Source: Psammoneis japonica
Taxonomy: Eukaryota
Reading direction: 5' to 3'
DNA length: 64,000 nt
Assembly: GCA_008632985.1 (NCBI GenBank)
Contig: QPGO01000047.1
Span: 62,001 to 126,000, forward strand
In this document: piece after piece, positions 1 through 64,000 of the stretch
Layout: the number at the start of each line of letters is the position of its first letter
Numbering within the stretch: the first letter of the stretch is position 1
Notes under the pieces: model-generated
The model's input: only the letters and a program-made list of their open reading frames with translations
Database searches by the model: none
What the model was told of the DNA's origin: nothing
Made by a program: the position numbers and the translations under genes

Positions 1-1969
1 GCTGGGTGCTTGCACACTGTCCTGACAAGAAGAGCTTCAGTCTCTGTTTGCCCACTTGCAAAAAAGTGGCAAGCACCATGACAGCTGCTCTCACTGCATC
101 AATTTGCTGCAATTTTCTTTTTGTTGAACTCTCAAAGCACCTGTGCTGTTGAGATGATTGCTGCTGCCTCATTTTGTGTGTTGGCTGCAGGTGCATTTTG
201 GCATGGCTGGGGGAAGGGGGGGGAGACATTGTTGCTTCACCTCTGAGAAGTGAGAAGGCTTGGGCATCATCATCAAATGGTGCAGCAGCCACAAACCCAA
301 CTGCACAGCATGCACCAGCTGATGATTGGCCATGTGATGGGGCAGCACCTCTTGTCTGCAGGGGCACAGGGTTCACAAAGAATGAGCTGCATCACTGTGT
401 TGGCTGTCTGTGCCCAAATGCACCATGGCTTGAAATGAGCATGACAGCATGGAGCACTGCAGGCCAGAGTTTTTGTGCTGCACAAAGTTTTGTGCACATG
501 TCAGCTGGCTCTGCAATCAAAGCAGACAGAGCACAGCAAGATGACAGTGCATGCAGCATGGCCTGACTCCACAGCAAGCATTTGCAGCACACAGCAGAGG
601 AGTGTGGTGCATGCTGCAGGTGTGTGCTGTGTGTGTGTGCAAGTGTGGCAGGGCCACACTCATGTGTGCACAAGTGTGGGGCAGTGGTGCTGGGCCTGAT
701 GGCAGGGAACAGCAACAATGTTGTGCCAAGACAGTTCCCCTGATTTTTCTTCCTGCTGACAACATGAAAGCAATGGAGCAGCCATTGCAGCACAAGGCAA
801 TGGCACAGCACATGACACATGCTGTGGGGTGTCATCCGACCCAGCAACAAATGGCAAACCTTCCAGACCTGACATGTGGGACACTCTCCATGTGACATTG
901 GCCAGCAGATTCTGCATGTGCAAGCTCCACAGTTCAAACATCAGTTGACAAACCAACAGACTTGTTTTTGAAATTTAAACAAACAAGCAAAGTTTGCAGC
1001 ACAGCTGCACCTCTTCACCACACTGAAGTTGTCAAACAGATCACCCAACAACTGCAATCTAAAGTGTCACAGAACACCACCAAAGTTGCACAAAAATGCA
1101 CGTGCACATGGCGCATCTTAAAAAAACACAAACATCCTTGAAACTCAGCAGCAGCATGTGATGTCCTCCCACCTGCAGCTGTTGCTTGGGCAACCAGAGC
1201 CATTGCCATTTTTTGCAAAAAAGGCACAATGACAGACCTCCAATGAAACAAAAATGGAGGAGCCACAACTCTTCTGCTGGAGCACATCAGCTTTGCTGGC
1301 AGATTGCTGGCAGGTGGAGCCTCAGCCAGCCACCAGTTCAGCAGCAGATTTGACTTGCTCCTGCAGGATCACAACTCAAAATTATGAGCTGGAGTTTGGC
1401 ACCTGCTCACATGCATTGATGCTGGTGCTGGTTTGACAGGCTGAAAAAGCTGGTGTGTGTGATTGTTGACAAGCCCTTGAAAGAAATGTCTGCAACAAAA
1501 ATTTTGCAGTCTTTGGCCCTCCATCTGTGAGGACAGCAGCACAAACTCATCAGCTGCAAGGTCCAAATGTCATCAAATCAAGTTGGTGTGGTGGTGGGCA
1601 CATCTGCCACATCACAGAGCCTGCCACAGCACATGCTGTTCAGGCTGACAACTGGCAAACACTGGCAATGATTTGTGTCACATGACTTCCATGTGGCAGA
1701 AGCCATGCAATCTAAAAGCGCACATTGTGCAAGCATGAATGACTCACACTCATTCTGCTGAGCAGTTTTGTGTTGTCTGCATGTTGCATGGCCTCCTGCT
1801 GACACAAGCAAGAAGAGGAGCTGGGGTCTGTTTGCCTCCTGTGTGCAGAAGTGTGGCAAGGACCATGGTGACAACTGAGTCTGACTGCCCTGATTTTCTT
1901 GCAGCATTTTCTTTGTGTTGAACTTGCAATGCTTGCATTGTCAATGGTTGTTGCTGTTGCTGCTGTTGC

Positions 1970-2378
1970 ACTGGGGGGCTTGGGGATGACAAGATGCGAC
2001 GAGGAGCATTGTTGGGGGCTCTTCTGCTGTGACAAAAATTTGTCGTGCCTTTTTTTGTCACTTCTTGGCATGGCTTTGCAGGGGTGCATGAGAAGAGATG
2101 TGGCTCTCACCTCAGAGAAGGCATGGGTTTCACAGTCAAATGGCTGGGCAGCCAAGCCCAGAGCCACCCGGCAGGAACTGGTTGATCTGTGTGGTGGCAG
2201 CGCCTCCTGGGGCAGGGGATGATGCCCAAAGAGTGTGCTCTGCCACTGCTGGTTGCACCCAAAGCTTTTGGATGACTCGCACAATGCCATTTTGGCCATC
2301 TGCTCTTGTTGTCAACACACACAAATTGTGGCTGCTTTCTTCAAGCTGAGAGCGACGCGAGGAGCGACGACGTGGCAC
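1970..2378 (-). pseudogene. Degenerate protein-coding fragment, family not recognised
   Basis: The frame of ORF 2136-2378 continues protein-like (TQINQFLPGGSGLGCPAI*L*NPCLL*GESHISSHAPLQ) through TGA stops that could derive from CGA, and contains no Tyr. Confidence 0.35.
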
Positions 2379-2991
2379 CCCCCAGAGCCTCTGCTCTGTG
2401 GGTTAGCTCTAGACTCTAGAAGAGCAGACTTGGGAGGTGAGTGCAGGAAGGCAAAACAAAAGTTTTGTGGGAGAGGAATGAGGATTTTGGATGAGAAAAT
2501 CATGGGGCTCAGAGAGGAGTTTCGATGACGATTGCATTGCCACTCACTTCCATGCTTTGGCAGCACTTTCTACTCTTGCCCCACCCCTGCCAGCAATGGC
2601 GCATTTGTTTTGATTTTGGAAATGGAGCCCACGGCGGGAACGGAGACTTTGGCTTTCTAGACAATGAAGGGCACCATGGGTTCTCATTCAAGGCATGACA
2701 TGACAAGGGAAGGGTTCCTTCTGCTGCTCACATGCTGTCCAAGTCTTGTGGGATGCGTGATGCAACAGGAGCTGACAAAGCTTCCCATTTCTCTCATCAC
2801 ATTGGCATTTCTGCAGATGCTGTGGAACCACCCCAATTCCTGTTTGTCACAGGACACAGGCACCATCCAAACAAACACCCATCTTGCGCTTTTTGGCATG
2901 AGCGCTCTCGTTCTCAAGCAGTTGTCACCCTCGGAAGTCATGACCAAACTTCACTGTTCTGCTGTAAGAAGACACACCAAGTTTCGAAGTT

Positions 2992-5900
2992 TCACTCGGC
3001 TGCTGCTTCATGTTGGCTGCAGCACTTTTTCCCCGCCCGAGGCACTTTCTTGCAGCGAGCCCCGTTCTTTGTGGTCCCAGCGCAAGTTTCCTTCTTCGTC
3101 ATGATGGACGTGGGAGTGGGATTGTCGGAAGTCTTCTGATTGGAAGCTGGAGGAGCCACGGCTAGATCCTTCTGGGTTGAAGAAGCTCCACCGACCACCT
3201 TTGCCGACAGAGTGGGGGGCATTGGAGTTACATCGTCGGTTGCCTCGACATCCACATCAACAGCCGTCTTGCGACCCCATGATGAACCCATGAGTCGGTT
3301 CTTCCACGAACCACCACCGAGCTTTTTGGCGGATGGAGCAGGAGATGCAAGGGGCTCGGGACGCGACGAGTCCGACGGAGCATGGACTTCTTCTGCTAAA
3401 CGAAAGAGGGTCATTGGATGTGACAACATCAAAGAAGAGGATGCATGCTGGCGAGGCTTGCGCACCTTGTCATTGCCAGCAGCCTCCTTCTTGGTCGGCA
3501 CGTCACATGGCGTCACAGGATCCTCCGACAAAGCGTCGAACCAAACAGGAGTGGGTGACTGGCGTGTCCCATTGTTGCTTCCAGCAGGAGCATCCGCCTT
3601 GATTGATGCCGCGGCATCCTTTGAAATGGGCGTGTCGCGCGCCGTGGGACAATCCTTTGGCCCACTGGTGCCTTTTGCACCATGCTCATTTCGGTTGAAG
3701 AGTTCGTCCAAGACCTTTGGGTTGAGTTCAAAAAATTAAAAAGGGCAAGTGGATTTGGCAAACAATGCAAGCGCAAGCAGGACAATGTACAGCCATGCAG
3801 CAGCTTTTGCACCTCAACCCCGGGGGCGTCCTTGGCATCATCCTTGGGCTTCCCAATGGTGGCAATGTTTGCAACCCCACGTGCATTCCAGTTTGCCTTG
3901 GACGAGTCGTCCGAGACCCACAAAGACAGCATGATCAAAGCGGTGAATGGCTCAGATTGCAGCGTGAGACAATTCAGAAACCAGAGCCAAAATCAGCATG
4001 ACAAAAGCAGTTTGCATGCCTCAGCGACCATCGGCGGCGTGCCGTCCTTGGCGTCAACCTTGGGCCCACCAATGCCGGCAACGTTTGCAACCCCACATGC
4101 ATTCCGGTTTTCCTTGGATGAGTTTTCCGAGACCTTCTATAAAGATGGCACAAAGAGGTGAACAGTTCAGGTTCCAGCATGACAACACACAAACCAGAGC
4201 CAACATCATTGCGAGAAAGTGCTTTGCATGCCTTGTCGACGACCGGCGGCGAGTCGTTGGCGGCGTCATCCTTGGGCTTGCCAATGCCAGCACCGTTTGC
4301 AACCCCGCGCACATTCCGGTTTGCCTTGGACGAGTTTTCCGAGACCTTCTATAAAGACAGCACAATCAAAGTGGTGAATGGTTCAGGTTCCAGAACAACA
4401 ACACACAAGCCAGAGTCAAAATCAGAACGACAAAAGCACTTTGCACACCCAAGTGACGATCGGCGGTGCGCCGTGCGAGGCATCATCCTTGGGCCCACCA
4501 ACACCGGTGCCTCTTGCAACCCCATGCGCCTTCTGGTTTGGGCTGAAGTCAGAAAACATCTCCCATGCAAATGGAGAGAAGGACAAAAGGAAAAAGAGGT
4601 GAACAGATCTGACAACAAGAGGCGATGTCATGCAAGAATGGATCTGATGATGCATTGCGCGAGACAGAGTAAAAAGACGAAACACCACTGCATGCACACC
4701 TTGACAGAAGAGTCATCGGTTTGGTTGATCCGGAACAAAACCCAGTGCGCTTTCCGGCTCGACTTGGACGAGTTGTCTGAGACCCACAGACAACATGACC
4801 AAAGCAGTGAACAGTTCAGACCACAGCATGATGACACACAAGCCAGAGCCAAAACAGTGCGATGTGAGTGGTTTACATGCCTCAGCGACGATCGGCGGTG
4901 TGCCGTGCGAGGCGTCATCCTTGGCTCTGCCAGCACCGGTGCCTCTTGCAACCTGTGAAGACAGCACAACCAAAGCGGTGAATGGTTCTGAATGCAGCAC
5001 AACAACAAAAAAGCAAGATCCAAAATCATTGCAAGAAAAGCACTTTTGCATGCCTCAGCAACGATCGGCGGCGAGTCACAGGCGGCGTCATCCTTGGGCC
5101 TGCCGGCACCGGTGCCTCTTGCACCATGCTCCATCTGATTTGGGTTGGAGTCATCAAGCACACCTCAGCAACGATCGGCGGCGAGTCGCAGGCGACGTCA
5201 TCCTTGGGCCTGCCGGTGCCGGTTGCAGCATGCATGCAGACAAAAGGTCATTTTTGTCACGCCCTTTGTGACATTTAAAGGCTGCAACACGTCGCCGTGA
5301 CACATTGACTCTTGTCAGCAGCTGTGTGTTGCACGGTGCCTCTCGCACCATGCTCCGTCTGATTTGGGTTGGAGTCATCAAACATCTCCCACACCGATAG
5401 AGAGAAGGAAAAAAGGTAAAAAGAGGCCAGTGGATCTGACAACAAGATGCGACATTGTGCGAGAATGGATCTGACGATGCAATGCGCGAGACAAAGCAAA
5501 AACAGGAAACACCAATGCATGCTGCGCACCTCAACAGAAGAGTCTTCGGTCTGCTTGTCTCGGAACAAAACTTTGCTTGAAGAAAAAGCCTTGGGAGTGT
5601 TGAAAGCAGAGGCGCGACTGCAAGGCCTGTGGGTCGATTTGCGCACAGACGCGTTGACGCAGTTTTCGATCTCCTCCGCGGTGAGCTGACCTGTTTTGAG
5701 TTTTTCAGTGTTTTCCAGGGTCACCTTGACCACATCCTTGAGAGTGGGCGACGTGGAACCACCATTTTCCACCAATGTGTTGGTGATGTGCTGATTCCTG
5801 TTGTCACGATTGTGCTGATTCTGAACAAAATTGATGTCGACAGCACCAGGTTTGATTGCATCGTGCCGGTGGCAGGTCGGACAGCCAATTCCGTGCCAGG

Positions 5901-6143
5901 ATTCAGAAGACGAGGTCGCGGCCCGTTTTGACCTTCGGTGAACAGTTCACACCATTTCTGGCAAAACATCCGCCGAGTGTTGCTGTCATTGAGCAAGTCG
6001 AGGTGCGGATAAACTTGCTTCAACTCGGCATCAAAACGATCGATCGCACATGCTCCGGCGAGCTTCTTGATCTCCGGATCCATTTCGGCTCTTTCAATCA
6101 TGGGCTTGAAGAAGGCATCGTAGGCGCTGAAGATAGGAGCCAT
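2992..6143 (-). pseudogene. Disrupted hypothetical gene with a C-terminal CxxxTxxGxRC...CxxH putative zinc-binding motif, interrupted by an internal repeat array
   Basis: ORFs 5721-6218, 5275-5775 and 2992-3711 read as pieces of one protein (ATG 6143, frameshift near 5850). The C-terminus is CAGTTKNGARCKKVPRAGKKCCSQH, where this motif normally has YCxxH. The EHGA(K/R)GT motif occurs in both the last piece and the repeats. Confidence 0.5.
3790..5570. repeat. Degenerate tandem array of ~210-215 bp units plus a duplicated ~200 bp block (about 4540-4740 and 5360-5570)
   Basis: gcaacccc..gcattcc.gttt.ccttgga.gag recurs at 3871, 4087 and 4299. The gatcggcggcg...catccttggg motif recurs to about 5210. 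Confidence 0.85.
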
Positions 6144-6333
6144 GATGTTGGTGCGGTAGGATAGAGGAGGGTAACAACACAAACCAAAACAGCATGCATG
6201 GGTGTGTTGCTGCTGCAATATGAAAATTGCACGCGGCCGTAGTGTCGGTACGGTGATTGCCGTATGTACATTTCTACGTCAAAAAGAACTTTAAATTTAA
6301 ATGCCCTTCTTCGGCGGAAAGCAACCAAACATT

Positions 6334-6393
6334 ATAGCCCCTACAATAGCCCCTACAACAGCCCTTACAACAGCCCCTACTATTGCCCTTACA
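6334..6393. repeat. Five tandem copies of a 12-bp unit (atagcccctaca) in a divergent intergenic region
   Basis: atagcccctaca, atagcccctaca, acagcccttaca, acagcccctact, attgcccttaca. Confidence 0.9.
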
Positions 6394-6483
6394 TTTATTT
6401 AACGCTTGTTTACCTAGCCAGCTAATCAGAAAGGGTGGAGGCGCGCGCGGGTCTCGCACCATGCAGCGCATCATTCATCGTCG

Positions 6484-8145
6484 ATGCGGTCAACCCACAA
6501 CAAACAAAAATATCGAACGCAACAAACTACCATGACATTGACAACGCGCCGCTGCCCAAGCTTAACTCCGTTTTCTCAGTTGCTATCCCAGGTTGTTCAG
6601 CAAGATGGCTCTCAAGACGATGTCACCTCTACCGATACGTACCTTTCAGTCGTCTCATTCAACCTTCTAGCCGAGCTCTATGTCCGTCCATTTGACTTGC
6701 GAACCGGTTGCATTCAGCCCTTTGCGGCATTTGAATGGATATCAGAGGAGGATACTGCTGACATACTGGACATTGAGAGCCGAGGACCAAGGTTACTTGC
6801 ATCATTGAGATCGTGCAATGCCGACGTAATATGTTTGCAAGAGCTACAGCTTGAGCGGATAAAGGAAAATACTAGCATTACTGGCAATTCGAAGAAGAGT
6901 AGCTTTGAATTGCCAACGTGGATCAAGCCCATTGTCGCAGACGAGCCGTATGCTATTGCATTGCCTCCTCAATCAGAACTTGAGGTTATTGCAGCTCGAA
7001 ATGTACGGGTTCTTGGTGCCGATGTTGCTGTTACCTGTGCTGTACTGTACCGCAACGACAGGATGCAGGTTGTCGACGAGAAGTTTCAGGGCGCCAAGGA
7101 TATAGATACCGTTACATCGGTCACTGTGTGTCTAAGGGGTAAGCGTGGATCTCAAAATGCGTCAATGAATCCTGTTGCTATAACGTCTATCCATCTTGAT
7201 GCCACGGATGAGCGGAAAAGAGTCGGTCAGTTGAGGCGATGTCTCCAACGAGCTCGGAATTTTCGATCAAAACGAGAAGAATTCGAACCGATGTCGACAC
7301 TCATTCTCGGGGATTACAATCAGGAATGCTTCCCAGGCTCTTGTGTTTCAGCATTTCTTTCCAGTAGCAATGACGGGGCAAGAGTAGATGATGCAGACAT
7401 GCGAAAAGAGTGCGCCGCTGCTCTTCGTCTAAAAAGGGACGAGAAACCTACGGAGAAGCAAATGAAGGAATGGATTGACTTATACAATGAGACGCGTGAC
7501 ATTGTACGGGATTTGTGCGTCTCGTTGAGTAGAGTAGAAACCTGTGAAACGCGATCTGCATATGATCATGAAACTGTTGAAAATGGGAAGCGGATCATGG
7601 GCCAATGGCGCTTAGACCATATGATTTACACATCAACAACGCTGCATCCATGTGCATACTGGAGCACACTGGAGAGTGATGAGGCATCGTGTCGGATTGG
7701 CCTACCCAATCGAAGATATGGGTCGGATCACTTGCCGATAGGAGCACTGTTTCGCATTTTGCCAGCTCCAGCGTTGTCTGAGGAAGAGAAGGCATCGTTG
7801 CTGCAGACTCTGAGTGATATCTCCAGGAAGCATGAGCGAGAAATTGAGTCAAAGCAAGCAGAACTAGGTGCCGAGCTTGCGGCAATGGAGGCAAATATTA
7901 CACCTGTTGCTTCTGTCGTTGTAGTTCCCGACGTCGGAAGCAGTGGAAAGAAAAACAACAAGAAAGGTCCGCCACCACGAGAAGTTGTAGAATTTATGCG
8001 AAAGCGACGCTCCATTATGAGAGACCTAAAAGCTAGGCACAAGGATGAAAGGAAGCAATGGATATGTACTCTAGGAGACCTGGAGAGACTGGTTATTGAA
8101 AACAAATGCGGCTTCAGTTGTAGTCAGTGGATGGAACGGGGTTGA
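6484..8145 (+). CDS. Endonuclease/exonuclease/phosphatase (EEP; CCR4/nocturnin-like) protein
   Basis: 553-aa ORF with EEP motifs SFNLLA, ADVICLQE, SIHL, ILGDYN, RLDHM and YGSDHLP. Alternative start at 6532. Confidence 0.9.
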   Translation: MRSTHNKQKYRTQQTTMTLTTRRCPSLTPFSQLLSQVVQQDGSQDDVTSTDTYLSVVSFNLLAELYVRPFDLRTGCIQPFAAFEWISEEDTADILDIESRGPRLLASLRSCNADVICLQELQLERIKENTSITGNSKKSSFELPTWIKPIVADEPYAIALPPQSELEVIAARNVRVLGADVAVTCAVLYRNDRMQVVDEKFQGAKDIDTVTSVTVCLRGKRGSQNASMNPVAITSIHLDATDERKRVGQLRRCLQRARNFRSKREEFEPMSTLILGDYNQECFPGSCVSAFLSSSNDGARVDDADMRKECAAALRLKRDEKPTEKQMKEWIDLYNETRDIVRDLCVSLSRVETCETRSAYDHETVENGKRIMGQWRLDHMIYTSTTLHPCAYWSTLESDEASCRIGLPNRRYGSDHLPIGALFRILPAPALSEEEKASLLQTLSDISRKHEREIESKQAELGAELAAMEANITPVASVVVVPDVGSSGKKNNKKGPPPREVVEFMRKRRSIMRDLKARHKDERKQWICTLGDLERLVIENKCGFSCSQWMERG

Positions 8146-8542
8146 GCGTCCGAAGAACATTTACAGCTTCGTTCTTCTGAGCGCCCTTACACCGAGAGAT
8201 GCCGGCATGATCAAGAGTGGCACAAGTGATAGCAATGAGCACCAAAACACTCACTGGTTTAGTGACTTTGTTCTCAAGCACAACAGCTCCTGGAAAAAGG
8301 CTGGTACTAGTTTTCGCTCTTGCCCATGATCTACATACATAATCAAAGCGCTGATCAAGAATTGAATTGAGCTATTAACTAGTTAGCATGCCCTTTAGTT
8401 TGCAAATTAGTGTACTTGCGTTGTGAAATCTTCACCACGCCAGTATTTATTGTCGACAATCACACGTACAGGTCTGTTCCGCCCCCAAGTCGCTGGGGAA
8501 GAGACCTCGCCCCCACATCGGTACCTTAACACAATAACAAAA

Positions 8543-9902
8543 TTACCGAAGGAAATCTGGCACATCGGAAGATCCTACGTTCTCCTCGTAATTCATTCCG
8601 AATCCAGTAGCTAAGACAGTCACGGATACCTCATCCTTGATGTCATCGTCAACCAGAGCACCGAAAATAACGTTTGCGTCATCGTCGACATTGTCATAGA
8701 TAACTCGTGCAGCGAGGTTTACGTCCTGCAGAGATAGATCACGGGGGCCAAGAATGTTGAAGACAACACCCGTTGCCCCGCTTACCGGCTCGTCAAGAAG
8801 AGGACTGGAAATGGCAGCGATTGCTGCATCTTCTGCACTGGTCCTACCAACGCCCGTCCCAATACCCATAAGAGCTGTTCCAGCATCCTTCATGACGGAC
8901 CTTACATCTGCAAAATCCACATTGATCAAGCCCGGCCTTACAATAATCTCAGATATTCCCACTACACCCTGTCTCAGAATATCGTCGGCAACACGAAACG
9001 CCGCCGTCACGGGAGTGTCATCAGGAATAATCTCCAACAGCCGGTTGTTTGAGACAACAATAACAGTGTCTACATGCTCACGCAGGTTAGCAATCGCATC
9101 AGTCGCTTGTCTCATCCGTCTGCGCCCCTCAAAGGCAAAAGGTTTGGTAACAATCGCAATTGTCAGCGCACCGGATTCCTTTGCAACCTCCGATACGACG
9201 GGTGCGGCTCCACTACCTGTACCACCACCCATTCCACTAGTCACAAAACAAAGATCTGTGCCCTGAATCATTGCATCGATATCCTCTCGTGACTCTTCTG
9301 CTGCTGCTCTACCCACGTCAGGATCCCCGCCTGCACCTAACCCGCGAGTGACAGAAGCACCAATGTTCAATACCTTGGCTCCCAGAGCCTTACTTCGACC
9401 CAAAGCTTGGGCGTCTGTGTTGATGGCCCAATATTCGACTCCAGTCACTGCTGTCTCCAACATGCGATCCACCTATTGTATACAAAAAAGAGACAGACTG
9501 TGTAAGACAATCGGCACTTTTACGTCAGTTCTAATCCCGGCAACCCATACTCACCGCATTACATCCACCACCTCCAACACCAAGTACTCGAATGACACAA
9601 GGAGAAAGACCACCATCAGGCATGAGTGGCTGTACCGTACTCTTACGAGGAAGAACGTCCTTCGCATTTCGGAACCCCAAAAAGGTACCTCGGCCATTTT
9701 TCAACTTGTGTGGTTGTCTCGATGTGATGAGTGGCTGGTCCTCGTTGGACGGTAATTTCATACTCATTGGTGTATTAAATGCTCGGCGAGTTGGTGAAAG
9801 ATGAGAGACATATGCAGTTGTTGTTGTTGATAATTGAAATAGCAGCAACCCCATCACACAGGAGCTAACCCATATTGAAGACAAGGCATTCATTGTCGGC
9901 AT
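8543..9902 (-). CDS. ftsZ: Plastid division protein FtsZ, two exons (9902-9555 and 9472-8543)
   Basis: IRVLGVGGGGCNA|VDRM joined across a GT-AG intron at 9473-9554. Tubulin signature GMGGGTGSG, LINVDFADV, N-terminal signal plus transit peptide. Confidence 0.97.
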
Positions 9903-10638
9903 GTTTCGCGGTTAGTTCTCTCGATGTTTCTTCTGGTTGGCGATGAAACTCTCTCAAAGACAAAAGAAAGACTTGAACTCAGATAGTAGCGCTGTATAAT
10001 ACCTCGTGGCACACAACAGTCAAGGAGTTGCAGCACTGTAAATCGTTTGTTGCGTCCCCACACGTGTTGTTTGATGATGTTGGGTGACGTAACGAGCAGG
10101 ATGATTGTGCGTGTTTTTGTTGGAGGGGATTGACGATGATCAAAGCTCAACGCGCGGAGCCCAACGGAAGCGAATGGGCGTGTTGTGCCCGAGTGAGAAA
10201 GTCACTCAGTAGGTTTCCACCTTCAGACCAGTACAAAACTTTTCGTACGTGGTGCGCCCGCCAAAATGAGACAGCCAAACGTGCACACAAATTGGGTAAA
10301 AAGTGTGGCGCAAGCCATCGGCATGCAAATCTTTTTACGAGGGTCTTGTACCAGATGCTTCGTAGGATTGATTTGCTTCAATAATTGTGTTTCACGTGGC
10401 ACCTCCAACGCTTTCACGTACGTACAACAGACGTTGCGACGACCAAAACAAATACGCAAAACACCGGGAACACAACAAACAACAAAGCAGCCGAGAGCAC
10501 ATCGAACTAGAGAGCTGTGAAGACAGTTGTACCCCAGTTACTACTTGTAGCTACGGGAAAGAAGCAAACATACGAACTTTTAGATGGATTCAGGTGTTTA
10601 AATCGCCCGTGAAAAGAAACGAAGAACAAATCGCAAAG

Positions 10639-11387
10639 ATGCGCGCACAAAAATCGGTACTTTTCGCTCTCGCCTGTATTGCCATGACGGCATCTGCTTG
10701 GGTTCCTACCGTGCCAAAGACAAATACTTTTCGTGGATGTTTGTACATGTCTGATGCCAGTGAGTCGCCTCCAGCTTCTCCAACTACTTTCCGGGAAGCC
10801 GAGGTGTTGGGACTGCGGCTCATGCAGGAGGGGAAATACGAAGATGCGTTGGGAATCTTTGAAAAGGGACTTAAGCTCCCTGGATCCAGACCGGATATTG
10901 TACGAACAAAACGAGTGTCTGGGCCCTCTCCTGTTGGAGGCTCTGCTGGTGGAACAGATTCTGAGACCGTCATGAGCTTGGACGAATTTGAATTGCAAGC
11001 TGCTCACTACAACATGGCGTGCGCTCACGCTCAAATGGGAAATGCGCAAGAGGTACGACGGCAACTCATGGCAGAGCACAATGTGCAGTTCGATCAACCG
11101 TACTGTGAATACGTTGTTTCCAAGTCGGTTTCTCACATTTGCATTGCATGTATTCGCATTGTTTCCAGTGCCTCGACAACTTGAAATTGGCTTTCGACAA
11201 TGGCTTTGATAATTACGCTGCCGTTCGAGGAGATCCCGATCTATCCGCCTTGCAAGGCTCGGCTGACTTTGATGCGCTAATGGACTCTTATACGAAAAAG
11301 GAAAAGTTGAATCTTCCAAAGTTTGACTTGTCGCCATCACCGCCATCTATTCCTAACCCGTTTCTTGGTTTGTTTGGGAAGAAGTGA
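10639..11387 (+). CDS. Plastid-targeted TPR protein, MET1-like; intron 11053-11168
   Basis: Signal peptide with ASAW motif. GKYEDAL..F, AAHYNMACAHA and AFDNGFDNYAAVRGDPDLSAL resemble the MET1 TPR region. Confidence 0.8.
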
Positions 11388-11850
11388 GTGCTTTTGGAGC
11401 ACTCACAAATTGTCTGCCGTTTTACTATCTTTTAAATAGTTCAGCTTGAGATCTTCCAATTTCCTCTCTCTCCCATCTCTCTGATCTCACCACTATAGCA
11501 GCTCTCGCTCTCAAAACTCACTCACCAAAAATTCACTCTCCCAGCTCAAACCCCCAAGTCATTCTCCAATCTCACTCTGCCGTCGCCTAGTCTCACTGCT
11601 GTGCTCTGGTGCCGATCATTTTCCGTCCCTGCGGGGGATGGATCCGTCCGTCTCACATCAACCTTGTGAAAAGCGCACGAGAATGCTGATTTCACTCAAA
11701 TTCCACTCATCTTGGCCTGCCAAGTACCGGTGCCAGTCAGTGGCTACTACTAGACAGTGGGGCACCCGCCATAGCTATGGTACACTTCCGGATTCCTTAC
11801 GTGCGTTCCTTTCACCGGCAATAAACGCCCTAGAATGTCTACGTTGAATT

Positions 11851-12751
11851 TCAGTTGGAGGAATCACAAATCTCCGGTTTCTCACGCAGCAACGCATAAA
11901 TAAGGCTAGGACCCAACGACTCAGCTTTGGATATCTCTCCAAGAATGCTATTGTTCATCCATCCAGGCAAATTAATACTCGGAGTAGCACACGAATACGT
12001 GTGCAATGGTCGTCGTTTTAGGCTTGTCAGCAGAACCATTTGCCTGTTGACTTTCTCAAACACGTGAGCCCATAAACAAGGATGTACGTTGTCTTTCTCC
12101 AACAGCTGTTTGCTTTGCGCTTCCAACAAGGCAAGAGTAAGAAGCACGTTTTGTTTCTCAGTAGATAAATCAATCGGAGTCTTCCCATCTCGATCCTTGG
12201 CGTGCAAGTCAGCACCATGGTCAAGTAGCACTTTTGCCGTATCAACACCACTGTCGCCAAGCACTTTAGCCGAATGATCCACGAATTTTTTACTACACAA
12301 CAGATGCAACGGCGTTCTTCCCAACTGGCTCATCAAATTGACATCTGCTCCATTGTCCAACAGCACTTGAATGGTAGCTTGAGCTCTCAAGGAATGGTCT
12401 ATAACAGAGGCTTTATGAAGCGGCGTTTCTCCATGAATGTCGAAAACGTCCGCGGTTTCTCCGTAATCCAAAAGCAGTCGCAAAATGCGTGAAGAGCCTA
12501 AACCAACCACAACGTGTAGCGCTGTTACCCCCTCGCCATGACGGGAAAACGTTGCTTTACCCACATCAGCGCCTTGTTGTAGCAGAATTTCCACCATTTT
12601 GTATCGCCTTGTGCCTTGTGGCAACGGCGAAGACAAGTGGTGTCATGCCGTCCTTTTCACCGTTCACGTCCACTCTGTCATCTAAGCAAGCTTCGACTTC
12701 CGCTGTTGTCCCATTTTTGATACGCCAGAAGATGTCTCTGACAGTGTCCAT
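11851..12751 (-). pseudogene. Ankyrin-repeat protein frameshifted by a 7-bp tandem duplication
   Basis: ANK motifs GMTPLVFA, GVTALH, GETPLHKA, GRTPLH and GKTPIDL. ccttgtg is duplicated at 12607-12620; removing one copy joins the two ORFs. Confidence 0.85.
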
Positions 12752-12959
12752 GACAAGCCAAGCAGGGATTCAAGGTATAAAGCGAGAACAGAACGACGAA
12801 ACAAGCAATCAATGCAACAACGAGCAATCAGTCTACTTCTGCATCTGCATGATGGATGTACAGCTGCGACGACGCACCCCGGTATTTTTGAATAAGGAAA
12901 TTATGCATTCGACATAGAAATTAGTCTACTTTTTTCACACCGGTACGGAACACACAGCC

Positions 12960-15880
12960 GTTGACAAACGATGACACAAGCGTCCGTTGAATCCACAACC
13001 TTTGATGATCAAAATCTCTTTGGCATGTGCCAAAAAATGAAAAACCTGTGTCAGCTGCATCTCTTGCGGACCGCACGCTTTGCTGTTGGTTTCCTGTTGA
13101 GAGCTCTTCAGAACTTGACACAGAACAATGGCGCGGCATTGTGTCATGTCAAAAGTGTGTTGGCGATGTCAAACAGATTAAATGCAAAAAGAAATCTTGG
13201 TGTTGCACCTGGGTTCTTGCGTGAGCCAAGCCCAAATGTGATCACCTGATGGCCGCACAGCTGTGGGGCACTGCCAGAGAGAGGTCCACCTGCACACCTG
13301 ACCCACGTCAACCGATGTTGAGTGGTTTCATGTGATGTCATGATGGTCAGTGGGGGGTGGCAAAGATCAGCAACTTTTTGCCAACCTCCATGATGAGAAG
13401 CGAAAATGCCTCACATTGTTGCATCATGTTTGGTGCTCTTCTTGGTGAAACATGCCTTGCCAGATGTCGTTGTGACAGCTTGGCCAACTTTTTGCCATGG
13501 CTTGCGCAAGTCCTGAGGAGGCTGCTGGCTGGCATGACAGCACTTTGGACAATGGACATTGCTGTCACCATGGACTCACCAGATCTCTCTGCTTGCAACA
13601 CCTTTTGCACTTCTTTGCTGGCCGTTGCTGCTGCCAGCACTCTGCAAGCCAGTGGCAGCAGCGCATCATTGCGCAAGAGGAGCCCTGGCTTGACGTCGCC
13701 ACATTTGCAAATGAGACAAGCACCTTTGTTGAGTCTCCCAGAGCAGCACTCAAGTTGGCTGTCAAATGAAGACAACCAGCAGAGAATCATGTTGCTGAGA
13801 AGCTCTCAACTCACTCCTCTGGAGTCTTGACATGATGTGAGCAACTGCACCTTTGGGGAGGCAGCACACTCTCAAGGTGGTGTTGTCGTGGCAGCTCTCA
13901 TGCAGATGTCATGCTCAAGTGCTTGAGCTGCAGCACAAGTTGGAAAAAGAGAAAAGAAAAAGAACAGGCAATGGTTGTGACAAGCACAGCAGGGCACAGC
14001 CACCCACCCTCCTGCCAAAGAGGGTGCTGCTTGGCTCAACAAGCACACACAGCTTTTGTCAGTCAACAGAAGAAAATGTGGCAAAGCTGCTCAACATTGT
14101 CAATGTCATTGTGGTCATTTTCTGAAACATGAGCTGTGTGGCTGCCAATTTGAAGCTCTTGGCTCACTTGCCATCTGCCACAGATGTGCTGATCGCCTGT
14201 CTCCATGATGCAGGAGAAGTGCCATGTGCTGGCTGAGAGAACAGACTGGCAACAACCTGCGCATTTTCTGGAGGCAAAGACAGCATGGCAATCACCAACA
14301 GCCATGTGGCAATCTTGCTCTTCACGCCTCTTGCAGACCTGTTTTTTTTTAAATGATGTCCAGAAACTGCCTTCATTTGCAATCAATGCTGGGCCAATTG
14401 TCTTGATGTTGACAGAGGCTGTGCACCATGTGATTTCAATCAAGCATCATTGCCGGCAGCATGCCGAGTGACAAACTTCACTTTCAACTGCCAACATGCA
14501 TGCCAAAGGCACAGCCCAGCCAGGCAAGCAGCATCATCTCTCAGACAATTTTCAATTGGAGCTGAAGACCATGGTGCTGGCACCAGAAGACCACCAGAAG
14601 ATGCAGGCTTGTTTGGGCCTCAGCTGCACACCAGCGGTGGTGCAAAATGCATTTTGCACATGCTCGTCAATCCAGCTGCCCTGCCAGATTGCAAAAATCT
14701 GTGATGCATGCAATGTCCTGTGGCACGCCATCATGGTCTAGAAATCAATTTCAAGGCTGCACTGGAAACCACTCAAGGTTCAATGTGGGGTTCAGGATCA
14801 ATCCAACGAATTCTGCCACAGTGGCTGCAGCCTCTCTTGTCGGGCATTTGGGACCCTCACAAGATGCCTTGTGCAACAAGTCAGAAATTTCAAAGTCATT
14901 TGCTCAAAATGTGCAGCAGGAGTTGCCAACCCAGGTGCAGCTCTGGACTGTGGAGATGTGTTCAAACTGGCTTGCAACTTCGATGATGTCAAGGGTCAAG
15001 GGCATGCCATTTGAGATCCTTGGTGTGTGAAAAGGCATCAGAGCAGATGGGGCACAACACAGCCTTGAATGATTGGGTCAGCACCTCAAACTTTTTTTGT
15101 GAAACTGAAATGTTTGCGATGAGAAAGAGGATGAGTTGGGATTGATCTCAAAAGGGTTGAAAACAAGGGAAATCGAAGTCGCACATTCCAAAAATTGGCT
15201 CACATCGCTGCAAAATTTGTCAACACTTCAGCCATTGGCTCAAACATGGTCTCAAGTGTGTGGTTGGCTTGGCATGAAATTATGTGGAGAAGAGTGGTTC
15301 ATGAGAAATCTTGACTGCACACCAGATGCAGCAGAGCATGCTTCCCTGCCGTCTCATCAAACTGGCACCCGCTCCACTGAGAGCAACAGCCTCTTCCACA
15401 CAATGCATTTTCCACAGGGATGCAATGTAAAGTGGCACATCTCCATTTGTGTTGAGAACATCTGTGGGTTGAACTGCCAAGTGCAGTGCCTTCACCTCCT
15501 GGCCAAGACAGACAAGAAAGAAGACATCAAACTCTTTGCCCACATTGGCGCTCCTCTGTGGTGAGGAAAAGTGATGTGCGAGGCTGTGCTTTTCAAGGTT
15601 CACACCTGCTCCACCATCAATGCAAGCTTTGAGTTCTGCCTTTTTCCCACAATTGGCTTGCCAGAGAAGAGTTTTGGGGGACAGCACCCTCCATGGCAAG
15701 CCAAGCAGATTCAAGAAGGCAAAGAGCAAGAACAGAGTGAGACGCAACAAACAACCGACGGAAATTGCAAAAAAACGAGCACTCAGTCTGCTCTTCTCCA
15801 GTGCCGGCAGCACTGATCCAACATGCACAGCGCCATTGTAGCACTCAACATCTTGCAAATTGGAAAATTGCGGAAAAAAA
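12960..15880. other. TpA- and CpG-depleted domain B
   Basis: Very few TA over about 2.9 kb and a TG/CA excess, flanked by normal-composition DNA. Confidence 0.85.
15280..15700 (-). pseudogene. Degenerate ankyrin gene paralogous to 11851-12751
   Basis: AELKACIDGGAGVNLEK..ANVGK..GQEVKALHLAV..DVLNTNGDVPLYIAS parallels AEVEACLDDRVDVNGEK..ADVGK..GEGVTALHVVV..DVFDIHGETPLHKAS. Confidence 0.7.
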
Positions 15881-16141
15881 GAAAAAATCAGAGGAGGTCG
15901 AAAGAAATCGAAATGGATAGAAAGGACCGCGCGTCCGCGCGACAGTCCAGCCGGTTGTCATGTCCGACGCGCCAATTTTGGCCACTGGGCTTCACTTCCA
16001 AAAATACGTATGTAGAATTATACGTCGAATACCGTACAGTGGCAACAGTCGCCTTCGCGTGATCCGCGCACGCGCTCAGATTTTTGTCGCCGCCGTTCCG
16101 CATTGCAAACTTCTGCCTCCAGATTCCAGATGCATGCCACC

Positions 16142-19100
16142 ATGGCAGATGCTTTGCCCGGTGCGTTTGTGATTACCGTGCCCCCAGGCCCTCTGGGGGT
16201 GCATGTTGCATGCTCCAACAACACTTGTGTGGCAATGAAACGTGTGGATGCCAAAACCGCGCTCCGTCCGGGTGATGTTCTGGTCGCTCTGAATGGCGTG
16301 CCTCTCCCCAAAACAAACAACATGGCAGAAATCATGCCGCTCTTTCAAGCTTGTGCCGACAAGTCGAGGCAAATAACCGTGCGAATGGGTCCTGCACAAC
16401 CCCAGCAAGCCATGGCACCGACTGTGCTGCCGGCTGCAGCTCCTTCTGTCGCTGCTCCAGTCGTCAGCATGCCGCTTCAACCTAAAAGCTCAAACCCCCC
16501 GGCATTAACAAAAGTCACCAAGCTTCCAAGCAAGAAGCCTCCTAAGGACGCTTCCAAGAAGAAAAAGACGAAAAAGAAAAAGAAGAAAAAGAAAGAGTCG
16601 TTAGACGATCCGTTTGCTGATTTGGAAGAGATTCCTCTTCCCGGTTTCATCTCCAAGAACAAGGCCTACTATTCAACACTCAATAGCGAGAGCTTGGGAG
16701 CCATCGCCGATAAGCTCGGCTGCGACCATTGGAAAGAGCTCGCCACGATGAAATCCAACGTTGACCGCTACGGTAAACTGAGTGCCGGTGTGCAATTTAA
16801 GCCCGGTACGCTTTTGCGTATCCCAACAAACGTTAGTGCGTGGAAAATCAAGAAACTCTTCAACCACGAACAAGAAGCCGAGCAGCAGCCCGTGACGTGT
16901 TTAGTGTGCCACAAGAAGGAAGACGAAAACAATCCCAACGAGATTATCCTTTTATGCGACGGTTGCGACGCGGCGTGTCACGTGGCTTGCGCTCAGCTCA
17001 AAGCTGTTCCCGAGACGGATTGGTTCTGTGAAGACTGTCTGCACGTGTTGAGAGCTCGCAAGAAGGCTTACGGCAGTAACGGTGCTAGCTTCCGAGCCGA
17101 GCCACCCGCCTTACCTCCTCTGATACTATCCGACGCTCTCGTGGTTCTCCGAACCAGTGTCGACGCCAAGCTTCAAGTCCATCTCCAGGAAAAGCGTACC
17201 GAGTTGTTGGACGCGATGACGGAAAACAACAAAGTAGTGGCTTGTCACTTGGATCAGCGATTGAACGAGCTCCAGCAGCAGGAGCCTAATCTAAGGGAAG
17301 AAATGGAAAACTGCCGAAGCGCTATTCAGAGGGAACTCTTGAGCGCTGCTCGGAGGAATGGAGTTGCCGGTTTTGGAGGCATTGGACGTTCAAACGCATG
17401 GATCGAAGTGCTGGGCGTCAATGGCCGTCCCAACCTGCGTCTGTCGGCACGACAAGAGACCAGAGAACCAACCTATTGGCCCCGATTCAGAGCGGGTTAC
17501 GAGTCTCAGCGCTGGAGAGATGCGGTCCGGATGCGAAACAATGCAAGGCGATCTGCGCCTGTCACGAGGGCCATTGAACATTGCAATCGGAAAAATAGTG
17601 AGCTCGAAGAGTGCAAAAACAGTATTGCTCAAGTAAAGCAAGAGATCAAGTCTCAATCCCATGTCAATGAAGAGGATCGACGAATTCTTCTTATTGAGTT
17701 TGCGTCCATGTTGGGCGAACCGCAGCTCGAGTTTGAAACCAAGGGCAAATTCGCCAAGCGCGAGGCACGCCCCAAGTTGCTTGGATTCGTCAAGCTTGTG
17801 GATGAAGGTCAAGTTCAAGCCATTCAGATGCTACAGGAGCCGGATCAGTTGGTCATTCTGATTCCCCTTCATGACGGTATGGAGACAGATGTCACTGTCC
17901 TTAATGGAGAGTTTGCGATTTTTGGACGCGGCACACTCTTTGATAGCACTCGCGACGACAGCACCCCGATCGATTTCAATGGCATTCGGGGAGCCCAACG
18001 TGTACTCATGCAGCTCCTTCAAGCCGACGAACGAAATGCTGCTTCCTTTAGGACGAGTCCGGTCGTTCCTTCTAGCGTGACGCTTCGCGGAACAGAGAGC
18101 GACATCTCTGCAGCGGCAAAGTGCTTCGATCTTAGCGAGCTTGTACGAGATTGTAACTGCGATTTGGACATGCCCATGGCTCCTACCCCGCCAACAATGG
18201 TGGCCAAGGGTTTGGAACTCCGTGAATACCAGAGGTCATCGCTGCAGTGGATGATTGATAAGGAGAAAGAACCAGATGGGCTGGGACTTGCCGGCGAGCT
18301 ATGGTCTCGGGTTCAGTTCTTGGACGGCGACGGTTGCTACTACTATTGCGACCTTACGGGTACATTCTCAAGAGATATTTTTGATTTCCGCACGGATGCA
18401 GAGCAAAGGGATGCGGCTAGGAATTTTGGTGGACTACCGAGCGGTGGCATTCTTGGTGAAGAGTAAGTTTATACCAGTTTTATAGATCTATTCTGTCGTC
18501 CGTGGGTTTTCTTATCTCGCATGTCTGGCTGACCCTTTCTGGCATTGATTACCACACAGGATGGGGCTTGGAAAGTCTGTCATCAGTTTGGCTCTAGTGG
18601 TTTCAAACCCTCCTCCTCCGGCGAATCGCGTCCTCCCACGTGAGCACCTGTGGAAAAGTGTGGACCATCCCGAATACGTTCCACCTCCGAGCGTTGTGGG
18701 AGCCGCATCCGGCGGGTCCAAGAATGTGTTCTTGTCAAATTCCTCTCTTATCATTGTTCCAATGACGCTAGCGTCTCAATGGCAAAGCGAGGTTGAACGG
18801 TTCGCTCCCTGGCTAAGCCTCATGACACTCCATTCCGGCGAAAATCCAACCATTCAAAAGATTGCTACTACTAATGTCGTCATCGTGTCAACCTTTGTGC
18901 TGCAGAATCAGCATTGCTCTCAGCTATTGAACAAGCTTCGACGAATCCATTGGCACCGCATCTTTGTCGACGAATCTCACTACAACCAGACCGGAGAAAA
19001 GACGAAGTTGTCCTTGGCTTCTCTTTCGGCGACCTATCGTTACTGGTAAGTGAAACCGTGACACTGTACTATTTGATAAATCTGCTTCTTCCTTTCCTCA

Positions 19101-20917
19101 CTATGGTGTACTTCGCACTTTCAAAAATGCCAAGCGTAACTGGCACTCCAATCGGTCACTCTCTCGATGATCTTCATGGGCAGGTAAGCACGCGGTCGGG
19201 TTGTGAAGAGAATTTTTCTACTGCTGGCTGCGCTTCTCTCACCCGTCGATTTTTGTCGTCGCAGTTGCGGTTCCTTCGTATCCCGCAATTCAGCCGGGCA
19301 GCATTCTGGAACAATGTCATTGCATCCCCGTTTTATGAGCGTAACTTGGATGCGCTTCAGGTGCTGCGATCCCTCTTGTCAAGATTTGTGATTCGTCACT
19401 CCAAGGAACAGACACATCCGAGCGGGAAAGCTATGTTGTCCTTGCCACCTCGTACGGTCGAAACTGTCCTACTGCCGTTTGGATCTGATGCGGAACGACG
19501 AGCTTACGAAGCTATCGAGAAGCGCAATCGGGAACATTTTGAGCGCTTGAGGCGCGAGTCACCGGCGACCGTGCTAGGAAAGTTCATTGAACTTACCGGT
19601 ATGATGTACTCTGCGCGCCAAGCATGCAGCCACATCAGCATGATTGATTTGGAGAAAGCCGATCGTCTCAATCGGGCCCTAGATCCAAAGAAGGGGGTAA
19701 AGAAACAGAAATCAGAAACGACGGGAAGAAAAACCCGAGCATCAATCCTTGAGGAGGCTGTAAGCAAGGCAAGGCCATCGGCGGAAGCGCGAATGCGGAG
19801 TGTGGTCCTCCAACTCCAAGAGGGGGAGATCGAACTACTTGAGTGCCCCGTTTGCTTGGAACCCGTAGGTGAAAAAGACATCGCACTCACCCCTTGCTGT
19901 CATCCGTTCTGCAACGAATGCATCCTCAATGTGCTAGACGGGGCCTCATCAACACGCGATGCAACGGGAAACTGCCCTCAATGCAGAGATGTCATTAGAC
20001 GCACCGAGCTGACCTTCCTGGGCGACGCGGAAGATAGAGAAGAGCCCACCGTGGTTCAAGAAGAACATGCACCTAAGGTAGACTGCACTGAAACAAATGA
20101 GGTGAATGGTTTCAAGATGACCGCCAAGGAAGTTCACGTTGCAGCCATTGGGAGCTCCACACGACGTGCTACGGCCAAAAGTCTGACAGAGGCAGAACGG
20201 CGTAAGCAGCACAACCTGGACCGTGCATATTTGCCAACGCTTTCTGCAGACTTCTTGGCAGACTGTGATACTGCTACTGAAACAATCGGTACGAAAGTGT
20301 GCCGTTTACTTCACGAAATCCATGCCATGATGGAAAAGGACGACAAATCGAAGTGCGTTGTGTTCAGTCAGTTCCTGGGCGTCTTGGATGTTGCGGCCGA
20401 GGAGCTTGCAATCCGAGGGATTCGGTTCGTGAGGGTAGATGGTCGTATGAAACAGCACGAGAGAGCCGATGCGTTGATCGACTTTTCCTCCGATCCTCAA
20501 ATCAAGGTTTTCTTGCTCTCCATGCGAGCTGGTGCAGTGGGCTTGACTCTCACTGCAGCCGACCACTGCTTTATTCTAGATACTCCTCAGAATTCTGCGG
20601 TAGAGGAACAAAGCATCGATCGAATCCATCGGATCGGAGCTACGCGACCCGTGTTTGTAAAGCGATTAGTCATGGAGGGAACGGTGGAGGAAAGGATTCT
20701 CTCGGTCCGACGCAGCTTGGCAGCAGATCGACCAGATGTCAGTACCCAGATTGATGGAGCTGGACTCATGATGGAGGAGCAAGCGCTTGTGGACCGACCA
20801 TCGAAGAGAGCTCGTCTTCAAGACGAAGGAGATCTCGAAGAGCGCCGGTTCGAGCGCTTCAAGACAATGGAGTTTCTATTCGGTTGCGCTGCCGAGAAAA
20901 AAGTGACAAAGGCTTAG
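16142..20917 (+). CDS. SNF2-family ATPase/RING E3 ligase (Rad5/Rad16/SHPRH-like) with PHD finger and N-terminal PDZ-like and LysM-like segments; introns 18463-18559, 19046-19134, 19184-19264
   Basis: PHD CLVC..LLCDGCD..H..C..VPETDWFCEDC; LREYQ; spliced GGILGEEMGLGKS; VDESH; YCVTGTP; RING CPVC..TPCCHPFCNEC..CPQC; HELICc VVFSQF, GAVGLTLT, QSIDRIHRIG. Confidence 0.93.
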
Positions 20918-21467
20918 AAGTTCTTGCAGGAGAAGCAAAGCGATCGTCGCACAAAACCTCAATAGCACTAGCATCAGTCGTAGTACGTGTCCCCCATGCC
21001 ACAAAACATGACTGTCACTCCTCCATTTTCCTAAAATAATGTGAGCCGACATACATTAACAATGGCATCGTCGTCAACAATGCAAAACTAGAATATCGCT
21101 TGTACGACACATTGACATGCTCTTTTTTCTCGCACTCGATAGGATGATTTTCAGCACGACAGGATGCTTGGAGGCATTACAGTGTGATGTGTGGGAGAAC
21201 ACATGATGAGGGAGCAGGACGCGGCGGCGCGGCACTCAAAGAAAGCGGTTGAGTGACAAACGACGCAGACGAGCTCAACGATGATTGATGCTTGATACAC
21301 CGACGCACACTACTTTATGAGTTACCCAATCGCTCTTGGTCGAAGTCGATAGTGTGAGTGACCTCATCAAGGACATTCAAAGCTATACGAATACGCCATG
21401 TGGACTTTTTAGCTATTGATACGATGCACGTTTATGTGTTTTACAATTTCGCAGCTTTCATCTACAT

Positions 21468-22799
21468 TCAACAAAAGAACTCCACATTCTCAAGGCCCCG
21501 AAGCTCCTCCAGCTCGTTGTGGCAAACCTTGTGTTTGTGCATGACAAACACGCGGTCGTATGAAGATGCACTTGAAGCCAAGTCAGTGTTTCGCGTCAAT
21601 CCTTCAAATTTGTCCACGAGAGGATCAAAGTAGTCAACCGAAACTCCATGCTTGACAAAGGTGTTGCAAAAGTCGGATTGGGGTGCGTCACGGGTATCCG
21701 ACACGTTGGGCTTGTAGCTTACACCACATACCAAGACCTTTTGCATGGTGGCATGCTTCTTGATTCGGTCCATGGCTAGCTTAGAGGGACGGGAGTGCAT
21801 TGAAGTCATGGAACTTGAGAGAATGGGCCACGATAGACTGGGATCGGAACCAATCAAGTAGTGCGGATCGACGGGAATGCAGTGACCACCGACACCAATC
21901 CAGCTACGAAAAGGGCTAAAGCCATAGGGTTTAGTGCTCGCAGCGTCAATCACATCGTTGACGTGTAGATCGGAGGTGTCACAAAAGTCAGCAAACTCAT
22001 TGATGAATGAGATGTTGATGGCGCGGTAGGAGTTTTCCAAAAGCTTGACGGCTTCGGAGTGATCCGAGTTGCGGACGGGAACGACACTCGTAAAGACCGT
22101 GCTGTAAAAGTGGAAAGCGGCTAAGGTGGACTCGGGATTAACACCACCGACAACCTTGGGGATATCTTGGAGGGTTGGGACCTTGCGAGCGGGATCGATA
22201 CGCTCGGGGCTATTGGCGACATGGTACCCGCTGGCGCACATCTCCTTGAACACTCGGCGCGTATCACCAACACCGACGGTGCTTTCTAGGATGACGAGAG
22301 CACCGGGTTTGGCATTAGCCAGGAGGGTACCCTTGACTGACTCGACATACTTGAGGTCGGGCATCTTGTTTTCCTTGACTGGTGTAGGAACGCAAATGAT
22401 ATACACATCATGGTCCGCAATATCTTCTGGGTTGCATGTGAAGTTGATACCTTCCAACTCGTGATCTTCAACGTCATCGATGGTTGACTTTCCTTGGGCA
22501 TGACTGGCTACGCGTTCTTTGTTAAGATCGAGACCAGTGACGTGATGGCCACAATCTTTGATGAGGACACAGAGAGGAAGGCCAACGTATCCATTTCCAA
22601 CCACTACCACCTTCTGTTTGGCTTCTTCGTTGAAGTAGGAGGAGCGAGTCATGTGCTCGGCGGCGTTGGGGTTCGACTGGGGAGGCATGGCTTTTCTAAT
22701 GCGATGAGGAAGGGATGTTGCAAAATGCGCAAGCTGAATTTTGTGAGACAAGTCTTCGTCGAAATGGAGATGTTGTGAAGCTGAATGGGTCATTCCCAT
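21468..22799 (-). CDS. UDP-glucose/GDP-mannose dehydrogenase family protein (WecC/WbpA-like UDP-N-acetylhexosamine dehydrogenase)
   Basis: Intronless, with GNGYVGLP, ICVPTP, LESTV, SPERIDP, KLLENSYR, catalytic GVGGHCIPVDP and GVSYKPNVSDTR. The true start may be 22688. Confidence 0.92.
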   Translation of the reverse strand: MGMTHSASQHLHFDEDLSHKIQLAHFATSLPHRIRKAMPPQSNPNAAEHMTRSSYFNEEAKQKVVVVGNGYVGLPLCVLIKDCGHHVTGLDLNKERVASHAQGKSTIDDVEDHELEGINFTCNPEDIADHDVYIICVPTPVKENKMPDLKYVESVKGTLLANAKPGALVILESTVGVGDTRRVFKEMCASGYHVANSPERIDPARKVPTLQDIPKVVGGVNPESTLAAFHFYSTVFTSVVPVRNSDHSEAVKLLENSYRAINISFINEFADFCDTSDLHVNDVIDAASTKPYGFSPFRSWIGVGGHCIPVDPHYLIGSDPSLSWPILSSSMTSMHSRPSKLAMDRIKKHATMQKVLVCGVSYKPNVSDTRDAPQSDFCNTFVKHGVSVDYFDPLVDKFEGLTRNTDLASSASSYDRVFVMHKHKVCHNELEELRGLENVEFFC

Positions 22800-23617
22800 C
22801 CAACTCGCAGCATTTCTACTGAAAATCTACGCATCCCATCCGTTCAGAGTCACAGTTGAAAACGCAGGGAGTCGCTTCTGCCCACGATTACCGCTTGGTC
22901 GTGATGTGTCACGCATTCCCGTTTCATCCTACCAGCAATCTGTAGCATCGAACGCCCAATGCAGTCATCAGAACCAGGGCCACCGTGTGGGCGAAACATC
23001 ATGGATATTGTGGTATTCTTCCCACTCTAATGTCCTTTGAGGGTCATTTTGACTAATGATAGCGTCGTGTACTGTACAGAGCTTTGTGGTGTCACATGTA
23101 CGTCCAACAGACATCCTCCACCATTATGTTATGCCAGGCATAAATAATGGATAGACCAGGACCATGCATTTTTCGGAAGGTAAGACTCTTAGAAGTCATT
23201 TTAAATGTAGAAACGCCGTTGTCTTGGCCAACATTATGACCGTCATACGCACATCATGACCTTTTTGTGACTCACAATTCAGTCATTAGAATCTACGACA
23301 GATACGTGACATTTGTACGATAACGTGGGTGTTGGATGGCTGCTTTCCGGTGCTCACGAACTTGCCGGGCACGATCAACAATTTGGGTGCGGATGGGCAT
23401 TGCATTAGCAACGGAAATGAGAATCGCCACCTCACATGAATGACCTGTCGGTGATCACAAAGCAGTCATTGGTCCCTGCGACAGACGCGTCACGATGAGT
23501 GGAACAAAGGGACATTCTTGCTTTTTTCCCAAAAAGAAAATCGCTCACAATTCTCTCACAATTCAGAGAAACAACTTGGGTCGCTTGGTCTTGCTTCAAC
23601 TTCCTGACACAAAGGCA

Positions 23618-26274
23618 ATGGTCATCAACAACAAGGCTCTGCGCCTGGTGGGTTTAGCCACCTGTGCGTGCCTGGCAACTGGGCAGCTCGTCATCAATGA
23701 GATCATGCGCAACCCTTCCAAAGTGAAGGACAGAAAGGGTGAATGGATTGAGCTCTTCAATGCAGGTGCTGCAGAAGTCAATGTCAACGGTTGGACCATT
23801 GAAGATGATGGTGCCAACAAAGTGGTGATTGACAACAATGGTCCCCTGACGATTGCACCCAGCAACTTCTTGGTGCTTGGAAACAACGGCGATGCCGCAA
23901 CGAATGGCGGAGTGAAGATTGACTGCGAGTGTGATGGCACCCGTCTGCAGCTGAGCAACAATGAAGATGAACTTGTCCTTTTAGATGCTTTGCAAGTTGA
24001 GGTTGACTGGGCAAACTTGGATGCAGGGGCCGATGCCACGTTCCCAAACCCTGTCGGTGCGTCTCTTTCTCTGTTTTCCCCCGGCAAAGATGACAACGTT
24101 GGCAGCAACTGGTGCAAAGCCACAACACCTTGTGGCTCTGGCAACAAAAGGACCCCGGGAGCTGCAAATGACTGCAAGCATCTGATTGTTGACGAAATCA
24201 TGAGGAACCCTTCGAAGGTCCAGGACAGCCTCGGGGAGTGGTTCGAAATTTTCAATCCCACCAAGACGACCATCGACATCAACGGTTGGACGATCAAAGA
24301 TGATGGCAGCAACCACCATGTCATCATTGACAATGGTTCTCCACTGAACATGTCTCCTGGTGGCTGCCTTGTTCTCACAGACAACAGTGACCCGGGGACA
24401 AATGGTGGTGTGAAACCGGGCTGAGTTCATTCTGCCGATGATTTGGTCTTGAGCAACAGTCCGGACGAATTTGTCCCAGTGGACAACCTCGGCCTTGAAA
24501 TCAACAGGGTGAATTGGGACAGCAGAGCAGGATCAACCTTTCCAAACCCCAATGGCGCCTCTCACAGCTTGCGCGCCCCCACTTTGGACAACAACGTTGG
24601 GAGCAACTGGTGCGCGGCAGTCGCCGTGTTCGGTGACGGCGACAATGGCACACCGGGAGCTCCTGATGATTGTCCAAAAGCAAACAGACTCATGATCAAT
24701 GAGATCATGCTGAACCAGTCAAAGGTCAAGGATGGCAAAGGAGAATGGCTTGAACTCTACAATCCTGCCCTCAATGAGGTGGACATCAATGGATGGACCA
24801 TCAAGGACAATGAGTTCAACAGCCACGTCATCGAGAATGGCAAGCCTCTTCTTTTGTCACCCCTGGCAGATTCCTGGTGCTTGGAAACAACGGCAACATC
24901 ACTGACAATGGCATTGTTGCATTAGATTGCAACTGTCGCAGTCGTTTGCAGCTGAACAATGGCGGCAACAAGCTTGTTCTCGCAGACAGTCAAGACGTTG
25001 AGGTTGATCATGTGGCTTGGCATGCAGGGTCTGATGACTTTCCATGCCAGAATGGCGCAGCCATGACACTCCGTGATCTGACTCTGGACAACAGCATTGG
25101 CACAAACTGGTGCAGTGCAAACTCCGCTTGTGGCAACAATGGCAACAAAGGAACACCTGGAATGACAAACGTGTGTCCGAATCCCATCATGGGCTAAGAT
25201 GGATCGGTCTCTTTGCAGATTGTGATCAATGAGATCATGTGCAATCCCACTCAAGTTTCAGACAAGTTGGGAGAATGGGTGGAGCTCTTTAATCCCACTG
25301 ACACCAAAGTTGACATCAACGGATGGACTCTCAAGGATGACAGTTTCAACAGCCACAAGATCGACAATGGTGCCCCCCTTGAAATCTTTCCGGGTGGATG
25401 CCTCTTGCTTGGAAACAATGTTGATCCTTTGACAAACAGAGGAGTGACTCTCGACTGTGACTTTCGTGGTGAGTTTTGTCTCAATGACAAGGAGGATGAG
25501 ATTGCTCTCCTGGCCGGGTCCATTGAGATCAACCGTGTGAACTGGAAAACTCATGGGGACAACATTTTTACTGAGGACAAACTCCCCTTTCAATCTGGAG
25601 CATCCTGGGCTCTTCACCACCCGGGCCTTGACAACAATGTGGGAAGCAACTGGTGTGCAGCATCGACCATCTACAGTGATGGTGATTTGGGCACTCCAGG
25701 TGCAAAGAATGACTGCAAGCATGAGGACGGGCCTGCAATCAATGAGATCATGTGGAACCCAGCCGCAACCAGTGACAGGGATGGCGAATGGTTTGAACTG
25801 TTCAACCCAACCAAGACCAAGTTTAACATCAATGGTTGGACAACAAAGGATGATGGCTTCAATCGCCATGTCATTGACAACAGCACCCCCCTCCTTCTTG
25901 TGCCAGGCAGCTGCCTCATTCTTGGAACCAACAAAGACACTGCTGCCAATGGGGGCGTTGCTTTGGATTGTGAGCATGGGAACAAAATCCAGCTCAACAA
26001 TCATTCCAATGAGCTGGTTCTCTTGGATGGTGATGAAGTCAAGGTGGATGGGGTCAACTGGGATGAAGGACTAAACTCCAGCTTTGCCGACCCAACCGGT
26101 GTGTTGCGGGCTTTGCGTGATCCCTTCTTGGACAATGACAATGGAAAGACCTGGTGTGTGGCAACCACTCCATGTGGTGATGGTGATTTGGGCACTCCAG
26201 GAGCCAAGAATGACTGCCCTCCCGGTCACCGAATGGAACAGAAGAAGAGGGGTGGCATCAGAGGATCTCAGTGA
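23618..26274 (+). pseudogene. Secreted protein with five tandem lamin-tail-domain (LTD) repeats, frameshifted
   Basis: Signal peptide, then five repeats of INEIMxNP..GEWxELFN..INGWTIKD..NWC..GTPGAxND. Frame breaks near 24420, 24855 and 25195. Confidence 0.9.
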
Positions 26275-26519
26275 TTGCGCTGCATGTGCTGCAGTGGCAG
26301 AAATGAAAGTGAGGATGCTTTTAAAGAGATGCTGTCAAGTTCTTCAACTCTCATCCTTGCCCAAATGACATTTTCTGGGATTGATGGTGCCAACTGTCAA
26401 TCAACTTATGTGCGAGCACCCCACTCAGAGGAATTGATCATTTTTCATTGCTTTCTTTGCCACTTTGTGTTGCGCGGGGCTTGCCCGCTCCAGGAATGGT
26501 CAATCCCTTGACAACATCG

Positions 26520-27736
26520 TCAAATGTCATGCCAAGCAAGTGCTGCCAACATCTGCCATGGCGTGAAAACCAATCATGCAAGAACATGGAAAGACCATGA
26601 TTGAGATCCAGTGCACGACACAGAGTCCACACCATGTGAATGCCGGTTTCCTCAAATCCTTCACGATGAATCACTTGTTCAAATGTTTCTCCGGCTTCGA
26701 AGCCAGCCAGAGCCGTGTGCATTTTGGGTTGATGGCTCTTGCCAGCAGAGCACGATGCAAACAATGCAAGCTCGCTGTGCTTCTCATTCAGGAGTGGTGC
26801 TTGTGTCCGAGTGTTGGCAAAGCTTCGTGCTGCATCAAAAGAAGAATCATCTTGATCATCATCCAGCTAAACACCGGAGATGGCAGCTGTTGGAAGCGAG
26901 TCCAAGAAACATCTTTTTGCTGTTGTCTGGTGCATCTTGAAGATCAACGAGAGCTGGCTCAGCAGGTGACACAAACAAGTGTTCTCTGCCATGAACAACA
27001 GACATGGCATTTGGCATTGGCTTGTTTCTTGAAGTTTCGGGTGGCTTCTTCATCTCGCCGAAGATGAATTGCCCAATCCAGAGGCATGCTTTTGACGCGC
27101 TCATTTCACTGCTTTCATCCACAGCATCACCACGTGGAATTCCAACTGCATCGGATGTCAAATCGGCATCAGCATCCGCAAGCAGCTGCATGTTCCTCTG
27201 TCAATTTGCGTGAGTCGAGTGCACCACCGTCTGCACCAACAAGCGGACTGATGAGTCATGGTCTTGCCCAGAAATGGCAATGGCCACAAATCCCTTGTCA
27301 AGCCACTTTGTCCTTTTGGTTGAAACTTGGTGCTGGCAGCACTGTTGTCAGCAATGGCACAATCGACATTCATTTGTTTGCAGATCACAAGCGCTGCTTC
27401 TGGTGCCATCCAGTGAAGCTTTGATCGAATGGAAATGTCCGCTTCAATTTCTCTGCCAGGCTTCATTCTTGAAATCAGTGGCACAAGGCCCACATCACAA
27501 TGGAGGAAGAAAGGACTCTAACCATGGAAGATGGAAGATTCCACAGCAGCGATTCTATTTTTTAACTCTTGTTGAGACCATTGACCAGACAACTTGTGAA
27601 CGAGGAGAAGTTGTGAATGACCACCTTGCAACAATGCAGTTTGGAGAAGCAAATGAATTCAAATGTTGCGCTGAAGTGCAGTGCGGGACCAATTCGCAGC
27701 AAGGCCAAGGCAGAGAAGAGTGTTGCATTTGTCATC
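26520..27736 (-). pseudogene. NADH pyrophosphatase (NudC/NUDT12-like Nudix) relic
   Basis: MHTALAGF-EAGETFEQVIHREGFEETGI (Nudix box), then SVSCTGSQSWSF (SQPWPFP motif) and SCMIGF in shifted frames. The upstream limit is uncertain. Confidence 0.75.
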
Positions 27737-30585
27737 ACTTTGGTTTGGTCTTTGTCAGAAACAGCAAGTTTGGAAGTTGTGGCACCAGATGTGGTTGGCT
27801 TGCTGCTGCTGCTGGTGCATGAGAGATGAAAGCGCACATGCAAAGCACACAAATGAAGCACCGGCAACAACCAGACATGCACCATTGGCAACAATGGGCA
27901 CACAAGAAGTGTGCAGCGTTGCATGATGTGGAATGATCGTCTGTGCTTGTCCGCGTCGTGATGGCCAGCCACGCACCGAACCCTCTGCCAAGCAACCCAC
28001 TCCCGGCTTGGGAGGTCTGTGCCAAGCAACCAAGAAGAAGAGATTGGTTGCTCACAATTGCAGCCCAGACCAGATGGCACACTGTGTTCATTCTCACACC
28101 AAACCATGTTCAACTTTTTTGGGTCTTCCATTCTTGCTTGGTGCATGTCCTGCCTCGTGTTGGCAGTGGCAAGTTCTCACTCCCCCAGTGCTGAGAGGTG
28201 TTTCTGGGGTTCTCATTGTTGTTTGCTTTTGTGTCTGTGCAGGGGATCATGTGTGTCTTTGATGCCAAGGCAGTGCTGCAAAGTGTCTGAGGCCCGGTTT
28301 TTCAATGTTCAATGCCAAAGTTGGGCCACACATTTCTGCTTGGTGCAAAACCCTCAAGTGATGAAAATGATGCACACAGCTTTTTTCTTTGCAGCTCTGC
28401 TGCTGAAAATGCAGGGCAGTTGCTGGCCTCAAGAGAGCCGCCCATTGAATTTCACATCAAAGCAAGCTGCCAAGCAAGCTCACAAGGATGGTTTTTGTGC
28501 ACTGTGCACCCCCTGGCACATGTTCTTCACACAACTTGTGCATTTGCACAGAGGCACAGCAGCTTGTGCAACAGCGGACATTGTCCTGAGGGAGAGCCTG
28601 TTGTTGCCAAGCACAATCCAGAGACAGTGTCTTTTTTCCATCCTCGCACCCATCCTTCTTCTGTCTTGCTTTCATCCAGCACACTTTTCAATCTCTTCTT
28701 GTTTGGAGCAGGCAACCAAGCAGAAGCAAAGCTCTTAAAGAGAGCAACCAGCAGATCTTGCCTTTCTGCAAATTTCTCTGCAAGACCCATGTTGTGGCTG
28801 ATTGCAAGGAAATGTTGGTCAACCTCTGTGAATTTTGTGTGCATGAACCATGCTTGCATGGCAGCACTCATGTCGTCTTTTTGAGACTCTTACAAAAAGA
28901 TGGCCATTTTGAGAGGAGAAGAAAGCACTCAAGGAGCATTCTGGGTTTTTTGTCACGAATGAGCCCCTCTTGTCTTCTCCAATCTCAGAGATTGTGCTCA
29001 TGAGGCAGCATCCAAGTGTGGTTGTGCCTTGAGCTGTCTGACTGTCTTTGCCAACACAGGGTTCCTGATGGCTGGTGCCACCCCGGTGACTCTTTTTTTC
29101 CGGGCTGATCTCACCACACAGACACATGGCTTTGACCCCAGGCAGTGCCTGGATCATTTGGATCTTCTGGAATTGCAAGAATGCAGCAACCCAGCAAGCT
29201 CAGTGCAAAGCAAAAAAGATGCTTTCATTTGCACTGGCCTGACATGACAAGCTCAACAAGATGCAAAAACATCACTGCAGCATGCAAAGGAGTGTGCGCA
29301 TCACAACGACTGTCCAAAACACAATCCGAAGACCATGGTGTGTGATGACACCCAATGGGCACTGGGCAGTTTCTGGATGCAAGTGTTGCAGCCACTGGTT
29401 TGAAAGTTGTGAGGAGGCAAGCCTCCAAGGCAAACCGCCTCTCCCGGGTCTTCTGTTTCAGATGACCATCGTGCAACTTTTTGGCTCCACCTGGGCCAAC
29501 TTTTTGTTTCTATCACACATCCTGCTTGCTCCATTTTCATCCATCATGGCTCTCATTGCACATGTTGCCATGTGCAAGATGTTTGCAACAATGCACAAGA
29601 GCCATCCACCTTGTTCATGGTTGGTGTGGTCGAGTCTCTGTCCTGTTCTTCATTGCAAAACATGCACAGTGGGATTTGTGCAGCTTCATGGAAAGGAGTG
29701 CTTGCATCCCACAGCAGTTCATGTGGTGTTAGAGATTGGGGCTTTGGTGCTGTTTTTGGGCCTGCCCACAACAATCCGGCTCGGTTGTCTGGGTCTGCAC
29801 CGCTTCTTTGCACACGTGATTTTCTACTCGCTCGGAATGAAACCGGTTTTTGCCATGGTGTTTCGGATTGTCCAAGGTCTTGCTTTCCCGGACGCTTTTG
29901 CAAACCCCAATGCATGAAAACAGGGACATCTCTACACAGTCCTTGTTGCCTCTATCATCATTGTAATTTATGATGCCTGGACTCTCCGGGGAAAGATGTT
30001 TGAATGGAAGGACCCTGCATTGGAACACTTTCGTTGAAGTGGCATCCGTCGATTCCATTCTACCTTCTGTAGTTTCGACCGCACAAAGCTACGGTAAAAT
30101 GAAGTTCTGACGAATTTAGTAAACACCGAGACTCCATACGCGGCACAGCAGATGATGTTTCATATCATGTCACCCACAGATCAACGAACATCGGCAGGGT
30201 CATCAAGAAAAGATACGACGTGTTCTTTTTGGTGCTAAGATCAAACGCTATTACACAGCCAAAGTTATCAATCCTTTCGGATCATCTCTCTGGGGGTACT
30301 GGGTACTGGTAGGCCCTATGTAGTTCCCAAAGGGGCACGGAGTTCTGACAAGAGGCATCCCGATCACCGCCTTCACGTTCGATGCCAGCTGTCACTTTGG
30401 TTCCACCGAGTATAGATACCAAAATGAAAGCAGGCATAGACTCCGTTAGAACAATGCTAGAAAGCGAATGTGTGCTACCGTACCAATTTGCTCACTGATC
30501 TGGCATGAACTCGCAACCATCAACAACATCGGTACAACGTCCATGTGCTGCGTGGCACTGAAAATTGCTGGAACAATCAGTCACG

Positions 30586-31728
30586 TTAAACTACATGACA
30601 TCCAAGCGCCTTTTGAACAACCTCAATAGCCTTGATTGCCAAGGCATGTGCCATCACTGTTGTCTCTGACTTCAAGGTTGATGCCACGTCATTGTAGAAT
30701 CCAATTTCGGCATCGTACAGATCCGCACCTACAGACGTTTTCGTTTTCGAATCAAAGTTATTTGACATCAACACCGCGTTTCGCAGATAGGCGCGATGAT
30801 ATTGGAAAATAAGCCTAGCAAAAGTCAAGCAAGCGGTCACGTTCGATAGCTTGGACAATTTTGGCAGCGGTTCCGCCAAGTGACTGTATTTCGCCATGAG
30901 AATGGTGGCAAATTGAATAAAACCTAGTAGCAAGAATGCGCCGAAGCAAAAGGACATGTTCCGCGCGACGAGAAAGCCCATCTTCCGCACAGATTCAGCC
31001 TCCTCTGACAGTGATGGTAAAGAAAGTAGTTTAACCTGCCGCTGCGCCTCACGGCCTGTGTATATCCGCAGAATGACACTTCCCAAAAGGGCTACGCTCA
31101 CGGTTACCACAGGACCAACACCGGGTACTATGCTTTCAGAAAAGACAGCCGCGCTGAACACTAAGAGCCAGGCCGAGGGGCGCCATAGCCAGATCATGGT
31201 ATGCTCGGCTGATTTGACATAGCCCAAACTCACGGTATCGGCATCTTTCTTTTTAACGGGACAAGTCAAACGATAGAGTCCAGTGCCAAAGCCGAGTCGG
31301 TGAAAGATTTGCGCTACGGCAAGGACGTGTTGAATTGGAGTTCTGTATCGCATTCCAGTCGCAAAGATTTCGGCAGCCGCATAGACCGCAAAGGACCCAA
31401 AGGCCATCTTGTAGCATTTTTCTACGCTGGCAAGCGCCTTCTTCCGGCTCTCGCGTTCTATATAATCCTCAACCTCCGCGCCGCCGCCGCGTTCCACGCT
31501 TTGCAACAAGGCCAGGCTGCGAAAATTGCCGGCGGCACTCAAAAACTTCTTGTTATGTTCTCGATTTTCAAGAGCCATGGGTTTGCCGCGGGTGACATCC
31601 GAAGGACTAGTACATGGTCGGCCGGCAACATTTGGGGGAGTGGCCGCAAACGCGAAGCCGTGCAGAGGTTTCCAAAGCCAAACAACCAGCAACAAACGCC
31701 AAATTGTTCTGGCGCAGTTTATGATCAT
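30586..31728 (-). CDS. Hypothetical multi-pass membrane protein with signal peptide
   Basis: 380-aa ORF of normal composition with a hydrophobic leader followed by a GFAF motif, and several TM-like stretches. Confidence 0.7.
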   Translation of the reverse strand: MIINCARTIWRLLLVVWLWKPLHGFAFAATPPNVAGRPCTSPSDVTRGKPMALENREHNKKFLSAAGNFRSLALLQSVERGGGAEVEDYIERESRKKALASVEKCYKMAFGSFAVYAAAEIFATGMRYRTPIQHVLAVAQIFHRLGFGTGLYRLTCPVKKKDADTVSLGYVKSAEHTMIWLWRPSAWLLVFSAAVFSESIVPGVGPVVTVSVALLGSVILRIYTGREAQRQVKLLSLPSLSEEAESVRKMGFLVARNMSFCFGAFLLLGFIQFATILMAKYSHLAEPLPKLSKLSNVTACLTFARLIFQYHRAYLRNAVLMSNNFDSKTKTSVGADLYDAEIGFYNDVASTLKSETTVMAHALAIKAIEVVQKALGCHVV

Positions 31729-32142
31729 CGTTCCTGCGTACCTATTTCAATTTGTCCCAGATATGAAATGTGTGCTCTTCTAACCAATTCCAGTTCTTCT
31801 ATGAAGTAAAATGTTGGAGCCCTACCCCCACAGGAGTGAAGTGAACCGTCACACGGTCACAAGAGTGGAGTGCGTGGTACCAGGTGAGTTGATCTCGCAA
31901 GATCAAAATAAAAATCTTGAAATCTATCCGCCCACAACATCAATGACGTCACCAGAATTCCGCGACCCATTCGTCATGCCAAGTCGTGGAGAGTTGTACG
32001 TTACGCAAGCGCGGTCGCGTCTTCCAGTCGTGCAAAACACAAACTGGTGAAAGTGTGAACCAAATCCAAACTGAAGTCGAAACTCGCCACACTCTCAATG
32101 TCTCATTATTCGTAAAAGTAAGGCTTACTCGGTTCCAGCAAC

Positions 32143-33102
32143 ATGAAAGGTAAGAACAATCGGAAACCCCATTGTGGCAAGAGGGAGAATGACGACCTGT
32201 CACGAGCAGAGCATGGTCGTTCAGCCATTGCGCCCACTCGTACAATGGAAAAAACCTCATCCGCTGTTCCCACAAAGAGTAGCATGAACGAAAAAGAGAA
32301 AAACAAGAATGATGGAAAACGTCGCTGCTGTCAGGGAGTTGTCGTCAATCGCATAATTCCCGTTCTCGTCCTTATGGGCGTGGCAGTTGGAACCGTAATC
32401 TTCTTGAAGCATCGGGGACTCATTCTACAAGGCGATACCAACTTGATCCCCATGACAATGGACGAGGTTTCCTTACATGACAGCCCTGAAGACTGCTGGA
32501 TGGTGCTTTATGGCACAGTCTATGACTTGACAGACTACGCTCGTAAACACCCAGGAGGAGCCAGCATCATAACCGATCTTGCGGGAACCGACAGTACGGA
32601 GCGCTACAAAGACTTTCACTCCAAGAGACTATTGAAATCAGTCAAGAATTCGCGTGTCGGCACTCTAGTGGAATCACGTTCTGCGGGTAGCAGCAACAGT
32701 GGAGGAATCAATGACGGAGGTGAGAATTCCGGGTGTACGAGTAAGGAAGATTCTGGAAACACTGTTGAAACCGGGGCAATTAGCATGGATGAGTTTGCGA
32801 GCCACAACACACCAAACGATTGTTGGGTGGCCCTTTATAATACCGTGTACGATTTGACCGAGTATGCCAAGGGGCATCCCGGAGGAGCAAAAATAGTGAC
32901 GAACCTTGCAGGTAAAGATGGAACCAGGTCGTACCAGTCGGCTCACCGGAAATCCTTGTTGAAGACGGCGGAGAAATATATTGTTGGTCCTCTAGTAAGT
33001 CAACGTTCCGGTGGCGCTGATGAATGCAATGGAAATGCACCGACCGGCAGCACTCCTTACGAGGACTATCATGATTGGGATGGCGGCAGTAGTAGCGACT
33101 AG
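32143..33102 (+). CDS. Membrane-anchored protein with two cytochrome b5-like heme-binding domains
   Basis: Two copies of H..P.DCW..LY.TVYDLT.YA..HPGG..I...LAG.D.T..Y...H after one TM helix. Confidence 0.92.
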   Translation: MKGKNNRKPHCGKRENDDLSRAEHGRSAIAPTRTMEKTSSAVPTKSSMNEKEKNKNDGKRRCCQGVVVNRIIPVLVLMGVAVGTVIFLKHRGLILQGDTNLIPMTMDEVSLHDSPEDCWMVLYGTVYDLTDYARKHPGGASIITDLAGTDSTERYKDFHSKRLLKSVKNSRVGTLVESRSAGSSNSGGINDGGENSGCTSKEDSGNTVETGAISMDEFASHNTPNDCWVALYNTVYDLTEYAKGHPGGAKIVTNLAGKDGTRSYQSAHRKSLLKTAEKYIVGPLVSQRSGGADECNGNAPTGSTPYEDYHDWDGGSSSD

Positions 33103-33178
33103 TAAGAGCAGTTCTTGAATACTGTACGAATATGCACTGTATGCTTTCTGCGTTCCATAATAAGATCCGAATGAACCA

Positions 33179-33790
33179 GCAAATGTTGCACGTTGGACCC
33201 CTCAAGGATACAAGTTTTGATTTGAAAACCATTAAGTTCAGAAAGCCTTCTTCAGCCTCTCAAAGGAATATGTTGAACGTCTTCATCACAAAAGCGAACT
33301 TCATTCTGGCACTTTTGGAGAAGGCAAAGATATCGGCAAATTCTGTAGGGCCCGCCTTGATTGGAGCATCTTAATGCGCCGGAACGGTTCATTCAAACTT
33401 CCACTGTGTCACCTTATCCGCCCATATTCTTTCAACGTGTCACCTGAGTATCAACGAGTAGGAGTATGATAATGATAATCTGCAAAGTTCGCTCTGCCTG
33501 TTCACTCTTCCACGAGAATGGGAGCTACCCGCCCCATCAGTATCAGCAAAGATTTCACTCCAAGGCCAGCTTTGGCAGCTCCAGGAAAGAAGAAATTGAA
33601 CAAGAGCACAACTTTACGTCACCCCTTTTATCGATACTGGTGTGTGCCCTCTACAAGTTGTGTGGGTGCGTCACGGGCATGAAACAACAAAGCTCTCGTG
33701 TCTCTTCTGTCAAGATTGCTAGTGGCTCATTGTTTACGGCAATCACATTGTCGCAAATCATGGGCAGTGGTCTCCACTCATTCTGACTTG
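33179..33790 (-). pseudogene. 3' fragment of a DUF4336 gene, paralogue of 51988-52665
   Basis: Clear nucleotide similarity to 51990-52660 (aaatgttgcacgttggacccctcaagg...), with internal deletions and an in-frame stop. Confidence 0.9.
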
Positions 33791-34239
33791 AGCTAGTCCG
33801 CAACGCCACCCGCGGAGGAGCCCCACTGGCCACTTTCGTCTTGCTCCAAAACCTTCTACATAGAATTGACTTCGTCACCGATAGTGATGAACTCCTCTCC
33901 TTCATACAAGGTCTTCTCGCCATCTCCGATTTTAACTAACCTCGTCTGAGGGAAGCCAGCAGTAGCACAGAGCGAGCTATTTCATATTGCAGAGACGCTT
34001 TCTGCCGTTGGTCAGCTCAACATCTCCTCTTTCTTGATCCGGTCGTCCACGGGCTCGACCGCGCATCTGTGCGCGATTCTACCATTTTTTCGTCAACGTC
34101 CGGGGTGCGAAGATGTCCAAGTGTGCAATTAGCGCGAGGACGAGCCGAGTGCTTCTCGTCATCAGACAAAGTATTTTCAAGCTAGAGTGCTTTGAACGGA
34201 TGTCGGGGGGGGGGGGGGGGGGCAACAGGGTGTCAGTAA

Positions 34240-37200
34240 ACACGTCAATGCCCTCAACTGCGACACGGACAGGAACATCATGTTTTGTTTGTGCTTCCAT
34301 TCCCAACTCCTTGGACAAAGCAAACGTGGATGCTGACCTGGACACCGGCACCGCCCATCTCAATCACATCGCAGAACTTGTCAGCGAGTGCACAAGACGC
34401 CGTCAGCTGCCTTGCAGAACTTGGAAAGATCAACTTCATCTTCCGTTTCGCACATTGGTTCCCCTTTCTCCTTGAGCGCTGCAGCGTGAGACCATGAGAC
34501 GGGGTCGCATTGATTGAAAGCCACGCGGTGGTGCACTGTGACCTCCAGCTGTTGGTGACTCCACAGCAGAGCCGTCAATTCCCTGGCTACAAACACAATG
34601 ACTGTGTGACATGGCATCGGAACAACATTTCTTCTCTTGGCAACAGGAGCAGCGTGTGATTCCGCGTGCTTGCTCTTTCTCTCTCTTTCTTGTGTTTTGT
34701 GGGCATCTTCCCAATCAAAGCTCGAATTGCCTTGTCGAGGGGGTTCCCTTGCATTTTTTTCTCGCAGGCTGCCTTTCTCTGATGCCACTTGGACGGAGAT
34801 CCACAAGAACCCCAAATTGGAGCTAGACTTGCTCAGCGGCAATGGCGAGTTCCTTGCAGTCAGCTGGACAAGAGCCCCCCTTGTGTTTTCCTTCCGCTGA
34901 TTTCAGACTTGAAAAACCTCTGTTTGTTCCTTGAACACGAGCTCCTTCGAGTCACCCGACACGCCCCTTCTTAAAATGAGAAATCATTTTCCACGTCACA
35001 TTCTGAGGCTGGAAATGACCCATGTCATTCTTCATGCTTTGAAATGAAAAGCAGCGCACGAGCTCTTTCAAATCCTCAGTGTAAACACGCATCAGTTCCA
35101 AGAAGTCCACCAATTGCTGCACCGTTGAGGCTAGATCCTCCACCATGTCTCGAAGCATGTAAATTCAGCTTTGGAGAGTCATTTTTGCAGCGAGCTTTTG
35201 GAAGCATGCCGAAACGCAAGGTGTGCATCAGTGCGCATTGAAGACTCTTCGTCCCGCAGTTCAAAGTTTCTCGCGGTCTTCTCGAACAAAATTGGTGTCA
35301 GTGTGTTGATGATCTTGTCTCCGCAGTGTGCATCAACATCATAAAACGGAGCGCACTTGGACACGTGTGATTGCAAGTGGGTGGCAGCATTGAAGAGAAT
35401 GTTGTCTCGTTGGTCAAGTGAAAAAAGAGGAGTGACAGAACAATGCGCAGCGTCCAAGTTTTCCTGCTCTTGGGACATGAGCAAAGGAGTGTGTCAGCAA
35501 ACTCGTGGAGGCTGCAGAGAGCACTTTTCTGCCGTTTCTGGACTGGAAATGGAGAGCAACAGGATGATGGAAGGTGGAGAGAATGCCACTGTGGTGTGAT
35601 GTGCGAGGTGTGAGGTGTGTGGTGTGTTGCTGGATGCGGGACAGTCGACAGTTGCGTGGTTGGATTTTGGATTTAAAAAAAAGTCAACAAATCAAATTTC
35701 AAAAGTTGAGGGGATTGTCAACTGAAGCATGATGTCATGATCAATTTGTTGGAGGTTTGTCTCATTTTTCTTTCAGAAACAGAAAAATCATTGTGTTGTC
35801 CACGCTGCATGTGTGTGTGATGTGCGTTCTCCTTTCTTCGCTTCACTGCCAACGGCGGAAGCAGGGCGGATGTGTGTCAGCAGAGGAACACACAATCAAC
35901 AACATGCAATGATGCCCGATGTGCTGCAGTGCATCATTTCTCTTTGATTCACTCTGCTGTCAGCATGAGTCCACCCACACAAGAATGATGTCTTCTGCAG
36001 AAAATGATGACCTGAATGGCATCAAGGAGAAATTTGCAAATTGCACGAGCAGCGGACAGAGCAAACCAGCAGCACAGCAGAAATTGCCAGGCTCGACGAC
36101 AAAATGGATCTTTTTGTGAGCAGCAACAACAAAGACAGATGGCACCACTGACAAAGCAAGTTAGTTGGGCAACTCAAATGGGGCCGCTTCTCTGCCCAAC
36201 GAAGGGCAAAAATGGCACTGTGATTGGCTGGGGCGGTGACAGCCACATGCTGCAAGTCAGACGGAGGCAAAAAAAGCAACACAGAAAAAAGTTCAGCTTG
36301 AGTCTTTGAAGTTGACCTTGCTGGTGGCAAATTGTCAAAGAGAACTGCTGACAGCAGACCCCACTTTCAGATCTTTTGCATTGGCATGCTTGCAAGCCAT
36401 TTGTTCTTGAAGCACCACCCAAGCTGGGTGCCAAACAGAGCTCATGGCATTTGTTGAGTTGAGAGCAGATTTGATGTGTGCTGTCATCACAGGTGAGTGC
36501 TGCATCTCACTGGTGAGGAGCTTTGTTTTGGGTGGTTGTTCTCAGCACCCAACATTTGTTGTCCTTTGCTGGAATCTGCACACCAGGTCCAGAGGGAACT
36601 CCTTGTGTCACTGGGATGCTTGCTTTGTGACACATTTTTTTGTCACAGCCCTGCCAGGGGGGGCACAAAAAGCCAAGCTCTTGGCTGCTGCTGGTGTTTC
36701 TTGGAAACTTGGACAGGCCCTGGTTGGATTGCCAGCAAATCTTCCCTGCCACAGGTGAGCTGGAAGCACCCAGCATCTCATCATCTCACCTTGCTTGGTC
36801 CAGGAGCTTTTTTTTCAACAAGGCCTGGCTTTGAGCTGCGCTGGCAAAAGTCAAAAAGTCCTCAAATGAATGCCCTGCAAAGGCAAGCTGGACTCAAGGT
36901 GTTGTTAGCATCCTGAATCTTTGCAATGCATGAAGTGAACACTGCTTCTGCACACCAAGGTCAAAGACATCGAAGACCTCAGCTGGGGCGGTGTGGTGCG
37001 GGCATCGACAGATCGCAGTGCGAAGGTGCAAGATGAAAGGCTGGCTGTGCATTCACAAACCTCTGGGCTCTTCTGGGGACCAAGCAACAAAGTCAAGCCT
37101 TTGCTGTTGATTGGGAGTGATGTTTCACACAGTCTCGGGTCAAGGTGTTGATTGGCTCTTCCAGCCTTGCTTCCAACAAGGGAGACACGCTCCTCATTGT

Positions 37201-37290
37201 GTTGTTGTGGTGGCGAAAACCAGTGTTGAACTGCATGCCAGCATGTTCTCACTCCGGTCTCTCTCTTTCTCCTTGCCTTGGATTGCGTCC
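34240..37290. other. TpA-depleted domain D, preceded by an 18-nt G run (34205-34222)
   Basis: TA is scarce. CpG is depleted mostly in 36300-36950. Contains unidentified decayed coding-like sequence at about 34950-35500. Confidence 0.8.
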
Positions 37291-37576
37291 GAAAAATATG
37301 TGATGGATACAACAACTCTCTTTTGCCACTCAATGTGTAGAAAAACGAGAAAGGAACGTTCCAGCGTTGGGAATGGCATGCGTGCGACGTGCGTGCCTTT
37401 GAACTGGTTGCCGGCGACCAGCCGTCGTTCGTCTGCTCATCGCGCGCCACATCTTGACGCGAATTTGTTGACAACACGAAATGAACACCAAAACACAACA
37501 CGCAACACGCAAAACAGAGAGCACAACACCAAAACACGAAACTTAAAACAACGACAACCAAAGCAGAACACACAAC

Positions 37577-38641
37577 ATGGCTTCTCTGTTGAACGTGATG
37601 CTTGTCGGACGACAGTATTCTGGAGACGTCCAAGCAGTACGAGATCTCGTCGCAAACAGCAGTTCTGATGTGAACTTTTCGGATGACGACGGAAGAACTC
37701 CGCTTGCCGCTGCCGTTTACGGTCAAGATGTACCAATGGTTCGCCTCTTGTTGGAACATGGAGCTCAAGTGAACGCTCGGGTGAGACTAGGACTATTCAT
37801 TGGAAAGGAGGGAGTCGACGACGCGCACGGGACGGCTCTCCACATGGCCGCCTACCTCGGAAATGAACAAATTGTGGAGCTGCTCATGTCTCATGGTGCC
37901 GAGACGAGCGTCGATGCAAGAGTCAAGAGTCTGTCGGGGTGCCTGTTCATTCCAGATGAGCAAACGCCCTTGCATTATGCTAGTGCACTAGGGCATGTAG
38001 TGATTGCTGCCTTGCTCATTGGAAACGGTGCTGACATTCACGCAACAGACAGTTTTGGCAGCACACCGCTTCTCCTCGCCATCAAGCAACGACAAAGAGC
38101 AATGGTGCGAGCCTTGCTGTTCCATGGCGCTGATGTCAATTATCAAAAGAAAGAGAATGCGTTGACGCCATTGGCTTGTGCTTGCCGTATGAGTGTTTCA
38201 GGCAGCATCAATGATGACATTAGTGATGACTACAGCAGCGACGAGGACATTTCTTTCGAATTTCCTAGGCTCCTCTTGGAGGCGGGCGCCAACGTGTCAC
38301 AGCCAGGACCAGCGGGTCTAACACCACTGCATTTTGCTTGTTTTCAAGAAGACAATGAACACCTTGTGTATCTCTTGCTGCAACACAATGCCAATCTGTA
38401 CGCAAAAGACATGTTATCGAGAACTCCTTTGGACTTGGCTCTCTTGCTCAGACGAAAGACAGTGGCGTCAATTCTTGTGACTCATCACTGCCGCGATCTT
38501 GAAGTCCTGTCAAATATGCCTACAGCTCTGTGGCCCCATGTCCTGGCCAGGACGGCCCAGTCCACGTCGCCGGTAGACGTCATGTACGAATTGATCAAGG
38601 AGAAGCCACATCTACTCATTCGTAATCAAAATAGGCCCTAG
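37577..38641 (+). CDS. Ankyrin-repeat protein
   Basis: 354-aa ORF with GRTPLAAA, GTALHMAA, QTPLHYAS, GSTPLLLA, GLTPLHFA and RTPLDLA. Confidence 0.93.
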   Translation: MASLLNVMLVGRQYSGDVQAVRDLVANSSSDVNFSDDDGRTPLAAAVYGQDVPMVRLLLEHGAQVNARVRLGLFIGKEGVDDAHGTALHMAAYLGNEQIVELLMSHGAETSVDARVKSLSGCLFIPDEQTPLHYASALGHVVIAALLIGNGADIHATDSFGSTPLLLAIKQRQRAMVRALLFHGADVNYQKKENALTPLACACRMSVSGSINDDISDDYSSDEDISFEFPRLLLEAGANVSQPGPAGLTPLHFACFQEDNEHLVYLLLQHNANLYAKDMLSRTPLDLALLLRRKTVASILVTHHCRDLEVLSNMPTALWPHVLARTAQSTSPVDVMYELIKEKPHLLIRNQNRP

Positions 38642-40202
38642 CTAGAAGCTGGAAATGATAATACTGTACTAGGGATCGATGGTTCAACTATATAATAAGA
38701 GCGACGAGCGTCAGCGTGCAATTCAGGTTAACATAAAATTTGTTCATTTACTTCAATAGAAAACTGAACTATCTTAACCCTTCCTGAGCGTGAAGCTAGA
38801 ACGTGAAGGAAAAACTAGCTAGGCCCTATACTTATCAAGATGACGACTTTGTTGCAGCAACCCAAGGATGACTACATTATAAAATGAAGCCGCTTGCCAA
38901 ACGTACAGTACCAAAAGGGAGTCTTTCCTGCAACAAAAACATGGGATAGCGTACCCCTTTTTCTATCCAACCGCAGTTTAAAAAGCGGCTCGTCTCCTCG
39001 TCATGGCATGAGTTATGTTGATCAATTATGACAACGGAAATACTAGAAATAGATCTCATACGGATCATGCGATTCATCCATCGTGTGTCGCATAATTTCG
39101 CACCGTGAACACTATTGGAACGTGCGTCAAAACGATGTGCTCGTTCTTGAGAGAAGATCCAACAATAAATGCTTGTTGTTGCATTCGACATGGCGATATT
39201 TGTACCGGTGTTATAGGTCAGCGCCGTTGCAATAAAGTATGGCTGCGATTGGTTCTTGTCGATGCTGCTTAACGATATCTCTGTTAAGCAATAACATCGT
39301 CGTCCCATCACGAGGAAGCTGCTTTGTTCTTTGTTCGACTCGACCGTACCGGTAACACCTAACGCCATGCTGTCACGCACTGTCAGCCACTGTCACTCGC
39401 ACTATGATACTTCAGACGACACGCTTCCTGTTGTAAACCATGACACTGACTTTTTGTCGTATAATCGTTTTATGCCTCCATAGATGATTGGAGTCAAGTC
39501 CCTCAAAATCGGCGCGGACTGCAAGCCGGTGAAATCAGAGAACGCATATTCCACTGCGGAATGTCACTATTTTCGCCTTGAAAACGACCTCAAACTCGTT
39601 GCTCTCACTCAAATAAGCGTAAAAGCTTCGGTCTATGACCAGAAATGTCCCCTTTCCGCTCATTTCGGAGATAGCCAAAAGATAGGATAGTCATCAACGA
39701 ACGGGGTGCCTGTGATGCCAATGCAGCCAAAATTGAACACATCATTTATCGACTTGACTGATCTCGACTTGTCTCTTATTTCCATTCGTCGCAAGATAAA
39801 TCTCGTGAGATACCGGGAGAGCCAGTGTCAGACAACCGACAACGCCATGACGTCGATTGTAGCCCTACAGGCCCACGAATCCGCTATGTGTGGGACAGTC
39901 ATACGCATAATTTGCATTGAACTTTTGGAAACATCCATCTCTAGGTGTTTTGCTTCCGGAAAAGCGCTATCAGAACGCCCTGTCTCTTGGAATTGGCAAC
40001 GCACCTCTGACCCTATAGCATGATGAACCGGACGTGTGCGAATATTCGTTTCTTTTTTGTCAAAGGTTGCTTTCGCCTGAATCATGTTGCCTATTAGCAG
40101 TATGATACAGCCATGATAAGCAGGGCGCTTACAGTATTATCGCAATGCCGCTCTGATGACATCCGCACCTCATCGATTGATCGCCATTCTCAATTCGCCT
40201 TG

Positions 40203-42068
40203 CTACCGGCGGACTCAACCGGTCCCGCTGCCTCAACCGGTCCCGCCGGCTGACTGACGGACGCTCGCTAGAATTAGTACGTAGCCCTACGCACAAGCCG
40301 CCGCGATGGATGAGTTTGAGAGTGCCGCCACAACGCAATGATAACGCAAAGCGACTTCTTCCCGAAGGACATGCGATACAATCCTACCCTTGAAGAAAGC
40401 TAGAATACTAGAAGCTATACAATCATATCTCTAAAGAACAACAAAATGCTATAAGTCTATAAGTCATTTCAATGGATTGCTTGTCGTCGTCAACGGACAA
40501 CGCCGAAGATGCCGCGACGAGTCGAAAATCACAAAAAAATTGATCTCTTACCTTTTGCGCCAAGTTCTACTCTAGAGTGGCACTGTAGCACTCTAGAGAG
40601 TAGTAGCCCTAAATAGAGAGGCCATCCGCACGCACACCCACACTAACTAACTCTACCAGCGAGAAGAAACAGCACGTTCGCCCCAACTCCATCTGTGCCC
40701 TGGTCCAAATTTCATCCATTGCACTTGTGCCTCTCTACACCCGACTAGGAACTGAGTGCTCCAGGATCTGATTTCCCCATATGAGCAAAGAGTATCAAAA
40801 GATATCTGTCATGTAGAACATGGGCCTGGAAATGCCACTGCAAGCTTTAACGGTCAACGACAGTCACACTGGAAAATGACAGGCAAAATGAAAATATGAT
40901 TGGAACAACGTACACAATAATAATCCATTGGGGTTACATGTCACAGTACACTCACTAGGGCACCTTTTAAATGTAGAGCTGAGTCGCCTTACTAATTTTT
41001 ATGCCCCCAAGTAACATCAGCGGTTCGTGGCATCCGCGCATTCAAGAGAGGCGATGAACCCGCCAACACAAGCCTCAACCTTCCCATTTTACCATTGCAA
41101 AGCCTAGAGTCGTAGTTACACCACAAAGATCTCCCAAAATAACGTGGACAATATTGTGTCTTAGATAATGATGATAATGCGGTTGAAGGGTAGGTGGAAA
41201 GGGTCAAAAAGGACCAGACACCTGTGCGCATGATCGAGACGCACCAAAAAAGGCTCGTGAGGTATGCAAGTTTCGTCAAAACGAGTCCAAAACTCAATCA
41301 ATCACAACATGCTCACAGGGTTACCTTCTTTGGACTATGGAAAGGCTGTCTGACAAATGCCAATGTCGTGAGTATCCCGAGACTCCATNNNNNNNNNNNN
41401 NNNNNNNNNNNNNNNNNNNNNNNNNNNNNNNNNNNNNNNNNNNNNNNNNNNNNNNNNNNNNNNNNNNNNNNNNNNNNNNNNNNNNNNNNNNNNNNNNNNN
41501 NNNNNNNNNNNNNNNNNNNNNNNNNNNNNNNNNNNNNNNNNNNNNNNNNNNNNNNNNNNNNNNNNNNNNNNNNNNNNNNNNNNNNNNNNNNNNNNNNNNN
41601 NNNNNNNNNNNNNNNNNNNNNNNNNNNNNNNNNNNNNNNNNNNNNNNNNNNNNNNNNNNNNNNNNGCACAAACAACATCTTTAGTGAGTAGATAAACGGT
41701 ATAAAATGAGAAAACACAGAAAGAACTTACCACGGCAACGTTGTCGACCATTCAGATGTCACCCGTACCGTGCAGCAATCGAGTCACGAGTCGAGGCACG
41801 CAACCGTTTGTACCGTGTGTCGCCACCAAAGCCCCCCAGGAAACCAAACCAATGCATCAACCTCTTTATAACAACGATAGAAAAAGATCCCACATGAAAG
41901 ATACATCGACCCAACGATGTATGCCATGGCGAGATGCATCAAAGTACAACATGCCGTTTTCAATGCAAAATCGGGACCGGTTGAGTCCAATCGAATTATT
42001 CGACTCTCGTGCTTCACCGTGGTGAAATTTCAGTCACGGACGCCGGGACCGGTTGAGTCCTCCGGTAG
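40203..42068. mobile_element. Non-autonomous DNA transposon with 25-bp TIRs and a 4-bp TSD (CTTG), spanning the assembly gap
   Basis: Left end ctaccggcggactcaaccggtcccg (40203-40227) matches right end cgggaccggttgagtcctccggtag (42044-42068) with one mismatch. cttg lies at 40199-40202 and 42069-42072. Extra subterminal copies at 40232 and 41972. Confidence 0.85.
41389..41665. other. Assembly gap (N run)
   Basis: Run of n characters. Confidence 1.
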
Positions 42069-42557
42069 CTTGGGTCGCAGTGAGAGGAGAGTGAGAGGTT
42101 AGAAACAAAATATGTTGTATGAAGAAAGAGTCCTAAATAAAAAGCTCTTCCTACGAAAACAGACATCGTTGTACAATTGCCTCTACTTAAAAGAAAATAC
42201 GTGGGAGACGAAAGGACATAATAGGAAATGTTGAACTTTCCTGACCCACACAAACATCCATCGAAGCGTCACAAAGCAACCGCGAATTGATCGCAACACG
42301 CAACACCAACATGTTTACCGGTAGTCTAGTGACCATGATGTAAGAGGTCGGTTTCGGGCAATACATTTATCCAGCCCGATATTAGTATACCGTATGGTGA
42401 AACGGTGCCAAGACTTTCTTTTTGCCGGGATTCCTCGTACATTCTACGTGTCTTTGTGCTGACGACTGTCCGAGCGCCCTTCGAAAGGCTTCGATTCAAG
42501 CTGTCACAATTTCTTTGAAGGTACAAGCAACAAAGACATTGCATCTCCATCATCACC

Positions 42558-43484
42558 ATGATGTCCTCTGTCCTCTTTATGAATGCCGTGATCAACGTCA
42601 GCCACTGTGACTTGACCACAGCTGTGATTCAACGCAAGAGCACGAGCGATTGGCTTCGTTTTGCTCTTTGGGTCGGCCATTGCGCCTTGCTACAAGATCT
42701 CGATGTTGTTTCCATCACAATGTTCTCGACGTTTATCTATGGATTGTGCCAGGGGTTGTTGGGGCTCACGGAGGACTTTTTGCATGTCAAGCAGCAGTGG
42801 TTTCCGAACGTCACTGTCAAATCGATTTGCTCCTCCATCATCGGGTCTCCCATCTGGAGCCAACTCCATTTCGTTGCCATCAAGTGCAAATCAATCTTAT
42901 TGAAGTGTGTGGGACTCGTCATTGGCATGTCCAAGGAATGCATCAAGCGTGTTGACTTTGCGAGCGCAGCAGCCGTCTTGAAGCGCTTCGATTTGACTGC
43001 TGCGGTTGTCGTGTTTCACATCGGCATGGCTTTCAAGAATTTTGACATCAGTGGCCTCATGGGATTTCTCCTCCGTCTCATGTTGGTGTTGGTGCTGGCC
43101 TGTCTCATTCGCATGCACGTTGCGGGATTGTTTTTACCATCAACCGAGGACGATCTGTCGAGCCATCGCGACGACCGTGTCAAGAAGCCTTGGAAGGAGC
43201 CAACGTCCAAATTCAAGAAGGGACAGTGCGTGCATTGTCGCCATTCAAACAAGACGTGCAGGGCAAAGATTTTAAGGGTCCATTTTGATGATGATCTTGA
43301 CCCGTTCTACGATGTGAAATTGGGCGACGGATGCGAGAAGCAGATGACCGAGGACCACCTTTCGGACCAGCTCGGCTCAGGTCACATTCAGGTTTTTATT
43401 GACATCTTTGACGACGATCCGGATTGCAACATGTTGCAAGGTGCTCAATGGGGGGAAGGGGATGTCGTCAGTGCAATCTTGTGA
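42558..43484 (+). pseudogene. Hypothetical membrane protein with a small C-terminal SH3/Tudor-like motif, TpA-eroded
   Basis: Open 308-aa frame containing FKKGQCVHCRHSNKTCRAKILRVHFDDDLDPFYDVKLGDGCEKQ, with Cys/His where aromatic residues would be expected. Confidence 0.5.
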
Positions 43485-45574
43485 CGATTGTTCCATCAAG
43501 ATGTTCGATGGGGGAGGATTGCCGAGTGTCATGTGTGGATGCGGTGTGACGAGTTTGCGTGTTGAATTCTTTGTTCAACTTGGGCTCTCTTTTTTCCGAA
43601 AAAAAGGCCTTTGCTGTTGAGATCAGAGGGCAACCATCTTTGTGTTGTTGAATGAGAGTTTGGTTGATTGCGTTGGGTCTTGAATTCAAGCTCGTGTTGG
43701 ACACACATTTAATTTGAGCTGATTCCGAAGCATGTCATTGTTTCCGAACAGAGCATGTGAACGAGAGAATGAGAGATTCACGCGGCACTCAAACCCAAAT
43801 TCATGCCGGTGTGAAGGTGGTGCCATCTTTTTCGAAAGCAGAGGGGCGGCTGTTAAAAAATCGAGAAAGGAAAGTTGAAGTCGAGGAAACTGTTCAACAC
43901 GAGAAACTCTTGCTCCCTCTGCAGGAGACGCTTTGCCATTCTAATTCAGTTGGGCAATCTATTTTGGTTTCATTCAATCAAGATGAGCAGAGTCTTGTAC
44001 AAAACAAACATCAAACAAACACAAAATTTTGGCCAACACTTCTCCGTGTCGTCGCAAACTAGTTTTAATTGCACTTTTCGTCGTTCGTGGCACAGCTTGC
44101 ATTCGCAATCAATCGATCGAAGGCTGAGGACGTCACGCCGGCGGACCAGCATGGCACCCTTTTTAGACTGCAACAGTTGCGGACTTGCCTGTTGTTCAAC
44201 ACTGATTGACAGCAGCCACTCTCCACTGCTAGTTGTCAAGAACAAAGACCAACCAAACTGTTCAGTGGCTCTTGCTGCAGTCAGGCTAAGTAGATCCATT
44301 CCACCCAGATGTCCCCTCAGATCGAAACCACAAGAGAGCAAAAGCCTCAACACTTAAAACATTTCGTGTGGAAGCTGGAAAGAGCAAACTTGTTGTGAAA
44401 CTCGAGGCATCAAGAAGGACATTTTCAATGCACTTTGCACAAGAATCGCCTTTGAAGCGAGAATTGCAGCAGTTTCTGGTTGATCCATTACCCAGCGAGC
44501 AAGGTCGTGGGTCTTTTCTATCACTGTTTGGGCCTGCTTTATGTTTTCTCCTTTGCCGCGGTAGGCCAACAGGGCAAAGATCCTTGAAAAGATGTCGCCA
44601 AGCATGCATCCTCCGCCTTCTGTTCTGATGCATCTTGGAATGAGTGTGCACGGCGGATGGACATGTTTTTTTCTGCATCGAGCATGTCCGCCATGAAGAG
44701 ACGTCTCTTTCCAAAGCACATTGGAGGGCCTTGCCCACTGATGCAGAAACGTGCGAATGCCAAGAGGGCAAAGGGCTCTCCCAAGCAACAATGGCCGTGC
44801 TGGCCTTCCAATCAAAAAAGAAATCATCTCCTTCCTCTACGTTGTCGTCATGCTTCATGGCAAGTGCAAAGGCCAAGCGAATCAGATTTGAGTCTCGTCG
44901 CTGAGCCACCGTGTTGAACCGCAGTTTACCACACCAACTGTCCATCAACAATTTAAAGTTAGAAACATCGAAAGACATCAGAACTCTTTCTCGCGTTCCC
45001 ACACCAAAGGCGCTTCGGGTCCCGCCAACTTGAGCGCTTCCTCCCTTCCACAGTCAACTTCTCCTTCAATCTCCTCCACACCTTTCCCAGATGCAATGAG
45101 TCGCCCGATTTCCCCCTTGACATTGTCCACTGCGACTTTCGCACTTCCCTGACACGATCAAGGCGAGCTAGAAGTGGAGCGAAAACGTCCACTTTCCCTG
45201 CAGCAGCTGGCTCCTCGGTGTTGGGTTGAAGAGCAAGCCCAGTTGGCCAAAGGGAGGAGCCCTGATCTGCTTCTGTTGCAAATGATCGACATTCGCTACA
45301 AAATGCTCCCATGGTTGAAAACGCAGCAACAACATCGACCTGACCACACTCAATGACGGCAAACATCTTGTCGCGGATCCAACCGATCAGCGCGGTTTCC
45401 ATGATTTTATTGGCATTGCGAAGATGCCACTTGCCAAAGCAGTTTGCAGGATCCACCGAAAACAACAATGGCGGAGCATCCCGAGACGACGGATGTGTCG
45501 AGCAATTTAAAAAAAAAAAACGCTTCTTTCCGGAAATGGCTTCAAAGGCCTCCACATCAATTTCCTCCGCACTG

Positions 45575-46065
45575 CATCTGAGCATTCACCCAAGATCCAG
45601 AGACAAACGTGTGTTATGTTGCCAGAAGAACTGTCTTTGATGAAACCCAACAAATTGGGCGAGATGGATCCTTGCAGTGCAGGGTGCTGTTCGACAATGG
45701 CTCTGACAAAAAGAGCAACCTGCACAGAACCATCCGCGGCCAAAAAGTCCATGAGAGCAAAAACAACCGACTCGGCAAAATTGGGAAATCGCACAGCGCA
45801 TCTGTGAACGGCCCAAATCAGAATGTTCCGGTGGGCCATGCCCTTGGCTTCCACCATGGTAGAGTCCTGCTCTTGAGCAGTCTCGGCAACCTCGCGATTG
45901 AGCGTCGAAACCAAAATCAGCAACGTCCATGGCAACATCGAGAACCTTCTCGCAAAAATCAGCGCTGCAGGAACTGAGCGTGTGAAGAATGCCCATTGGC
46001 AGCTGCAAGATCTTGTAATGACGAGTCTTGAGGTCTTCCAACCGTTCACGAACAATGAGCTTGAC
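45575..46065 (-). pseudogene. COPB1: Internal fragment of coatomer beta subunit (beta-COP)
   Basis: VKLIVRERLEDLKTRH..ILHTLSS..KVLDVAMD and AHRNILIWAVHRCAVRFPNFAESVVFALMDFL..FVRAIVEQHPAL..LWILGECS match beta-COP (YR..LI.A.H.CA..FP, E.YP.L, LWILGEYS). Confidence 0.85.
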
Positions 46066-46857
46066 AAGTTTGTGTGGGTGGAATGGCAATGGGTGCCGAA
46101 AAAAGCGACACTGGAACACAAGCTGCCTCGCACCGGTGGGACACGGCAGCAGACGTGCTGGAAAGCATTGGAAACAAGATCTGGACAAAATCGTGACTTT
46201 TGGGTAGGATCACGACGACACAGCTTGGACCTTGACGAGAGGCCTCCACTGGACATTGTCCGCAAATCCATTGAGTTGGCAGACAAAATTGAGTTCTGAA
46301 CTTGGCAAACAACTCGACTTGATTTTGCATCATTCACTTGGTAGTGTTGCGTGTTGTTGTTGTTGCAGACATGGTACTTTCTTGCTTTGCTTGTAATGCC
46401 AATAAACTTGAAGAAGAACGCTCGTTGCTTGCGACGTGTGGGTGTTCCTTGGATGGATGCGGCGTCATGTTTGGCGCCAAGGTTTGTTGGAGATGTGATG
46501 CTGTTGTGGTGGCGGCGCTGCTACAGTATACTTCATCCAGCTTGTGGCCCGTCACGGACGGTGTAGTGGCTGCAGACCCCAAAAGGCAAGCGAAGTCACG
46601 GTCGGGCTGTCATCATGGCGAGAAGAAAATCAATCGCGCTGCATTCGGTCTCAATTGTCATCATGGCGAGAAGCAAATCAACTTTGTTGAAATGTACCAA
46701 TACAGATTCTTATATCTATATTGAAATTCCAAAATCACGTAGAATTGTACTGAAAAAAGTGCTGCCGACGGACGAAGGCAGGACACGAGTGCTCTCGCCA
46801 CTCGCACTCGCGCTCTTACCGATAGAGCGCGAGTGGGCGAGAGACTCAGAAAGCGGA

Positions 46858-47865
46858 ATGCGTGTCACGACCATGAGCAACGCAGCGGCAGAGCCAGCCT
46901 CCTCCTCTTCGTCCTCCTCCGGTGATGACTCTTCCGTGTCATTAACCTCCTCAGAGGAATCACCCTCGGCAGTCGCTAAAATTCGCAGCTTGGAAGACCT
47001 TCCGTCAGACGACAGCGTTTCTCTCGACAGTAGTAGCAGCAGCGATGATGATGAAGCGAGCGAGAGTAGCAGTGGCAGTAGCAGTCAAGCAGACGAAGAA
47101 TACGACAATGAAGATGACGTTGAACAGCACATGACTCTGCAAGAACGACTGGACAAACGACGCACAGAAGGTAGTATGAAGTTAACAAAGGCTTTACACG
47201 ACAAACGTCGACGAAAAAAGGAGGCGATCGAAAAGGCACGAGAACAACTGCACAAGTCGGACAAGAACCTTGCAGAAAAGGAGACAAAAACAAAGAAGAG
47301 GTCCAAGCATGCTCCAACAGTGGCAAGCTCGTTACGACGTGATTTTTATCAGCGTGGTGCGCCTCTATTGAACTCATCAGGCATTGGAGTGGAGATTGGA
47401 AGCGGAAGATACAAGGCTCGCGATCCGAGATTTAGTTCTGACGGCAACACAAAAGCCACCAATCGTAACTATGAATTTATGAAAGAAAAGCATCAAGAAG
47501 AAATAAAGAAAGTTAAACAGCGAATTGCGCTTCGAAAATTGACCGGAAGGCGGGGACAGCGACGACGTCAAGCACATCGAGCTGAATTGCAGCAAACGAC
47601 GTTGGAGCAAGATGAAGCTACTTTGCAACGATTGATTCAACAGAGAGCGACGCTACAACAGACAGAGTTGCAACAGCAAGTTCAGAAAGTCGTTCAAGAA
47701 AAGTACCACCAGCAGGGTTACTATCCGAAGCGCAACAAAGTGAAACAAATAACGACAGAGCTCAAGTATGAGCAGCTCAAGCGCAAAGGCGGGCAGAACG
47801 CAATCAACAAGGCCTTGGCAAAACGAAGGAAGAAAAACAAAAGCAAAGATGCAAAACTGTTTTGA
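46858..47865 (+). CDS. RRP36: rRNA biogenesis protein RRP36 (DUF947)
   Basis: Acidic/Ser-rich N-terminus, KKRSKHAP..SS, RDPRFS, NYEF, and YYPK..KYEQLK..KALAKRRKKN. Confidence 0.88.
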   Translation: MRVTTMSNAAAEPASSSSSSSGDDSSVSLTSSEESPSAVAKIRSLEDLPSDDSVSLDSSSSSDDDEASESSSGSSSQADEEYDNEDDVEQHMTLQERLDKRRTEGSMKLTKALHDKRRRKKEAIEKAREQLHKSDKNLAEKETKTKKRSKHAPTVASSLRRDFYQRGAPLLNSSGIGVEIGSGRYKARDPRFSSDGNTKATNRNYEFMKEKHQEEIKKVKQRIALRKLTGRRGQRRRQAHRAELQQTTLEQDEATLQRLIQQRATLQQTELQQQVQKVVQEKYHQQGYYPKRNKVKQITTELKYEQLKRKGGQNAINKALAKRRKKNKSKDAKLF

Positions 47866-48912
47866 TGGTCGTCGTGAACTAGACTTTCTATTGATCAATG
47901 CAATGAATCTGGTTGTTCCCTCGAGTTTGTCGTTCAGGGGTCGTGTAGTACTGCATCTCCTTCCTATGATTCTTGGTGAAAAGTGTAATTACACCTCTAG
48001 ACCAACACTAAAAGATAATAGTTACAACACTCCCTTGCTCGTCCTAAATCAAGCTAGATATCGGACTATTGACCGAACAGCTGATCTCCTCGCAGTGATA
48101 TTTCCCCTAGGAAACGTCAACTCGTTGAATAGCAGAAAGAGTAGTTAGTACGTTCGTCGGTTGACTCGTCATTCCACGATTTCAACACGATGATGCCATA
48201 TTTGATGTAGCGGCGTCAATTCGGATACAACACGAGATTTGGCCGATGCTGTTTTTGTGGACTATGGACTAGGTACTGAGATTCGCTCGCGGCGTTGATT
48301 CTGATTTGGTTTTGCTTTGATATCATCTCTTGCTCAATGCTTTAGCACCTATTCCTGTACAGTTTGGTAGAAGTGTGACGACGCAGGGAACCTGCCATGA
48401 AATGCCGGTCGTTTCATTGACTGCACCTCGTGTGAATGGGCCACGAAGCGAAAGAAGCGCCGGCGGTTACTAGATAAAAAGGGCTATATCTGGAAATGTC
48501 AATTGATTGAAATATCTAAACACGTGGAATGAGACCTCTTATCTAATTGCGTGTCTGAAGAAAACACGAGCTAAATCGCTATCACTTCCAATTCTCCCTC
48601 GACCTCTCACAACATCGGCTGAAAACTAAACACCAAAACCCTCCGTTGTTCTGCAGTCCCGGTTCATTTCAGGAGAATCATACATCATATCCAGCCCAAT
48701 ATTGAATATTGTAAAAGGTGACAACACCATCTTCGCCTCTCTCTGGCGACACGATCGATGCGGGGGAGTTGTGTTTTTGGTGCGTTTCACGTAGAAATCT
48801 ACGTGTCTGGTACTTGACGTCGATGCTTCCTCTCGATGGATGCCTCAATTTCTGCTCTCGATTCTCTCACAATCTTTTCTTTGAAGAGGAAAGTAATAGT
48901 CAAGACATCACC

Positions 48913-49929
48913 ATGATTGCCTTCATGAAGAACCTTGTTATCATCTCCCTTGGCATTGCTGCCGGTGCCATGAGCGCTGGTCCCTTTGCCAGCCCGCTTT
49001 CGGCCGTCTTTGACGCGACGGCGCAACGTGTATCGATTGCTACGAAAGCAAGTCAAGACATGCTTCGCATTGCTTTGGCTACGACCACGATGTTTACGCC
49101 GATCGAAAGCCATGACGACTCCTTTGTCCGCCTCCAGAACATCCTACGCAACACCACGCCTACGAGCATGCCCATTGAAGCTCAAATCAGGTCGAGCATC
49201 CATTGTGTGTCTTTTGACCACAAGGACTACGACTCCACCCTTCTTCACAACGCCATTCGAAACTGCACGCCTACGGACGACATGCCAGTTGATGCTCTAA
49301 AAGCCTCGAGCTCTGTCTGCCAGACCTCCTTCGACTTGTCCATCGAGCACAAAATTGATTTGTCCGGCCGTTTCCAAGAAATCCTTCGAGAGCACGCGCC
49401 CGCCGCAATGATGACCATCCCGACGTTTTCCGACACTTGCAAAAAGATTTTGTCAAACTGTGCCATTGAGACCACGTCGAAGTTGCACACGACATTCCAT
49501 GACTTCTCTTTGAAGACCACAAAGACTGTTCGTGAAACCGCTTCGAGCTTGCACAAGATCATCCATGACTCCTTGAAGACTTTCGTCACAAAGGCACGAA
49601 TTCAGGCTCGCATTTGGAAAGAATGTATGACGATGCCGTTGCAAACACCAAGATTGTCGTTAGAATATTGGTGGACGACAATTCAAGAAACGACCGATAG
49701 CCTTGTCACACTTGTTCAAACTCAGGCTCGCACTCTGTATGATAAATACGAGACGATGCCGTTTCGGACACCAAAATTGTTTTGTATCCAGAACATTGGT
49801 GGACGAGAGTTCAAAACTCGTGGAGAAGCTGTTAGTCTGGGTGCGAGTACGGGTGAGCAAGTTATCAAGAGTCGGGGACGTTCCTTGTGTCCCGACCCGA
49901 ATCATACGGTGAATTGGGTTAGTTGTTAG
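48913..49929 (+). CDS. Hypothetical secreted protein with short internal repeats
   Basis: Hydrophobic leader; paired repeats ETTSKLHTTFHDFSLKT/ETASSLHKIIHDSLKT and TMPLQTPRL/TMPFRTPKL. Confidence 0.6.
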   Translation: MIAFMKNLVIISLGIAAGAMSAGPFASPLSAVFDATAQRVSIATKASQDMLRIALATTTMFTPIESHDDSFVRLQNILRNTTPTSMPIEAQIRSSIHCVSFDHKDYDSTLLHNAIRNCTPTDDMPVDALKASSSVCQTSFDLSIEHKIDLSGRFQEILREHAPAAMMTIPTFSDTCKKILSNCAIETTSKLHTTFHDFSLKTTKTVRETASSLHKIIHDSLKTFVTKARIQARIWKECMTMPLQTPRLSLEYWWTTIQETTDSLVTLVQTQARTLYDKYETMPFRTPKLFCIQNIGGREFKTRGEAVSLGASTGEQVIKSRGRSLCPDPNHTVNWVSC

Positions 49930-50522
49930 ACGTGCCGGGCAAGAGAGGTGTGGTGTGTTGTAGTGCGGGATTAGCTGTTGTGTAGTTTACATTCGGAATA
50001 TTAGCGCAAGACGATTTGAGACTATTTTATTCATTGTATTGAATAGTAGGATCTACGTACTAGGGACTAGCATTTGAGTGGAGTACTTATTTCGATCCGA
50101 ACGCGTGATTGCTGTCGGGCCCATTCATCTTCCTGCCGAGTTGAAAGACGACCCTGCGAGTTTGTGACTGTCGGCAGTCTCGTTCTGTGTAATGCGTAAT
50201 GCCCAAAACCGAACCGATGCCGTCGAGTTTGCAGAAAATTGTTCCAGAATCCAAAGAACGTCTCCAAAACAACTGTTTCACGTCGCTGCCCAAGACGCCT
50301 ATTAATTATACATTGAGCAAGAAGGAACTCTTATTGGAAAAGCCATGCATATGGCTCGAACGATTTCCAGCATGGACGAATCTTGAGGGACCCATCGCGA
50401 CGGAGATTGTCAAGTTCCGAAATGTCTAACAACAATAATGAGAGCTCACGATCATTGAGTATGGGTGATTTGGAATAATTAATTGTACGACTTGATCCTT
50501 CATTGGAGGCATCGCAAGAGAA

Positions 50523-51098
50523 TTGGATGGATCGCAACAGCAATTCAGTAAGAGTTTTGGTGAAGCGTCCATTAGCAATTTTGATTTGTTAGCAGATAAT
50601 AACGATGACGACAGCAGCATTGACGATTTGTTGGGAGAAGAATTTACTCATCAAGATTCGCTTACATTTGAAGAAATGCAAGCTCTTGATTCCATGGAAA
50701 AGGCGGCGGAAGAAAAAATGAAGCAAGCCGATAGTGACGATTCAAAAGTTGATATTATCACGCTTCGATTTGATTTTGCCGGTTGGCAAGTAGGACGCGG
50801 ACACAAGCAAGTGAAGCAAGTATTGGAGGCTGCAAACTATTTGTTGTCTGGCAAGTTTCAGCAAACAACGAATCGTGATGAAAACGCACCGAGCAGATCT
50901 CTCGCCCCGAGACAAGCCCACTATCTTACATTCTATTGTTTGGCTATTCATACGGATCGCTTATATCCGCAAGCGCCAGTGCATCTATACCTCGCTGTGC
51001 GTCAGATGCGTTTCGATTGCCCCGCCCTGGGCGCAGTCAAACATTGGCTGCTATGTTTCAAGCTCGTGCGAGAAAGTCGTTGCCACGCTCAGTGGTAA
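50523..51098 (+). pseudogene. Coding-like acidic ORF without a clear start, possibly a gene remnant
   Basis: Protein-like D/E-rich frame with no recognisable domain. Confidence 0.3.
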
Positions 51099-51987
51099 TT
51101 GGAAATCGAGATAGTTTTACTTCTGAAAATGTATTCAACGAAATGACAGCGGATACTTTTGACGCTAACCCACTATGGGGGCTATCCTCAAGGACGCAGA
51201 CCAATTCTTTGCTCATAGGGAACGAGGATCATCAGCGCCTATCCCGAACTCGGAGGACCATTAGAACCACTCAGCCAAGCACAACTTGTATCTTATGCTA
51301 ACACACTAATCGTCAAGGAGGGTCAGGGAATTTCAGTGACATTTGGTGATCTTGGATGTAACAACGATTAAACGGTGTGCCTATGAAAACAGCCACGAAT
51401 ACAAGAACCATTCTACCGAGGATATGAAACGAAGAGGGAGTGTGAGCGTATGTGCTCATCGCCAGAGTTAGGTTGTCGCGGGTATCGGCGAGAACGTGCT
51501 TGAAAGGAACGAGAAATGAGCAGCTATTGTCGTTGACAGAGAGATCATAGCTGGACAAAGTCGCGAATGAATTGCTACCGCCGCCATTGCTGTTGCTCAG
51601 ACTGAATTATCACGCAATGTTTTAGAAAGAGAATGAACTTATTGATGCGCCCGGGCTCTTGTGATACTCAGGGAGGTGTCGTGATCGATCATTGTTGCTT
51701 GTCAACCTACTATGATCGACTTGAAGCGGACGGGAGAAAAATGCAAGGAAGGGTGACGATTTCTGGGACAATCGATCCGAGGCCATCGTTTGAGTGCATT
51801 TCATCAGAGCATACCTTGTTCTAAGTAGATACCGTGAACGTAGTAGCTTGAGAAGCGCCTTGGCACCAGTAGGGCAGTAATTGCTCCTTATAAAAAAACG
51901 GATAGCAAGTTATAGTGCTCAACACGACGGCAGCAGTATTAGCGACTAGTGAGAGCAGTTCTTGGATACTGTGCGACGAATGAAACA

Positions 51988-53480
51988 TCAAATGTTGCAC
52001 GTTGGACCCCTCAAGGTGCCAAGATTTGATTTGAAAACCGAGAAGTTCAAAAAGCCTTCTTCAGCCTTTCGAAGGAATAGAACGTCTTCGTCACAAAAGC
52101 GAACTTCATTCTGGCCCTTTTGGAGAAAGGCAAAGATATCGACAAATTCTGAAGGGCCCGCCTTGATTGGAGCATCTAAATGTGCCGGAACGATTCTTTC
52201 AAACTTCCACTGTGACACCCTATCCACCCATTCTTTCAACGTGTCGCCTGAGTTTCCACGACTATGATAATTTGTATAATTGGAAAAACAGCCGGTTTCC
52301 CGTTGCCCTTGTAAACATCGAATGCCTTTCGCTCTGCCTCTTCACTCTTCCATGAGAAGGGCAACCATCCGCCCCATCCGTACTTGTAGGGTCGCAAATT
52401 CAGCAAAGGTTTCACTCCAAGGTCAGCCACGGCAGCTCCAGGAAAAAAAAATTAAACAAGAGCACAATTCTACGCCACCCCTTTTGTCGATTCTCGGGTG
52501 TGTCCTCTACAAGTTGTGTGGGTGCGTCGCGGGCATGAAACAGCAAAGCTCTCGTGTACTCTGGTTCTTCTGTCAGGATTGCTGGTGGCTCATCGTTTAC
52601 GGCAATCACAGTGTCACAAATTATGAGAGTGCCAGACGCCTTGTGCCATACTGCCACGTCTTGAAACTCTGAAGCCGGACCGGGCTTTACATCAAGGACT
52701 TCGTGCTCGAGTTCTGAATTCCATAGTTGAGTACCTTTGCTCGATGACGGCAATGTCTTTGTCCATGAAGGTAGACCAAGAAACTGATCAGGAAGATTTA
52801 CAGGAAAGGCATATTGCTTGTCTGTAACATAAAAGTCTGCGGACGGAAAGGCTCGTGCAAAAGGTCCGGCATTCACCTTGTGCTCCACAGCTACTGAAGG
52901 AAGCAAAATTGTACGTACAGGTCCGTATTCGTCAATCAGTGGCTGTAGGAGCTGCAAGCATTCTTTTGTGGGAGCAACGGGTGCATACACAAAGAGACCG
53001 TTCGACAAGGCTGCTACCGTCATGCGGATAGGAACATGAACATAGTATATTCCAATCAATTGATCAAACGTCCAGACACCCTCCGCCACTTTTTTACGAA
53101 TGGTCTTGCGACGGGAATAAGGCGCCACAGGCAACGCAGTCCAAAGTGGCCATTCGGATTCTTTCGTAATTTCGGCTCGGGCTTGTTGCGAGGAAGAGGC
53201 AAGCGTTGCTGCTGTCAAGGCAGGGGCTTGTAGTACCCGAGATAGAACGGATCGTCTGTCTTCTGCGAAACAGCCTGTGGAGCAATCATCCTCGTCTTTA
53301 CCCGACTCGACAGCTGAAACGAATAAGTAGTACCGGTATTGATCGGAGCGCAGTAACATGTCTTCAGACTGACAGGGACTAGTGATGAGACTTTTCCCAA
53401 CGTAACCAGCAGCGAAAGCACAACATACTGCAAATACGTTGCTCGCCTCCAAAAAACATGAAACCAGAACGTTGCACCAT
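51988..53480 (-). CDS. DUF4336 family protein (probably plastid-targeted) with at least two 1-nt frameshifts
   Basis: WPLW..LP.APY..RKTI, VPIRMT, YAPVAPT.EC, VEHK and W.FERIVPAHL.API are DUF4336 motifs. Frame breaks at the A run 52443-52451 and near 52263. Confidence 0.85.
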
Positions 53481-53829
53481 GTACAGCGGTAATGTCGTTC
53501 ATCCCTCCTCTCACAAGATCAGGCTGCAAACTATTCCTTCAAAGCTGCATCCGATCCAACAACTATCACCTATCACAATCTTCGCCGAAGTATTGTCTTG
53601 CGCAAAATAAAAAAATTAAAAAGATAGGGACTATAACTACGGTAACTCCAAACTTCGCATAAAATAAAAGCTCGTCCGTCGCTCGTGTCTTCCTTTGATG
53701 TTTGCACCCGCCGCATCCACCCGCCCAGACTACACACCTCTCTCTACTCCAGTGGCCACCCCGAGTGCCGGTGCTGTAGCTAACTCTACCCCAGAGAGAA
53801 TAGAGGATGCAGGCAGCTAGATTGCCCAG

Positions 53830-56330
53830 CACACTGAGAGGAGAGACCCCGTTGAGTGAGATGCGAAAAACAGTTTGTGCGCTCTCTTCTGTCTTGTGGA
53901 AATCAGAGCAGCAGGTGACAACGAGAGGTGAAAGCGCTGTGCATGACCATGTCATGTTCGATCTCTCCATGCACTGCATGAAATTGCTTGCAAGCTTCAC
54001 TGCATTGGCAGGAGCTTCCAATGCAATGAACTCAAGGAAAAAGCATCTGAGAACAAGAGAAGGACCTCCTCCTGCACCAATGATGTGCTGTTGTCCAAGC
54101 CGACAAGCTGCTTGAAACAAAGCCAACTCACTCTGATTCTCCACATTGCCCAGCAAGAAAATGCATGCATCCTTGTGCAAGCAACACCCAAAAATGAGCA
54201 CAAGCAGCTTGAGTTCCAACAACCCAAGCCCCGCCATTGTGAGCAGCACTGCCAACACAAGCCCCCTTGACAATTGAAAGGACACGCCAGTCAGAATGCT
54301 GCAACCCATCTTTTGAGCCCAAAGATGAGCTTAAAATGTCTTGAGATGGACTGGCAACCCAAGTCATGAATGAATGAAAACAATGCTTTGCATGGCATGG
54401 CAGCACGTGTGTGTTCCATCAACATGAGATTGGCGCACACACACTCACACAACAAGATTGTGTCAAGGCAGATGGGTTGGTGAATGTCTTGAGATGGTGG
54501 GTTGTCAATCTGAACCATGGATGAGCAAACAATGCTTTGCATGGCATGCACATTTGTGCTCTGCAAACACTGGTGTGCACATTGAGCTTCCACCCAGATG
54601 CAGTGTTTTTGCATGAATGACCACAGTGTGTTCTGGGAGACAAGAATGGAGTCCATCATGGGTGGGAACCTGACCAAGCCCAACTGCTTTGAGGTGCACA
54701 AACAGCACATCAAGAGCAGCCAAAGATGCCAAGAACAGAGCCTCTGCTGGGAGTGCAGGTCCTCAGTGCAGGCAGGTGCCACACCAGCTGCTGCAGATGG
54801 AAGGGGGCAGCCAAAGAGGCAGAAGAAGCCCCAGGAGAAGGAGCATGCAGTCAGAGCTGGCCATTGTTCCAAGAATGAGTGAGAGGGCTTGATCAATGAC
54901 AAAGAGACCCAAGCAGGAAAGCAGCAGCTTTGAAGCCAGGGTGAGGCAGAGCACACTGGTGCAAGGTCAGCATGGCTGTTGCCACTGCTGGCAAGGACAA
55001 AATGAAGAGACGAGAACATGGTTGTTGTTGAACCACTCCTTCTGTGAAAAACTTTTGTCATGTGGTGGCCTTCAAGTTGCACAGTGTGAAAACCAAAAAG
55101 CCTTCTTCTCATTGTGGGCCCATTGTGTGAGATGCCCCACACTTTTGCAAGCAGACAACCCAGCCCATCAATGGTGCATCATCGTGGGTTTGTGTTGGAA
55201 GGCAAGCAACAATGAAGCTGTCCTCACAGCTGCCACCATCAAAAATGCACCCAAGTGTGTCAAGATGGCTTTCACATGTGGCTTGTGGAGTTGACAACAA
55301 AGCTTTGTCATGCAAGGTGGGCTTGAGCAAGGCCTGCTGGCTGCCATGGGGGTGAAGGTGTCCAAATGCAAAGCTGTTGCTGGTGTTGAAGTGTTCATTT
55401 TTGTTCTCACACAACTTGCCCCACATTCTGAAAGCACAAAACCAAATCTTGCTCATGCAAACTGAGATCAAAAAGATGAGAAATCAAAGAAAGGAGAGTC
55501 TGAAAAGGCCTTTGCTTGCAGCTGTCCAGTTTTGTAGATGGTCACTTCATGCTCACATTGGTGCCAGCCAAGATTCTGTGGGAAAGGTGCCTGCATGAGC
55601 TTCCTTGTCACTGAGAGCCCCCAACTGTTGTTGCAAGCAACAAAGATTGTTTTGGGCTTTTCTGCAAGAAGAGAGCAGTTGTTTCCTGTTGCAAACCTTC
55701 TTGATGAGCTTTTTAGTGGTGGTGCAAGAAAGTGAGGCTGGAGACAAGAAATCAAAGCAAGTGCAGCAAGGCTTGCAAGTGTTCTGCAACATGAATGTTT
55801 TGGGTGAGCACCCAAGCACTTGCCTGTCCGAGCACCCGCTGAAGATGTTTTGGATGAGCCTCCGAACATCATTGAAACATTGAAAACAAGAAGTCAACAG
55901 AGGAACAGAGCTGTTTGTGTGTGTTGTGAGATTTTTGAGAATTCCATTGACCTTTGCAATGACCCCAAAGATCAGCTGAATTTGAAAGATGTCTTTTCAG
56001 CACCACAAACAATGGCAACACAGACAAAAAGAGGAAGGAGGTGGCAACACATTGCTTTCTGAGAAATGTTGGCCATGTCAATGTCTGAACCCTCAGACAA
56101 GGCAGGCGGCCAACCCTTCCAAATGCTGCAACAGACCACAAAACTTGTTCTCCTCTTTGGCAGCAATGATGTCATCACATGGTGTGCACTCTGTCAACAA
56201 GCAGTGCTGGGATCTTTTTTGTGCTGATCACTTTCTTTGTGCATGTCTCATTCCCTTGAGCAACAATTTTCACATTGAGAGAGGGAACATTGACCATGTC
56301 ATCTGCATGACAGGCTTCATCATTAGATTG
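53830..56330. other. TpA- and CpG-depleted domain F
   Basis: About four TA seen in about 2.5 kb, and CpG nearly absent. Confidence 0.88.
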
Positions 56331-56540
56331 ATGGCATCATCGCCTGCAACCGGCAACCGGCGCAACCGGAGCGAGTTATTGTGCGCATGTTGTGCGCGCG
56401 CCGCACGTCTATGTGACGGGTGACGGACATGCTCTTCCGAATGCATTTTGCGTAGAAAACATACCAGGCCCAACGACACAACGGTCTTTTTCTGCAAGTC
56501 ACATTCCACAAAAAAGCAACACCGCCCGCTCAGCTCCACC

Positions 56541-57801
56541 ATGATGGACTCCTCTGACGATTTTTTCTCGCAGCAAACCTCTTCTGCGTCGTCTTCGTCC
56601 CTGCGAACACGTCGTGCACCACCACCACCTCCGCCGCGAAATAATGGTGCCAGTCGAGGTCCTCCTCCGCCTCCTCCCAAAGCGAGTCTCTCGTTGGGAA
56701 CGGCAGCAGGTGGAGCAAGTACGTCTGCGTCGTCGTATTATGGAAACAACAACGTAACCAATACCACTGCAAGGCCTCCAGCTCCGTCGTTTTATGGGTC
56801 TTCCAGCAATACTACCAATCAGAATGCGACAGCGACGGCTCAGAGTTCCTATTATGGAACAAGTACTCCAGCTCCCGCACCGGCTGTACCGGTAGCTTCT
56901 GCACCCGCAGCTCCCGATGCTTCTGATTGGTATCAACCGAGTGTAGCTCCGGCACCGGCTCCCATGCAACAATTCCATCCACAGGAGCATCATCAACAAC
57001 AACAGCCAAACGTGATGAATCCAGTACGATTCTTCAGCTGTTGCAGGTCAACCATCTTTAGAAGGAGCCATGGATAGCGGTGCCCCCGCCATGCCGGCCC
57101 CTCAAAGAAACGCTCCCCGTCGCACGTCATCCTTTGGTTTGTCCAGCATATTTGGAGCCTCCTCGGAAAGGAGCAACAGTGATATTCCTCCCGCAGCACC
57201 CACAAGCTCTGGTTCTGCCTATTTGAGTCAACCGTACGATCCCATGGAGTTTGCAGACGATCCACCCCTCCTCGAAGAACTCGGCATTGACACGGAAAAC
57301 ATTTGGTTCAAAACCAAGGCCGTCTTGTTTCCCTTGATCAAATTCAAAACCACTTCTTCCAAATACGCGTCGGTCCAACAAGTGGTGCAAGATGTCGATT
57401 TGGCGGGACCCCTCGCCTTTGCTTTGGCGCTCGGTGGAGAGTTGCTCTTGAGTGGCAAGGTGCACTTTTCGTACATTTATGGATTTGGACTCTTTGGCTG
57501 TTTGAGCATGACGCTTGTCTTGAATCTCATGAGTCCCGTCGATGCTATTTCCGTGTGGACCGTCACGTCTATTTTGGGTTATGCGCTCTTGCCTGTCAAT
57601 ATACTGGCGCTGGTCAAGTTGCTCTTGTTGGGGTATTTGGAAAGTTTGGGACGGGTCTTTGCCGTCTTGACCATTGCGTGGTGTACCGTGGCATCAACGC
57701 GCTTATTGGAACAAGGGTGTGGCATGCGGGATCAACGCTATCTAGTGGCGTATCCGATTGCGCTCTTGTACAGTGCCTTTGTCATGATTACAATCTTTTA
57801 A
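56541..57801 (+). CDS. YIP1: YIP1 family ER-Golgi membrane protein (YIPF5/Yip1p-like) with a frameshift near 57021
   Basis: DPPLLEELGID, DLAGPL, LLSGKVHFSYIYG, SILGYALLP and LVAYPIALLY..F. The Pro/Ser-rich N-terminal part is in a different frame. Confidence 0.9.
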
Positions 57802-58169
57802 AGAATGAAAGGTGTGATGTTGAAGATTATGGTTGTATTACACAAGTCAAGTAAATATCTCTAGTAAGTAGGAGGTTTGGTATTGCGTGGTACCGGTAGC
57901 TCTAGTAGATGAGTAGGTCTCTAGAAGTGTCCTATGGGTGATTCGTTAGCATAAGTTATTGTGTCGCATTGACTGCTCTCGATTTAGGATGCTGAGTACG
58001 AGAATTACGGGTTGCAATAATGAGCTGCACGGAGAATGCAATGGCTATCACAGTGTAGAAGTGGGCGACTACTGCTAGTTGTTGCCTGCGCTCTCTACAG
58101 ACAAACAACATGAATCTTGCGTTTGTTTAAAACATCGCAAACTGTCATAAACTGTGAAGAACACACGAC

Positions 58170-58610
58170 ATTTTGAGCATTCTCGTCAATGCAAAAACCG
58201 TGGCCTGTCATCTCAGAACAGCTCTTGCAAACAGAAAAAGGTTCCAATCAAAACCACAATGATTCCAACAATCAAAAAGTACCTTGCCAACTATAAAGTC
58301 CCTTGAGTTTGAGACAAAAGAGACACCAGCAAGATGAGGGCAATCACAGAGCCCATGCAACAGCCCACCAAATCCAAAACCACGCCCAAGGGCAGATCAT
58401 TGATGGCTAAAAAGGCTGCAACAACCCATGCCAAGAGAGTTGTCAGCATGATGTGAAAGAAAAAAACACTGACTGACATCCACCAACCACCAGGCATCTG
58501 CTGGAAGCAGCAACTTTGACCACACACCACTTGCCACAACTGTGCTGCTTTTCATGGTGGACAGACAAAAGACAGCGATAATTTCTGACTCATGACTTAA
58601 AGAAATGGCA
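58170..58610 (-). pseudogene. Hypermutated duplicate of the 3' end of the amino-acid transporter gene at 63100-63525
   Basis: Colinear nucleotide match, and LGVVLDLVGCCMG occurs in both copies. Confidence 0.92.
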
Positions 58611-61600
58611 CATGACCCTGAGCCACAGTGCTGGTGAAACAGAGCAGATCACCCACCACAACATCACCCAGACAAAGAGCAAAATGTCTTTTGCGTTCCA
58701 TGATTTTTTGCTCTTCTGACGGGGTTCAATGCCTTCCTTGTTGACCAGGGACAGAGGCACATTGCAGGCTGTGTCCTGAGAAAAAGACCATGACTCCTTT
58801 TCATCTTTTGTGACTCCAAGGATGTGATGACCTCCTCTCATTTTTTTGTCCTGTCAAGCCTTCCTCTCCAACCTTGCCTTTTTCCATTGGGCTGAGGTGG
58901 TTGCTCTAAAAACACACCCGCTGTTGCAAGGCATGCACAGATGCCCATCACACATGACACTCTTTCTTGCCACTGCCGGCACAGCGCCAAAGGCAGCAAG
59001 AAAGATTTGACAGCTTTGAGAAACCTCTGTGTGCTGTGTGAGACCCACCACATCCTGCAGCGGTCTTGGCACTGCTCCAAAAAAATGACCAAGCCTGCGT
59101 GTTTGTGTGCAAAGGCAGAGGATCCTTTCAAGCTTGACCCTCTTGCCTTTGTGAGCAATGAAGAGTGCATGGCAGAGCAGGTGGACCAGCCACTTTGCTG
59201 AAATGTCCTGTCAGGTGCTTTCACAATGACGATGCAGGGCACAAGCGGTGTGCCCAACAACCCAACAATCAATGTCAAATTTGTGGCAGGTCAAAGACAA
59301 CATGTTCTCATGGCAAAAGCTTTGTGTGGCAGCTGACCCCTTTTTGTCCAGGCCAGCTTTTGCACCCACTTTTGCATCATTTCCTTCAAGGACTTGCTCC
59401 TGGAGCTGATGGCAGGCATTTTGTGGGCTGCATCATTTGTTGGGAAATGAAGTCCAAAGACCCTGGCCATTCCAAATTTGATGCTTTTGAGCACAGCTCC
59501 TGTGCTGAAACAACCCGCCGAAGAACATCCTTTGTCAATGCCAAAGACAGCTGGGGGGGGGCTTCCCCTCACACATCCCATCAAGGAAGAATGCCCAGCT
59601 GCTGCCTTCCCAGAGAAATGCACTTTTCTGCCTTGGTTTCACGACCGCACCCTCTGCATGTTTTTCCATGTGAGCTCTTGTGCAGATGTCACCTTTCTCC
59701 AATGGTGTGACAACGGCTCTCCTCACATGCCTGTTCTGACCACTTTTTTGCTTCATTGATGTGCCTTCATTTGTTTCATCATCATGAGCAATTCATGCAT
59801 TGGAGTTTGGCCAGCATTGAGCCCTTTTGGTTTGTTTGCTTGTCATTCTTCTCGGCATTTTTCTTTCTCACATGCAAATTTTCCACACAAATGCGAAAGT
59901 CATTTCAGATGGTCAACTTGCTGGACTGTTGGCTTCTCTCTGTCCTCACCTCTCAGGCGTCAACACATCCCCCCTCCACTCATTGTCAATTTAAGTTCCC
60001 TGCTTTTTGTGGCAAGCAATGTTCCACTCTGTTGCAGCTCTCAGAAGCTTCAATTTGAGGCCAACTCAGCATGCTGCACCAGCCTTTTTCCCATGTGCCA
60101 ACAACTCTGCACAAGTTTGAGCACATGCTCTGCACGTCTGAAAAGTCATTTTGGATGAACAACCCACCAAGCTGTTGACTGTGCTGCTCTTTGTCCATGC
60201 CTCTTGGCAGGTGTGAACAACTTCCCTTGCATCTGCTGTTGGCTTGAGCCATCTGCATCATGTGGCAAACAACCCCCCATCATTGCTGATCCCAGAAGTT
60301 TGAGTTTGGGGCCAGCTCAATGTGGGTCAGTGTTTGCTCCATGCCCTGCTCTTTCTCACATCAAAGCTTTTCCAGCAGGCGGCCCACTTTGCCTTTGCAG
60401 CTGGGTGCAGCCCCAAGAAGAAAACCCAGTTACAGCATGAGGGCATTGAGCTCTTTGACTTTGATGTCTTGTTCCAATGGTCCTGTTTTTGCTGCTGCCA
60501 GCTGTCTCCGTTGGGCACCACAGACTCACGGCATCAATCTTGGCCAATTGTTGCACACTCCTGCTGCGCAGTGTGCTGGGGGTGTGGGTTGGCTTGTGCT
60601 GCTGGCCGGAGTTGCAGGGTGGAAAAGCGCAACAGTGAGCCACTTGGCACCACACTGGCAGCAATCTGCATGCAGCTGAAATGTGCAATGTCCAAGGTTG
60701 GCCGCTCTTGTGCAGTGCCACACCGCGAAATCTGTGGCCGTCGTGGCTGGCACCCCACCCCCGCGCACAATGTCATGCCACAAAAGTTGTGGAAACTCAG
60801 GACCCTGTATCTTGACCTTTTTTCCCACCTCTGAAGGCACACTCTCAGAGCAAGACAGAAAGGATCAAAACAGCCAAAGTGGCTTGGAGCACACAATTGC
60901 TTCAGTTGCAGTCCAGCTGCAGATTTGCGAGCTTTTTTTTAATGAGTGACGCTCACTTTCAAGGAAGAAGCGAGTGCCGCAGATCTTTTCACCGTGCCTT
61001 CATTTTTTCTTTCACCCAAATCGTCAGACAACACAACCCGACACTTTGTCCATTTCACCAGTTGAGCGCGTTTGGTGCAAACAAAGTAGACTGCTCAGTC
61101 AGTGCAATGCCACAACGGGCGGGTGTGGATTTGCTGTGGATTTGCGATTTCATTGTCATGCACGTCTTGTGACTTCTTGCTTCAAGTTGCAGCAGAAGTC
61201 ATGTGGCATTCGCGCGGAAGGGGGGGCTGCCATCACGCTTCTGTTCTGGTGTGGGTTGATGATTTGGAGTGCATGATGAGAAAAGCAGCAGGCACAAGCA
61301 TGGACAATGGCTTGAGACAATGGCTCCTCATTTTTCGATGGACGCTCACTGCGTTGGTTTGACTGTGTGTCTGAGTGCATCAGCAGTTCTTTCATTGACT
61401 GGTGGTGCATGCATTGTTTGCAGGATTGTGAAAGGGAAGAAGATTGACAAGCTGCACCACGCTTGATGCTGGAAATCTCGATCTCAGACATCGTCTTCAC
61501 TCTGGCCGCATTTCTGAGTCCACACATGATGCCGTCAGCGACAGGCATCGTCACCTCCAGGGGAAGCAATGCGTCAGGCTCGGCATCTGCGACGTTTCTT

Positions 61601-61650
61601 GTTGCTGGAAATCTTGCCGTTAGCTCCCACTGCTGTCAGCTCAGTTGCTG
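58170..61650. other. TpA- and CpG-depleted domain G, fading into the 7TM gene
   Basis: Very few TA between 58620 and 61650; TA is abundant from about 61830. Confidence 0.85.
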
Positions 61651-62723
61651 TTATCGTCTCATGACAAGACATGGGTACAGTGAGGAGACCTTGGCACGAC
61701 GCTTTGAAAAACCAGCTCATTTGGTGACATTTCTCATCATCATTCTCTTTGCATCTGTCTGTCTGGCCTTGGAGGGGTTTAACCCAAATTGGGGGACGTC
61801 TTCGGAAGTGAGACTGTCGAAGAAAGTTACGTAGAATTTGTACTAAAACAGTCTGTCAATCAGTGCGATTGGGTATTTGGGACCTCTGGACAGATCCTAC
61901 GTGTTTTCTTGTGCGTACAAATTGTACTGGGAAAACCCCCAAACGCACTGGCGATCAGACCGCCTTCGACGATCTCACTTCCAAAGACGCCCCCCAAAAT
62001 CAGCTGATAAATGCTTGTTTTATTGAGTCCTTTCCGCCCGAATGCTATGACACGGACGGTGTTGAATGCACTCGTGGCTTGTACGCAACTGAGCTTGCCT
62101 ATTGCTTATTTGCACTTGTGCTGGCATGTTTGCTTGTCGCACTTGTCAATACCTTTCTCGTATATTGGACGGTAAGACAGCTGACAAGGAAGTGCGACCG
62201 ACGTGCTTCAAGAAGGAATTCCCATGTTGGTGATCAAATGTTCCGTCGCGAGAGACGTGTCGGCGTTCAAGCATGCCTATATATGCTAGCTTACTTGAGT
62301 ACCTCCTTATGGATTTTAAGTTCTTCTCTTGTTTATGAGCTTGCTGTCAATTCAGGAGCAAAGCCGGGAAACGGGCTCTATGCTTACCAGTGCCTCTGGG
62401 TTTTCTTTGTGGCGCTTCAAGGCTTCCTCAACTTCTTTGTTTATATTCGACCCCGCTATCTTCAATGGAATGAAAGCCATTCAGAAAAGTCGCGACTTCG
62501 GGCTTTGCGAAAAGCAATGTTTGACGTAAACCCACCCCCAACCGCTATTTCTAGCCGCCGAACTAGTTCTCCCCCGTTGCACACCAGTCGAGCTTCGTCG
62601 TCATCTGGAATGAAGCGCGGCACTTCTTCATTCAAGAAGGGACAAAGTAGACCTCTTTCATTAAAGATGGAACCAACTGTAACAACGAATGCGCCTATTG
62701 AGAAGAAACAAGAGGAATGTTGA
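61300..62723 (+). pseudogene. GPCR-like 7TM protein (Git3/cAMP-receptor-like type expanded in diatoms) with a degraded 5' half
   Basis: SAVLSL.G..IV, ISISDIV, E..A..FE...H, VGVQACLYMLAY and LQGFLNFFVYIRPRY. Several frame breaks between 61360 and 61870. Confidence 0.75.
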
Positions 62724-63137
62724 GGGCCAGTGCATCCATCTATCAATTGGCATGACGAACAGCTTGTTCGACTCCATGCTTATAGTTGGTAATGTTCAGC
62801 TCGTCTATTTCAATTTCTGCGATTGCGAGAAAGAAAGATGCACGGACGAGCGATGGACTGAAAAAAGGAAACAAAGAAGTACGAAAGAGCAATCGAGTGC
62901 TGAGTACAGAAGTATACTGGTTGCGCCAAGTGGCGTGAAGAATGCAATATAGTTATTACAGTGTAAATCAAAATGTAGGTGACAGTTGTTACCTACACCC
63001 TATAGAGACAAAAACCAAACTAATAATGCTAACGTTTCACAAAACAGAAAAAGTGCCATTAACCATGAAGAACATCAACCATGAAGTACGTACGGTATTG
63101 AGCGTTCTCGTCAATACAAAAATCGTAGCCTGTCATC

Positions 63138-64000
63138 TCAAAAGAGCTCTCGCAAGCTGAAAAAGGTCCCAACCAATCCCACAACGATTCCAATAATCAA
63201 AAAGGACCACGCCAACAACGAAAATCCCTTGAGCTTGAGACAAAAGAGACCCGGCAAGATAAAGGCAATCACGGTGCCCATGCAACAGCCCACCAAATCC
63301 AAAACGACGCCCAAGGACGGGGCCTTGATGGCCAAAAAGGTTGTAACGACCCACAAGAGAGTTGTGAGCATGACATGAAAGGAAAAAATGAGTTGATTGA
63401 CATCCACCAACCACCAAGTATCCGCCGGAAGCAGCAACTTTGATTCCACGTCACCCGTTACAATTGCAGTGCTTTTCGTGGTGGACAGAAAGACGACAAT
63501 CATTTCTCGACAGCTAAAGAATGGGAGAGGATACGTAAACATCATTACAAAACAAAGCAACAGCTTTGCCAAATCAATAGCTTTGGTTTGTGGGTATGCC
63601 TCAAACACGTCATCAGGTGTTTGATCCCAAAAGGTAATGTAAATAACAATACCAATGGTTAGCGAGAGAACGGCAGCCAACAGTATCGTCCACGTCGACA
63701 CGGCCTCCCAACTCTTGACGCTTCGAATGTCGGAGCGAAGAGAATTATACGTCAAGTGGACAGTATGCTGCGAGACAAAGTTAAACACAAAGGTCCCGAG
63801 ACTGTAATTGAAAACAGTTTGAGAGATTAGAATCAACAACGACAAGACTGCACGGCTTTCGGTATCAGAGCATGACTTACCTCTCGACAAACCCGGGCTT
63901 GACTTGTAGCCAATTCTCCGAGAAGGTACCGCCTTGAACTCGAACGTCGCCATTCGGATTGTCAATGTACATGAACAATGCAATCAGAATAATGCCTACG
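63138..64000 (-). CDS. Amino-acid transporter (Aa_trans/SLC38A11-like), 5' part outside the window; intron 63802-63880
   Basis: Spliced PGFVESLGTFVFNFVSQH, FTYPLPFFSCRE and LGVVLDLVGCCMGTVIAFILPG. Confidence 0.92.

Follow-up and report, generated by a model that had tools for sequence, protein, structure and literature searches.

The window, by which we mean the whole stretch of DNA analysed (64 kb), contains seven TA-poor blocks with sharp bounds, delimited by a two-state HMM and occupying 28.6 of the 64 kb, about 45% of its length (Table 1). The blocks hold 114 TpA, whereas at the density of the DNA between them the same length would hold approximately 1,140. The frequency of the dinucleotide is 0.0040 in the blocks against 0.0399 in the remaining 35.4 kb, and the observed/expected ratio (O/E) of TA per block is 0.02-0.14, against 0.52-0.67 in the interleaved DNA. 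The seven domains almost lacking TA that the first-pass annotation had pointed out are borne out, with HMM edges lying within approximately 100-330 bp of its coordinates; sliding 1-kb windows give TA O/E of 0.00-0.11 within its intervals and 0.4-0.87 outside them. Block 1 contains a 216-bp tandem array, and the right edge of block 4 extends into the first bases of an ankyrin ORF (37547-38641).

Table 1. Coordinates of TA-poor blocks, gene relics, their partners and assembly differences in the window
Feature	Position	Strand	Description
TA-poor block 1	1..6120		26 TpA; TA O/E 0.073; CG O/E 0.51; runs off window start
TA-poor block 2	12945..16004		7 TpA; TA O/E 0.036; CG O/E 0.33
TA-poor block 3	23322..29932		22 TpA; TA O/E 0.053; CG O/E 0.42
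TA-poor block 4	34238..37615		14 TpA; TA O/E 0.065; CG O/E 0.56
TA-poor block 5, least depleted	42739..46341		33 TpA; TA O/E 0.142; CG O/E 0.81
TA-poor block 6, most depleted	53819..56323		3 TpA; TA O/E 0.018; CG O/E 0.12
TA-poor block 7	58295..61620		9 TpA; TA O/E 0.043; CG O/E 0.32
Ankyrin relic	15280..15800	-	Copy of 5' part and flank of ankyrin gene 12260-12850; parent-relic alignment
Window TA, run X1 contig CA	16009 and 16543		At and just past block 2 right edge
LTD-repeat protein relic (lamin-tail)	23444..26271	+	Three ORFs; Pfam LTD 101, 43.5 and 95.9 bits
NUDIX hydrolase relic	26441..26866	-	Pfam NUDIX, E 1.3e-4, 22.4 bits
Control duplicate outside blocks	33079..33764		Paired with 51926-52627, 87% identity
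Sulfotransferase fragment	34955..35164	-	Pfam Sulfotransfer_1, E 3.9e-5
Tudor-knot-like repeat protein relic	42519..43481	+	64 homologues, best E 9.4e-33; Pfam match on best homologue
Beta-COP gene fragment	45573..46330	-	Residues about 231-488 of about 975 only; three frames
Amino-acid-transporter relic	58146..58615	-	Copy of 3' part of neighbour gene; parent-relic alignment
Functional transporter parent (Aa_trans gene, ORF 63138-63983)	63073..63538	-	TpA intact; aligned to relic

The recognisable content of the blocks is all dead, as seen in fragments, frameshifts and the loss of Tyr. Tyr makes up 0-0.6% of the LTD relic against 2.5% of its homologues, and at 1,738 aligned positions where the homologues have Tyr, the relic has Cys in 34%, His in 6% and Tyr in 4%. 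A conserved YY of the Tudor-knot-like relic is aligned to HC, and the five conserved Tyr columns of the beta-COP relic hold three His, one Cys and one Phe. The earlier observation of Cys or His at conserved Tyr positions holds in these three relics. For the LTD relic, the named relatives come from bacteria. None of the 231 block ORFs match viral or transposon families and three block relics are copies of host genes; the genome-defence role proposed in the first-pass annotation receives no support from these matches. The recognisable targets are host gene duplicates, a feature that is new here.

Within the window the distribution of TA O/E is bimodal, as had been anticipated: the 126 windows of 500 bp fall into successive bins of 0.1 with counts of 41, 13, 5, 7, 14, 15, 14, 9, 5, 1 and 2. 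The longest TA-free gap among the 1,521 TpA of the window, located in block 6, is 1,203 bp, against a maximum of 308 bp over 200 simulated 64-kb sequences from an order-1 Markov model of the normal segments. The block edges are steps: TpA is spaced at 5-60 bp right to the boundary base, beyond which 84-513 bp of block pass before another is met. Run X1 may be the assembly's own source and hence not independent support; its Logan contigs, at a word depth of 62, reproduce the blocks and join them to genes over 12001-21771 (6 letters differ) and 22572-32000 (3 letters differ).

Between the blocks and the rest of the window the frequency of TA+CG falls by 0.065 and that of TG+CA rises by 0.061, while total YpR is nearly constant (0.241 in blocks, 0.245 outside); since the loss equals the gain, YpR steps have changed by transition. 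TG and CA are gained equally, (TG-CA)/(TG+CA) staying within 0.04 in each block, which upholds the suggested action on TpA of both strands, and no strand patches were found within the blocks. GC content is unchanged (49.8% vs 47.8%), and AA shows no depletion, with an O/E of 1.24 in blocks and 1.14 elsewhere. The survival of TpA, taken as its count in blocks relative to normal DNA and scaled by length (28.6 vs 35.4 kb), depends on context (chi-square 165, p 2e-27): RTAY survives at 0.016 (5 in blocks vs 397 in normal DNA), TpA with one TAY strand at 0.084 (52 vs 762) and YTAR at 0.30 (57 vs 235). TTAA mostly persists in the blocks, and CTAG survives comparatively well (0.16). The hot motif is 5'-TAY-3', which together with the persistence of TTAA is new here, and the signature is equally expressible as T>C at 5'-RTA-3'. 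CpG loss is confined to the same seven blocks, which is likewise new here: CG O/E is 0.12-0.81 in all seven blocks against 0.93-1.07 in all seven normal segments. The loss of TpA is the more complete of the two; block 1 has a CG O/E of 0.02-0.2 over its first 2 kb, rising to 0.6-0.87 at 2.5-5.5 kb, where that of TA is 0.05-0.11.

Relics aligned to their parents give the polarity of the change. The transporter relic keeps none of the 13 parental TpA, of which eight became CA, four TG and one AA, and 4 of the 22 parental CpG. Transitions per base in this pair amount to 0.48 at TpA, 0.073 where A follows A, C or G (other A) and 0.164 for T outside TpA. The ankyrin relic keeps none of its parent's 16 TpA and 2 of the 24 CpG, whereas the control duplicates, both outside the blocks, keep 12 of 18 and 12 of 26 TpA. 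With the functional copy taken as ancestral, and with small counts (13 and 16 TpA), the alignments show change running from TpA to TpG/CpA, and the excess of transitions at TpA over other A that the first-pass annotation had proposed to look for in such pairs is present. A block edge crosses the duplicated transporter segment (0.6 kb), the left part of which (57987-58170) retains TpA, and the mutated block around the relic (3.3 kb) reaches far past that segment.

Live genes are spared. The 14 live ORFs (5,959 codons) show a TA O/E of 0.56 for dinucleotides at codon positions 2-3 and of 0.60 for those spanning two codons, and this retention of synonymous TpA indicates that the process is regional; non-coding DNA at 38.5-41 kb has a TA O/E of 0.83-0.87. 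Mass balance, the polarised pairs with their control and the synonymous TpA of live genes together sustain the earlier proposal of a second, regionally targeted process acting on TpA, and the tests run on the window all agree in setting it apart from 5mC decay, RIP and gBGC. No TA-poor blocks were found around beta-COP genes in 31 metagenome loci of diatoms and relatives, each 4 kb or longer; TA O/E there goes no lower than 0.21, with 2 of the 634 windows of 1 kb below 0.25. The process is therefore not general in gene-dense diatom DNA.

It is probable, in our judgement, that the blocks represent a saturated footprint of regional TpA hypermutation in parts of a diatom chromosome that are silent and decaying. 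Such stretches would carry gene fragments and duplicates, and would have undergone a regionally confined, strand-symmetric hypermutation from TpA to TpG/CpA (A:T>G:C), near saturation, favouring 5'-TAY-3' and mostly sparing TTAA. A slower CpG>TpG/CpA decay in exactly the same blocks would come most simply from cytosine methylation, and the CpG loss hints at chromatin that is methylated or silenced there. By converting Tyr codons to Cys or His codons, the process itself may kill the genes it covers. As a tentative possibility, the mutations might arise when a TadA/ADAT2-like enzyme, recruited to silenced chromatin, deaminates adenine in DNA to inosine; we know of no natural DNA adenine deaminase linked so far to a TpA signature. 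The demonstrated features are transitions, TpA specificity, polarity, regional restriction and step-like edges, the last of which suit a segment-defined process more easily than a slow chromatin-linked one.

The first-pass annotation did not recognise a described system, but TpA-only A:T>G:C regional hypermutation has been described for silent integrated viruses of Bigelowiella natans in a 2026 preprint by Mettrop et al. (bioRxiv 10.64898/2026.01.13.699255), and the earlier interpretation is in sum partly supported. According to that preprint, 230 of 231 mutations in two hypermutable regions are A>G or T>C, falling on TpA at approximately 1000 times the baseline rate, and the long-term footprint is low TpA with high CpA+TpG. 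Its authors propose, without proof, an ADAT2-like DNA deaminase, and its Discussion attributes a 5' U/T preference to adenine deaminases. The changes in our window likewise consist almost wholly of A>G and T>C, hit TpA of both strands in regions of a nuclear genome, and leave the same footprint in runs of 1-kb windows; by the cut-offs of the preprint, 21 of 64 windows qualify, with four runs of at least three. The NCLDV region of B. natans is transcriptionally silent, while silence of our blocks is suggested by CpG loss. The lineages differ, a diatom-like stramenopile here and a chlorarachniophyte, on another supergroup branch, there. Saturation is far stronger here (TA O/E 0.02-0.14, against a Rho of 0.45 in the NCLDV region), and de novo mutations were seen in B. 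natans whereas the window holds a footprint only. CpG is absent from the abstract, Results and Discussion of the preprint, and as compared with these sections the step-like edges and the preference TAY > TAG > TAA are reported for our blocks only. The window can be read as the saturated footprint, in a second lineage, of a process recently seen active in another alga. Since the targets in B. natans are viral, and those here are host gene fragments and duplicates free of viral or transposon hallmarks, the same signature may come from a different system.

The alternatives are taken in order of falling probability. Biased repair of T:G mismatches is unlikely. Here a TDG/MBD4-type glycosylase, drawn to methylated DNA to undo 5mC deamination, would "correct" G misinserted opposite the T of TpA and fix TpA>TpG, a eukaryotic analogue of enterobacterial CTAG loss through very-short-patch repair, which provides a precedent (PMC5337935). 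Strand symmetry agrees with this, and the sharing of TpA and CpG loss by all seven blocks is expected if methylation recruits the enzyme. The substrate order of TDG is CpG.T, then TpG.T. Action on the best substrate would also fix CpA>CpG, but this change is seen at none of the 48 parental CpA of the transporter pair, and CpG is depleted rather than enriched; a rate limited by polymerase errors also fits poorly with near-total TpA loss next to approximately 7-16% transitions at other sites, as well as with the measured 1000-fold rate of B. natans. Modification of thymine is quite unlikely: a TET/JBP-type oxygenase acting at RTA in silenced DNA would turn T into 5-hydroxymethyl- or 5-formyl-uracil, and pairing of the modified base with G would give T>C, read as A>G at TAY on the opposite strand. 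In dinoflagellate DNA such bases cluster at TpA, and formyluracil mispairs with G. The RTA form of the signature and its regional, strand-symmetric pattern suit such a process, but the sole study of the signature, the B. natans preprint, prefers adenine deamination, itself without proof. We consider very unlikely a continuous genome-wide bias, with TpA kept in genes and flanks by selection or transcription-coupled repair and the blocks being the oldest unconstrained DNA, not targets. The dead content of the blocks agrees with it, and by a simple equilibrium estimate a 35-100-fold excess rate at TpA, like that of methylated CpG, would suffice. Against it stand the ordinary TpA levels at synonymous sites and codon boundaries of live ORFs and in the non-coding DNA at 38.5-41 kb, the undiminished TpA density as far as the final base before a stepped edge, and the edge that splits a single duplicated segment; if transcription protects TpA, this explanation merges with regional hypermutation of silent DNA.

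Error-prone patch repair is highly improbable. T:G mismatches from 5mC deamination would recruit non-canonical mismatch repair, with nearby A>G errors made by a Pol-eta-like polymerase, and both losses would fall in the same blocks, as they do. Pol eta prefers WA sites, and the undepleted AA and the low transition rate at A outside TpA argue against its signature; moreover, at 2.5-5.5 kb the loss of TpA exceeds that of its supposed CpG trigger. Still less probable is a homology-triggered, RIP-like mutation of duplicated DNA, although all relics with a known partner are duplicates (transporter, ankyrin, beta-COP fragment, LTD modules) and diatoms possess DNMT4, a relative of fungal RID of unknown function (PMC9998398). 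Fungal RIP resembles the present pattern in its regional, dinucleotide-specific and gene-destroying transitions and its sharp blocks of skewed dinucleotides. It consists, however, of C>T changes, mostly at CpA, which create TpA, whereas TpA is removed here at unchanged GC content. RIP also mutates the two copies alike and stops at the limits of the repeat, while here the functional transporter copy retains its 13 TpA, the block both overruns the duplicated segment and leaves its left part unmutated, and the 87%-identity pair outside the blocks is untouched. The least probable explanation is a sequencing or assembly artefact, or foreign DNA of natively TA-poor composition. The presence of the sequence in one sample only and the bacterial relatives of the LTD relic would be compatible with it, but the separate contig build of run X1 joins the blocks to normal genes, the relics are fragmentary and frameshifted rather than intact genes with miscalled bases, and host gene duplicates show polarised TpA loss relative to live neighbours.

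Among other known processes, 5mC deamination accounts for the CpG>TpG/CpA component and its confinement to the blocks but cannot remove TpA, the more completely lost dinucleotide. A further parallel is the rarity of CTAG that very-short-patch repair brings about in enterobacteria (reportedly Bhagwat and McClelland 1992). In that system, as may be the case here, a repair or editing activity linked to cytosine methylation erodes a TA-containing word to its TG/CA forms in the course of evolution, yet it is bacterial, genome-wide and limited to CTAG, with modest depletion (PMC5337935), and in our blocks CTAG survives better while RTAY is erased. Context-specific deamination with clustered transitions is also known from APOBEC3/AID on DNA, from ADAR and ADAT/TadA on RNA and from engineered TadA base editors. 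APOBEC changes are strand-biased C>T, in contrast to the equal action on both strands seen here. ADAR, to our knowledge confined to animals, acts on many A contexts in dsRNA, whereas AA, CA and GA are spared in the blocks.

The window contains seven sharply bounded blocks that almost lack the dinucleotide TA, interleaved with normal segments. Over the whole window the observed/expected ratio (O/E) is 0.37 for TA, 0.75 for CG, 1.43 for TG and 1.38 for CA; in 1-kb windows, TA O/E is 0.00-0.11 within the seven intervals marked by the first-pass annotation, against 0.4-0.87 between them. With boundaries set by a two-state HMM, the blocks cover 28.6 kb and hold 114 of the 1,521 TpA in the window, a TpA frequency of 0.0040 against 0.0399 in the other 35.4 kb. 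TA-free gaps extend up to 1,203 bp, and the longest gap in 200 order-1 Markov simulations of 64 kb each, with parameters from the normal segments of the window, is 308 bp. When TA O/E is tallied in 500-bp windows (126 of them), its distribution has two modes, separated by a trough at 0.2-0.4. The edges of the blocks are steps: TpA recurs every few tens of bases as far as the boundary, beyond which 84-513 bp pass before the next one. No common motif is evident among the 13 edges, nor is a terminal repeat or a duplicated target site. A run of about 17 G at about 34200-34225 lies leftward of block 4, some 20 bp from its edge. Metagenomes supplied an outside control, 31 loci surrounding beta-COP genes of diatoms and their relatives, each 4 kb or longer (634 1-kb windows in all). 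Their minimum TA O/E is 0.21, only two windows fall below 0.25, and none of the loci contains a TA-poor block, these contigs being gene-centred and not covering the rest of those genomes. On the evidence of one 64-kb window, the TA-poor blocks are a real and striking feature.

Positions of the TA-poor blocks and of the gene relics associated with them
Feature	Position in the window	Basis or remark
Block 1	1-6120	two-state HMM
Block 2	12945-16004	two-state HMM
Block 3	23322-29932	two-state HMM
Block 4	34238-37615	two-state HMM
Block 5	42739-46341	two-state HMM
Block 6	53819-56323	two-state HMM
Block 7	58295-61620	two-state HMM
Lamin-tail-domain (LTD) repeats	23444-26271	Pfam
NUDIX relic	26441-26866	Pfam
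Sulfotransferase fragment	34955-35164	Pfam
Adaptin/beta-COP fragment		Pfam; residues about 231-488 of about 975, three frames
Tudor-knot-like repeated modules	ORF 42519-43481	64 homologues, best E 9.4e-33

The depletion of TA in the blocks is accompanied by a fall in CG frequency from 0.0577 to 0.0285 and by a rise in TG from 0.0707 to 0.1034 and in CA from 0.0767 to 0.1052. The joint deficit of TA and CG (0.065) is close to the joint surplus of TG and CA (0.061), and the total of pyrimidine-purine steps is unchanged (0.245 in normal segments, 0.241 in blocks). Since this total is constant and the loss matches the gain, the difference between the blocks and their surroundings consists of transitions at TpA and CpG, both ending as TpG or CpA. 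The remaining dinucleotides, including GA and AT, are little shifted (AA O/E is 1.24 in blocks and 1.14 in normal segments), and the GC content is 49.8% in the blocks against 47.8% outside. TG and CA are raised equally in every block, with (TG-CA)/(TG+CA) within 0.04. No strand-coherent patches of TG or CA were found in the blocks, and in 200-bp windows (TG-CA)/sqrt(n) has a variance of 1.31 there against 1.64 outside.

The direction of change can be read from three duplications within the window, which provide small polarised counts. The relic at 58146-58615, on the edge of block 7, is a copy of the 3' part of a live amino-acid-transporter gene (63073-63538), with about 80% identity. With the live copy taken as a proxy of the ancestor, and with changes representing fixed differences rather than de novo mutations, none of the 13 parental TpA is kept (eight became CA, four TG and one AA), and 4 of the 22 parental CpG are kept (nine became CA and six TG), while 86% of parental TG and 81% of parental CA persist. 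TpA shows 0.48 transitions per base and CpG 0.38, against 0.164 for the remaining T and 0.073 for the remaining A. The ankyrin relic of block 2 (15280-15800) copies the 5' part and flank of an ankyrin gene at 12260-12850 and keeps 0 of 16 TpA and 2 of 24 CpG, in an alignment poorer than that of the transporter pair. This duplication was recovered by BLAST on purine/pyrimidine-recoded sequence, for which E-values are uncalibrated and lower matches resemble noise; a tblastx comparison of the blocks with the window found no further parent genes. A control pair with 87% identity (33079-33764 and 51926-52627), both copies of which lie outside the blocks, keeps 12 of 18 and 12 of 26 TpA and differs by 43 transitions and 39 transversions.

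The same change is visible in the encoded sequences. At five Tyr columns conserved in 109 homologues, the beta-COP relic carries H, H, H, C and F; the Tudor-knot-like relic has HC in place of the YY of its homologues; and at 1,738 aligned homologue-Tyr positions the LTD relic shows C in 34%, F in 21%, W in 11%, L in 7%, H in 6% and Y in 4%, its Tyr content being 0-0.6% against 2.5% in homologues. The first-pass annotation had described domains poor in TpA with Cys or His at conserved Tyr positions. The domains are borne out by the HMM blocks, the contrast in TA O/E, the simulated gaps and the step edges, and the replacements by these three relics. Two of the checks it had proposed, bimodality of TpA O/E and an excess of A to G at TpA in polarised parent/pseudogene spectra, came out as it expected, the former in 500-bp windows of this 64-kb window and the latter in the transporter pair (0.48 against 0.073 at other A).

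Surviving TpA are spread over all blocks without clustering, and their contexts differ from those in normal DNA (chi-square 165 on 16 tetranucleotides, p 2e-27). Relative survival was calculated as the ratio of block to normal counts scaled by length (28.6 against 35.4 kb); survivors may include TpA newly made by later mutation, so that these figures are relative and not rates. Survival is 0.016 for RTAY, which presents TAY on both strands (5 in blocks, 397 in normal DNA), 0.084 where TAY is present on one strand (52 and 762), and 0.30 for YTAR, with TAY on neither (57 and 235). TTAA accounts for 25 of the 114 survivors, with a survival of 0.65. Per strand, survival is 0.043 for TAT, 0.054 for TAC, 0.12 for TAG and 0.22 for TAA. 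The roughly multiplicative survival fits independent hits on the two strands with the hot motif 5'-TAY-3'. The blocks have undergone TpA-specific A:T>G:C transitions on both strands, regionally confined, with a preference for TAY and co-located with CpG decay.

The loss of CpG occupies the same territory. CG O/E is 0.12-0.81 in all seven blocks against 0.93-1.07 in all seven normal segments; within block 1 it varies from 0.02-0.2 at 1-2 kb to 0.6-0.87 at 2.5-5.5 kb, with TA near zero throughout. TpA loss is the faster or the more complete of the two. The simplest reading of the CpG loss would be that the blocks are, or formerly were, methylated at CpG. Transposable elements are methylated in diatoms, methylation in Phaeodactylum depends on DNMT5, and DNMT4, a relative of fungal RID with unknown function, is widespread in diatoms (PMC9998398, in the parts relied on here).

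Within this 64-kb window, the loss of TpA is regional. In 14 ORFs chosen by family match or clear coding character (5,959 codons), TA O/E is 0.43 at codon positions 1-2, 0.56 at positions 2-3 and 0.60 across codon boundaries, and in non-coding DNA at 38.5-41 kb it is 0.83-0.87. A block edge (about 58170-58295) crosses a single duplicated segment, 57987-58615, the left part of which still carries TpA, so neither the duplication nor an insertion junction determines where this edge falls. Such a regional pattern means a process either aimed at the blocks or just kept out of active chromatin.

The recognisable content of the blocks is dead host-type genes, and the transporter, ankyrin and beta-COP relics are demonstrable copies of genes that are live elsewhere. 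None of the 231 block ORFs (stop-to-stop, at least 70 aa) matches capsid, polymerase, reverse transcriptase, integrase or transposase families in Pfam at E <= 0.01, and heavy mutation may mask older foreign genes. The named relatives of the beta-COP relic are diatoms, among the best 120 matches listed, and the assignment of the window to a diatom relies on these matches and on its gene content; the named relatives of the LTD relic are bacterial, with 40-52% identity, which makes a foreign origin of this piece possible. Contigs from sequencing run X2 match stretches of the LTD relic (24779-25657) at 85% identity or more and then continue into unlike sequence with TpA, which suggests intact LTD paralogues elsewhere in the genome. 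Relics occur on both strands, and block edges are unrelated to gene ends. TA-free DNA, in which TGA is the sole stop, forms long ORFs in all six frames, and an open frame in the blocks is consequently no sign of function: the window holds 81 stop-to-stop ORFs of at least 150 aa, many of which overlap in different frames within blocks, and gene finders are to be expected to call spurious Tyr-free proteins in such DNA. Block 1 also harbours tandem repeats of a 216-bp unit: 3.3 copies occupy 3827-4540, diverged ones continue to about 5573, and the copies are 68-94% alike. Beside this block, a 575-aa ORF (6418-8145) scores 23.7 bits for the endonuclease/exonuclease/phosphatase family, just under the Pfam cut-off of 24.5, and could encode either a cellular enzyme or a retroelement endonuclease. 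No tRNA genes were found in the window.

Several known systems were compared with this signature, and each falls short as a full explanation of it. Fungal repeat-induced point mutation (RIP) converts C to T at CpA or another CpN, raises TpA and AT content, and hits both copies within the bounds of the duplication; here TpA is removed at near-equal GC, only one copy is hit while the functional one is unmutated, the edge crosses the duplicated segment, and the 87%-identical pair outside the blocks is untouched. GC-biased gene conversion would change AT to GC in every sequence context with a rise in GC, whereas GC is nearly equal and A>G outside TpA is 0.073 per base. Hyperediting of dsRNA by ADAR-type enzymes, followed by reinsertion, would leave A>G clustered coherently by strand and graded by the 5' neighbour (U>A>C>G); it is contradicted by the absence of strand patches, undepleted AA and CA, relics on both strands and edges away from gene ends. 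Decay driven by 5-methylcytosine, CpG>TpG/CpA, would agree with CpG depletion confined to blocks and with CA or TG at 15 of 22 parental CpG, but as the sole process it fails because it cannot remove TpA, the loss of which is more complete than that of CpG.

The closest counterpart is the hypermutation seen in mutation-accumulation lines of Bigelowiella natans, where the mutation rate in two integrated viral regions, of 186 kb and 25 kb, is about 6e-7 per site per generation compared with 3.5e-10 in the rest of the genome, a de novo rate about 1000 times the baseline (bioRxiv 10.64898/2026.01.13.699255). Of 231 mutations in these regions, 230 are A>G or T>C, and the authors place all of these on TpA; the process was active in only 11 of 15 lines, and the larger region is single-copy and transcriptionally silent (same preprint). 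In our window, 12 of 13 parental TpA became CA or TG, as judged from fixed differences; the restriction to TpA on either strand is matched by the transition rates and the equality of TG and CA, and the confinement to regions by the bimodality, step edges, live ORFs and control pair of the 64-kb window. With the preprint's footprint cut-offs, which are 5% tails of the B. natans genome and not of this one, 21 of 64 1-kb windows pass both, forming four runs of at least three, and 32 of 64 pass the TpA cut-off alone. Since the same cut-offs are passed and the spectrum is the same, the signature is that of B. natans. The first-pass annotation had not recognised it as a described system, a view that the preprint, in the parts relied on here, overturns. 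The targets do not match: those in B. natans are viral or foreign, and here they are copies of host genes with no viral hallmark in 231 ORFs. Lineage, degree of saturation and co-located CpG loss differ as well, and the TAY preference and step edges are not among the features described in the cited parts of the preprint. Full-text searches that named diatoms listed no account of TpA loss or hypermutation in this group. In a new lineage and with new anatomical detail, the blocks present, at saturation, the footprint of a kind of targeted hypermutation described only very recently.

Explanations of the mechanism draw on the substrate order of TDG, the mispairing of formyluracil and the WA motif of Pol-eta, and thymine modification is known in dinoflagellate DNA. 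The leading candidate would be adenine deamination in the DNA of silenced chromatin by a TadA/ADAT2-like enzyme, which we hold at somewhat under even confidence because of the strict requirement for a 5' T and the proposal made for Bigelowiella, namely an ADAT2-like DNA adenine deaminase defending against foreign DNA (bioRxiv 10.64898/2026.01.13.699255). Biased T:G repair recruited by methylation comes second in probability and is weakened by the transporter pair, in which none of 48 parental CpA became CpG. Thymine oxidation at RTA might be a third source of the change. A global TpA bias masked in active genes is placed fourth; an excess rate acting everywhere would have erased the largely synonymous TpA of the 14 live ORFs (O/E 0.56-0.60). 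Repair of the Pol-eta type ranks fifth, weakened because AA is untouched, and a RIP-like homology trigger sixth, weakened because one copy alone is mutated.

Extending the deaminase reading, we consider it rather improbable, though conceivable, that TpA editing is the mutagenic arm of chromatin silencing in SAR algae and not virus-specific. Methylated or heterochromatic DNA, host duplicates included, would be edited by a DNA adenine deaminase with a preference for TAY that would mimic U33-A34, the anticodon-loop substrate of ADAT2/TadA, with irreversible pseudogenisation, mainly Tyr to Cys/His, and up to near half of a chromosome region left TA-free. If true, this would be an ancient process of eukaryotes that parallels RIP with its chemistry reversed, common to stramenopiles and rhizarians, and would point to a natural dsDNA adenine editor; such an editor of double-stranded chromosomal DNA would be of interest to genome engineers.

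Diatoms are major primary producers, with genetic tools available for several species. The three-base motif (TAY hot, TTAA spared), the exact co-location with CpG decay, the step edges and the host-duplicate targets are new handles on the mechanism, and together make it testable. Region-confined TpA-specific mutation was first reported in 2026, in one chlorarachniophyte (bioRxiv 10.64898/2026.01.13.699255, in the parts cited). Finding this signature saturated in a diatom-like genome suggests that the process is widespread in SAR algae and able to reshape large parts of a genome.

The stretch was found in one sample, and no RNA data set is listed as containing it. Logan contigs of the DNA run X1 total 140.7 Mb at a word depth of about 62, and single ones span 12001-21771 and 22572-32000, connecting blocks 2 and 3 with the genes beside them; 6 letters of the former and 3 of the latter deviate from the window. 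The domain sequences of these two blocks, which the first-pass annotation had wished to see checked against reads, are thus reproduced; since the assembly itself may derive from X1, this is the agreement of a second contig build and no independent replication. A base-calling artefact was rejected, as it would not give fragmentary, frameshifted relics. The six letters that deviate in the first contig are all transitions, of which two concern CpG (15118 and 15728), two are TA/CA and two fall in other contexts. TA in the window faces CA in the contig at 16009, on the edge of block 2, and at 16543, a third codon position 540 bp outside; these two sites hint at possible continuing activity close to an edge. 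At 13140-13141 the window has TG and three other X1 contigs have CA, which would fit paralogous copies resolving one ancestral TA or CG in two alternative ways.

Contigs of run X2 (29.9 Mb, with splice-like joints) provide depth in 15 of 30 bins; in blocks the depth does not exceed 3.8, reached in an edge bin, and is otherwise about 2, such poor cover not being evidence of silence. X2 contigs skip 85 and 212 bases at 19511-19890 with ends CT..AC, equivalent to GT..AG on the minus strand, and these skips of minus-strand type fall inside a plus-strand SNF2/RING/helicase ORF (18875-20917), perhaps through an antisense transcript. The lowest-GC stretch of the window (33-38%) lies at 41001-42000, around the sole assembly gap (N run 41389-41665). 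In the UDP-sugar dehydrogenase gene at 21500-22600, whose ORF has its best match at 78% and none to a close named relative, several extra X1 and X2 contigs differ at many third-codon-like positions (for example, 43 differences in a 412-base contig) and could come from a paralogue, from a second, diverged haplotype or from another, related organism growing in the culture.

Follow-up and report, generated by a model that had tools for sequence, protein, structure and literature searches.

The window analysed here, 64,000 bp of a contig from Psammoneis japonica, contains stretches from which the dinucleotide TpA has almost vanished, which raises the question of what process removed it and by what sequence rule. 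A two-state HMM on TA density called seven low-TA domains (Table 1), which sum to 28,603 of the 64,000 bp, nearly half of the window, and which retain 114 TA, against an expectation of about 1,130 derived from neighbouring DNA. Inside the domains the observed/expected ratio (o/e) is 0.02-0.14 for TA, 0.12-0.81 for CpG and 1.4-2.0 for TG/CA, whereas the remainder of the window has a TA o/e of 0.52-0.71 and a CpG o/e of about 1. The switch at domain edges takes place within a few bases, and the flanks are intact host genes. Normal-domain DNA outside open reading frames (ORFs) shows no such loss (TA o/e 0.70, CpG 0.98), and the depletion is therefore not a by-product of relaxed selection. The TpA hypermutation noticed in a sequence-only reading of this window is confirmed, and it is stronger than first stated. 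We consider it probable that the domains are nuclear DNA driven near saturation by regional, TA-directed A:T-to-G:C transitions, with a deaminase as the putative agent. TA would become TG on whichever strand is attacked, the other strand then reading CA. The agent would be an enzyme that recognizes sequence, and the simplest candidate is a DNA adenine deaminase, which turns A into inosine (read as G); its target may be silenced chromatin that is also cytosine-methylated.

Table 1. Low-TA domains and recognizable sequences in the window (o/e, observed/expected ratio)
Feature	Positions	Strand	Remarks
Low-TA domain 1	1..6120	.	26 TA; TA o/e 0.07, CpG 0.51
Degenerate 216-bp tandem array	~3788-5571		Inside domain 1
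Low-TA domain 2	12945..16004	.	7 TA; TA o/e 0.04, CpG 0.33
Low-TA domain 3	23322..29932	.	22 TA; TA o/e 0.05, CpG 0.42
Five degenerate lamin-tail-domain (LTD) repeats	23684..26271	+	Pfam LTD E 4e-27, 5e-29
NUDIX-like remnant, marginal	26441..26866	-	In domain 3; Pfam NUDIX E 1.3e-4, 22.4 bits (cut-off 21.1)
Low-TA domain 4	34238..37615	.	14 TA; TA o/e 0.06, CpG 0.56
Low-TA domain 5, conversion weakest	42739..46341	.	33 TA; TA o/e 0.14, CpG 0.81
Coatomer beta / Adaptin_N-related fragment	45510..46520	-	Pfam Adaptin_N E 2.4e-11
Low-TA domain 6, conversion strongest	53819..56323	.	3 TA; TA o/e 0.02, CpG 0.12
Converted partial copy of amino-acid transporter gene	58146..58586	-	Left edge of domain 7
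Low-TA domain 7	58295..61620	.	9 TA; TA o/e 0.04, CpG 0.32
Unconverted paralogue, part of Aa_trans gene 63138-63983	63073..63507	-	Normal domain; Pfam Aa_trans E 2.2e-26

Inside the domains lies dead DNA, comprising an LTD array of bacterial type, the NUDIX-like remnant, the coatomer-related fragment and a duplicate of the neighbouring transporter gene. The LTD array has one TGA stop and one frameshift, its conserved Tyr columns have become Cys or His, and its best homologues are 48-51% identical, the named ones being bacterial MAG proteins. In the coatomer fragment, the Adaptin_N match is limited to profile positions 338-446 of 524, and His (codons GCC CAC and ACA CAC) stands at two positions that are Tyr in solved coatomer beta chains (PDB alignment). 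No intact domain architecture was found among the domain ORFs scanned, only LTD, Adaptin_N and marginal NUDIX remnants. Reverse transcriptase, integrase and other mobile-element domains were absent from 178 of the 192 low-domain ORFs of at least 80 aa; the 14 remaining ORFs lie across the LTD array, for which a separate Pfam scan covered the two main frames. No terminal repeats were found for the domains, and a mutual comparison of the domains revealed no resemblance to one another.

Conversion can be followed in the transporter gene, whose converted and unconverted copies are 80% identical. Among the nine TA of the normal copy, eight have become TG (three) or CA (five) in the converted copy, with none kept, and 15 of the 20 CG of the normal copy have become TG or CA. 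In a normal-normal control pair, 6 of 12 TA and 17 of 26 CG are kept. A second duplicate pair (33168-33762 and 51977-52625) is untouched. Six of the seven domains show TG and CA intermingled with no runs of one strand, and CpG in the domains went to TG/CA at about one third of the TA log-rate, with the usual preference for A/T-flanked CpG.

Survival of TA depends strongly on the flanking bases. It had been claimed from the letters that surviving sites are mostly YTAR, with ATAC, GTAC, ATAT and GTAT nearly absent, and a tally of all 16 NTAN tetramers bears this out. In a sample of only 114 TA inside the domains, a few of them copies in one tandem array (4138/4350), 57 are YTAR (50%), compared with 235 of the 1,394 outside (17%; Fisher p = 1.2e-14). 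RTAY accounts for 5 of 114 inside vs 397 of 1,394 outside, and the four tetramers named above occur 1, 2, 1 and 1 times inside vs 101, 131, 80 and 85 times outside. Every survivor listed in that reading is a YTAR site, to within 1 nt. Per-bp survival, which like the mass balance given below presumes that the domains ancestrally had the composition of the present normal domains, is 0.29 for YTAR (block-bootstrap 95% CI 0.21-0.41), 0.083 for YTAY and RTAR together (0.058-0.111) and 0.014 for RTAY (0.003-0.034). Far from being uniform, survival spreads about 50-fold over tetramers and more than 100-fold over hexamers, in line with the proposed sequence specificity beyond TpA. The skew is seen in all seven domains, the weakest-converted one having RTAY at 1 of 33 sites, and is reproduced with either normal-domain ORF or non-ORF DNA as reference.

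The rule extends beyond the +1 base. The +2 base downstream informs as much as +1 (+1, chi2 92, p = 8e-20; +2, likelihood-ratio chi2 62, p = 2e-13), while the effect of the +3 base on TA survival is not significant. TAGG, TAGT and like contexts are depleted as much as TAY, TA-R-A alone being spared, and YTAR is also targeted, with about 70% lost. Taking the pair of bases that follows the converted A on its 3′ side, the relative rate per strand comes to about 50 for Y,not-A and about 20-25 for R,not-A or Y,A, against about 1 for R,A. Because these two bases set the rate, TYTARA sites (half-site class RA,RA) persist, with 16 inside against about 18 expected, 22 outside and a survival of 0.90 whose absolute value varies from 0.46 to 1.67 with the reference chosen, while VRTAYB sites (YB,YB) are essentially extinct (1 inside, 247 outside, survival 0.005, 99.5% lost). 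The motif is a rate preference and no strict requirement, and newly created TA could supply part of the YTAR excess. The two strands were hit independently of each other, with a double-hit survival of 0.024 predicted and 0.014 observed. AA is not depleted (o/e 1.24 inside vs 1.14 outside), and Pol eta, which favours WA, does not fit for that reason, as had been argued before.

Polarity, that is, which A is converted, was assessed from conserved Tyr codons in the LTD array, a hexamer mass balance and paralogue pairs. At bacterially conserved Tyr columns of the array, Y-preceded TAY now reads TGY in seven of seven cases (binomial p = 0.016), and adding two less certain columns brings the tally to 9/10. 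The two Tyr codons that are retained, both at conserved Tyr/Phe columns, are each TAC-A (Fisher p = 0.029). For TY-TA-NN hexamers, a loss of 191 TA is accompanied by a gain of 278 TG and 27 CA in a balance that is not closed (375 lost vs 305 gained); by bootstrap the fraction ending as TG is 1.0 (CI 0.64-1.44), and the CA gain is lower than the half-share expected of CpG decay. The single-hit sites of the DNA paralogue pairs are evenly divided (3:3), one C-preceded Tyr position of the coatomer fragment reads CAC (YCAY), the opposite polarity, and 12 of 17 pooled informative sites agree (p = 0.14). Conversion of the A that lacks R-A as its 3′ neighbours is thus supported, with a mixed picture outside the LTD array. 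The TAY target with its A converted, proposed earlier from YTAY sites of the LTD repeats that now read YTGY, was right in polarity and incomplete as a motif, since the +2 base counts and TAGG and TAGT are lost as well. A single repeat column of the 216-bp array reads TATA (4138, 4350), CACA (3919, 4785) and TGTG (4954), which, together with the retained Tyr codons, indicates that the surviving TA are relics.

Identical survivors would be predicted if the same process read its flank the opposite way, with the 5′ bases deciding (R-T-A favoured, T-Y-T-A immune) and YTAY going to YCAY; judged on sequence alone, A deamination would not be separable from a T-to-C process reading the complementary 5′ flank. 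The paralogue single hits include GTAG>GTGG, ATAA>ATGA and TTAC>CCAC, and a conserved Tyr position of the coatomer fragment reads GCC CAC, as such a reading would have it, but the Y-preceded Tyr codons of the LTD array (7/7 TGY, or 9/10 with the less certain columns) and the TY-TA-NN gain in TG (278) and not in CA (27) make it unlikely. We give slightly less credence still to a conversion of TA that is blind to context, followed by a YTAR(A) excess arising later through C-to-T change at Y-C-A (= T-G-R) or reflecting a TTTAAA-rich ancestor. The TY-CA-NN gain does fall under expectation, as if some CA had reverted to TA, and absolute survival is reference-dependent (0.46 to 1.67 for TYTARA). However, the TG gain of 278 fits one-sided conversion (191 + 92) and not a 50:50 split (187), RTAY is already down to 1/33 where conversion is weakest, the survivors are relics by the evidence of the repeat column and of Tyr codons retained at conserved columns, and the RTAY:YTAR ratio of 5:57 departs from the ~1:1 expected under any plausible composition.

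Explanations outside regional mutation of DNA fare worse. Selection that purged TA or kept TYTARA for a function (nuclease avoidance, a binding site) would suit the background level of TYTARA (16 vs ~18 expected), but it is highly improbable given the destruction of conserved Tyr codons, the stop and frameshift in the LTD array, the lack of intact domain architecture among the domain ORFs scanned, and a survival pattern that is a smooth two-strand product, as independent chemical hits would give. There is equally little to recommend ADAR-type hyperediting of retroelement dsRNA with subsequent reverse transcription and integration of the edited copies: A-to-G changes with a preferred 5′ U/T would result, but the 178 of 192 ORFs hold no mobile-element domains, no terminal repeats were found, TG and CA lack strand runs in six of seven domains, 3′ G is not favoured, AA is untouched, and the changes struck a bacterial-type array and a duplicate of an adjacent host gene where they lie. 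Modified DNA can be miscalled systematically on some platforms, and an artefact of sequencing or assembly, such as modified bases read as G or T, is the least probable account of all. Contigs assembled independently from a DNA run (X1, depth ~62), possibly of the same sample as the assembly, reproduce the low-TA sequence over two low domains and depart from the window 9 times over 19,200 bp, and the changes in the domains match protein homology (Tyr to Cys/His), stops and frameshifts. All nine differences between X1 and the window are transitions, seven of them in low domains, where five are CpG vs TpG/CpA; the remaining two are TpA>CpA at 16009 and 16543, just beyond the right edge of domain 2, which itself contains four of the nine. 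The excess in low domains (7 in 9,671 bp vs 2 in 9,529 bp) is not significant (p = 0.18).

For the favoured reading, a DNA adenine deaminase, several known systems offer comparison. TadA and ADAT2-ADAT3 carry out A-to-I deamination, and their tRNA substrate has U directly 5′ of the target A; bacterial TadA reads U-A-C-G. The TadA analogy drawn previously holds for the 5′ T only: TAC behaves as TAT, so there is no C-specific +1, and the absence of R-A decides. In eukaryotic A34 tRNAs position 35 is mostly a purine, the opposite of the preference in the window. ADAR acts on dsRNA, prefers 5′ U, tolerates 5′ A and favours 3′ G; the A-to-G outcome and the 5′ U preference are alike, whereas here there is no 5′ A use, no 3′ G preference and no domain-scale strand-coordinated tracts. 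On DNA, amphioxus ADAT2 (BjADAT2) is described as preferring 5′-GAA-3′ for A and 5′-TCG-3′ for C (PMC10354150), in contrast to the obligatory 5′ T, the untouched AA and a TCG that is not the most depleted NCG in the window. The flank context fits neither ADAR nor this ADAT2 activity, nor strictly TadA.

RIP in ascomycete fungi also kills genes by regional, dinucleotide-directed transitions, is tied to methylation of cytosines in that DNA, and has a parallel here in the one affected member of a duplicate. RIP as described in PMC2621366 changes CpA to TpA, with TpA rising as a result, which is the opposite direction to the destruction of TpA seen here; in addition, a single transporter duplicate is converted, the second pair is untouched and the low domains are mutually dissimilar. 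In mutation-accumulation lines of Bigelowiella natans, the main text of a 2026 preprint (Mettrop et al., bioRxiv 10.64898/2026.01.13.699255) reports TpA>TpG/CpA hypermutation arising de novo in integrated DNA of giant viruses and virophages, with 210 of 211 mutations in a giant-virus (NCLDV) insertion being A>G or T>C and 124 TpA-depleted clusters genome-wide; ADAT2 is its candidate enzyme, and its Discussion mentions that ADAR shares the A-to-G change and the 5′ U/T preference. The likeness lies in A:T>G:C transitions only at TpA, on both strands and strictly regional, in long-term TpA depletion with CpA/TpG gain, and in targets that are largely non-host or unannotatable DNA. The differences are a TA o/e near saturation here (0.02-0.14, vs 0.45 in the NCLDV region), namable targets consisting of an LTD array of bacterial type and pieces of host genes, with no viral domain found, and a co-depletion of CpG, which the main text of the preprint does not mention. 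That main text also gives no flank analysis, though its Table S2 could contain such data. Since the de novo spectrum described there has no CpG component, the CpG decay in the window may reflect a process of its own that runs more slowly. The organism is probably not the one of the preprint: GC content in the window is 49% and its ORFs reach 787 codons, compared with 45% GC and 159-bp mean exons given for B. natans (PMC12730881), and two host genes of the window find their closest public protein matches at 78% and 82% identity.

Segmentation of the window with a two-state HMM on TA density gave seven low-TA domains, 28,603 bp in all, and seven normal domains of 35,397 bp. Per domain, the observed/expected (o/e) ratio of TA is 0.02–0.14 in the low and 0.52–0.71 in the normal domains, that of CpG is 0.12–0.81 and about 1 respectively, and that of TG and CA reaches 1.4–2.0 across the low-TA domains. 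Pooled values show the same pattern: TA stands at 0.06 in low domains versus 0.60 in normal ones, TG at 1.68 versus 1.21 and CA at 1.66 versus 1.15, while the remaining dinucleotides are little changed (AA 1.24 versus 1.14; AT 0.85 versus 0.93). TpA has thus been lost with a gain of CpA and TpG, as A:T>G:C change restricted to TpA would leave it, and the loss is confined to discrete regions with normal neighbours. The edges are abrupt: over only a few bases the spacing of TA sites widens from some 20–30 bp to roughly 300 bp. A search of the domain ends for terminal repeats or target duplications returned no notable match of 11 bp or longer, and domain-versus-domain comparison found no similarity among the low domains.

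Features of the window and their positions
Feature	Position	Strand	Remark
Low-TA domain 1	1-6120		
Low-TA domain 2	12945-16004		
Low-TA domain 3	23322-29932		
Low-TA domain 4	34238-37615		
Low-TA domain 5	42739-46341		
Low-TA domain 6	53819-56323		
Low-TA domain 7	58295-61620		
Tandem array of 216-bp units	3788-5571		domain 1; degenerate, units 62-82% identical; without protein-family match
Weak duplicate	12626-12837 / 15560-15792		66% identical; overlaps ankyrin gene end; contributes one informative TA
Region at right edge of domain 2	16005-18500		PHD-finger ORF; TA o/e 0.38-0.46, below other genes
ORF within that region	16103-18466		
SNF2/RING helicase ORF	18914-20917	+	
Segments skipped by transcriptome-like contigs	19512-19596; ~19678-19889	-	strand for first segment: GTAAGT..AG, canonical intron
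UDP-sugar dehydrogenase-like gene	21468-22799	-	
Second version in read contigs	21783-22170		within the gene above
LTD array, five degenerate lamin-tail-domain repeats	23684-26271		one TGA stop and one frameshift
Duplicate in normal domains	33168-33762 / 51977-52625		~600 bp, ~79% identical overall, 88-91% in best blocks; one copy overlaps DUF4336 gene
Run of 16 G	~34190-34237		directly left of domain 4 edge
Assembly gap, 277 N	41389-41665		inside normal domain
Coatomer fragment, Adaptin_N-related	45510-46520	-	
Transporter gene pair	58146-58586 / 63073-63507		converted copy of 440 bp at domain 7 edge

The window is nuclear DNA from a eukaryote with introns, and its normal domains carry ordinary host genes (FtsZ, an SNF2/RING helicase, UDP-sugar dehydrogenase, RRP36, DUF4336, Yip1, an amino-acid transporter, and ankyrin and cytochrome-b5 proteins). 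In a search of 5.8 billion public proteins, two host proteins had best identities of 78% and 82%, and where relatives of the DUF4336 protein carried a name they came from diatoms, Triparma and green algae (Chloropicon). Cluster assignments from a protein atlas went no further than clusters commonest in Chlorophyta. Against metagenomes, the DUF4336 protein matched three loci at 45–49% identity, all too short for synteny or for finding further low-TA domains. The low domains themselves are mostly unrecognisable. We collected 192 stop-to-stop ORFs of at least 80 aa lying mainly within them and scanned 178 for protein families; the remaining 14 coincide with the LTD array, for which the main frames were scanned separately. 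Among the 178, only Adaptin_N and a marginal NUDIX were matched, with no transposon, virus or reverse transcriptase family. No LTR was found, and the ORFs scanned in the window gave no match to a deaminase family. The closest relatives of the LTD array are 48–51% identical, the named ones being proteins of bacterial metagenome-assembled genomes, yet a host transporter copy and the coatomer fragment have been converted as well.

Duplicated sequences show mutation in place. In the transporter gene copy at the edge of domain 7, eight of the nine TA of the intact copy now read TG or CA and none is kept; 15 of its 20 CG likewise read TG or CA. The control was a pair with both members in normal domains, and there 6/12 TA and 17/26 CG are retained. 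Neither copy of the duplicate in normal domains is converted, and duplication alone is therefore no attractant. At one column of the 216-bp array two copies have TATA, two others CACA and a fifth TGTG, the outcome expected of independent conversion of an ancestral TATA on either strand; this marks the surviving TA as relics. Columns of the same array freely mix CG, TG and CA, direct evidence that its copies underwent CpG decay independently. Relaxed selection does not account for the domains: non-ORF DNA of the normal domains retains TA at 0.70 and CpG at 0.98. CpG loss parallels TA loss by domain, with CpG o/e 0.12 in the most and 0.81 in the least TA-depleted, and is faster at A/T-flanked sites (survival 0.37 for ACGT versus 0.70 for GCGC and CCGG), a mild bias of the ordinary kind. 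A slower CpG decay has acted in the same DNA as the TA conversion, with a sequence signature that would fit predicted cytosine methylation.

Which TA sites survive depends strongly on their flanks. Our tally of all 16 NTAN tetramers covers 114 TA sites within low domains and 1,394 elsewhere. YTAR accounts for 57 sites inside and 235 outside, YTAY and RTAR together for 52 and 762, and RTAY for 5 and 397 (ATAC 1, GTAC 2, ATAT 1 and GTAT 1 inside). Survival per bp is 0.29, 0.083 and 0.014 for the three groups in that order, and their bootstrap intervals do not overlap. The skew is robust to whether ORF or non-ORF DNA of the normal domains serves as reference, and it is found in every low domain, including the least converted, where RTAY makes up one of the 33 remaining TA. 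Survival is thus far from uniform, and the sequence-only reading was right that surviving TA are mostly YTAR: every position it named is a YTAR site. Its interpretation, a TAY-type target with YTAR as the one exempt context, held in its direction but was incomplete in its motif. About 70% of YTAR sites are gone, so YTAR is not exempt, and TAY is incomplete as a motif because the second base matters equally.

To describe the rule, each TA was modelled as two half-sites, the A on either strand with its 3′ neighbours, in a logistic model. The +1 base has a strong effect (chi2 92, p = 8e-20), that of the +2 base is equally strong (chi2 62, p = 2e-13), and the effect of +3 is not significant. With A as the baseline, C or T at +1 lowers survival about 4–5-fold and G lowers it 1.6-fold, while any non-A base at +2 lowers it 2.6–3.7-fold. 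When half-sites are classed by purine (R) or pyrimidine (Y) in the first position and by A or any other base (B) in the second, sites with RA on both sides (TYTARA) survive at 0.90 (16 inside, 22 outside) and those with YB on both at 0.005 (1 inside, 247 outside), with mixed classes landing where a product rule predicts. The survival values of these classes imply, by hand calculation, relative hazards of approximately 1 (RA) : 21 (YA) : 24 (RB) : 50 (YB), and only TA-R-A is truly spared. With the simple R/Y classes, the ratio of favoured to unfavoured rates is 3.1 (CI 2.1–4.6), and independence predicts a double-hit survival of 0.024 where 0.014 was observed. The domains record a regional A:T>G:C process directed at TpA. 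It hits each strand independently of the other, and its rate is set by the +1 and +2 bases on the 3′ side of the converted A.

Survivors alone do not separate conversion of the A under a favourable 3′ flank from a mirror model with a 5′ flank. In the LTD array, we used columns that are Tyr in 8–11 of 11 aligned bacterial repeats. Here, pyrimidine-preceded codons read TGY in seven cases and CAY in none (binomial p = 0.016), and purine-preceded codons TGY in two and CAY in one; less certain columns add two pyrimidine-preceded TGT and one possible CAT, for 9/10 TGY. Both retained Tyr codons are TAC followed by A, a base that follows only 1/13 converted codons (Fisher p = 0.029). We also drew up a balance, relative to the normal domains, of hexamers TY-XX-NN in which NN is not R-A and the opposite half-site is the immune RA. 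TY-TA-NN and TY-CG-NN are down by 191 and 184, and TY-TG-NN and TY-CA-NN up by 278 and 27. The TY-TG-NN gain matches the entire TA loss plus half of the CpG loss (283), and bootstrapping puts the fraction of lost TA that became TG at 1.0 (CI 0.64–1.44). Elsewhere the sites are divided: informative single-hit sites in DNA paralogue pairs split 3:3, one C-preceded Tyr position of the coatomer fragment reads CAC, and all sites pooled favour the A-converted polarity at 12/17 (p = 0.14). The polarity proposed by the sequence-only reading, TAY with the A converted, is thus supported, mainly by one array and by a balance that takes the normal domains as the ancestral composition. Half of the CpG loss would give a TY-CA-NN gain of about 92, and the shortfall means either that CpG decay is flank-asymmetric in the domains or that ancestral CpG content was below that of the normal domains. 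Two other approaches were set aside. A trinucleotide mass balance against the normal domains was ambiguous (TGC gain above and TGT below a simple model), and the hexamer test was used instead; a TATA tetramer test of strand-coordinated double conversion was dropped, as TGTG, CACA, TGCA and CATG have many other sources.

The agent would be an enzyme directed to silenced chromatin that is probably cytosine-methylated as well, and a DNA adenine deaminase is the simplest candidate; the domain edges look like chromatin or insertion boundaries and not like diffusion. An A stacked on two 3′ purines might, speculatively, be harder to flip from the helix. A thymine-directed process reading the complementary flank is formally equivalent. 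Among known activities, ADAR ranks its 5′ neighbours U>A>C>G, tolerating a 5′ A, favours a 3′ G and edits in strand-coordinated clusters; retrocopying of its products would add a retroelement context. ADAR hyperediting followed by retrocopying was rejected as AA is not depleted, a 3′ G is not favoured, and the 178 of 192 low-domain ORFs scanned hold no reverse transcriptase, nor is there an LTR; runs tests of TG/CA strand gave z within ±1.8 in six of the seven domains, against the strand-coordinated clusters of ADAR. Pol eta mutates A in both AA and TA, and AA, at o/e 1.24 in low domains versus 1.14 in normal ones, makes it as poor a fit as had been suspected. The tRNA deaminase TadA acts in the context U-A-C-G. 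The analogy drawn with it fits in the required 5′ T and fails at +1, where TAC and TAT are converted alike with no specificity for C; the window also differs in a +2 rule that amounts to 'not A after a purine'. Fungal RIP is opposite in direction, changing C:G to T:A at CpA and raising TpA. It is also triggered by duplication and mutates both copies, whereas here one transporter copy is converted, a second pair is untouched and the low domains are dissimilar. We know of no characterised adenine deaminase with a 'T-A unless R-A next' specificity. BjADAT2 is described as preferring GAA and TCG on DNA (PMC10354150), whereas in the window the GAA class shows no loss and depletion is stronger at ACG than at TCG.

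The underlying phenomenon was published in 2026 for a single species, and a full-text literature search found that report, a preprint on B. natans (bioRxiv 10.64898/2026.01.13.699255), to be the only one on TpA hypermutation. The 231 de novo mutations that it describes lie in integrated giant-virus (NCLDV) and virophage DNA; every one is at TpA, all except one are A>G or T>C, and an ADAT2-like deaminase is put forward as the agent. It also reports 124 TpA-depleted, CpA+TpG-enriched clusters genome-wide, a number for which the seven low-TA domains in 64 kb here would be a high density. Its main text makes no mention of context, trinucleotide, tetranucleotide, flanking or CpG, and the supplement with the mutation list may allow flank analysis. 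The hosts probably differ as well, B. natans being an unlikely source of the window: its proteins are public, yet the two host proteins searched had no match above 78% and 82% identity. Table 1 of PMC12730881 gives the B. natans genome a GC of 45% and a mean exon of 159 bp, compared with 49% GC and ORFs of up to 787 codons in the window. What appears to be new is the hexamer-scale flank rule, the strand independence, the coupled CpG decay and the non-viral targets; the host lineage is probably new too.

It is possible, though we regard it as rather doubtful, that this is a second marine alga with a B. natans-type 'reverse-RIP' defence, saturated on all silent intergenic DNA (horizontally acquired genes, pseudogenes and dead duplicates) and run by an enzyme reading hexamer-scale context, T-A being converted unless R-A follows. 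If so, it would imply a new DNA-editing enzyme family across distant protist lineages, and the flank rule would be a fingerprint by which to find that enzyme as well as the traces it leaves elsewhere. An origin of the window outside B. natans would by itself place the process beyond a single species. Natural motif-specific A:T→G:C change in chromosomal DNA has so far been reported in that one preprint only, and a natural motif-specific DNA adenine editor would be of interest to base-editing research. The flank rule (TARA spared, TAYB fastest, strands independent) is the kind of constraint able to identify an enzyme, and is testable with candidate enzymes on short oligonucleotides and in existing mutation-accumulation data. 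As a footprint detector for other genomes it is sharper than TpA o/e, and it could help in ranking domains by age and in spotting converted genes by their Tyr to Cys or His changes.

Comparison with contigs assembled from a DNA run of depth ~62, possibly the assembly's own sample, reproduced both low domains compared, with nine differences in 19,200 bp, all transitions. Seven lie inside low domains, five of them CpG versus TpG/CpA, an excess that is not significant (p = 0.18); the other two are TpA>CpA at 16009 (GTAT) and 16543 (CTAA), adjoining a domain edge. These are the only TpA>CpA differences between the window and the contigs, and both lie in the PHD-finger region to the right of domain 2, which may be an advancing conversion front. 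In the ORF within it, a partly converted state would shift the NTAN classes; they do lean the way predicted, but without reaching significance (p = 0.12).

Contigs of a second run are transcriptome-like, with spliced joints, and cover parts of normal domains only in the 20 kb compared; we do not take them as expression evidence. They skip two segments within the plus-strand SNF2/RING ORF, the first of which is a minus-strand intron, and may represent a spliced antisense transcript. In the UDP-sugar dehydrogenase-like gene, whose nearest public proteins are 78% identical and metagenomic, contigs of both runs also carry another version. It differs at 19 positions in 244 nt and at 12 in 160 nt, mostly by transitions of third-position type, and is thus a paralogue or divergent allele.

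What the first reader, a model, noticed from the sequence alone, without database searches (positions are those of the whole stretch)
58170..58610. In-window parent/copy pair shows the direction of mutation
Seen: relative to the intact transporter 3' end (63100-63525), the copy has caatacaa->caatgcaa, cgtagcc->cgtggcc, caataatc->caacaatc, agataaa->agatgag, tgtaacg->tgcaaca and agtatccgccgg->ggcatctgctgg. It also has CG->TG/CA changes (ctcgcaa->cttgcaa, ccggca->ccagca, ttcgtg->ttcatg). The ctaaag site survives as ttaaag. TpA and CpG both converge on TG/CA. Two or three changes do not fit a strict TAY rule, so the motif is a preference rather than absolute.
Basis: seen in the sequence. Interest (0 to 1): 0.76.

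Follow-up and report, generated by a model that had tools for sequence, protein, structure and literature searches.

The report
TA-erasing hypermutation footprint in a diatom
A broken copy of the tail of a transporter gene, sitting at the edge of a gene-poor block of diatom DNA, has had every TA and most CG steps rewritten to TG or CA, which shows that the many TA-free blocks here were made by a targeted mutation process like one recently reported in another alga.

Summary
The copy (58146-58586) matches the 3' end of an intact Aa_trans transporter gene (63073-63507, minus strand) at 80% identity. None of the parent's 10 TpA is kept, and 9 are TG or CA in the copy. Only 4 of 20 CpG are kept, and 15 are TG or CA. 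By contrast, 290 of 395 other dinucleotides are kept.

The copy lies at the edge of one of seven TpA-free islands. These cover 44% of the window, with TpA o/e 0.02-0.14 against 0.60 outside.

Direction: the pair itself polarises CpG firmly, because two Pro that are invariant in the outgroups are Leu in the copy. It polarises TpA only thinly. Three other gene fragments inside islands settle TpA: conserved Tyr (TAY) reads Cys or His at 10 of 12 columns. A tandem array also shows TA or CG as the middle state between TG and CA.

Context preference is TAY > TAG > TAA.

The organism is a diatom by homologues. The same TpA-to-TpG/CpA hypermutation was reported in 2026 for Bigelowiella natans, in one preprint. 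The diatom setting, the accompanying CpG decay and the 3' context were not in what I read of it. The enzyme and the targeting rule are inferred, not shown.

The parts
58146..58586 (-). Pseudogenised copy of the transporter's last ~120 codons plus its 3' UTR. This is the core match, and all of it lies inside the TpA-free island.
   Evidence: blastn 80.4% identity. tblastn with P0001 residues 290-391 gives E 3e-11. There are frameshifting gaps and a TAG stop at codon 195 in the parent's frame.
57988..58148 (-). Left part of the same duplicated segment (the gene's downstream flank), lying just outside the island. TpA is only partly lost here.
   Evidence: Alignment. 5 of 14 aligned parent TpA are kept, 4 are TG or CA and 5 are other. 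The copy has 10 TpA in 161 bases here, against 6 in 58149-58612.
63073..63507 (-). Parent: the 3' end of an intact Aa_trans (SLC38-like) amino-acid transporter gene. The stop codon is at 63138-63140 and the last exon runs up to about 63801.
   Evidence: Pfam PF01490, E 2.2e-26. 84 homologues, the best 70% identical. A GT..AG intron at about 63802-63880 was read on the minus strand. A contig piece of run X2 ends at 63801.
58149..61620 (.). TpA-free, CpG-poor island 7, which holds the copy at its left edge.
   Evidence: TpA o/e 0.05, CpG 0.32, TG 1.72, CA 1.73; 12 TpA in 3472 bases. No Pfam hit in its ORFs. No terminal repeats. An X1 contig of 5470 bases spans 56346-61814 with 2 other letters.
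1..6009 (.). Island 1. The left 2.5 kb also lacks CpG. The right part keeps CpG and holds a ~216-base tandem array (3827-5076).
12945..15838 (.). Island 2.
   Evidence: TpA o/e 0.03, CpG 0.28.
23407..29729 (.). Island 3, with a broken multi-domain lamin-tail-domain (LTD) gene at 23444-26271 (+).
   Evidence: TpA 0.05, CpG 0.40. PF00932 with E 5.8e-29, 4.7e-11 and 2.4e-27. An in-frame TGA at 24422-24424. Tyr columns read Cys or His.
34238..37543 (.). Island 4.
   Evidence: TpA 0.06, CpG 0.55.
42739..46341 (.). Island 5, the least decayed. It holds a frameshifted coatomer-beta fragment (45585-46276, minus strand) and a Tudor-knot-like domain fragment (about 43194-43364, plus strand).
   Evidence: TpA 0.14, CpG 0.81. 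tblastn with P0208 residues 253-484 gives three pieces in different frames. P0328 against P0331.
53819..56323 (.). Island 6, the most decayed.
   Evidence: TpA 0.02, CpG 0.12; 3 TpA in 2505 bases.

Best explanation
A roughly 600-base piece of a diatom amino-acid transporter gene (its last ~120 codons plus downstream flank) was duplicated about 4.9 kb away. The copy ended up straddling the edge of a 3.5-kb gene-poor block.

Inside such blocks two context-specific mutation processes have run almost to completion:
1. A:T to G:C transitions at TpA, on either strand, so TA becomes TG or CA. The edited A is preferred when followed by a pyrimidine (TAY > TAG > TAA).
2. The classical CpG to TpG/CpA decay, which runs more slowly.

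The parent keeps the ancestral letters and the copy shows the products. This much is shown.

Inferred: this is the long-term footprint, in a diatom, of the TpA-targeted hypermutation seen in real time in Bigelowiella natans. The likeliest chemistry is enzymatic deamination of adenine in DNA (A to inosine, read as G) by a TadA/ADAT2-type enzyme. It would be directed at silenced, CpG-methylated chromatin and not at sequence homology. The CpG loss would come from 5-methylcytosine deamination in the same domains.
For: The pair:
- 0 of 10 TpA and 4 of 20 CpG are kept, against 290 of 395 other dinucleotides. The products are TG or CA in 9 and 15 cases.
- A control duplicate in ordinary DNA keeps 12 of 26 TpA and 20 of 25 CpG.

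Direction:
- The parent matches the outgroup consensus at 9 conserved columns and the copy at 1. P161L and P183L are CCG to CTG.
- In island genes, strongly conserved Tyr columns read as follows. LTD: C, C, F, C, C, H at 6 columns where 23-32 of 33-35 homologues have Tyr. Coatomer beta: H at 3 of 3. Tudor-like repeat: H and C, with one Y kept. Together, 10 of 12 are Cys or His.
- The LTD ORFs have 0 and 1 Tyr (0 and 0.3%), against 2.4% in homologues.
- Tandem array in island 1: CA/TG is the commonest adjacent double difference (62, the next kind 11). Of 21 mixed columns, 3 still show TA and 11 still show CG beside TG and/or CA, and none shows TA together with CG.
- Among the 40 best-supported differences that one search printed (1,560 more were not shown), I read 5 island-5 places where the window has CA or TG and a paralogous or allelic contig has TA, and 1 the other way round. 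The same pattern occurs at 61601.

Extent:
- 24 of 64 one-kb windows have TpA o/e at or below 0.14.
- There are 110 TpA in the 28,112 island bases, against 1,410 outside.
- TG and CA counts are near equal in every island, so both strands are affected.

Context: tetranucleotide island/outside ratios are RTAY 6/399, mixed 50/770 and YTAR 54/241 (TTAA 24/48).

Two clocks: across the seven islands, TpA o/e (0.02-0.14) and CpG o/e (0.12-0.81) rise together.

Targeting is not by homology. The island edge at 58149 falls inside the duplicated segment, the island runs 3 kb beyond it, and the parent is untouched.

The sequence is real. One k-mer contig of run X1 bridges the gene and the island (56346-61814) with 2 other letters. 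The scaffold has an N gap at 41389-41665.

Precedent: the B. natans preprint reports 230 of 231 mutations in its hypermutable regions as A>G or T>C, all at TpA, and 124 TpA-poor clusters.
Against: - The pair alone polarises TpA weakly. Five of the ten sites are in the UTR and three of those are in ambiguous alignment. One of the two informative codons (I203V) favours the copy by outgroup majority, 26 of 30.
- No DNA-level outgroup could be fetched. The metagenome relatives found are only 32-58% identical at protein level.
- No methylation, chromatin or expression data were available, and no whole genome is held. The enzyme, the silencing and the targeting rule are therefore untested.
- The islands show no viral or transposon domain, unlike the B. 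natans targets. Of 254 ORFs scanned, only LTD, a coatomer fragment and a weak NUDIX hit fell in islands.
- 3 of the 7 firm TpA changes in the pair do not fit TAY.
- Run X1 is probably the sample the window was assembled from, so it is not independent support.
- 0 of 147 one-kb windows in 20 related diatom contigs fall below TpA o/e 0.37, so the process is not general in diatoms.
Confidence: 0.75

Rival explanations
1. Same footprint, different chemistry. The thymine, not the adenine, of TpA is the target. For example, oxidation to 5-hydroxymethyluracil by a TET/JBP-type dioxygenase, with mispairing or error-prone repair, would give T to C. On that strand the motif would read RTA.
For: The data cannot tell which base of the pair is hit. 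TA>CA and TA>TG are mirror images and occur about equally often. TAY on one strand is RTA on the other. Preferential replacement of T at TpA by hydroxymethyluracil in dinoflagellates is recalled, not checked here.
Against: No call supports it directly. The only published proposal for this signature is adenine deamination, with an ADAT2-like candidate.
Confidence: 0.15
2. Reverse direction. TG/CA is ancestral, and the intact gene, like ordinary DNA in general, gained TpA through a RIP-like C-to-T change at CpA/TpG.
For: At codon 203 the copy's Val matches 26 of 30 outgroups.
Against: - The parent's TpA density is ordinary for this window (o/e 0.60 outside islands). It is also ordinary for 147 one-kb windows of related diatoms (0.37-1.36).
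- Conserved Tyr codons cannot have been Cys or His in dozens of outgroups.
- TA is the middle state between TG and CA in the tandem array.
- The parent keeps the outgroup residue at 9 of 10 conserved columns that differ.
Confidence: 0.02
3. Artefact. The islands carry heavily modified TpA and CpG that the sequencer misreads, so the letters are wrong and nothing has mutated.
For: Base modifications can cause systematic miscalls on some platforms (general knowledge). The only DNA run found is probably the assembly's own sample.
Against: - A strand-specific miscall would give conflicting k-mers from the two strands. Instead, one exact-k-mer contig of 5470 bases runs through gene and island with 2 other letters.
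- The scaffold has an N gap, typical of short-read scaffolding.
- The copy also differs from the parent by indels and 17 transversions.
- Each TpA site is cleanly TG or CA.
Confidence: 0.03
4. The islands are foreign DNA (virus or transposon) whose native composition lacks TpA and CpG. On this view the copy's changes are ordinary drift.
For: In B. natans the targets are integrated viruses. The nearest named LTD homologues are bacterial MAG proteins.
Against: - Host-derived fragments inside islands show the same conversions against their own relatives. These are the transporter tail, coatomer beta and a Tudor-like domain, and their best named relatives are diatoms.
- Drift does not remove 10 of 10 TpA.
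- No viral or transposon domain was found.
Confidence: 0.03
5. RNA editing followed by retrocopying. An ADAR-like enzyme edited transcripts and the edited RNA was copied back into DNA.
For: ADARs favour a 5' U.
Against: - The listed ADAR context is 5'-UAG, whereas here TAY is preferred.
- Both strands are equally affected, and conversion is near total over 2.5-6.3 kb blocks.
- The duplicated segment runs to about 62896, some 160 bases beyond where a transcript-like contig of the parent ends (63055).
- No poly-A tract adjoins the copy.
Confidence: 0.02

Closest known systems
TpA-targeted hypermutation of integrated giant-virus and virophage DNA in Bigelowiella natans (Mettrop et al., bioRxiv 10.64898/2026.01.13.699255). 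I read the abstract, Results and Discussion and ran a term search. The supplements were not available.
   Same: Only TpA is hit. The products are TpG and CpA depending on the strand. The effect is confined to discrete regions. Over time it leaves TpA-poor, CpA+TpG-rich clusters. The direction is GC-ward, against the usual bias.
   Different: - Lineage: a diatom (stramenopile), not a chlorarachniophyte (rhizarian).
- Evidence: a footprint only, with no live mutations observed.
- Extent: 44% of this window is affected, against 124 clusters in the 85-million-base callable genome there.
- Targets: here they show no viral or transposon domain and include host gene fragments.
- CpG: here it decays alongside TpA. 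The preprint's main text never mentions CpG (0 occurrences).
- Context: a 3' pyrimidine preference is measured here. The terms 'trinucleotide' and 'flanking' occur 0 times in the preprint's text. Its Figure 2B and Table S2, which I could not see, may show a context.
Repeat-induced point mutation (RIP) of fungi
   Same: A context-specific transition process that riddles non-genic or duplicated DNA and leaves a dinucleotide signature. The copy of a duplicated gene piece is ruined.
   Different: RIP turns CpA into TpA and so enriches TpA. Here TpA is erased. RIP mutates both copies over the duplicated length. Here the parent is intact, and the mutated zone neither starts nor ends with the duplication.
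CpG decay by deamination of 5-methylcytosine in methylated transposons. Transposons are the main CG-methylation targets in diatoms, maintained by DNMT5a (PMC9998398, passages read).
   Same: CpG to TpG/CpA on both strands, confined to non-genic blocks. 15 of the 20 parental CpG follow it.
   Different: It does not touch TpA. Methylation of these islands was not measured. CpG loss here is slower and more variable (o/e 0.12-0.81) than TpA loss.
Polynucleotide adenosine deaminases: TadA/ADAT2-3 (tRNA A34, which follows U33) and ADARs. I read passages and Table 1 of PMC10661471.
   Same: A to I, read as G, with a U/T 5' of the edited A. In the natural tRNA substrate the edited A34 is preceded by the conserved U33. 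That table lists 5'-ACG as the TadA/ADAT2 context.
   Different: These enzymes act on RNA. The listed ADAR context is 5'-UAG, not TAY. No such gene could be examined because no genome is held. The early base-editor preference for YAC is recalled from memory and was not found in the passages read.

Membership tests
B. natans-type TpA hypermutation | Changes fall on TpA and give TpG or CpA | tested here: met
   9 of 10 parental TpA (7 of 7 alignment-independent ones) are TG or CA in the copy. 10 of 12 conserved Tyr columns read Cys or His.
B. natans-type TpA hypermutation | Confined to discrete regions that contrast sharply with the rest of the genome | tested here: met
   Seven islands with TpA o/e 0.02-0.14 against 0.60 outside. 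One edge falls between 58148 and 58160.
B. natans-type TpA hypermutation | Targets are of viral or other foreign origin | tested here: inconclusive
   No viral or transposon Pfam domain in 254 ORFs. The islands hold host gene fragments. The LTD gene's nearest named homologues are bacterial.
B. natans-type TpA hypermutation | De novo mutations at a rate about 1000-fold above background in living lines | not testable with these tools
   This needs mutation-accumulation or population resequencing.
Fungal RIP | C:G to T:A at CpA, enriching TpA | tested here: not met
   TpA is depleted 4- to 30-fold in the islands, and TG/CA are enriched.
Fungal RIP | Both copies of a duplication are mutated, over the duplicated length | tested here: not met
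   The parent is intact. The island edge lies inside the duplicated segment and the island extends 3 kb beyond it.
5mC-driven CpG decay | CpG to TpG/CpA | tested here: met
   15 of 20 parental CpG. P161L and P183L are polarised by 30 of 30 outgroups.
5mC-driven CpG decay | The region is CpG-methylated | not testable with these tools
   No methylation data. Transposon methylation in other diatoms comes only from PMC9998398.
ADAR-type hyperediting | 5' U/A and 3' G neighbour preference (UAG) | tested here: not met
   The order here is TAT and TAC (0.04, 0.06) < TAG (0.12) < TAA (0.22) surviving, so a 3' pyrimidine is preferred. The listed ADAR context is UAG.
Aa_trans (PF01490) transporter, for the parent gene | Match to the family profile above its curated cut-off | tested here: met
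   92.9 bits against a cut-off of 25.6, profile positions 195-405 of 410.

The most novel reading that the evidence does not exclude
Diatoms (at least this lineage) possess a chromatin-directed, homology-independent DNA adenine deaminase with a tRNA-anticodon-like T-A-Y preference. Together with CpG methylation it permanently rewrites silenced DNA, including captured host gene fragments. On this reading it is the same ancient system as in the rhizarian Bigelowiella, and so a SAR-wide counterpart of fungal RIP that has remodelled close to half of this genomic region.
Probability: 0.3. Interest if true: 0.9.

Novelty: new member of a known kind. Interest (0 to 1): 0.74.

Why it matters
A natural process that converts A:T to G:C in DNA at a defined two-letter step has so far been reported in a single 2026 preprint, in one alga.

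Finding its saturated footprint in a diatom puts it in a second eukaryotic supergroup lineage, and in a group that includes genetically tractable model species. There the enzyme, the targeting and the link with CpG methylation could be tested by knockouts.

The window adds three things to what I could read of that report:
- An internal parent/copy pair and decayed host gene fragments that fix the direction.
- A 3' pyrimidine preference (TAY > TAG > TAA), which narrows the enzyme candidates.
- Co-located but slower CpG decay, which offers a relative clock for island age.

There are practical consequences too. TA-free blocks have no TAA or TAG stops, so they yield long spurious ORFs rich in Cys, His and Trp and lacking Tyr. 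Gene callers and composition-based tests for foreign DNA will misread them.

Tried and rejected
- Whole genome: none is held. No search for deaminase genes or for the genome-wide distribution of islands was possible.
- DNA-level outgroup: the metagenome scan returned 20 loci only 32-58% identical at protein level. The 70% relative P0001 was not among them. They were too distant to polarise UTR or synonymous sites, so I used them only as a composition control.
- Sequencing runs: no RNA holder is listed.
- Run X2 (kind guessed as 'DNA?') gives gene-sized pieces. One ends at the transporter's exon border, 63801. It has next to no cover over 54006-56006 and 58008-61342. This absence of cover is not evidence of silence and is not used.
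- The lists are truncated (1,560 differences not shown), so the TA-versus-TG/CA comparison with paralogous contigs is anecdotal.
- Transposon anatomy: 57900-61900 has no terminal inverted or long direct repeats. No island matches another island in the window at E below 1e-10.
- Pfam on 113 ORFs of 130 aa or more (whole window) and 141 island ORFs of 75-129 aa found no reverse transcriptase, integrase, transposase or capsid.
- Strand-run test: the order of TG and CA outcomes along the copy (9 sites, 5 runs) equals the random expectation I worked out by hand, so there is no sign of processive one-strand editing.
- Earlier findings of this scan: nothing for this genome. Word searches gave only phage dinucleotide biases that do not bear on this.
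- Literature: 'diatom + TpA + hypermutation' found 0 papers. 'diatom + repeat-induced point mutation + transposable elements + dinucleotide' found 0. A six-term search on TpA, A-to-G and adenine deamination found 7 papers, none relevant by title or abstract.
- The 'YAC' preference of early TadA base editors could not be confirmed in the passages read and remains a recollection.

Full report
**What is there.** Positions 63141-63801 (minus strand) are the last exon of an intact amino-acid transporter gene of the Aa_trans family (PF01490, 92.9 bits). It has 84 homologues. The best is 70% identical, and all eukaryote-named ones are diatoms: Cylindrotheca, Fragilaria, Fistulifera, Pseudo-nitzschia, Epithemia. 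A second, broken copy of its last ~120 codons and 3' flank lies 4.9 kb away in the same orientation. blastn pairs 58146-58586 with 63073-63507 at 80.4% identity. A wider alignment extends the homology to about 57988-58612 against 62896-63527. tblastn finds no other part of the gene near the copy. In the parent's frame the copy has gaps of 1, 2, 3 and 3 bases and a stop codon, so it is a pseudogene fragment.

**The observation.**
- There are 75 substitutions in 432 aligned columns, of which 58 are transitions, nearly equal in all four directions.
- None of the parent's 10 TpA is kept (6 CA, 3 TG, 1 AA).
- 4 of its 20 CpG are kept (9 CA, 6 TG, 1 CC).
- 290 of 395 other dinucleotides are kept.
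- Random placement of the 75 substitutions hit all 10 TpA in 2 of 200,000 trials, and 16 or more CpG in 0 of 200,000.
- A control duplicate in ordinary DNA (33079-33762 against 51926-52625, 87% identical) keeps 12 of 26 TpA and 20 of 25 CpG and has no CA/TG swaps.
- Three of the ten TpA lie in a gapped UTR stretch and change fate with the alignment. Seven are firm.

**The setting.** The copy is one edge of a much larger phenomenon.
- The window has seven blocks almost free of TpA: 1-6009, 12945-15838, 23407-29729, 34238-37543, 42739-46341, 53819-56323 and 58149-61620.
- Together they make 28,112 bases, or 44% of the window.
- They hold 110 TpA, against 1,410 outside.
- Per island, TpA o/e is 0.02-0.14 (0.60 outside), CpG o/e is 0.12-0.81 (1.00 outside), and TG and CA o/e are 1.4-2.0, with near-equal counts of the two.
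- The blocks fill the long spaces between clusters of ordinary genes (FtsZ, SNF2, Yip1 and others) and end within 100-900 bases of them.
- They do not resemble one another.
- The N run at 41389-41665 is an assembly gap.
- One exact-k-mer contig of run X1 runs from the Yip1 gene through the whole of island 7 (56346-61814) with 2 other letters. The letters are therefore not a strand-specific miscall, although that run is probably the assembly's own sample.

**Direction of change.** The pair itself shows that the copy is the derived sequence.
- At nine columns where 24-30 of 30 outgroup proteins agree, the parent has the consensus residue. The copy has it at one.
- For CpG the direction is firm. 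Two CCG prolines that are invariant in the outgroups are CTG leucines in the copy.
- For TpA only two codons are informative. T153A favours the parent (Thr 15, Ala 5 of 30). I203V favours the copy by majority (Val 26 of 30), though the closest outgroup has Ile. The pair alone is therefore thin on the very point in its title.

Other material in the window closes the gap. A TA-free sequence cannot encode Tyr (TAY).
- In the broken lamin-tail-domain gene of island 3, the six columns where 23-32 of 33-35 homologues have Tyr read C, C, F, C, C, H.
- In the frameshifted coatomer-beta fragment of island 5, all three Tyr aligned in the outgroup read His.
- In a Tudor-like domain fragment of the same island, the conserved 'YY' reads 'HC' and one Tyr survives.
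- Ten of twelve columns thus show TAY to TGY or CAY.
- In the ~216-base tandem array of island 1, CA against TG is by far the commonest adjacent double difference between units (62, the next kind 11).
- Of 21 mixed columns there, 3 still show TA and 11 still show CG beside TG and/or CA. None shows TA together with CG. TA and CG are therefore the middle, ancestral states.
- In the truncated list I read 5 places in island 5 where a paralogous or allelic contig has TA against the window's CA or TG, and 1 the other way round. The same pattern occurs at 61601.

**Context and tempo.**
- Survival of TpA in islands relative to outside is 0.04 (TAT), 0.06 (TAC), 0.12 (TAG) and 0.22 (TAA).
- By tetranucleotide it is 6/399 for RTAY, 50/770 for mixed contexts and 54/241 for YTAR, with TTAA at 24/48.
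- By hand, I checked a model in which the two strands' rates add, and it fits these ratios well.
- In the pair, 4 of the 7 firm changes fit TAY. The one site that survives (ctaaag/ttaaag) is in the refractory YTAR class.
- Across islands, TpA and CpG loss rise together, but TpA loss is much further advanced. Island 1 is a composite of a CpG-free part and a CpG-retaining part. I read this as two processes with different speeds acting on the same domains.

**Targeting.**
- The island edge falls between 58148 and 58160, inside the duplicated segment.
- To its left, the copy keeps 5 of 14 aligned TpA and has 10 TpA in 161 bases. To its right it keeps none.
- The island runs 3 kb beyond the duplication and the parent is untouched. 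Homology therefore does not define the target, unlike fungal RIP.
- No viral or transposon domain was found in 254 ORFs, and no terminal repeats.
- What can be recognised in the islands is fragments of host-type genes. What marks these blocks remains unknown. I infer silent, CpG-methylated chromatin from the CpG decay and from transposon methylation in other diatoms (PMC9998398, passages).

**What is known.** A 2026 preprint on Bigelowiella natans reports two integrated viral regions mutating about 1000-fold faster than the rest of the genome. 230 of 231 changes there are A>G or T>C, and all are at TpA. It also reports 124 TpA-poor, CpA+TpG-rich clusters genome-wide and an ADAT2-like candidate enzyme. 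This window shows the saturated form of that signature in a diatom.

Searches for diatom reports found none. 0 of 147 one-kb windows in 20 related diatom contigs fall below TpA o/e 0.37, so the trait is lineage-restricted. The preprint's main text does not mention CpG, diatoms or neighbouring-base context. Its supplements and figures were not visible to me and may bear on the context point.

The TAY preference differs from the UAG context listed for ADARs. It recalls the U33-A34 step of the tRNA anticodon loop that TadA/ADAT2 edit. The link to early base-editor 'YAC' preference is from memory only.

**Verdict.** It is a new member (a diatom) of a kind described in one recent preprint, with added features: CpG co-decay, a 3' context preference, host-fragment targets, and an edge inside a duplication. 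The chemistry and the targeting are inferences.

Noticed in passing
window 61790-61996: A ~207-base stretch just inside the 5' end of the GPCR-like ORF has very high summed contig depth (6036 in its bin, against about 60 beside it). Many loose ends fall at 61789/61790 and 61996, and contigs of X1 and X2 skip 61786-61996. It looks like a high-copy small element that is present or absent between alleles or copies.
   Followed up: partly
window 61340-64000: One X1 contig (record 5) is nearly identical to the window over 62620-64000 (1 other letter). It differs at 50 of 446 and 30 of 247 letters over 61340-61785 and 61997-62243. This may be a strongly diverged second haplotype or a chimeric path at the right edge of island 7.
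   Followed up: no
window 23444-26271 (+): A multi-domain lamin-tail-domain gene, broken by an in-frame TGA (24422-24424) and a frame change. Its nearest named homologues are proteins of bacterial MAGs (Woeseiaceae, Planctomycetota, Chlamydiia). It may be of bacterial origin, which would fit the idea that foreign DNA is targeted.
   Followed up: partly
window 45585-46276 (-) and 43194-43364 (+): Island 5 holds a frameshifted internal fragment of coatomer subunit beta (residues ~253-484 of ~976) and a single Tudor-knot-like repeat of a multi-repeat protein. Together with the transporter tail, three islands carry pieces of host-type genes.
   Followed up: partly
window 33079-33762 and 51926-52625: An 87%-identical duplicate pair in ordinary (TpA-bearing) DNA. 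I used it here as a control, and its content was not studied.
   Followed up: partly
window 41389-41665: A run of 277 N (a scaffold gap). It explains the apparent low-GC, TpA-free stretch at 41-42 kb in the composition tables.
   Followed up: yes
all islands: Because TAA and TAG are absent, the islands give long ORFs in all six frames (up to 358 codons). These ORFs are rich in Cys, His and Trp and nearly devoid of Tyr, so an ORF-based gene caller would over-predict here.
   Followed up: partly
window 6334-6393: A 12-base tandem repeat (5 copies) just upstream of the Exo_endo_phos-like ORF, at the right border of island 1.
   Followed up: no

Follow-up and report, generated by a model that had tools for sequence, protein, structure and literature searches.

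The 64,000-nucleotide stretch of DNA from the diatom Psammoneis japonica analysed here (the window) alternates between normal DNA and kilobase-sized blocks in which TA is nearly absent and CA and TG are abundant, and whose cores are also low in CG. One of these blocks ends within a gene copy of a putative seven-helix receptor, and this locus raises the question of whether the process that erases TA acts in cis beyond its target and erodes neighbouring host genes. Such a leak, likened to that of repeat-induced point mutation (RIP), had been proposed from a sequence-only reading of the window. Based on comparison with an intact duplicate of the gene, and on copies of a miniature transposable element (MITE) that have landed inside and outside such blocks, we consider it likely (a probability of roughly 0.68) that a TpA mutator positioned by chromatin, with its centre on a 2.6-kb foreign segment, has extended by about 0.5 kb into each of the two duplicated flanks. 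The material comprises one genome and one sample. The features of the locus are listed in Table 1.

Table 1. Features of the receptor locus, in positions of the window
Feature	Position	Strand	Basis or remark
Decayed 3' end of amino-acid transporter gene, left block flank	58146..58574	-	81% identical to 63073-63498
TA-erased block ('domain G')	58295..61620		Two-state model
Foreign 2.6-kb segment, block core, TA and CG both depleted	58590..61155		Unlike middle of intact unit (63500-65080)
Old dispersed repeat	59620..60635		54 other matches, 65-79% identity
Host-derived stretch erased of TA (upstream DNA, codons 1-100)	61157..61619	+	CG mostly retained
Broken gene copy of predicted GPCR-like seven-helix type, 397 aa	61320..62723	+	Codon alignment to twin
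Mixed edge zone	61620..61785	+	3/7 twin TA steps lost
MITE, 207 bp, terminal inverted repeats	61790..61996		4-bp target duplication 61786-61789, 61997-62000
3' part of receptor copy, unaffected, open frame	61997..62723	+	dN/dS 0.46 vs twin
Intact Aa_trans (PF01490) gene, open frame; starts second, intact unit of tandem duplication	63138..63983	-	

A search of the 91.4-Mb assembly identified an intact twin of the receptor 3.8 kb downstream, past the end of the window (G000:C49:127089-128282). The twin has 397 codons and shares 87-88% DNA identity with the window copy. Its predicted structure consists of seven long helices (pLDDT 63.6), the structure matches listed for this model are GPCRs throughout (best E 7e-5, TM about 0.5), and its look-alike clusters (scores 0.96-0.97) come mostly from Bacillariophyta, with 7tm_1 or Dicty_CAR assigned to 12-13% of members; a Pfam 7tm family match was not obtained for the twin itself at E 0.05. 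Judged by the fold of the model, the gene is predicted to encode a GPCR-like seven-helix receptor. It forms a unit with a transporter gene on the minus strand, and this unit has been duplicated in tandem. The first unit keeps just the 3' end of the transporter gene and the receptor with its upstream DNA from 61157; likeness to the upstream DNA of the twin stops about 160 bp before the start codon. The window receptor copy is a redundant duplicate.

The loss of TA in this copy depends on position. All 15 twin TA steps in 61299-61619 have been lost (six to TG, six to CA and three by transversion), versus 7 of 32 in 61997-62860, three of them by transition (Fisher p 2e-7; for transitions alone, 12/12 versus 3/28, p 8e-8). 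The four TA steps that survive in the mixed zone include two in protected contexts (TTAG, TTAA) and two that are not; the earliest surviving TA is at 61621 and the last changed one at 61752. No TA at all is found in 61088-61620, versus 32 in the 727 bases of 61997-62723. The 3' half had been described as TA-rich, which it is, but the eight TA steps in 61828-61925 belong to the inserted MITE and not to the receptor gene. Differences from the twin at sites other than TA are flat along the gene (8.3, 6.7 and 7.9% in the 5', mixed and 3' parts). Eight sites in the 3' part show the reverse case, with TA in the window copy and TG or CA in the twin, so ordinary turnover among TA, TG and CA steps is bidirectional.

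The protein shows the same division. It had been proposed to align the gene to paralogues and to plot Tyr loss against distance; in this alignment all seven tyrosines up to residue 111 are changed (six to Cys or His, one to Phe), versus 2 of the 13 later ones. Tyr104 and Tyr111 are invariant in all five aligned proteins (the twin and four database relatives) and read His and Cys in the window copy, which is therefore the derived one. The peptides that first drew attention to the gene, ACIVCRIV (61407-61430), KLHH (61449-61460) and SHCCQLSCCYRLMTRHGYSEE (61625-61687), were all recovered, and the first surviving Tyr codons are indeed at 61652 and 61676. Their Cys and His residues were taken to descend from Tyr. 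This is correct where TA became TG or CA and the twin and distant relatives keep Tyr, but several are native, namely the C of AC, the second H of KLHH, the C of LSC and the H of RHG, all of which are present in the twin. A 1-bp gap near 61460 puts ACIVCRIV and KLHH, presented as one 5' part, into different reading frames of the assembly, and the gene start given as 61300 lies in another frame than the start codon, which is at 61320.

In 5' codons that do not touch TA, dN/dS is 0.25 (p 1e-4), and in the 3' part it is 0.42-0.46, so the receptor pair diverged largely under selection. TA steps at which either a silent or a replacing change was available divide evenly (4 silent, 4 replacing). CG has fared better than TA in the affected stretch, with 11 of the 18 CG steps of the twin retained in 61299-61619.

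One short-read contig (same sample, possibly a source of the assembly) spans 57000-61814 and crosses the edge, which is therefore no assembly join. It differs from the assembly by two letters and three gaps in 4.8 kb. At 61577 it has the letter of the twin. The 1-bp frameshift near 61460 was considered as a sign of a pseudogene and discarded, as the missing base is present in this contig and the gap is probably an assembly error; this leaves the MITE, which brings a stop at 61832-61834 into the receptor frame, as the only firm frame break. No alternative allele was seen in contigs, which drop rare variants; the three runs listed come from the one sample. The 207-bp element is short and non-coding, has inverted ends and a target duplication, and occurs in many copies (about 120 of the 132 genome matches in the receptor search are this element, most full-length copies having the 4-bp duplication). 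These are the properties of a MITE; a solo LTR is a possible alternative identity. The copy in the window is identical to three others, has all 8 TA and all 13 CG steps intact, and is very young.

The core of the block is foreign to the duplicated unit and carries the dispersed repeat, while the erased flanks are host-derived. The two outer parts of the foreign segment match only themselves in the genome and contain no recognised repeat, and no remnants of the transporter gene were found inside the segment. The other copies of the dispersed repeat sit in TA-poor DNA in all 19 cases read. No Pfam match was obtained within the repeat in 24 stop-read-through frames from four copies; a single match (DUF7869) falls outside the repeat, in copy L046. 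In the left flank (58190-58535) all seven TA steps are lost, and 15 of 19 CG steps of the left remnant have been lost by transition. Since TA is lost from both host-derived flanks, erasure reaches 0.4-0.5 kb beyond the foreign segment on each side. The leak in cis past the target thus stands as a footprint of about 0.5 kb of erased host DNA on both sides, but a RIP-like homology trigger is unsupported.

The two flanks differ in how much CG they have lost. CG loss by transition amounts to 15/18 in the left flank versus 4/15 in the right (p 0.002), or 5/15 in the right if site 61460 is read as in the short-read contig (p 0.005). Both flanks share one duplication date, so this gap suggests that the right side was captured later; the left flank would have been within the block for a long time, and the 5' end of the receptor would have been taken late, when the gene was redundant. 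The difference could instead reflect methylation level or selection and not time.

Erased DNA is widespread. In 19 ten-kilobase stretches placed at fixed positions, 47.6% of points are erased on both sides, and a two-state model assigns 56% of 281,781 bases (the window and its neighbours included) to the erased state. Together these put the erased share at roughly half of what was sampled of the genome, part of it with CG retained. Several block edges lie near intact genes.

A mutation gradient running along the receptor gene had been proposed. A slope as long as the gene is rejected, and a step fits as well as slopes up to about 660 bp wide: the log-likelihood is -15.7 for a step at 61650, -15.3 to -16.1 for slopes 110-660 bp wide, which are equally good, and -18.5 or worse for slopes of 1.3 kb or more. 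At the 31 of 38 edges whose segments are long enough, TA density is level on either side of the edge, and in simulations widths of 0-220 bp match the 31-edge profile, whereas 440 bp or more do not. As a footprint, the change in TA thus looks like a sharp boundary around 61650, no wider than a few hundred bases or one to two nucleosomes. CG density, at best a proxy for spreading silent marks, rises gradually inside the edges, over about 1 kb: it is about 1.5 per 100 bases at 1.5 kb from the edge and reaches 4.5 at the edge. Two further eroding edges had been suspected elsewhere in the window. At 5500-6143 a 140-codon frame enters a block at 6121 and has no paralogue for comparison, so that erosion is not established there; at 16142-16480 seven TA steps (16005-16035) part the block from the TA-poor, Ala/Pro/Lys-rich start of a gene, and no leak is shown.

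The MITE family reports on position. Eighty-eight loci with a high or middle rank in the search lists were taken, a selection biased toward unmutated copies; four were set aside because their flanks were short or the element was partial, and seven because they shared flanks, which left 77 copies, and block edges around them were called from the flanks alone. Among the loci excluded was L011, which resembled an edge copy only because its contig ends. More than 200 bp inside blocks, 117 of 144 TA steps have been lost by transition (18 copies with 4-8 changes each, none intact). The loss falls to 14/48 at 50-200 bp inside, 10/64 within 50 bp of the edge and 2/111 at 50-200 bp outside. Further out it is 7/246, six of these seven losses being in L124, a copy classed as far outside in which 6 of 8 TA steps are changed. 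Among copies far outside blocks, 29 of 31 have no TA transition. One and the same sequence is spared or erased according to its landing site, so targeting follows position and not sequence family. Changed TA steps across the copies read CA (106) or TG (73) in 179 of 184 cases.

Eight young inside copies, with three or fewer other changes, have lost 43/64 TA and 21/104 CG steps and 16/1318 other sites; from these counts, made before the copies with shared flanks were removed, TA is lost about 46-fold (a lower bound) and CG about 9-fold over other sites. TpA loss in the MITE copies is about five times faster than CpG decay. As young copies are changed, the process has been recent, and it can be very fast, since L013 has lost five of eight TA steps with 0/165 other changes. 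CG loss in the MITE tracks the CG density of the flanks (rho -0.59) as well as age (0.74).

These results bear on other explanations of the receptor edge. A mutator acting on all untranscribed DNA could have erased a copy that had been silenced first by replacement of its upstream region, the edge then marking a shield of transcription, either from neighbouring genes or arising within the 3' part, and the repeat would not be a source of spreading. The end of the upstream likeness 160 bp before the start codon, the closeness of several block edges to intact genes and the erased half of the sampled genome, with CG partly kept, all agree with this. The erased reach, however, is about equal (0.4-0.5 kb) on both sides, while the neighbouring gene ends lie about 0.3-0.5 kb and 1.5 kb from the edges, and MITEs, which are presumably not genes, remain intact outside blocks; we regard this explanation as unlikely. 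It is more improbable still that the MITE arrived first, disabled the gene and then stopped the advancing front as a barrier. The last changed TA lies only 38 bp before the element, and of the MITE copies not deep inside blocks 28/59 are within 200 bp of an edge, versus 20/169 overlapping control points (p 5e-8); erasure as fast as in L013 would also leave time for this order. On the other side, the best step lies 140 bp before the MITE, the distances from copies to edges spread over 0-220 bp with no pile-up at zero, and L027 has been erased through its full length. Erasure of 12/12 sites beside a MITE with 0/165 changes has a joint probability of at most 0.004 at the 46-fold rate, itself a lower bound, so that erasure entirely after the arrival of the MITE is unlikely at 46-fold and possible at higher rates. 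The crowding of MITEs at edges is most simply explained by selection against insertions in genes, which requires no barrier; targeting or a barrier is possible.

Pairing of the tandem duplicates, as in RIP, might also have triggered the mutations, as each erased flank belongs to the duplicated DNA and has its twin 3.8-4.9 kb away. The twins nevertheless retain their TA, the 3' part of the receptor is spared although it too is duplicated, and the far-outside MITE copies are almost all without TA transitions, although at 207 bp they are shorter than the length required for fungal RIP, which needs about 400 bp. The data from this locus already speak against the trigger, and we give it very little credence. 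Least credible of all is an artefact or a repair, in which the gene is an assembly chimera, or was fully erased and had its 3' part restored by conversion from the twin. Small assembly errors do occur, as the differences from the short-read contig show, but that contig crosses the edge, with the reservation that it may itself have been a source of the assembly, and both halves align collinearly with the twin at the same level of divergence, whereas conversion would have lowered the divergence of the 3' part. A chimera had been named as an observation that would overturn the proposed leak, and the gene is not one.

The preferred reading, a mutator placed by chromatin and centred on the foreign segment, can be set out as follows. 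The history would begin with the tandem duplication of the transporter-receptor unit, visible in the present arrangement, after which the 2.6-kb segment with the old repeat would have replaced most of the transporter gene of the first unit; the structure is seen directly, while the order is our interpretation. The segment may have nucleated silent chromatin, with CG methylation as in Phaeodactylum, and this chromatin would recruit a mutator that converts TpA to TpG or CpA on either strand and whose reach exceeds or outruns CG decay. Its zone would extend about 0.5 kb past the segment on each side and end in a narrow edge. The dN/dS values suggest that purifying selection acted on the receptor copy over much of its history. 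Once redundant, it would have been stripped of its 5' TA steps without any trace of selection, as indicated by dN/dS, the even split of silent and replacing changes and the kept CG. The MITE probably landed later, outside the edge but close to it, and interrupted the frame. Seen as a footprint, action in cis on the duplicate of a host gene has good support, and the data suggest that the process follows chromosomal position and can reach real genes.

The chemistry may be deamination of adenine by a TadA/ADAT-type enzyme recruited to heterochromatin, a tentative assignment to which we give slightly less than even odds. TA is lost in the order TAT > TAC > TAG > TAA, which suits a single-strand adenine deaminase, and the fraction of the outside density that persists in blocks is 0.61 for TTAA, 0.28 for TTAG and 0.015 for ATAC. 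TadA-derived editors prefer TA. Among nine PF00383 and four PF02137 matches no unusual deaminase was singled out, and the set, as named by our reading of the sequences, looks ordinary. A modified thymine or an error-prone polymerase is a possible alternative.

Hypermutation of TpA has been described in Bigelowiella natans, where it affects integrated NCLDV and virophage DNA and reaches about a 1000-fold rate in mutation-accumulation lines (compared with the lower bound of about 46-fold found here), is active in some lineages only, and has ADAT2/3 suggested as its enzyme (Mettrop et al., bioRxiv 10.64898/2026.01.13.699255). As far as the main text of the preprint goes, the two systems have in common a regional change of TpA to TpG or CpA on both strands, TpA-poor windows rich in CpA and TpG being enriched there in transposon-type domains. 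The same signature is found here in 12 of the 15 TA steps lost from the 5' part and, regionally, in the MITE counts (117/144 versus 7/246). Compared with the account in that text, the present case differs in being a diatom with about half of the sampled DNA in kilobase blocks of near-complete erasure, seen here as footprints alone, in the slower loss of CpG in block cores, and in that a host gene duplicate is affected and edges are measured. The main text of the preprint has nothing on edges, spreading, CpG or diatoms. A search that covered mainly freely accessible papers gave no report of TpA hypermutation in diatoms, and the chlorarachniophyte preprint is the only description it returned. 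The general TpA signature is known from Bigelowiella; what this locus adds is the edge and the targeting rule.

In ascomycetes the RIP mutator also marks single-copy DNA beside repeats and can alter genes there, according to the accessible text of PMC9453070. The present locus shares with such leakage the extension of mutations into adjacent non-repeat DNA, about 0.5 kb on each side. Unlike RIP as described there, which changes C to T, lowers GC and acts on homology before meiosis, the change here is A:T to G:C at TpA, the twin is spared and position rules. The marks of RIP itself are absent at this locus, as the leading change is T:A to C:G at TpA and the copies of the duplication are not both mutated. 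In Phaeodactylum tricornutum, to judge from the accessible text on DNMT5a (PMC9998398), transposon-rich regions carry CG methylation together with H3K9 and H3K27 marks. Decay of methylated CG of this kind would explain the CG-poor cores of the blocks, but CG methylation gives no account of the loss of TpA, which runs faster and reaches further.

The Bigelowiella preprint leaves open how targets are chosen and whether host genes suffer. The present locus and the MITE family offer answers from sequence: targeting by position, an edge of one to two nucleosomes, loss of TpA ahead of CpG, and loss of conserved receptor tyrosines. As every Tyr codon includes a TA and the change is unable to create stop codons, altered genes stay open and would be annotated as odd proteins rich in Cys and His.

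A fixed 0.5-kb zone and a moving front leave one identical footprint. It is conceivable, though in our judgement doubtful, that the edges are slowly moving fronts, held by selection or transcription alone, which advance into redundant host genes and destroy them while new MITEs colonise a 200-bp fringe. If true, such fronts would act as a ratchet by which duplicated genes end up as junk without TA, and would help to explain why about half of this diatom genome is erased. Four MITE copies 51-144 bp inside an edge remain intact, so present activity does not match the fossil edges. The polarity of changes in edge MITEs (eight changes, p 0.06) is only suggestive.

Copies of the MITE, the 207-bp element lying inside the broken receptor gene copy, were found to be concentrated at the edges of blocks, the kilobase stretches that are almost devoid of TA steps and rich in CA/TG. 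Excluding copies deep inside blocks, 28 of 59 lay within 200 bp of an edge, compared with 20 of 169 control points. No intact copy was detected in deep block interiors among the MITE loci compared. The element ends in TG..CA and is accompanied by a 4-bp duplication.

Features and their locations (window coordinates unless a locus or contig is named)
Feature	Location	Strand	Contigs
MITE family members	61790-61996; L003-L030, L062-L101, L122-L140		
Receptor family, eight further distant members	L034-L041		G000:C143, C319, C87, C74, C117, C311, C9, C119
Array of ~215-bp units	3788-5522		
140-codon frame	5721-6143	minus	
Five or six ~500-bp units	23687-26217		
Second duplication	33168-33701 and 51977-52557		
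CG-keeping block	42739-46342		
Old repeat	59620-60635		
315-codon open frame	end of L046 (G000:C56:217129-221116)	minus	

The distant receptor relatives show 26-35% identity; in three of the eight, the reading frame stays open over 435-454 codons and TA content is normal. Small mismatches between the assembly and a short-read contig were observed at window positions 57023, 58294, 61460, and 61577. These are probably long-read errors, and single-base frameshifts in assembly GCA_008632985.1 should not be trusted.

The CG-keeping block shows partial TA loss (observed/expected 0.1-0.2) with nearly normal CG (0.75-0.9), and is perhaps recently captured DNA. The ~215-bp array lies within the window's first block, in an outer part where TA is erased and CG is kept. 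The ~500-bp units, within a TA-erased block, diverge in a coding-like manner, and are possibly a host repeat-domain gene captured whole. The two parts of the second duplication are 88-91% identical and spaced 18.8 kb apart. The old repeat, a dispersed element, carries an internal duplication of ~200 bp (spacing ~245 bp) in all compared copies.

The 140-codon frame starts at a block edge and extends into the block; it is single-copy in the genome, leaving no paralogue against which lost TA steps can be counted. The 315-codon frame matches DUF7869 (E 6e-19), adjoins a copy of the old repeat, and itself lies in DNA that is poor in TA with normal CG.
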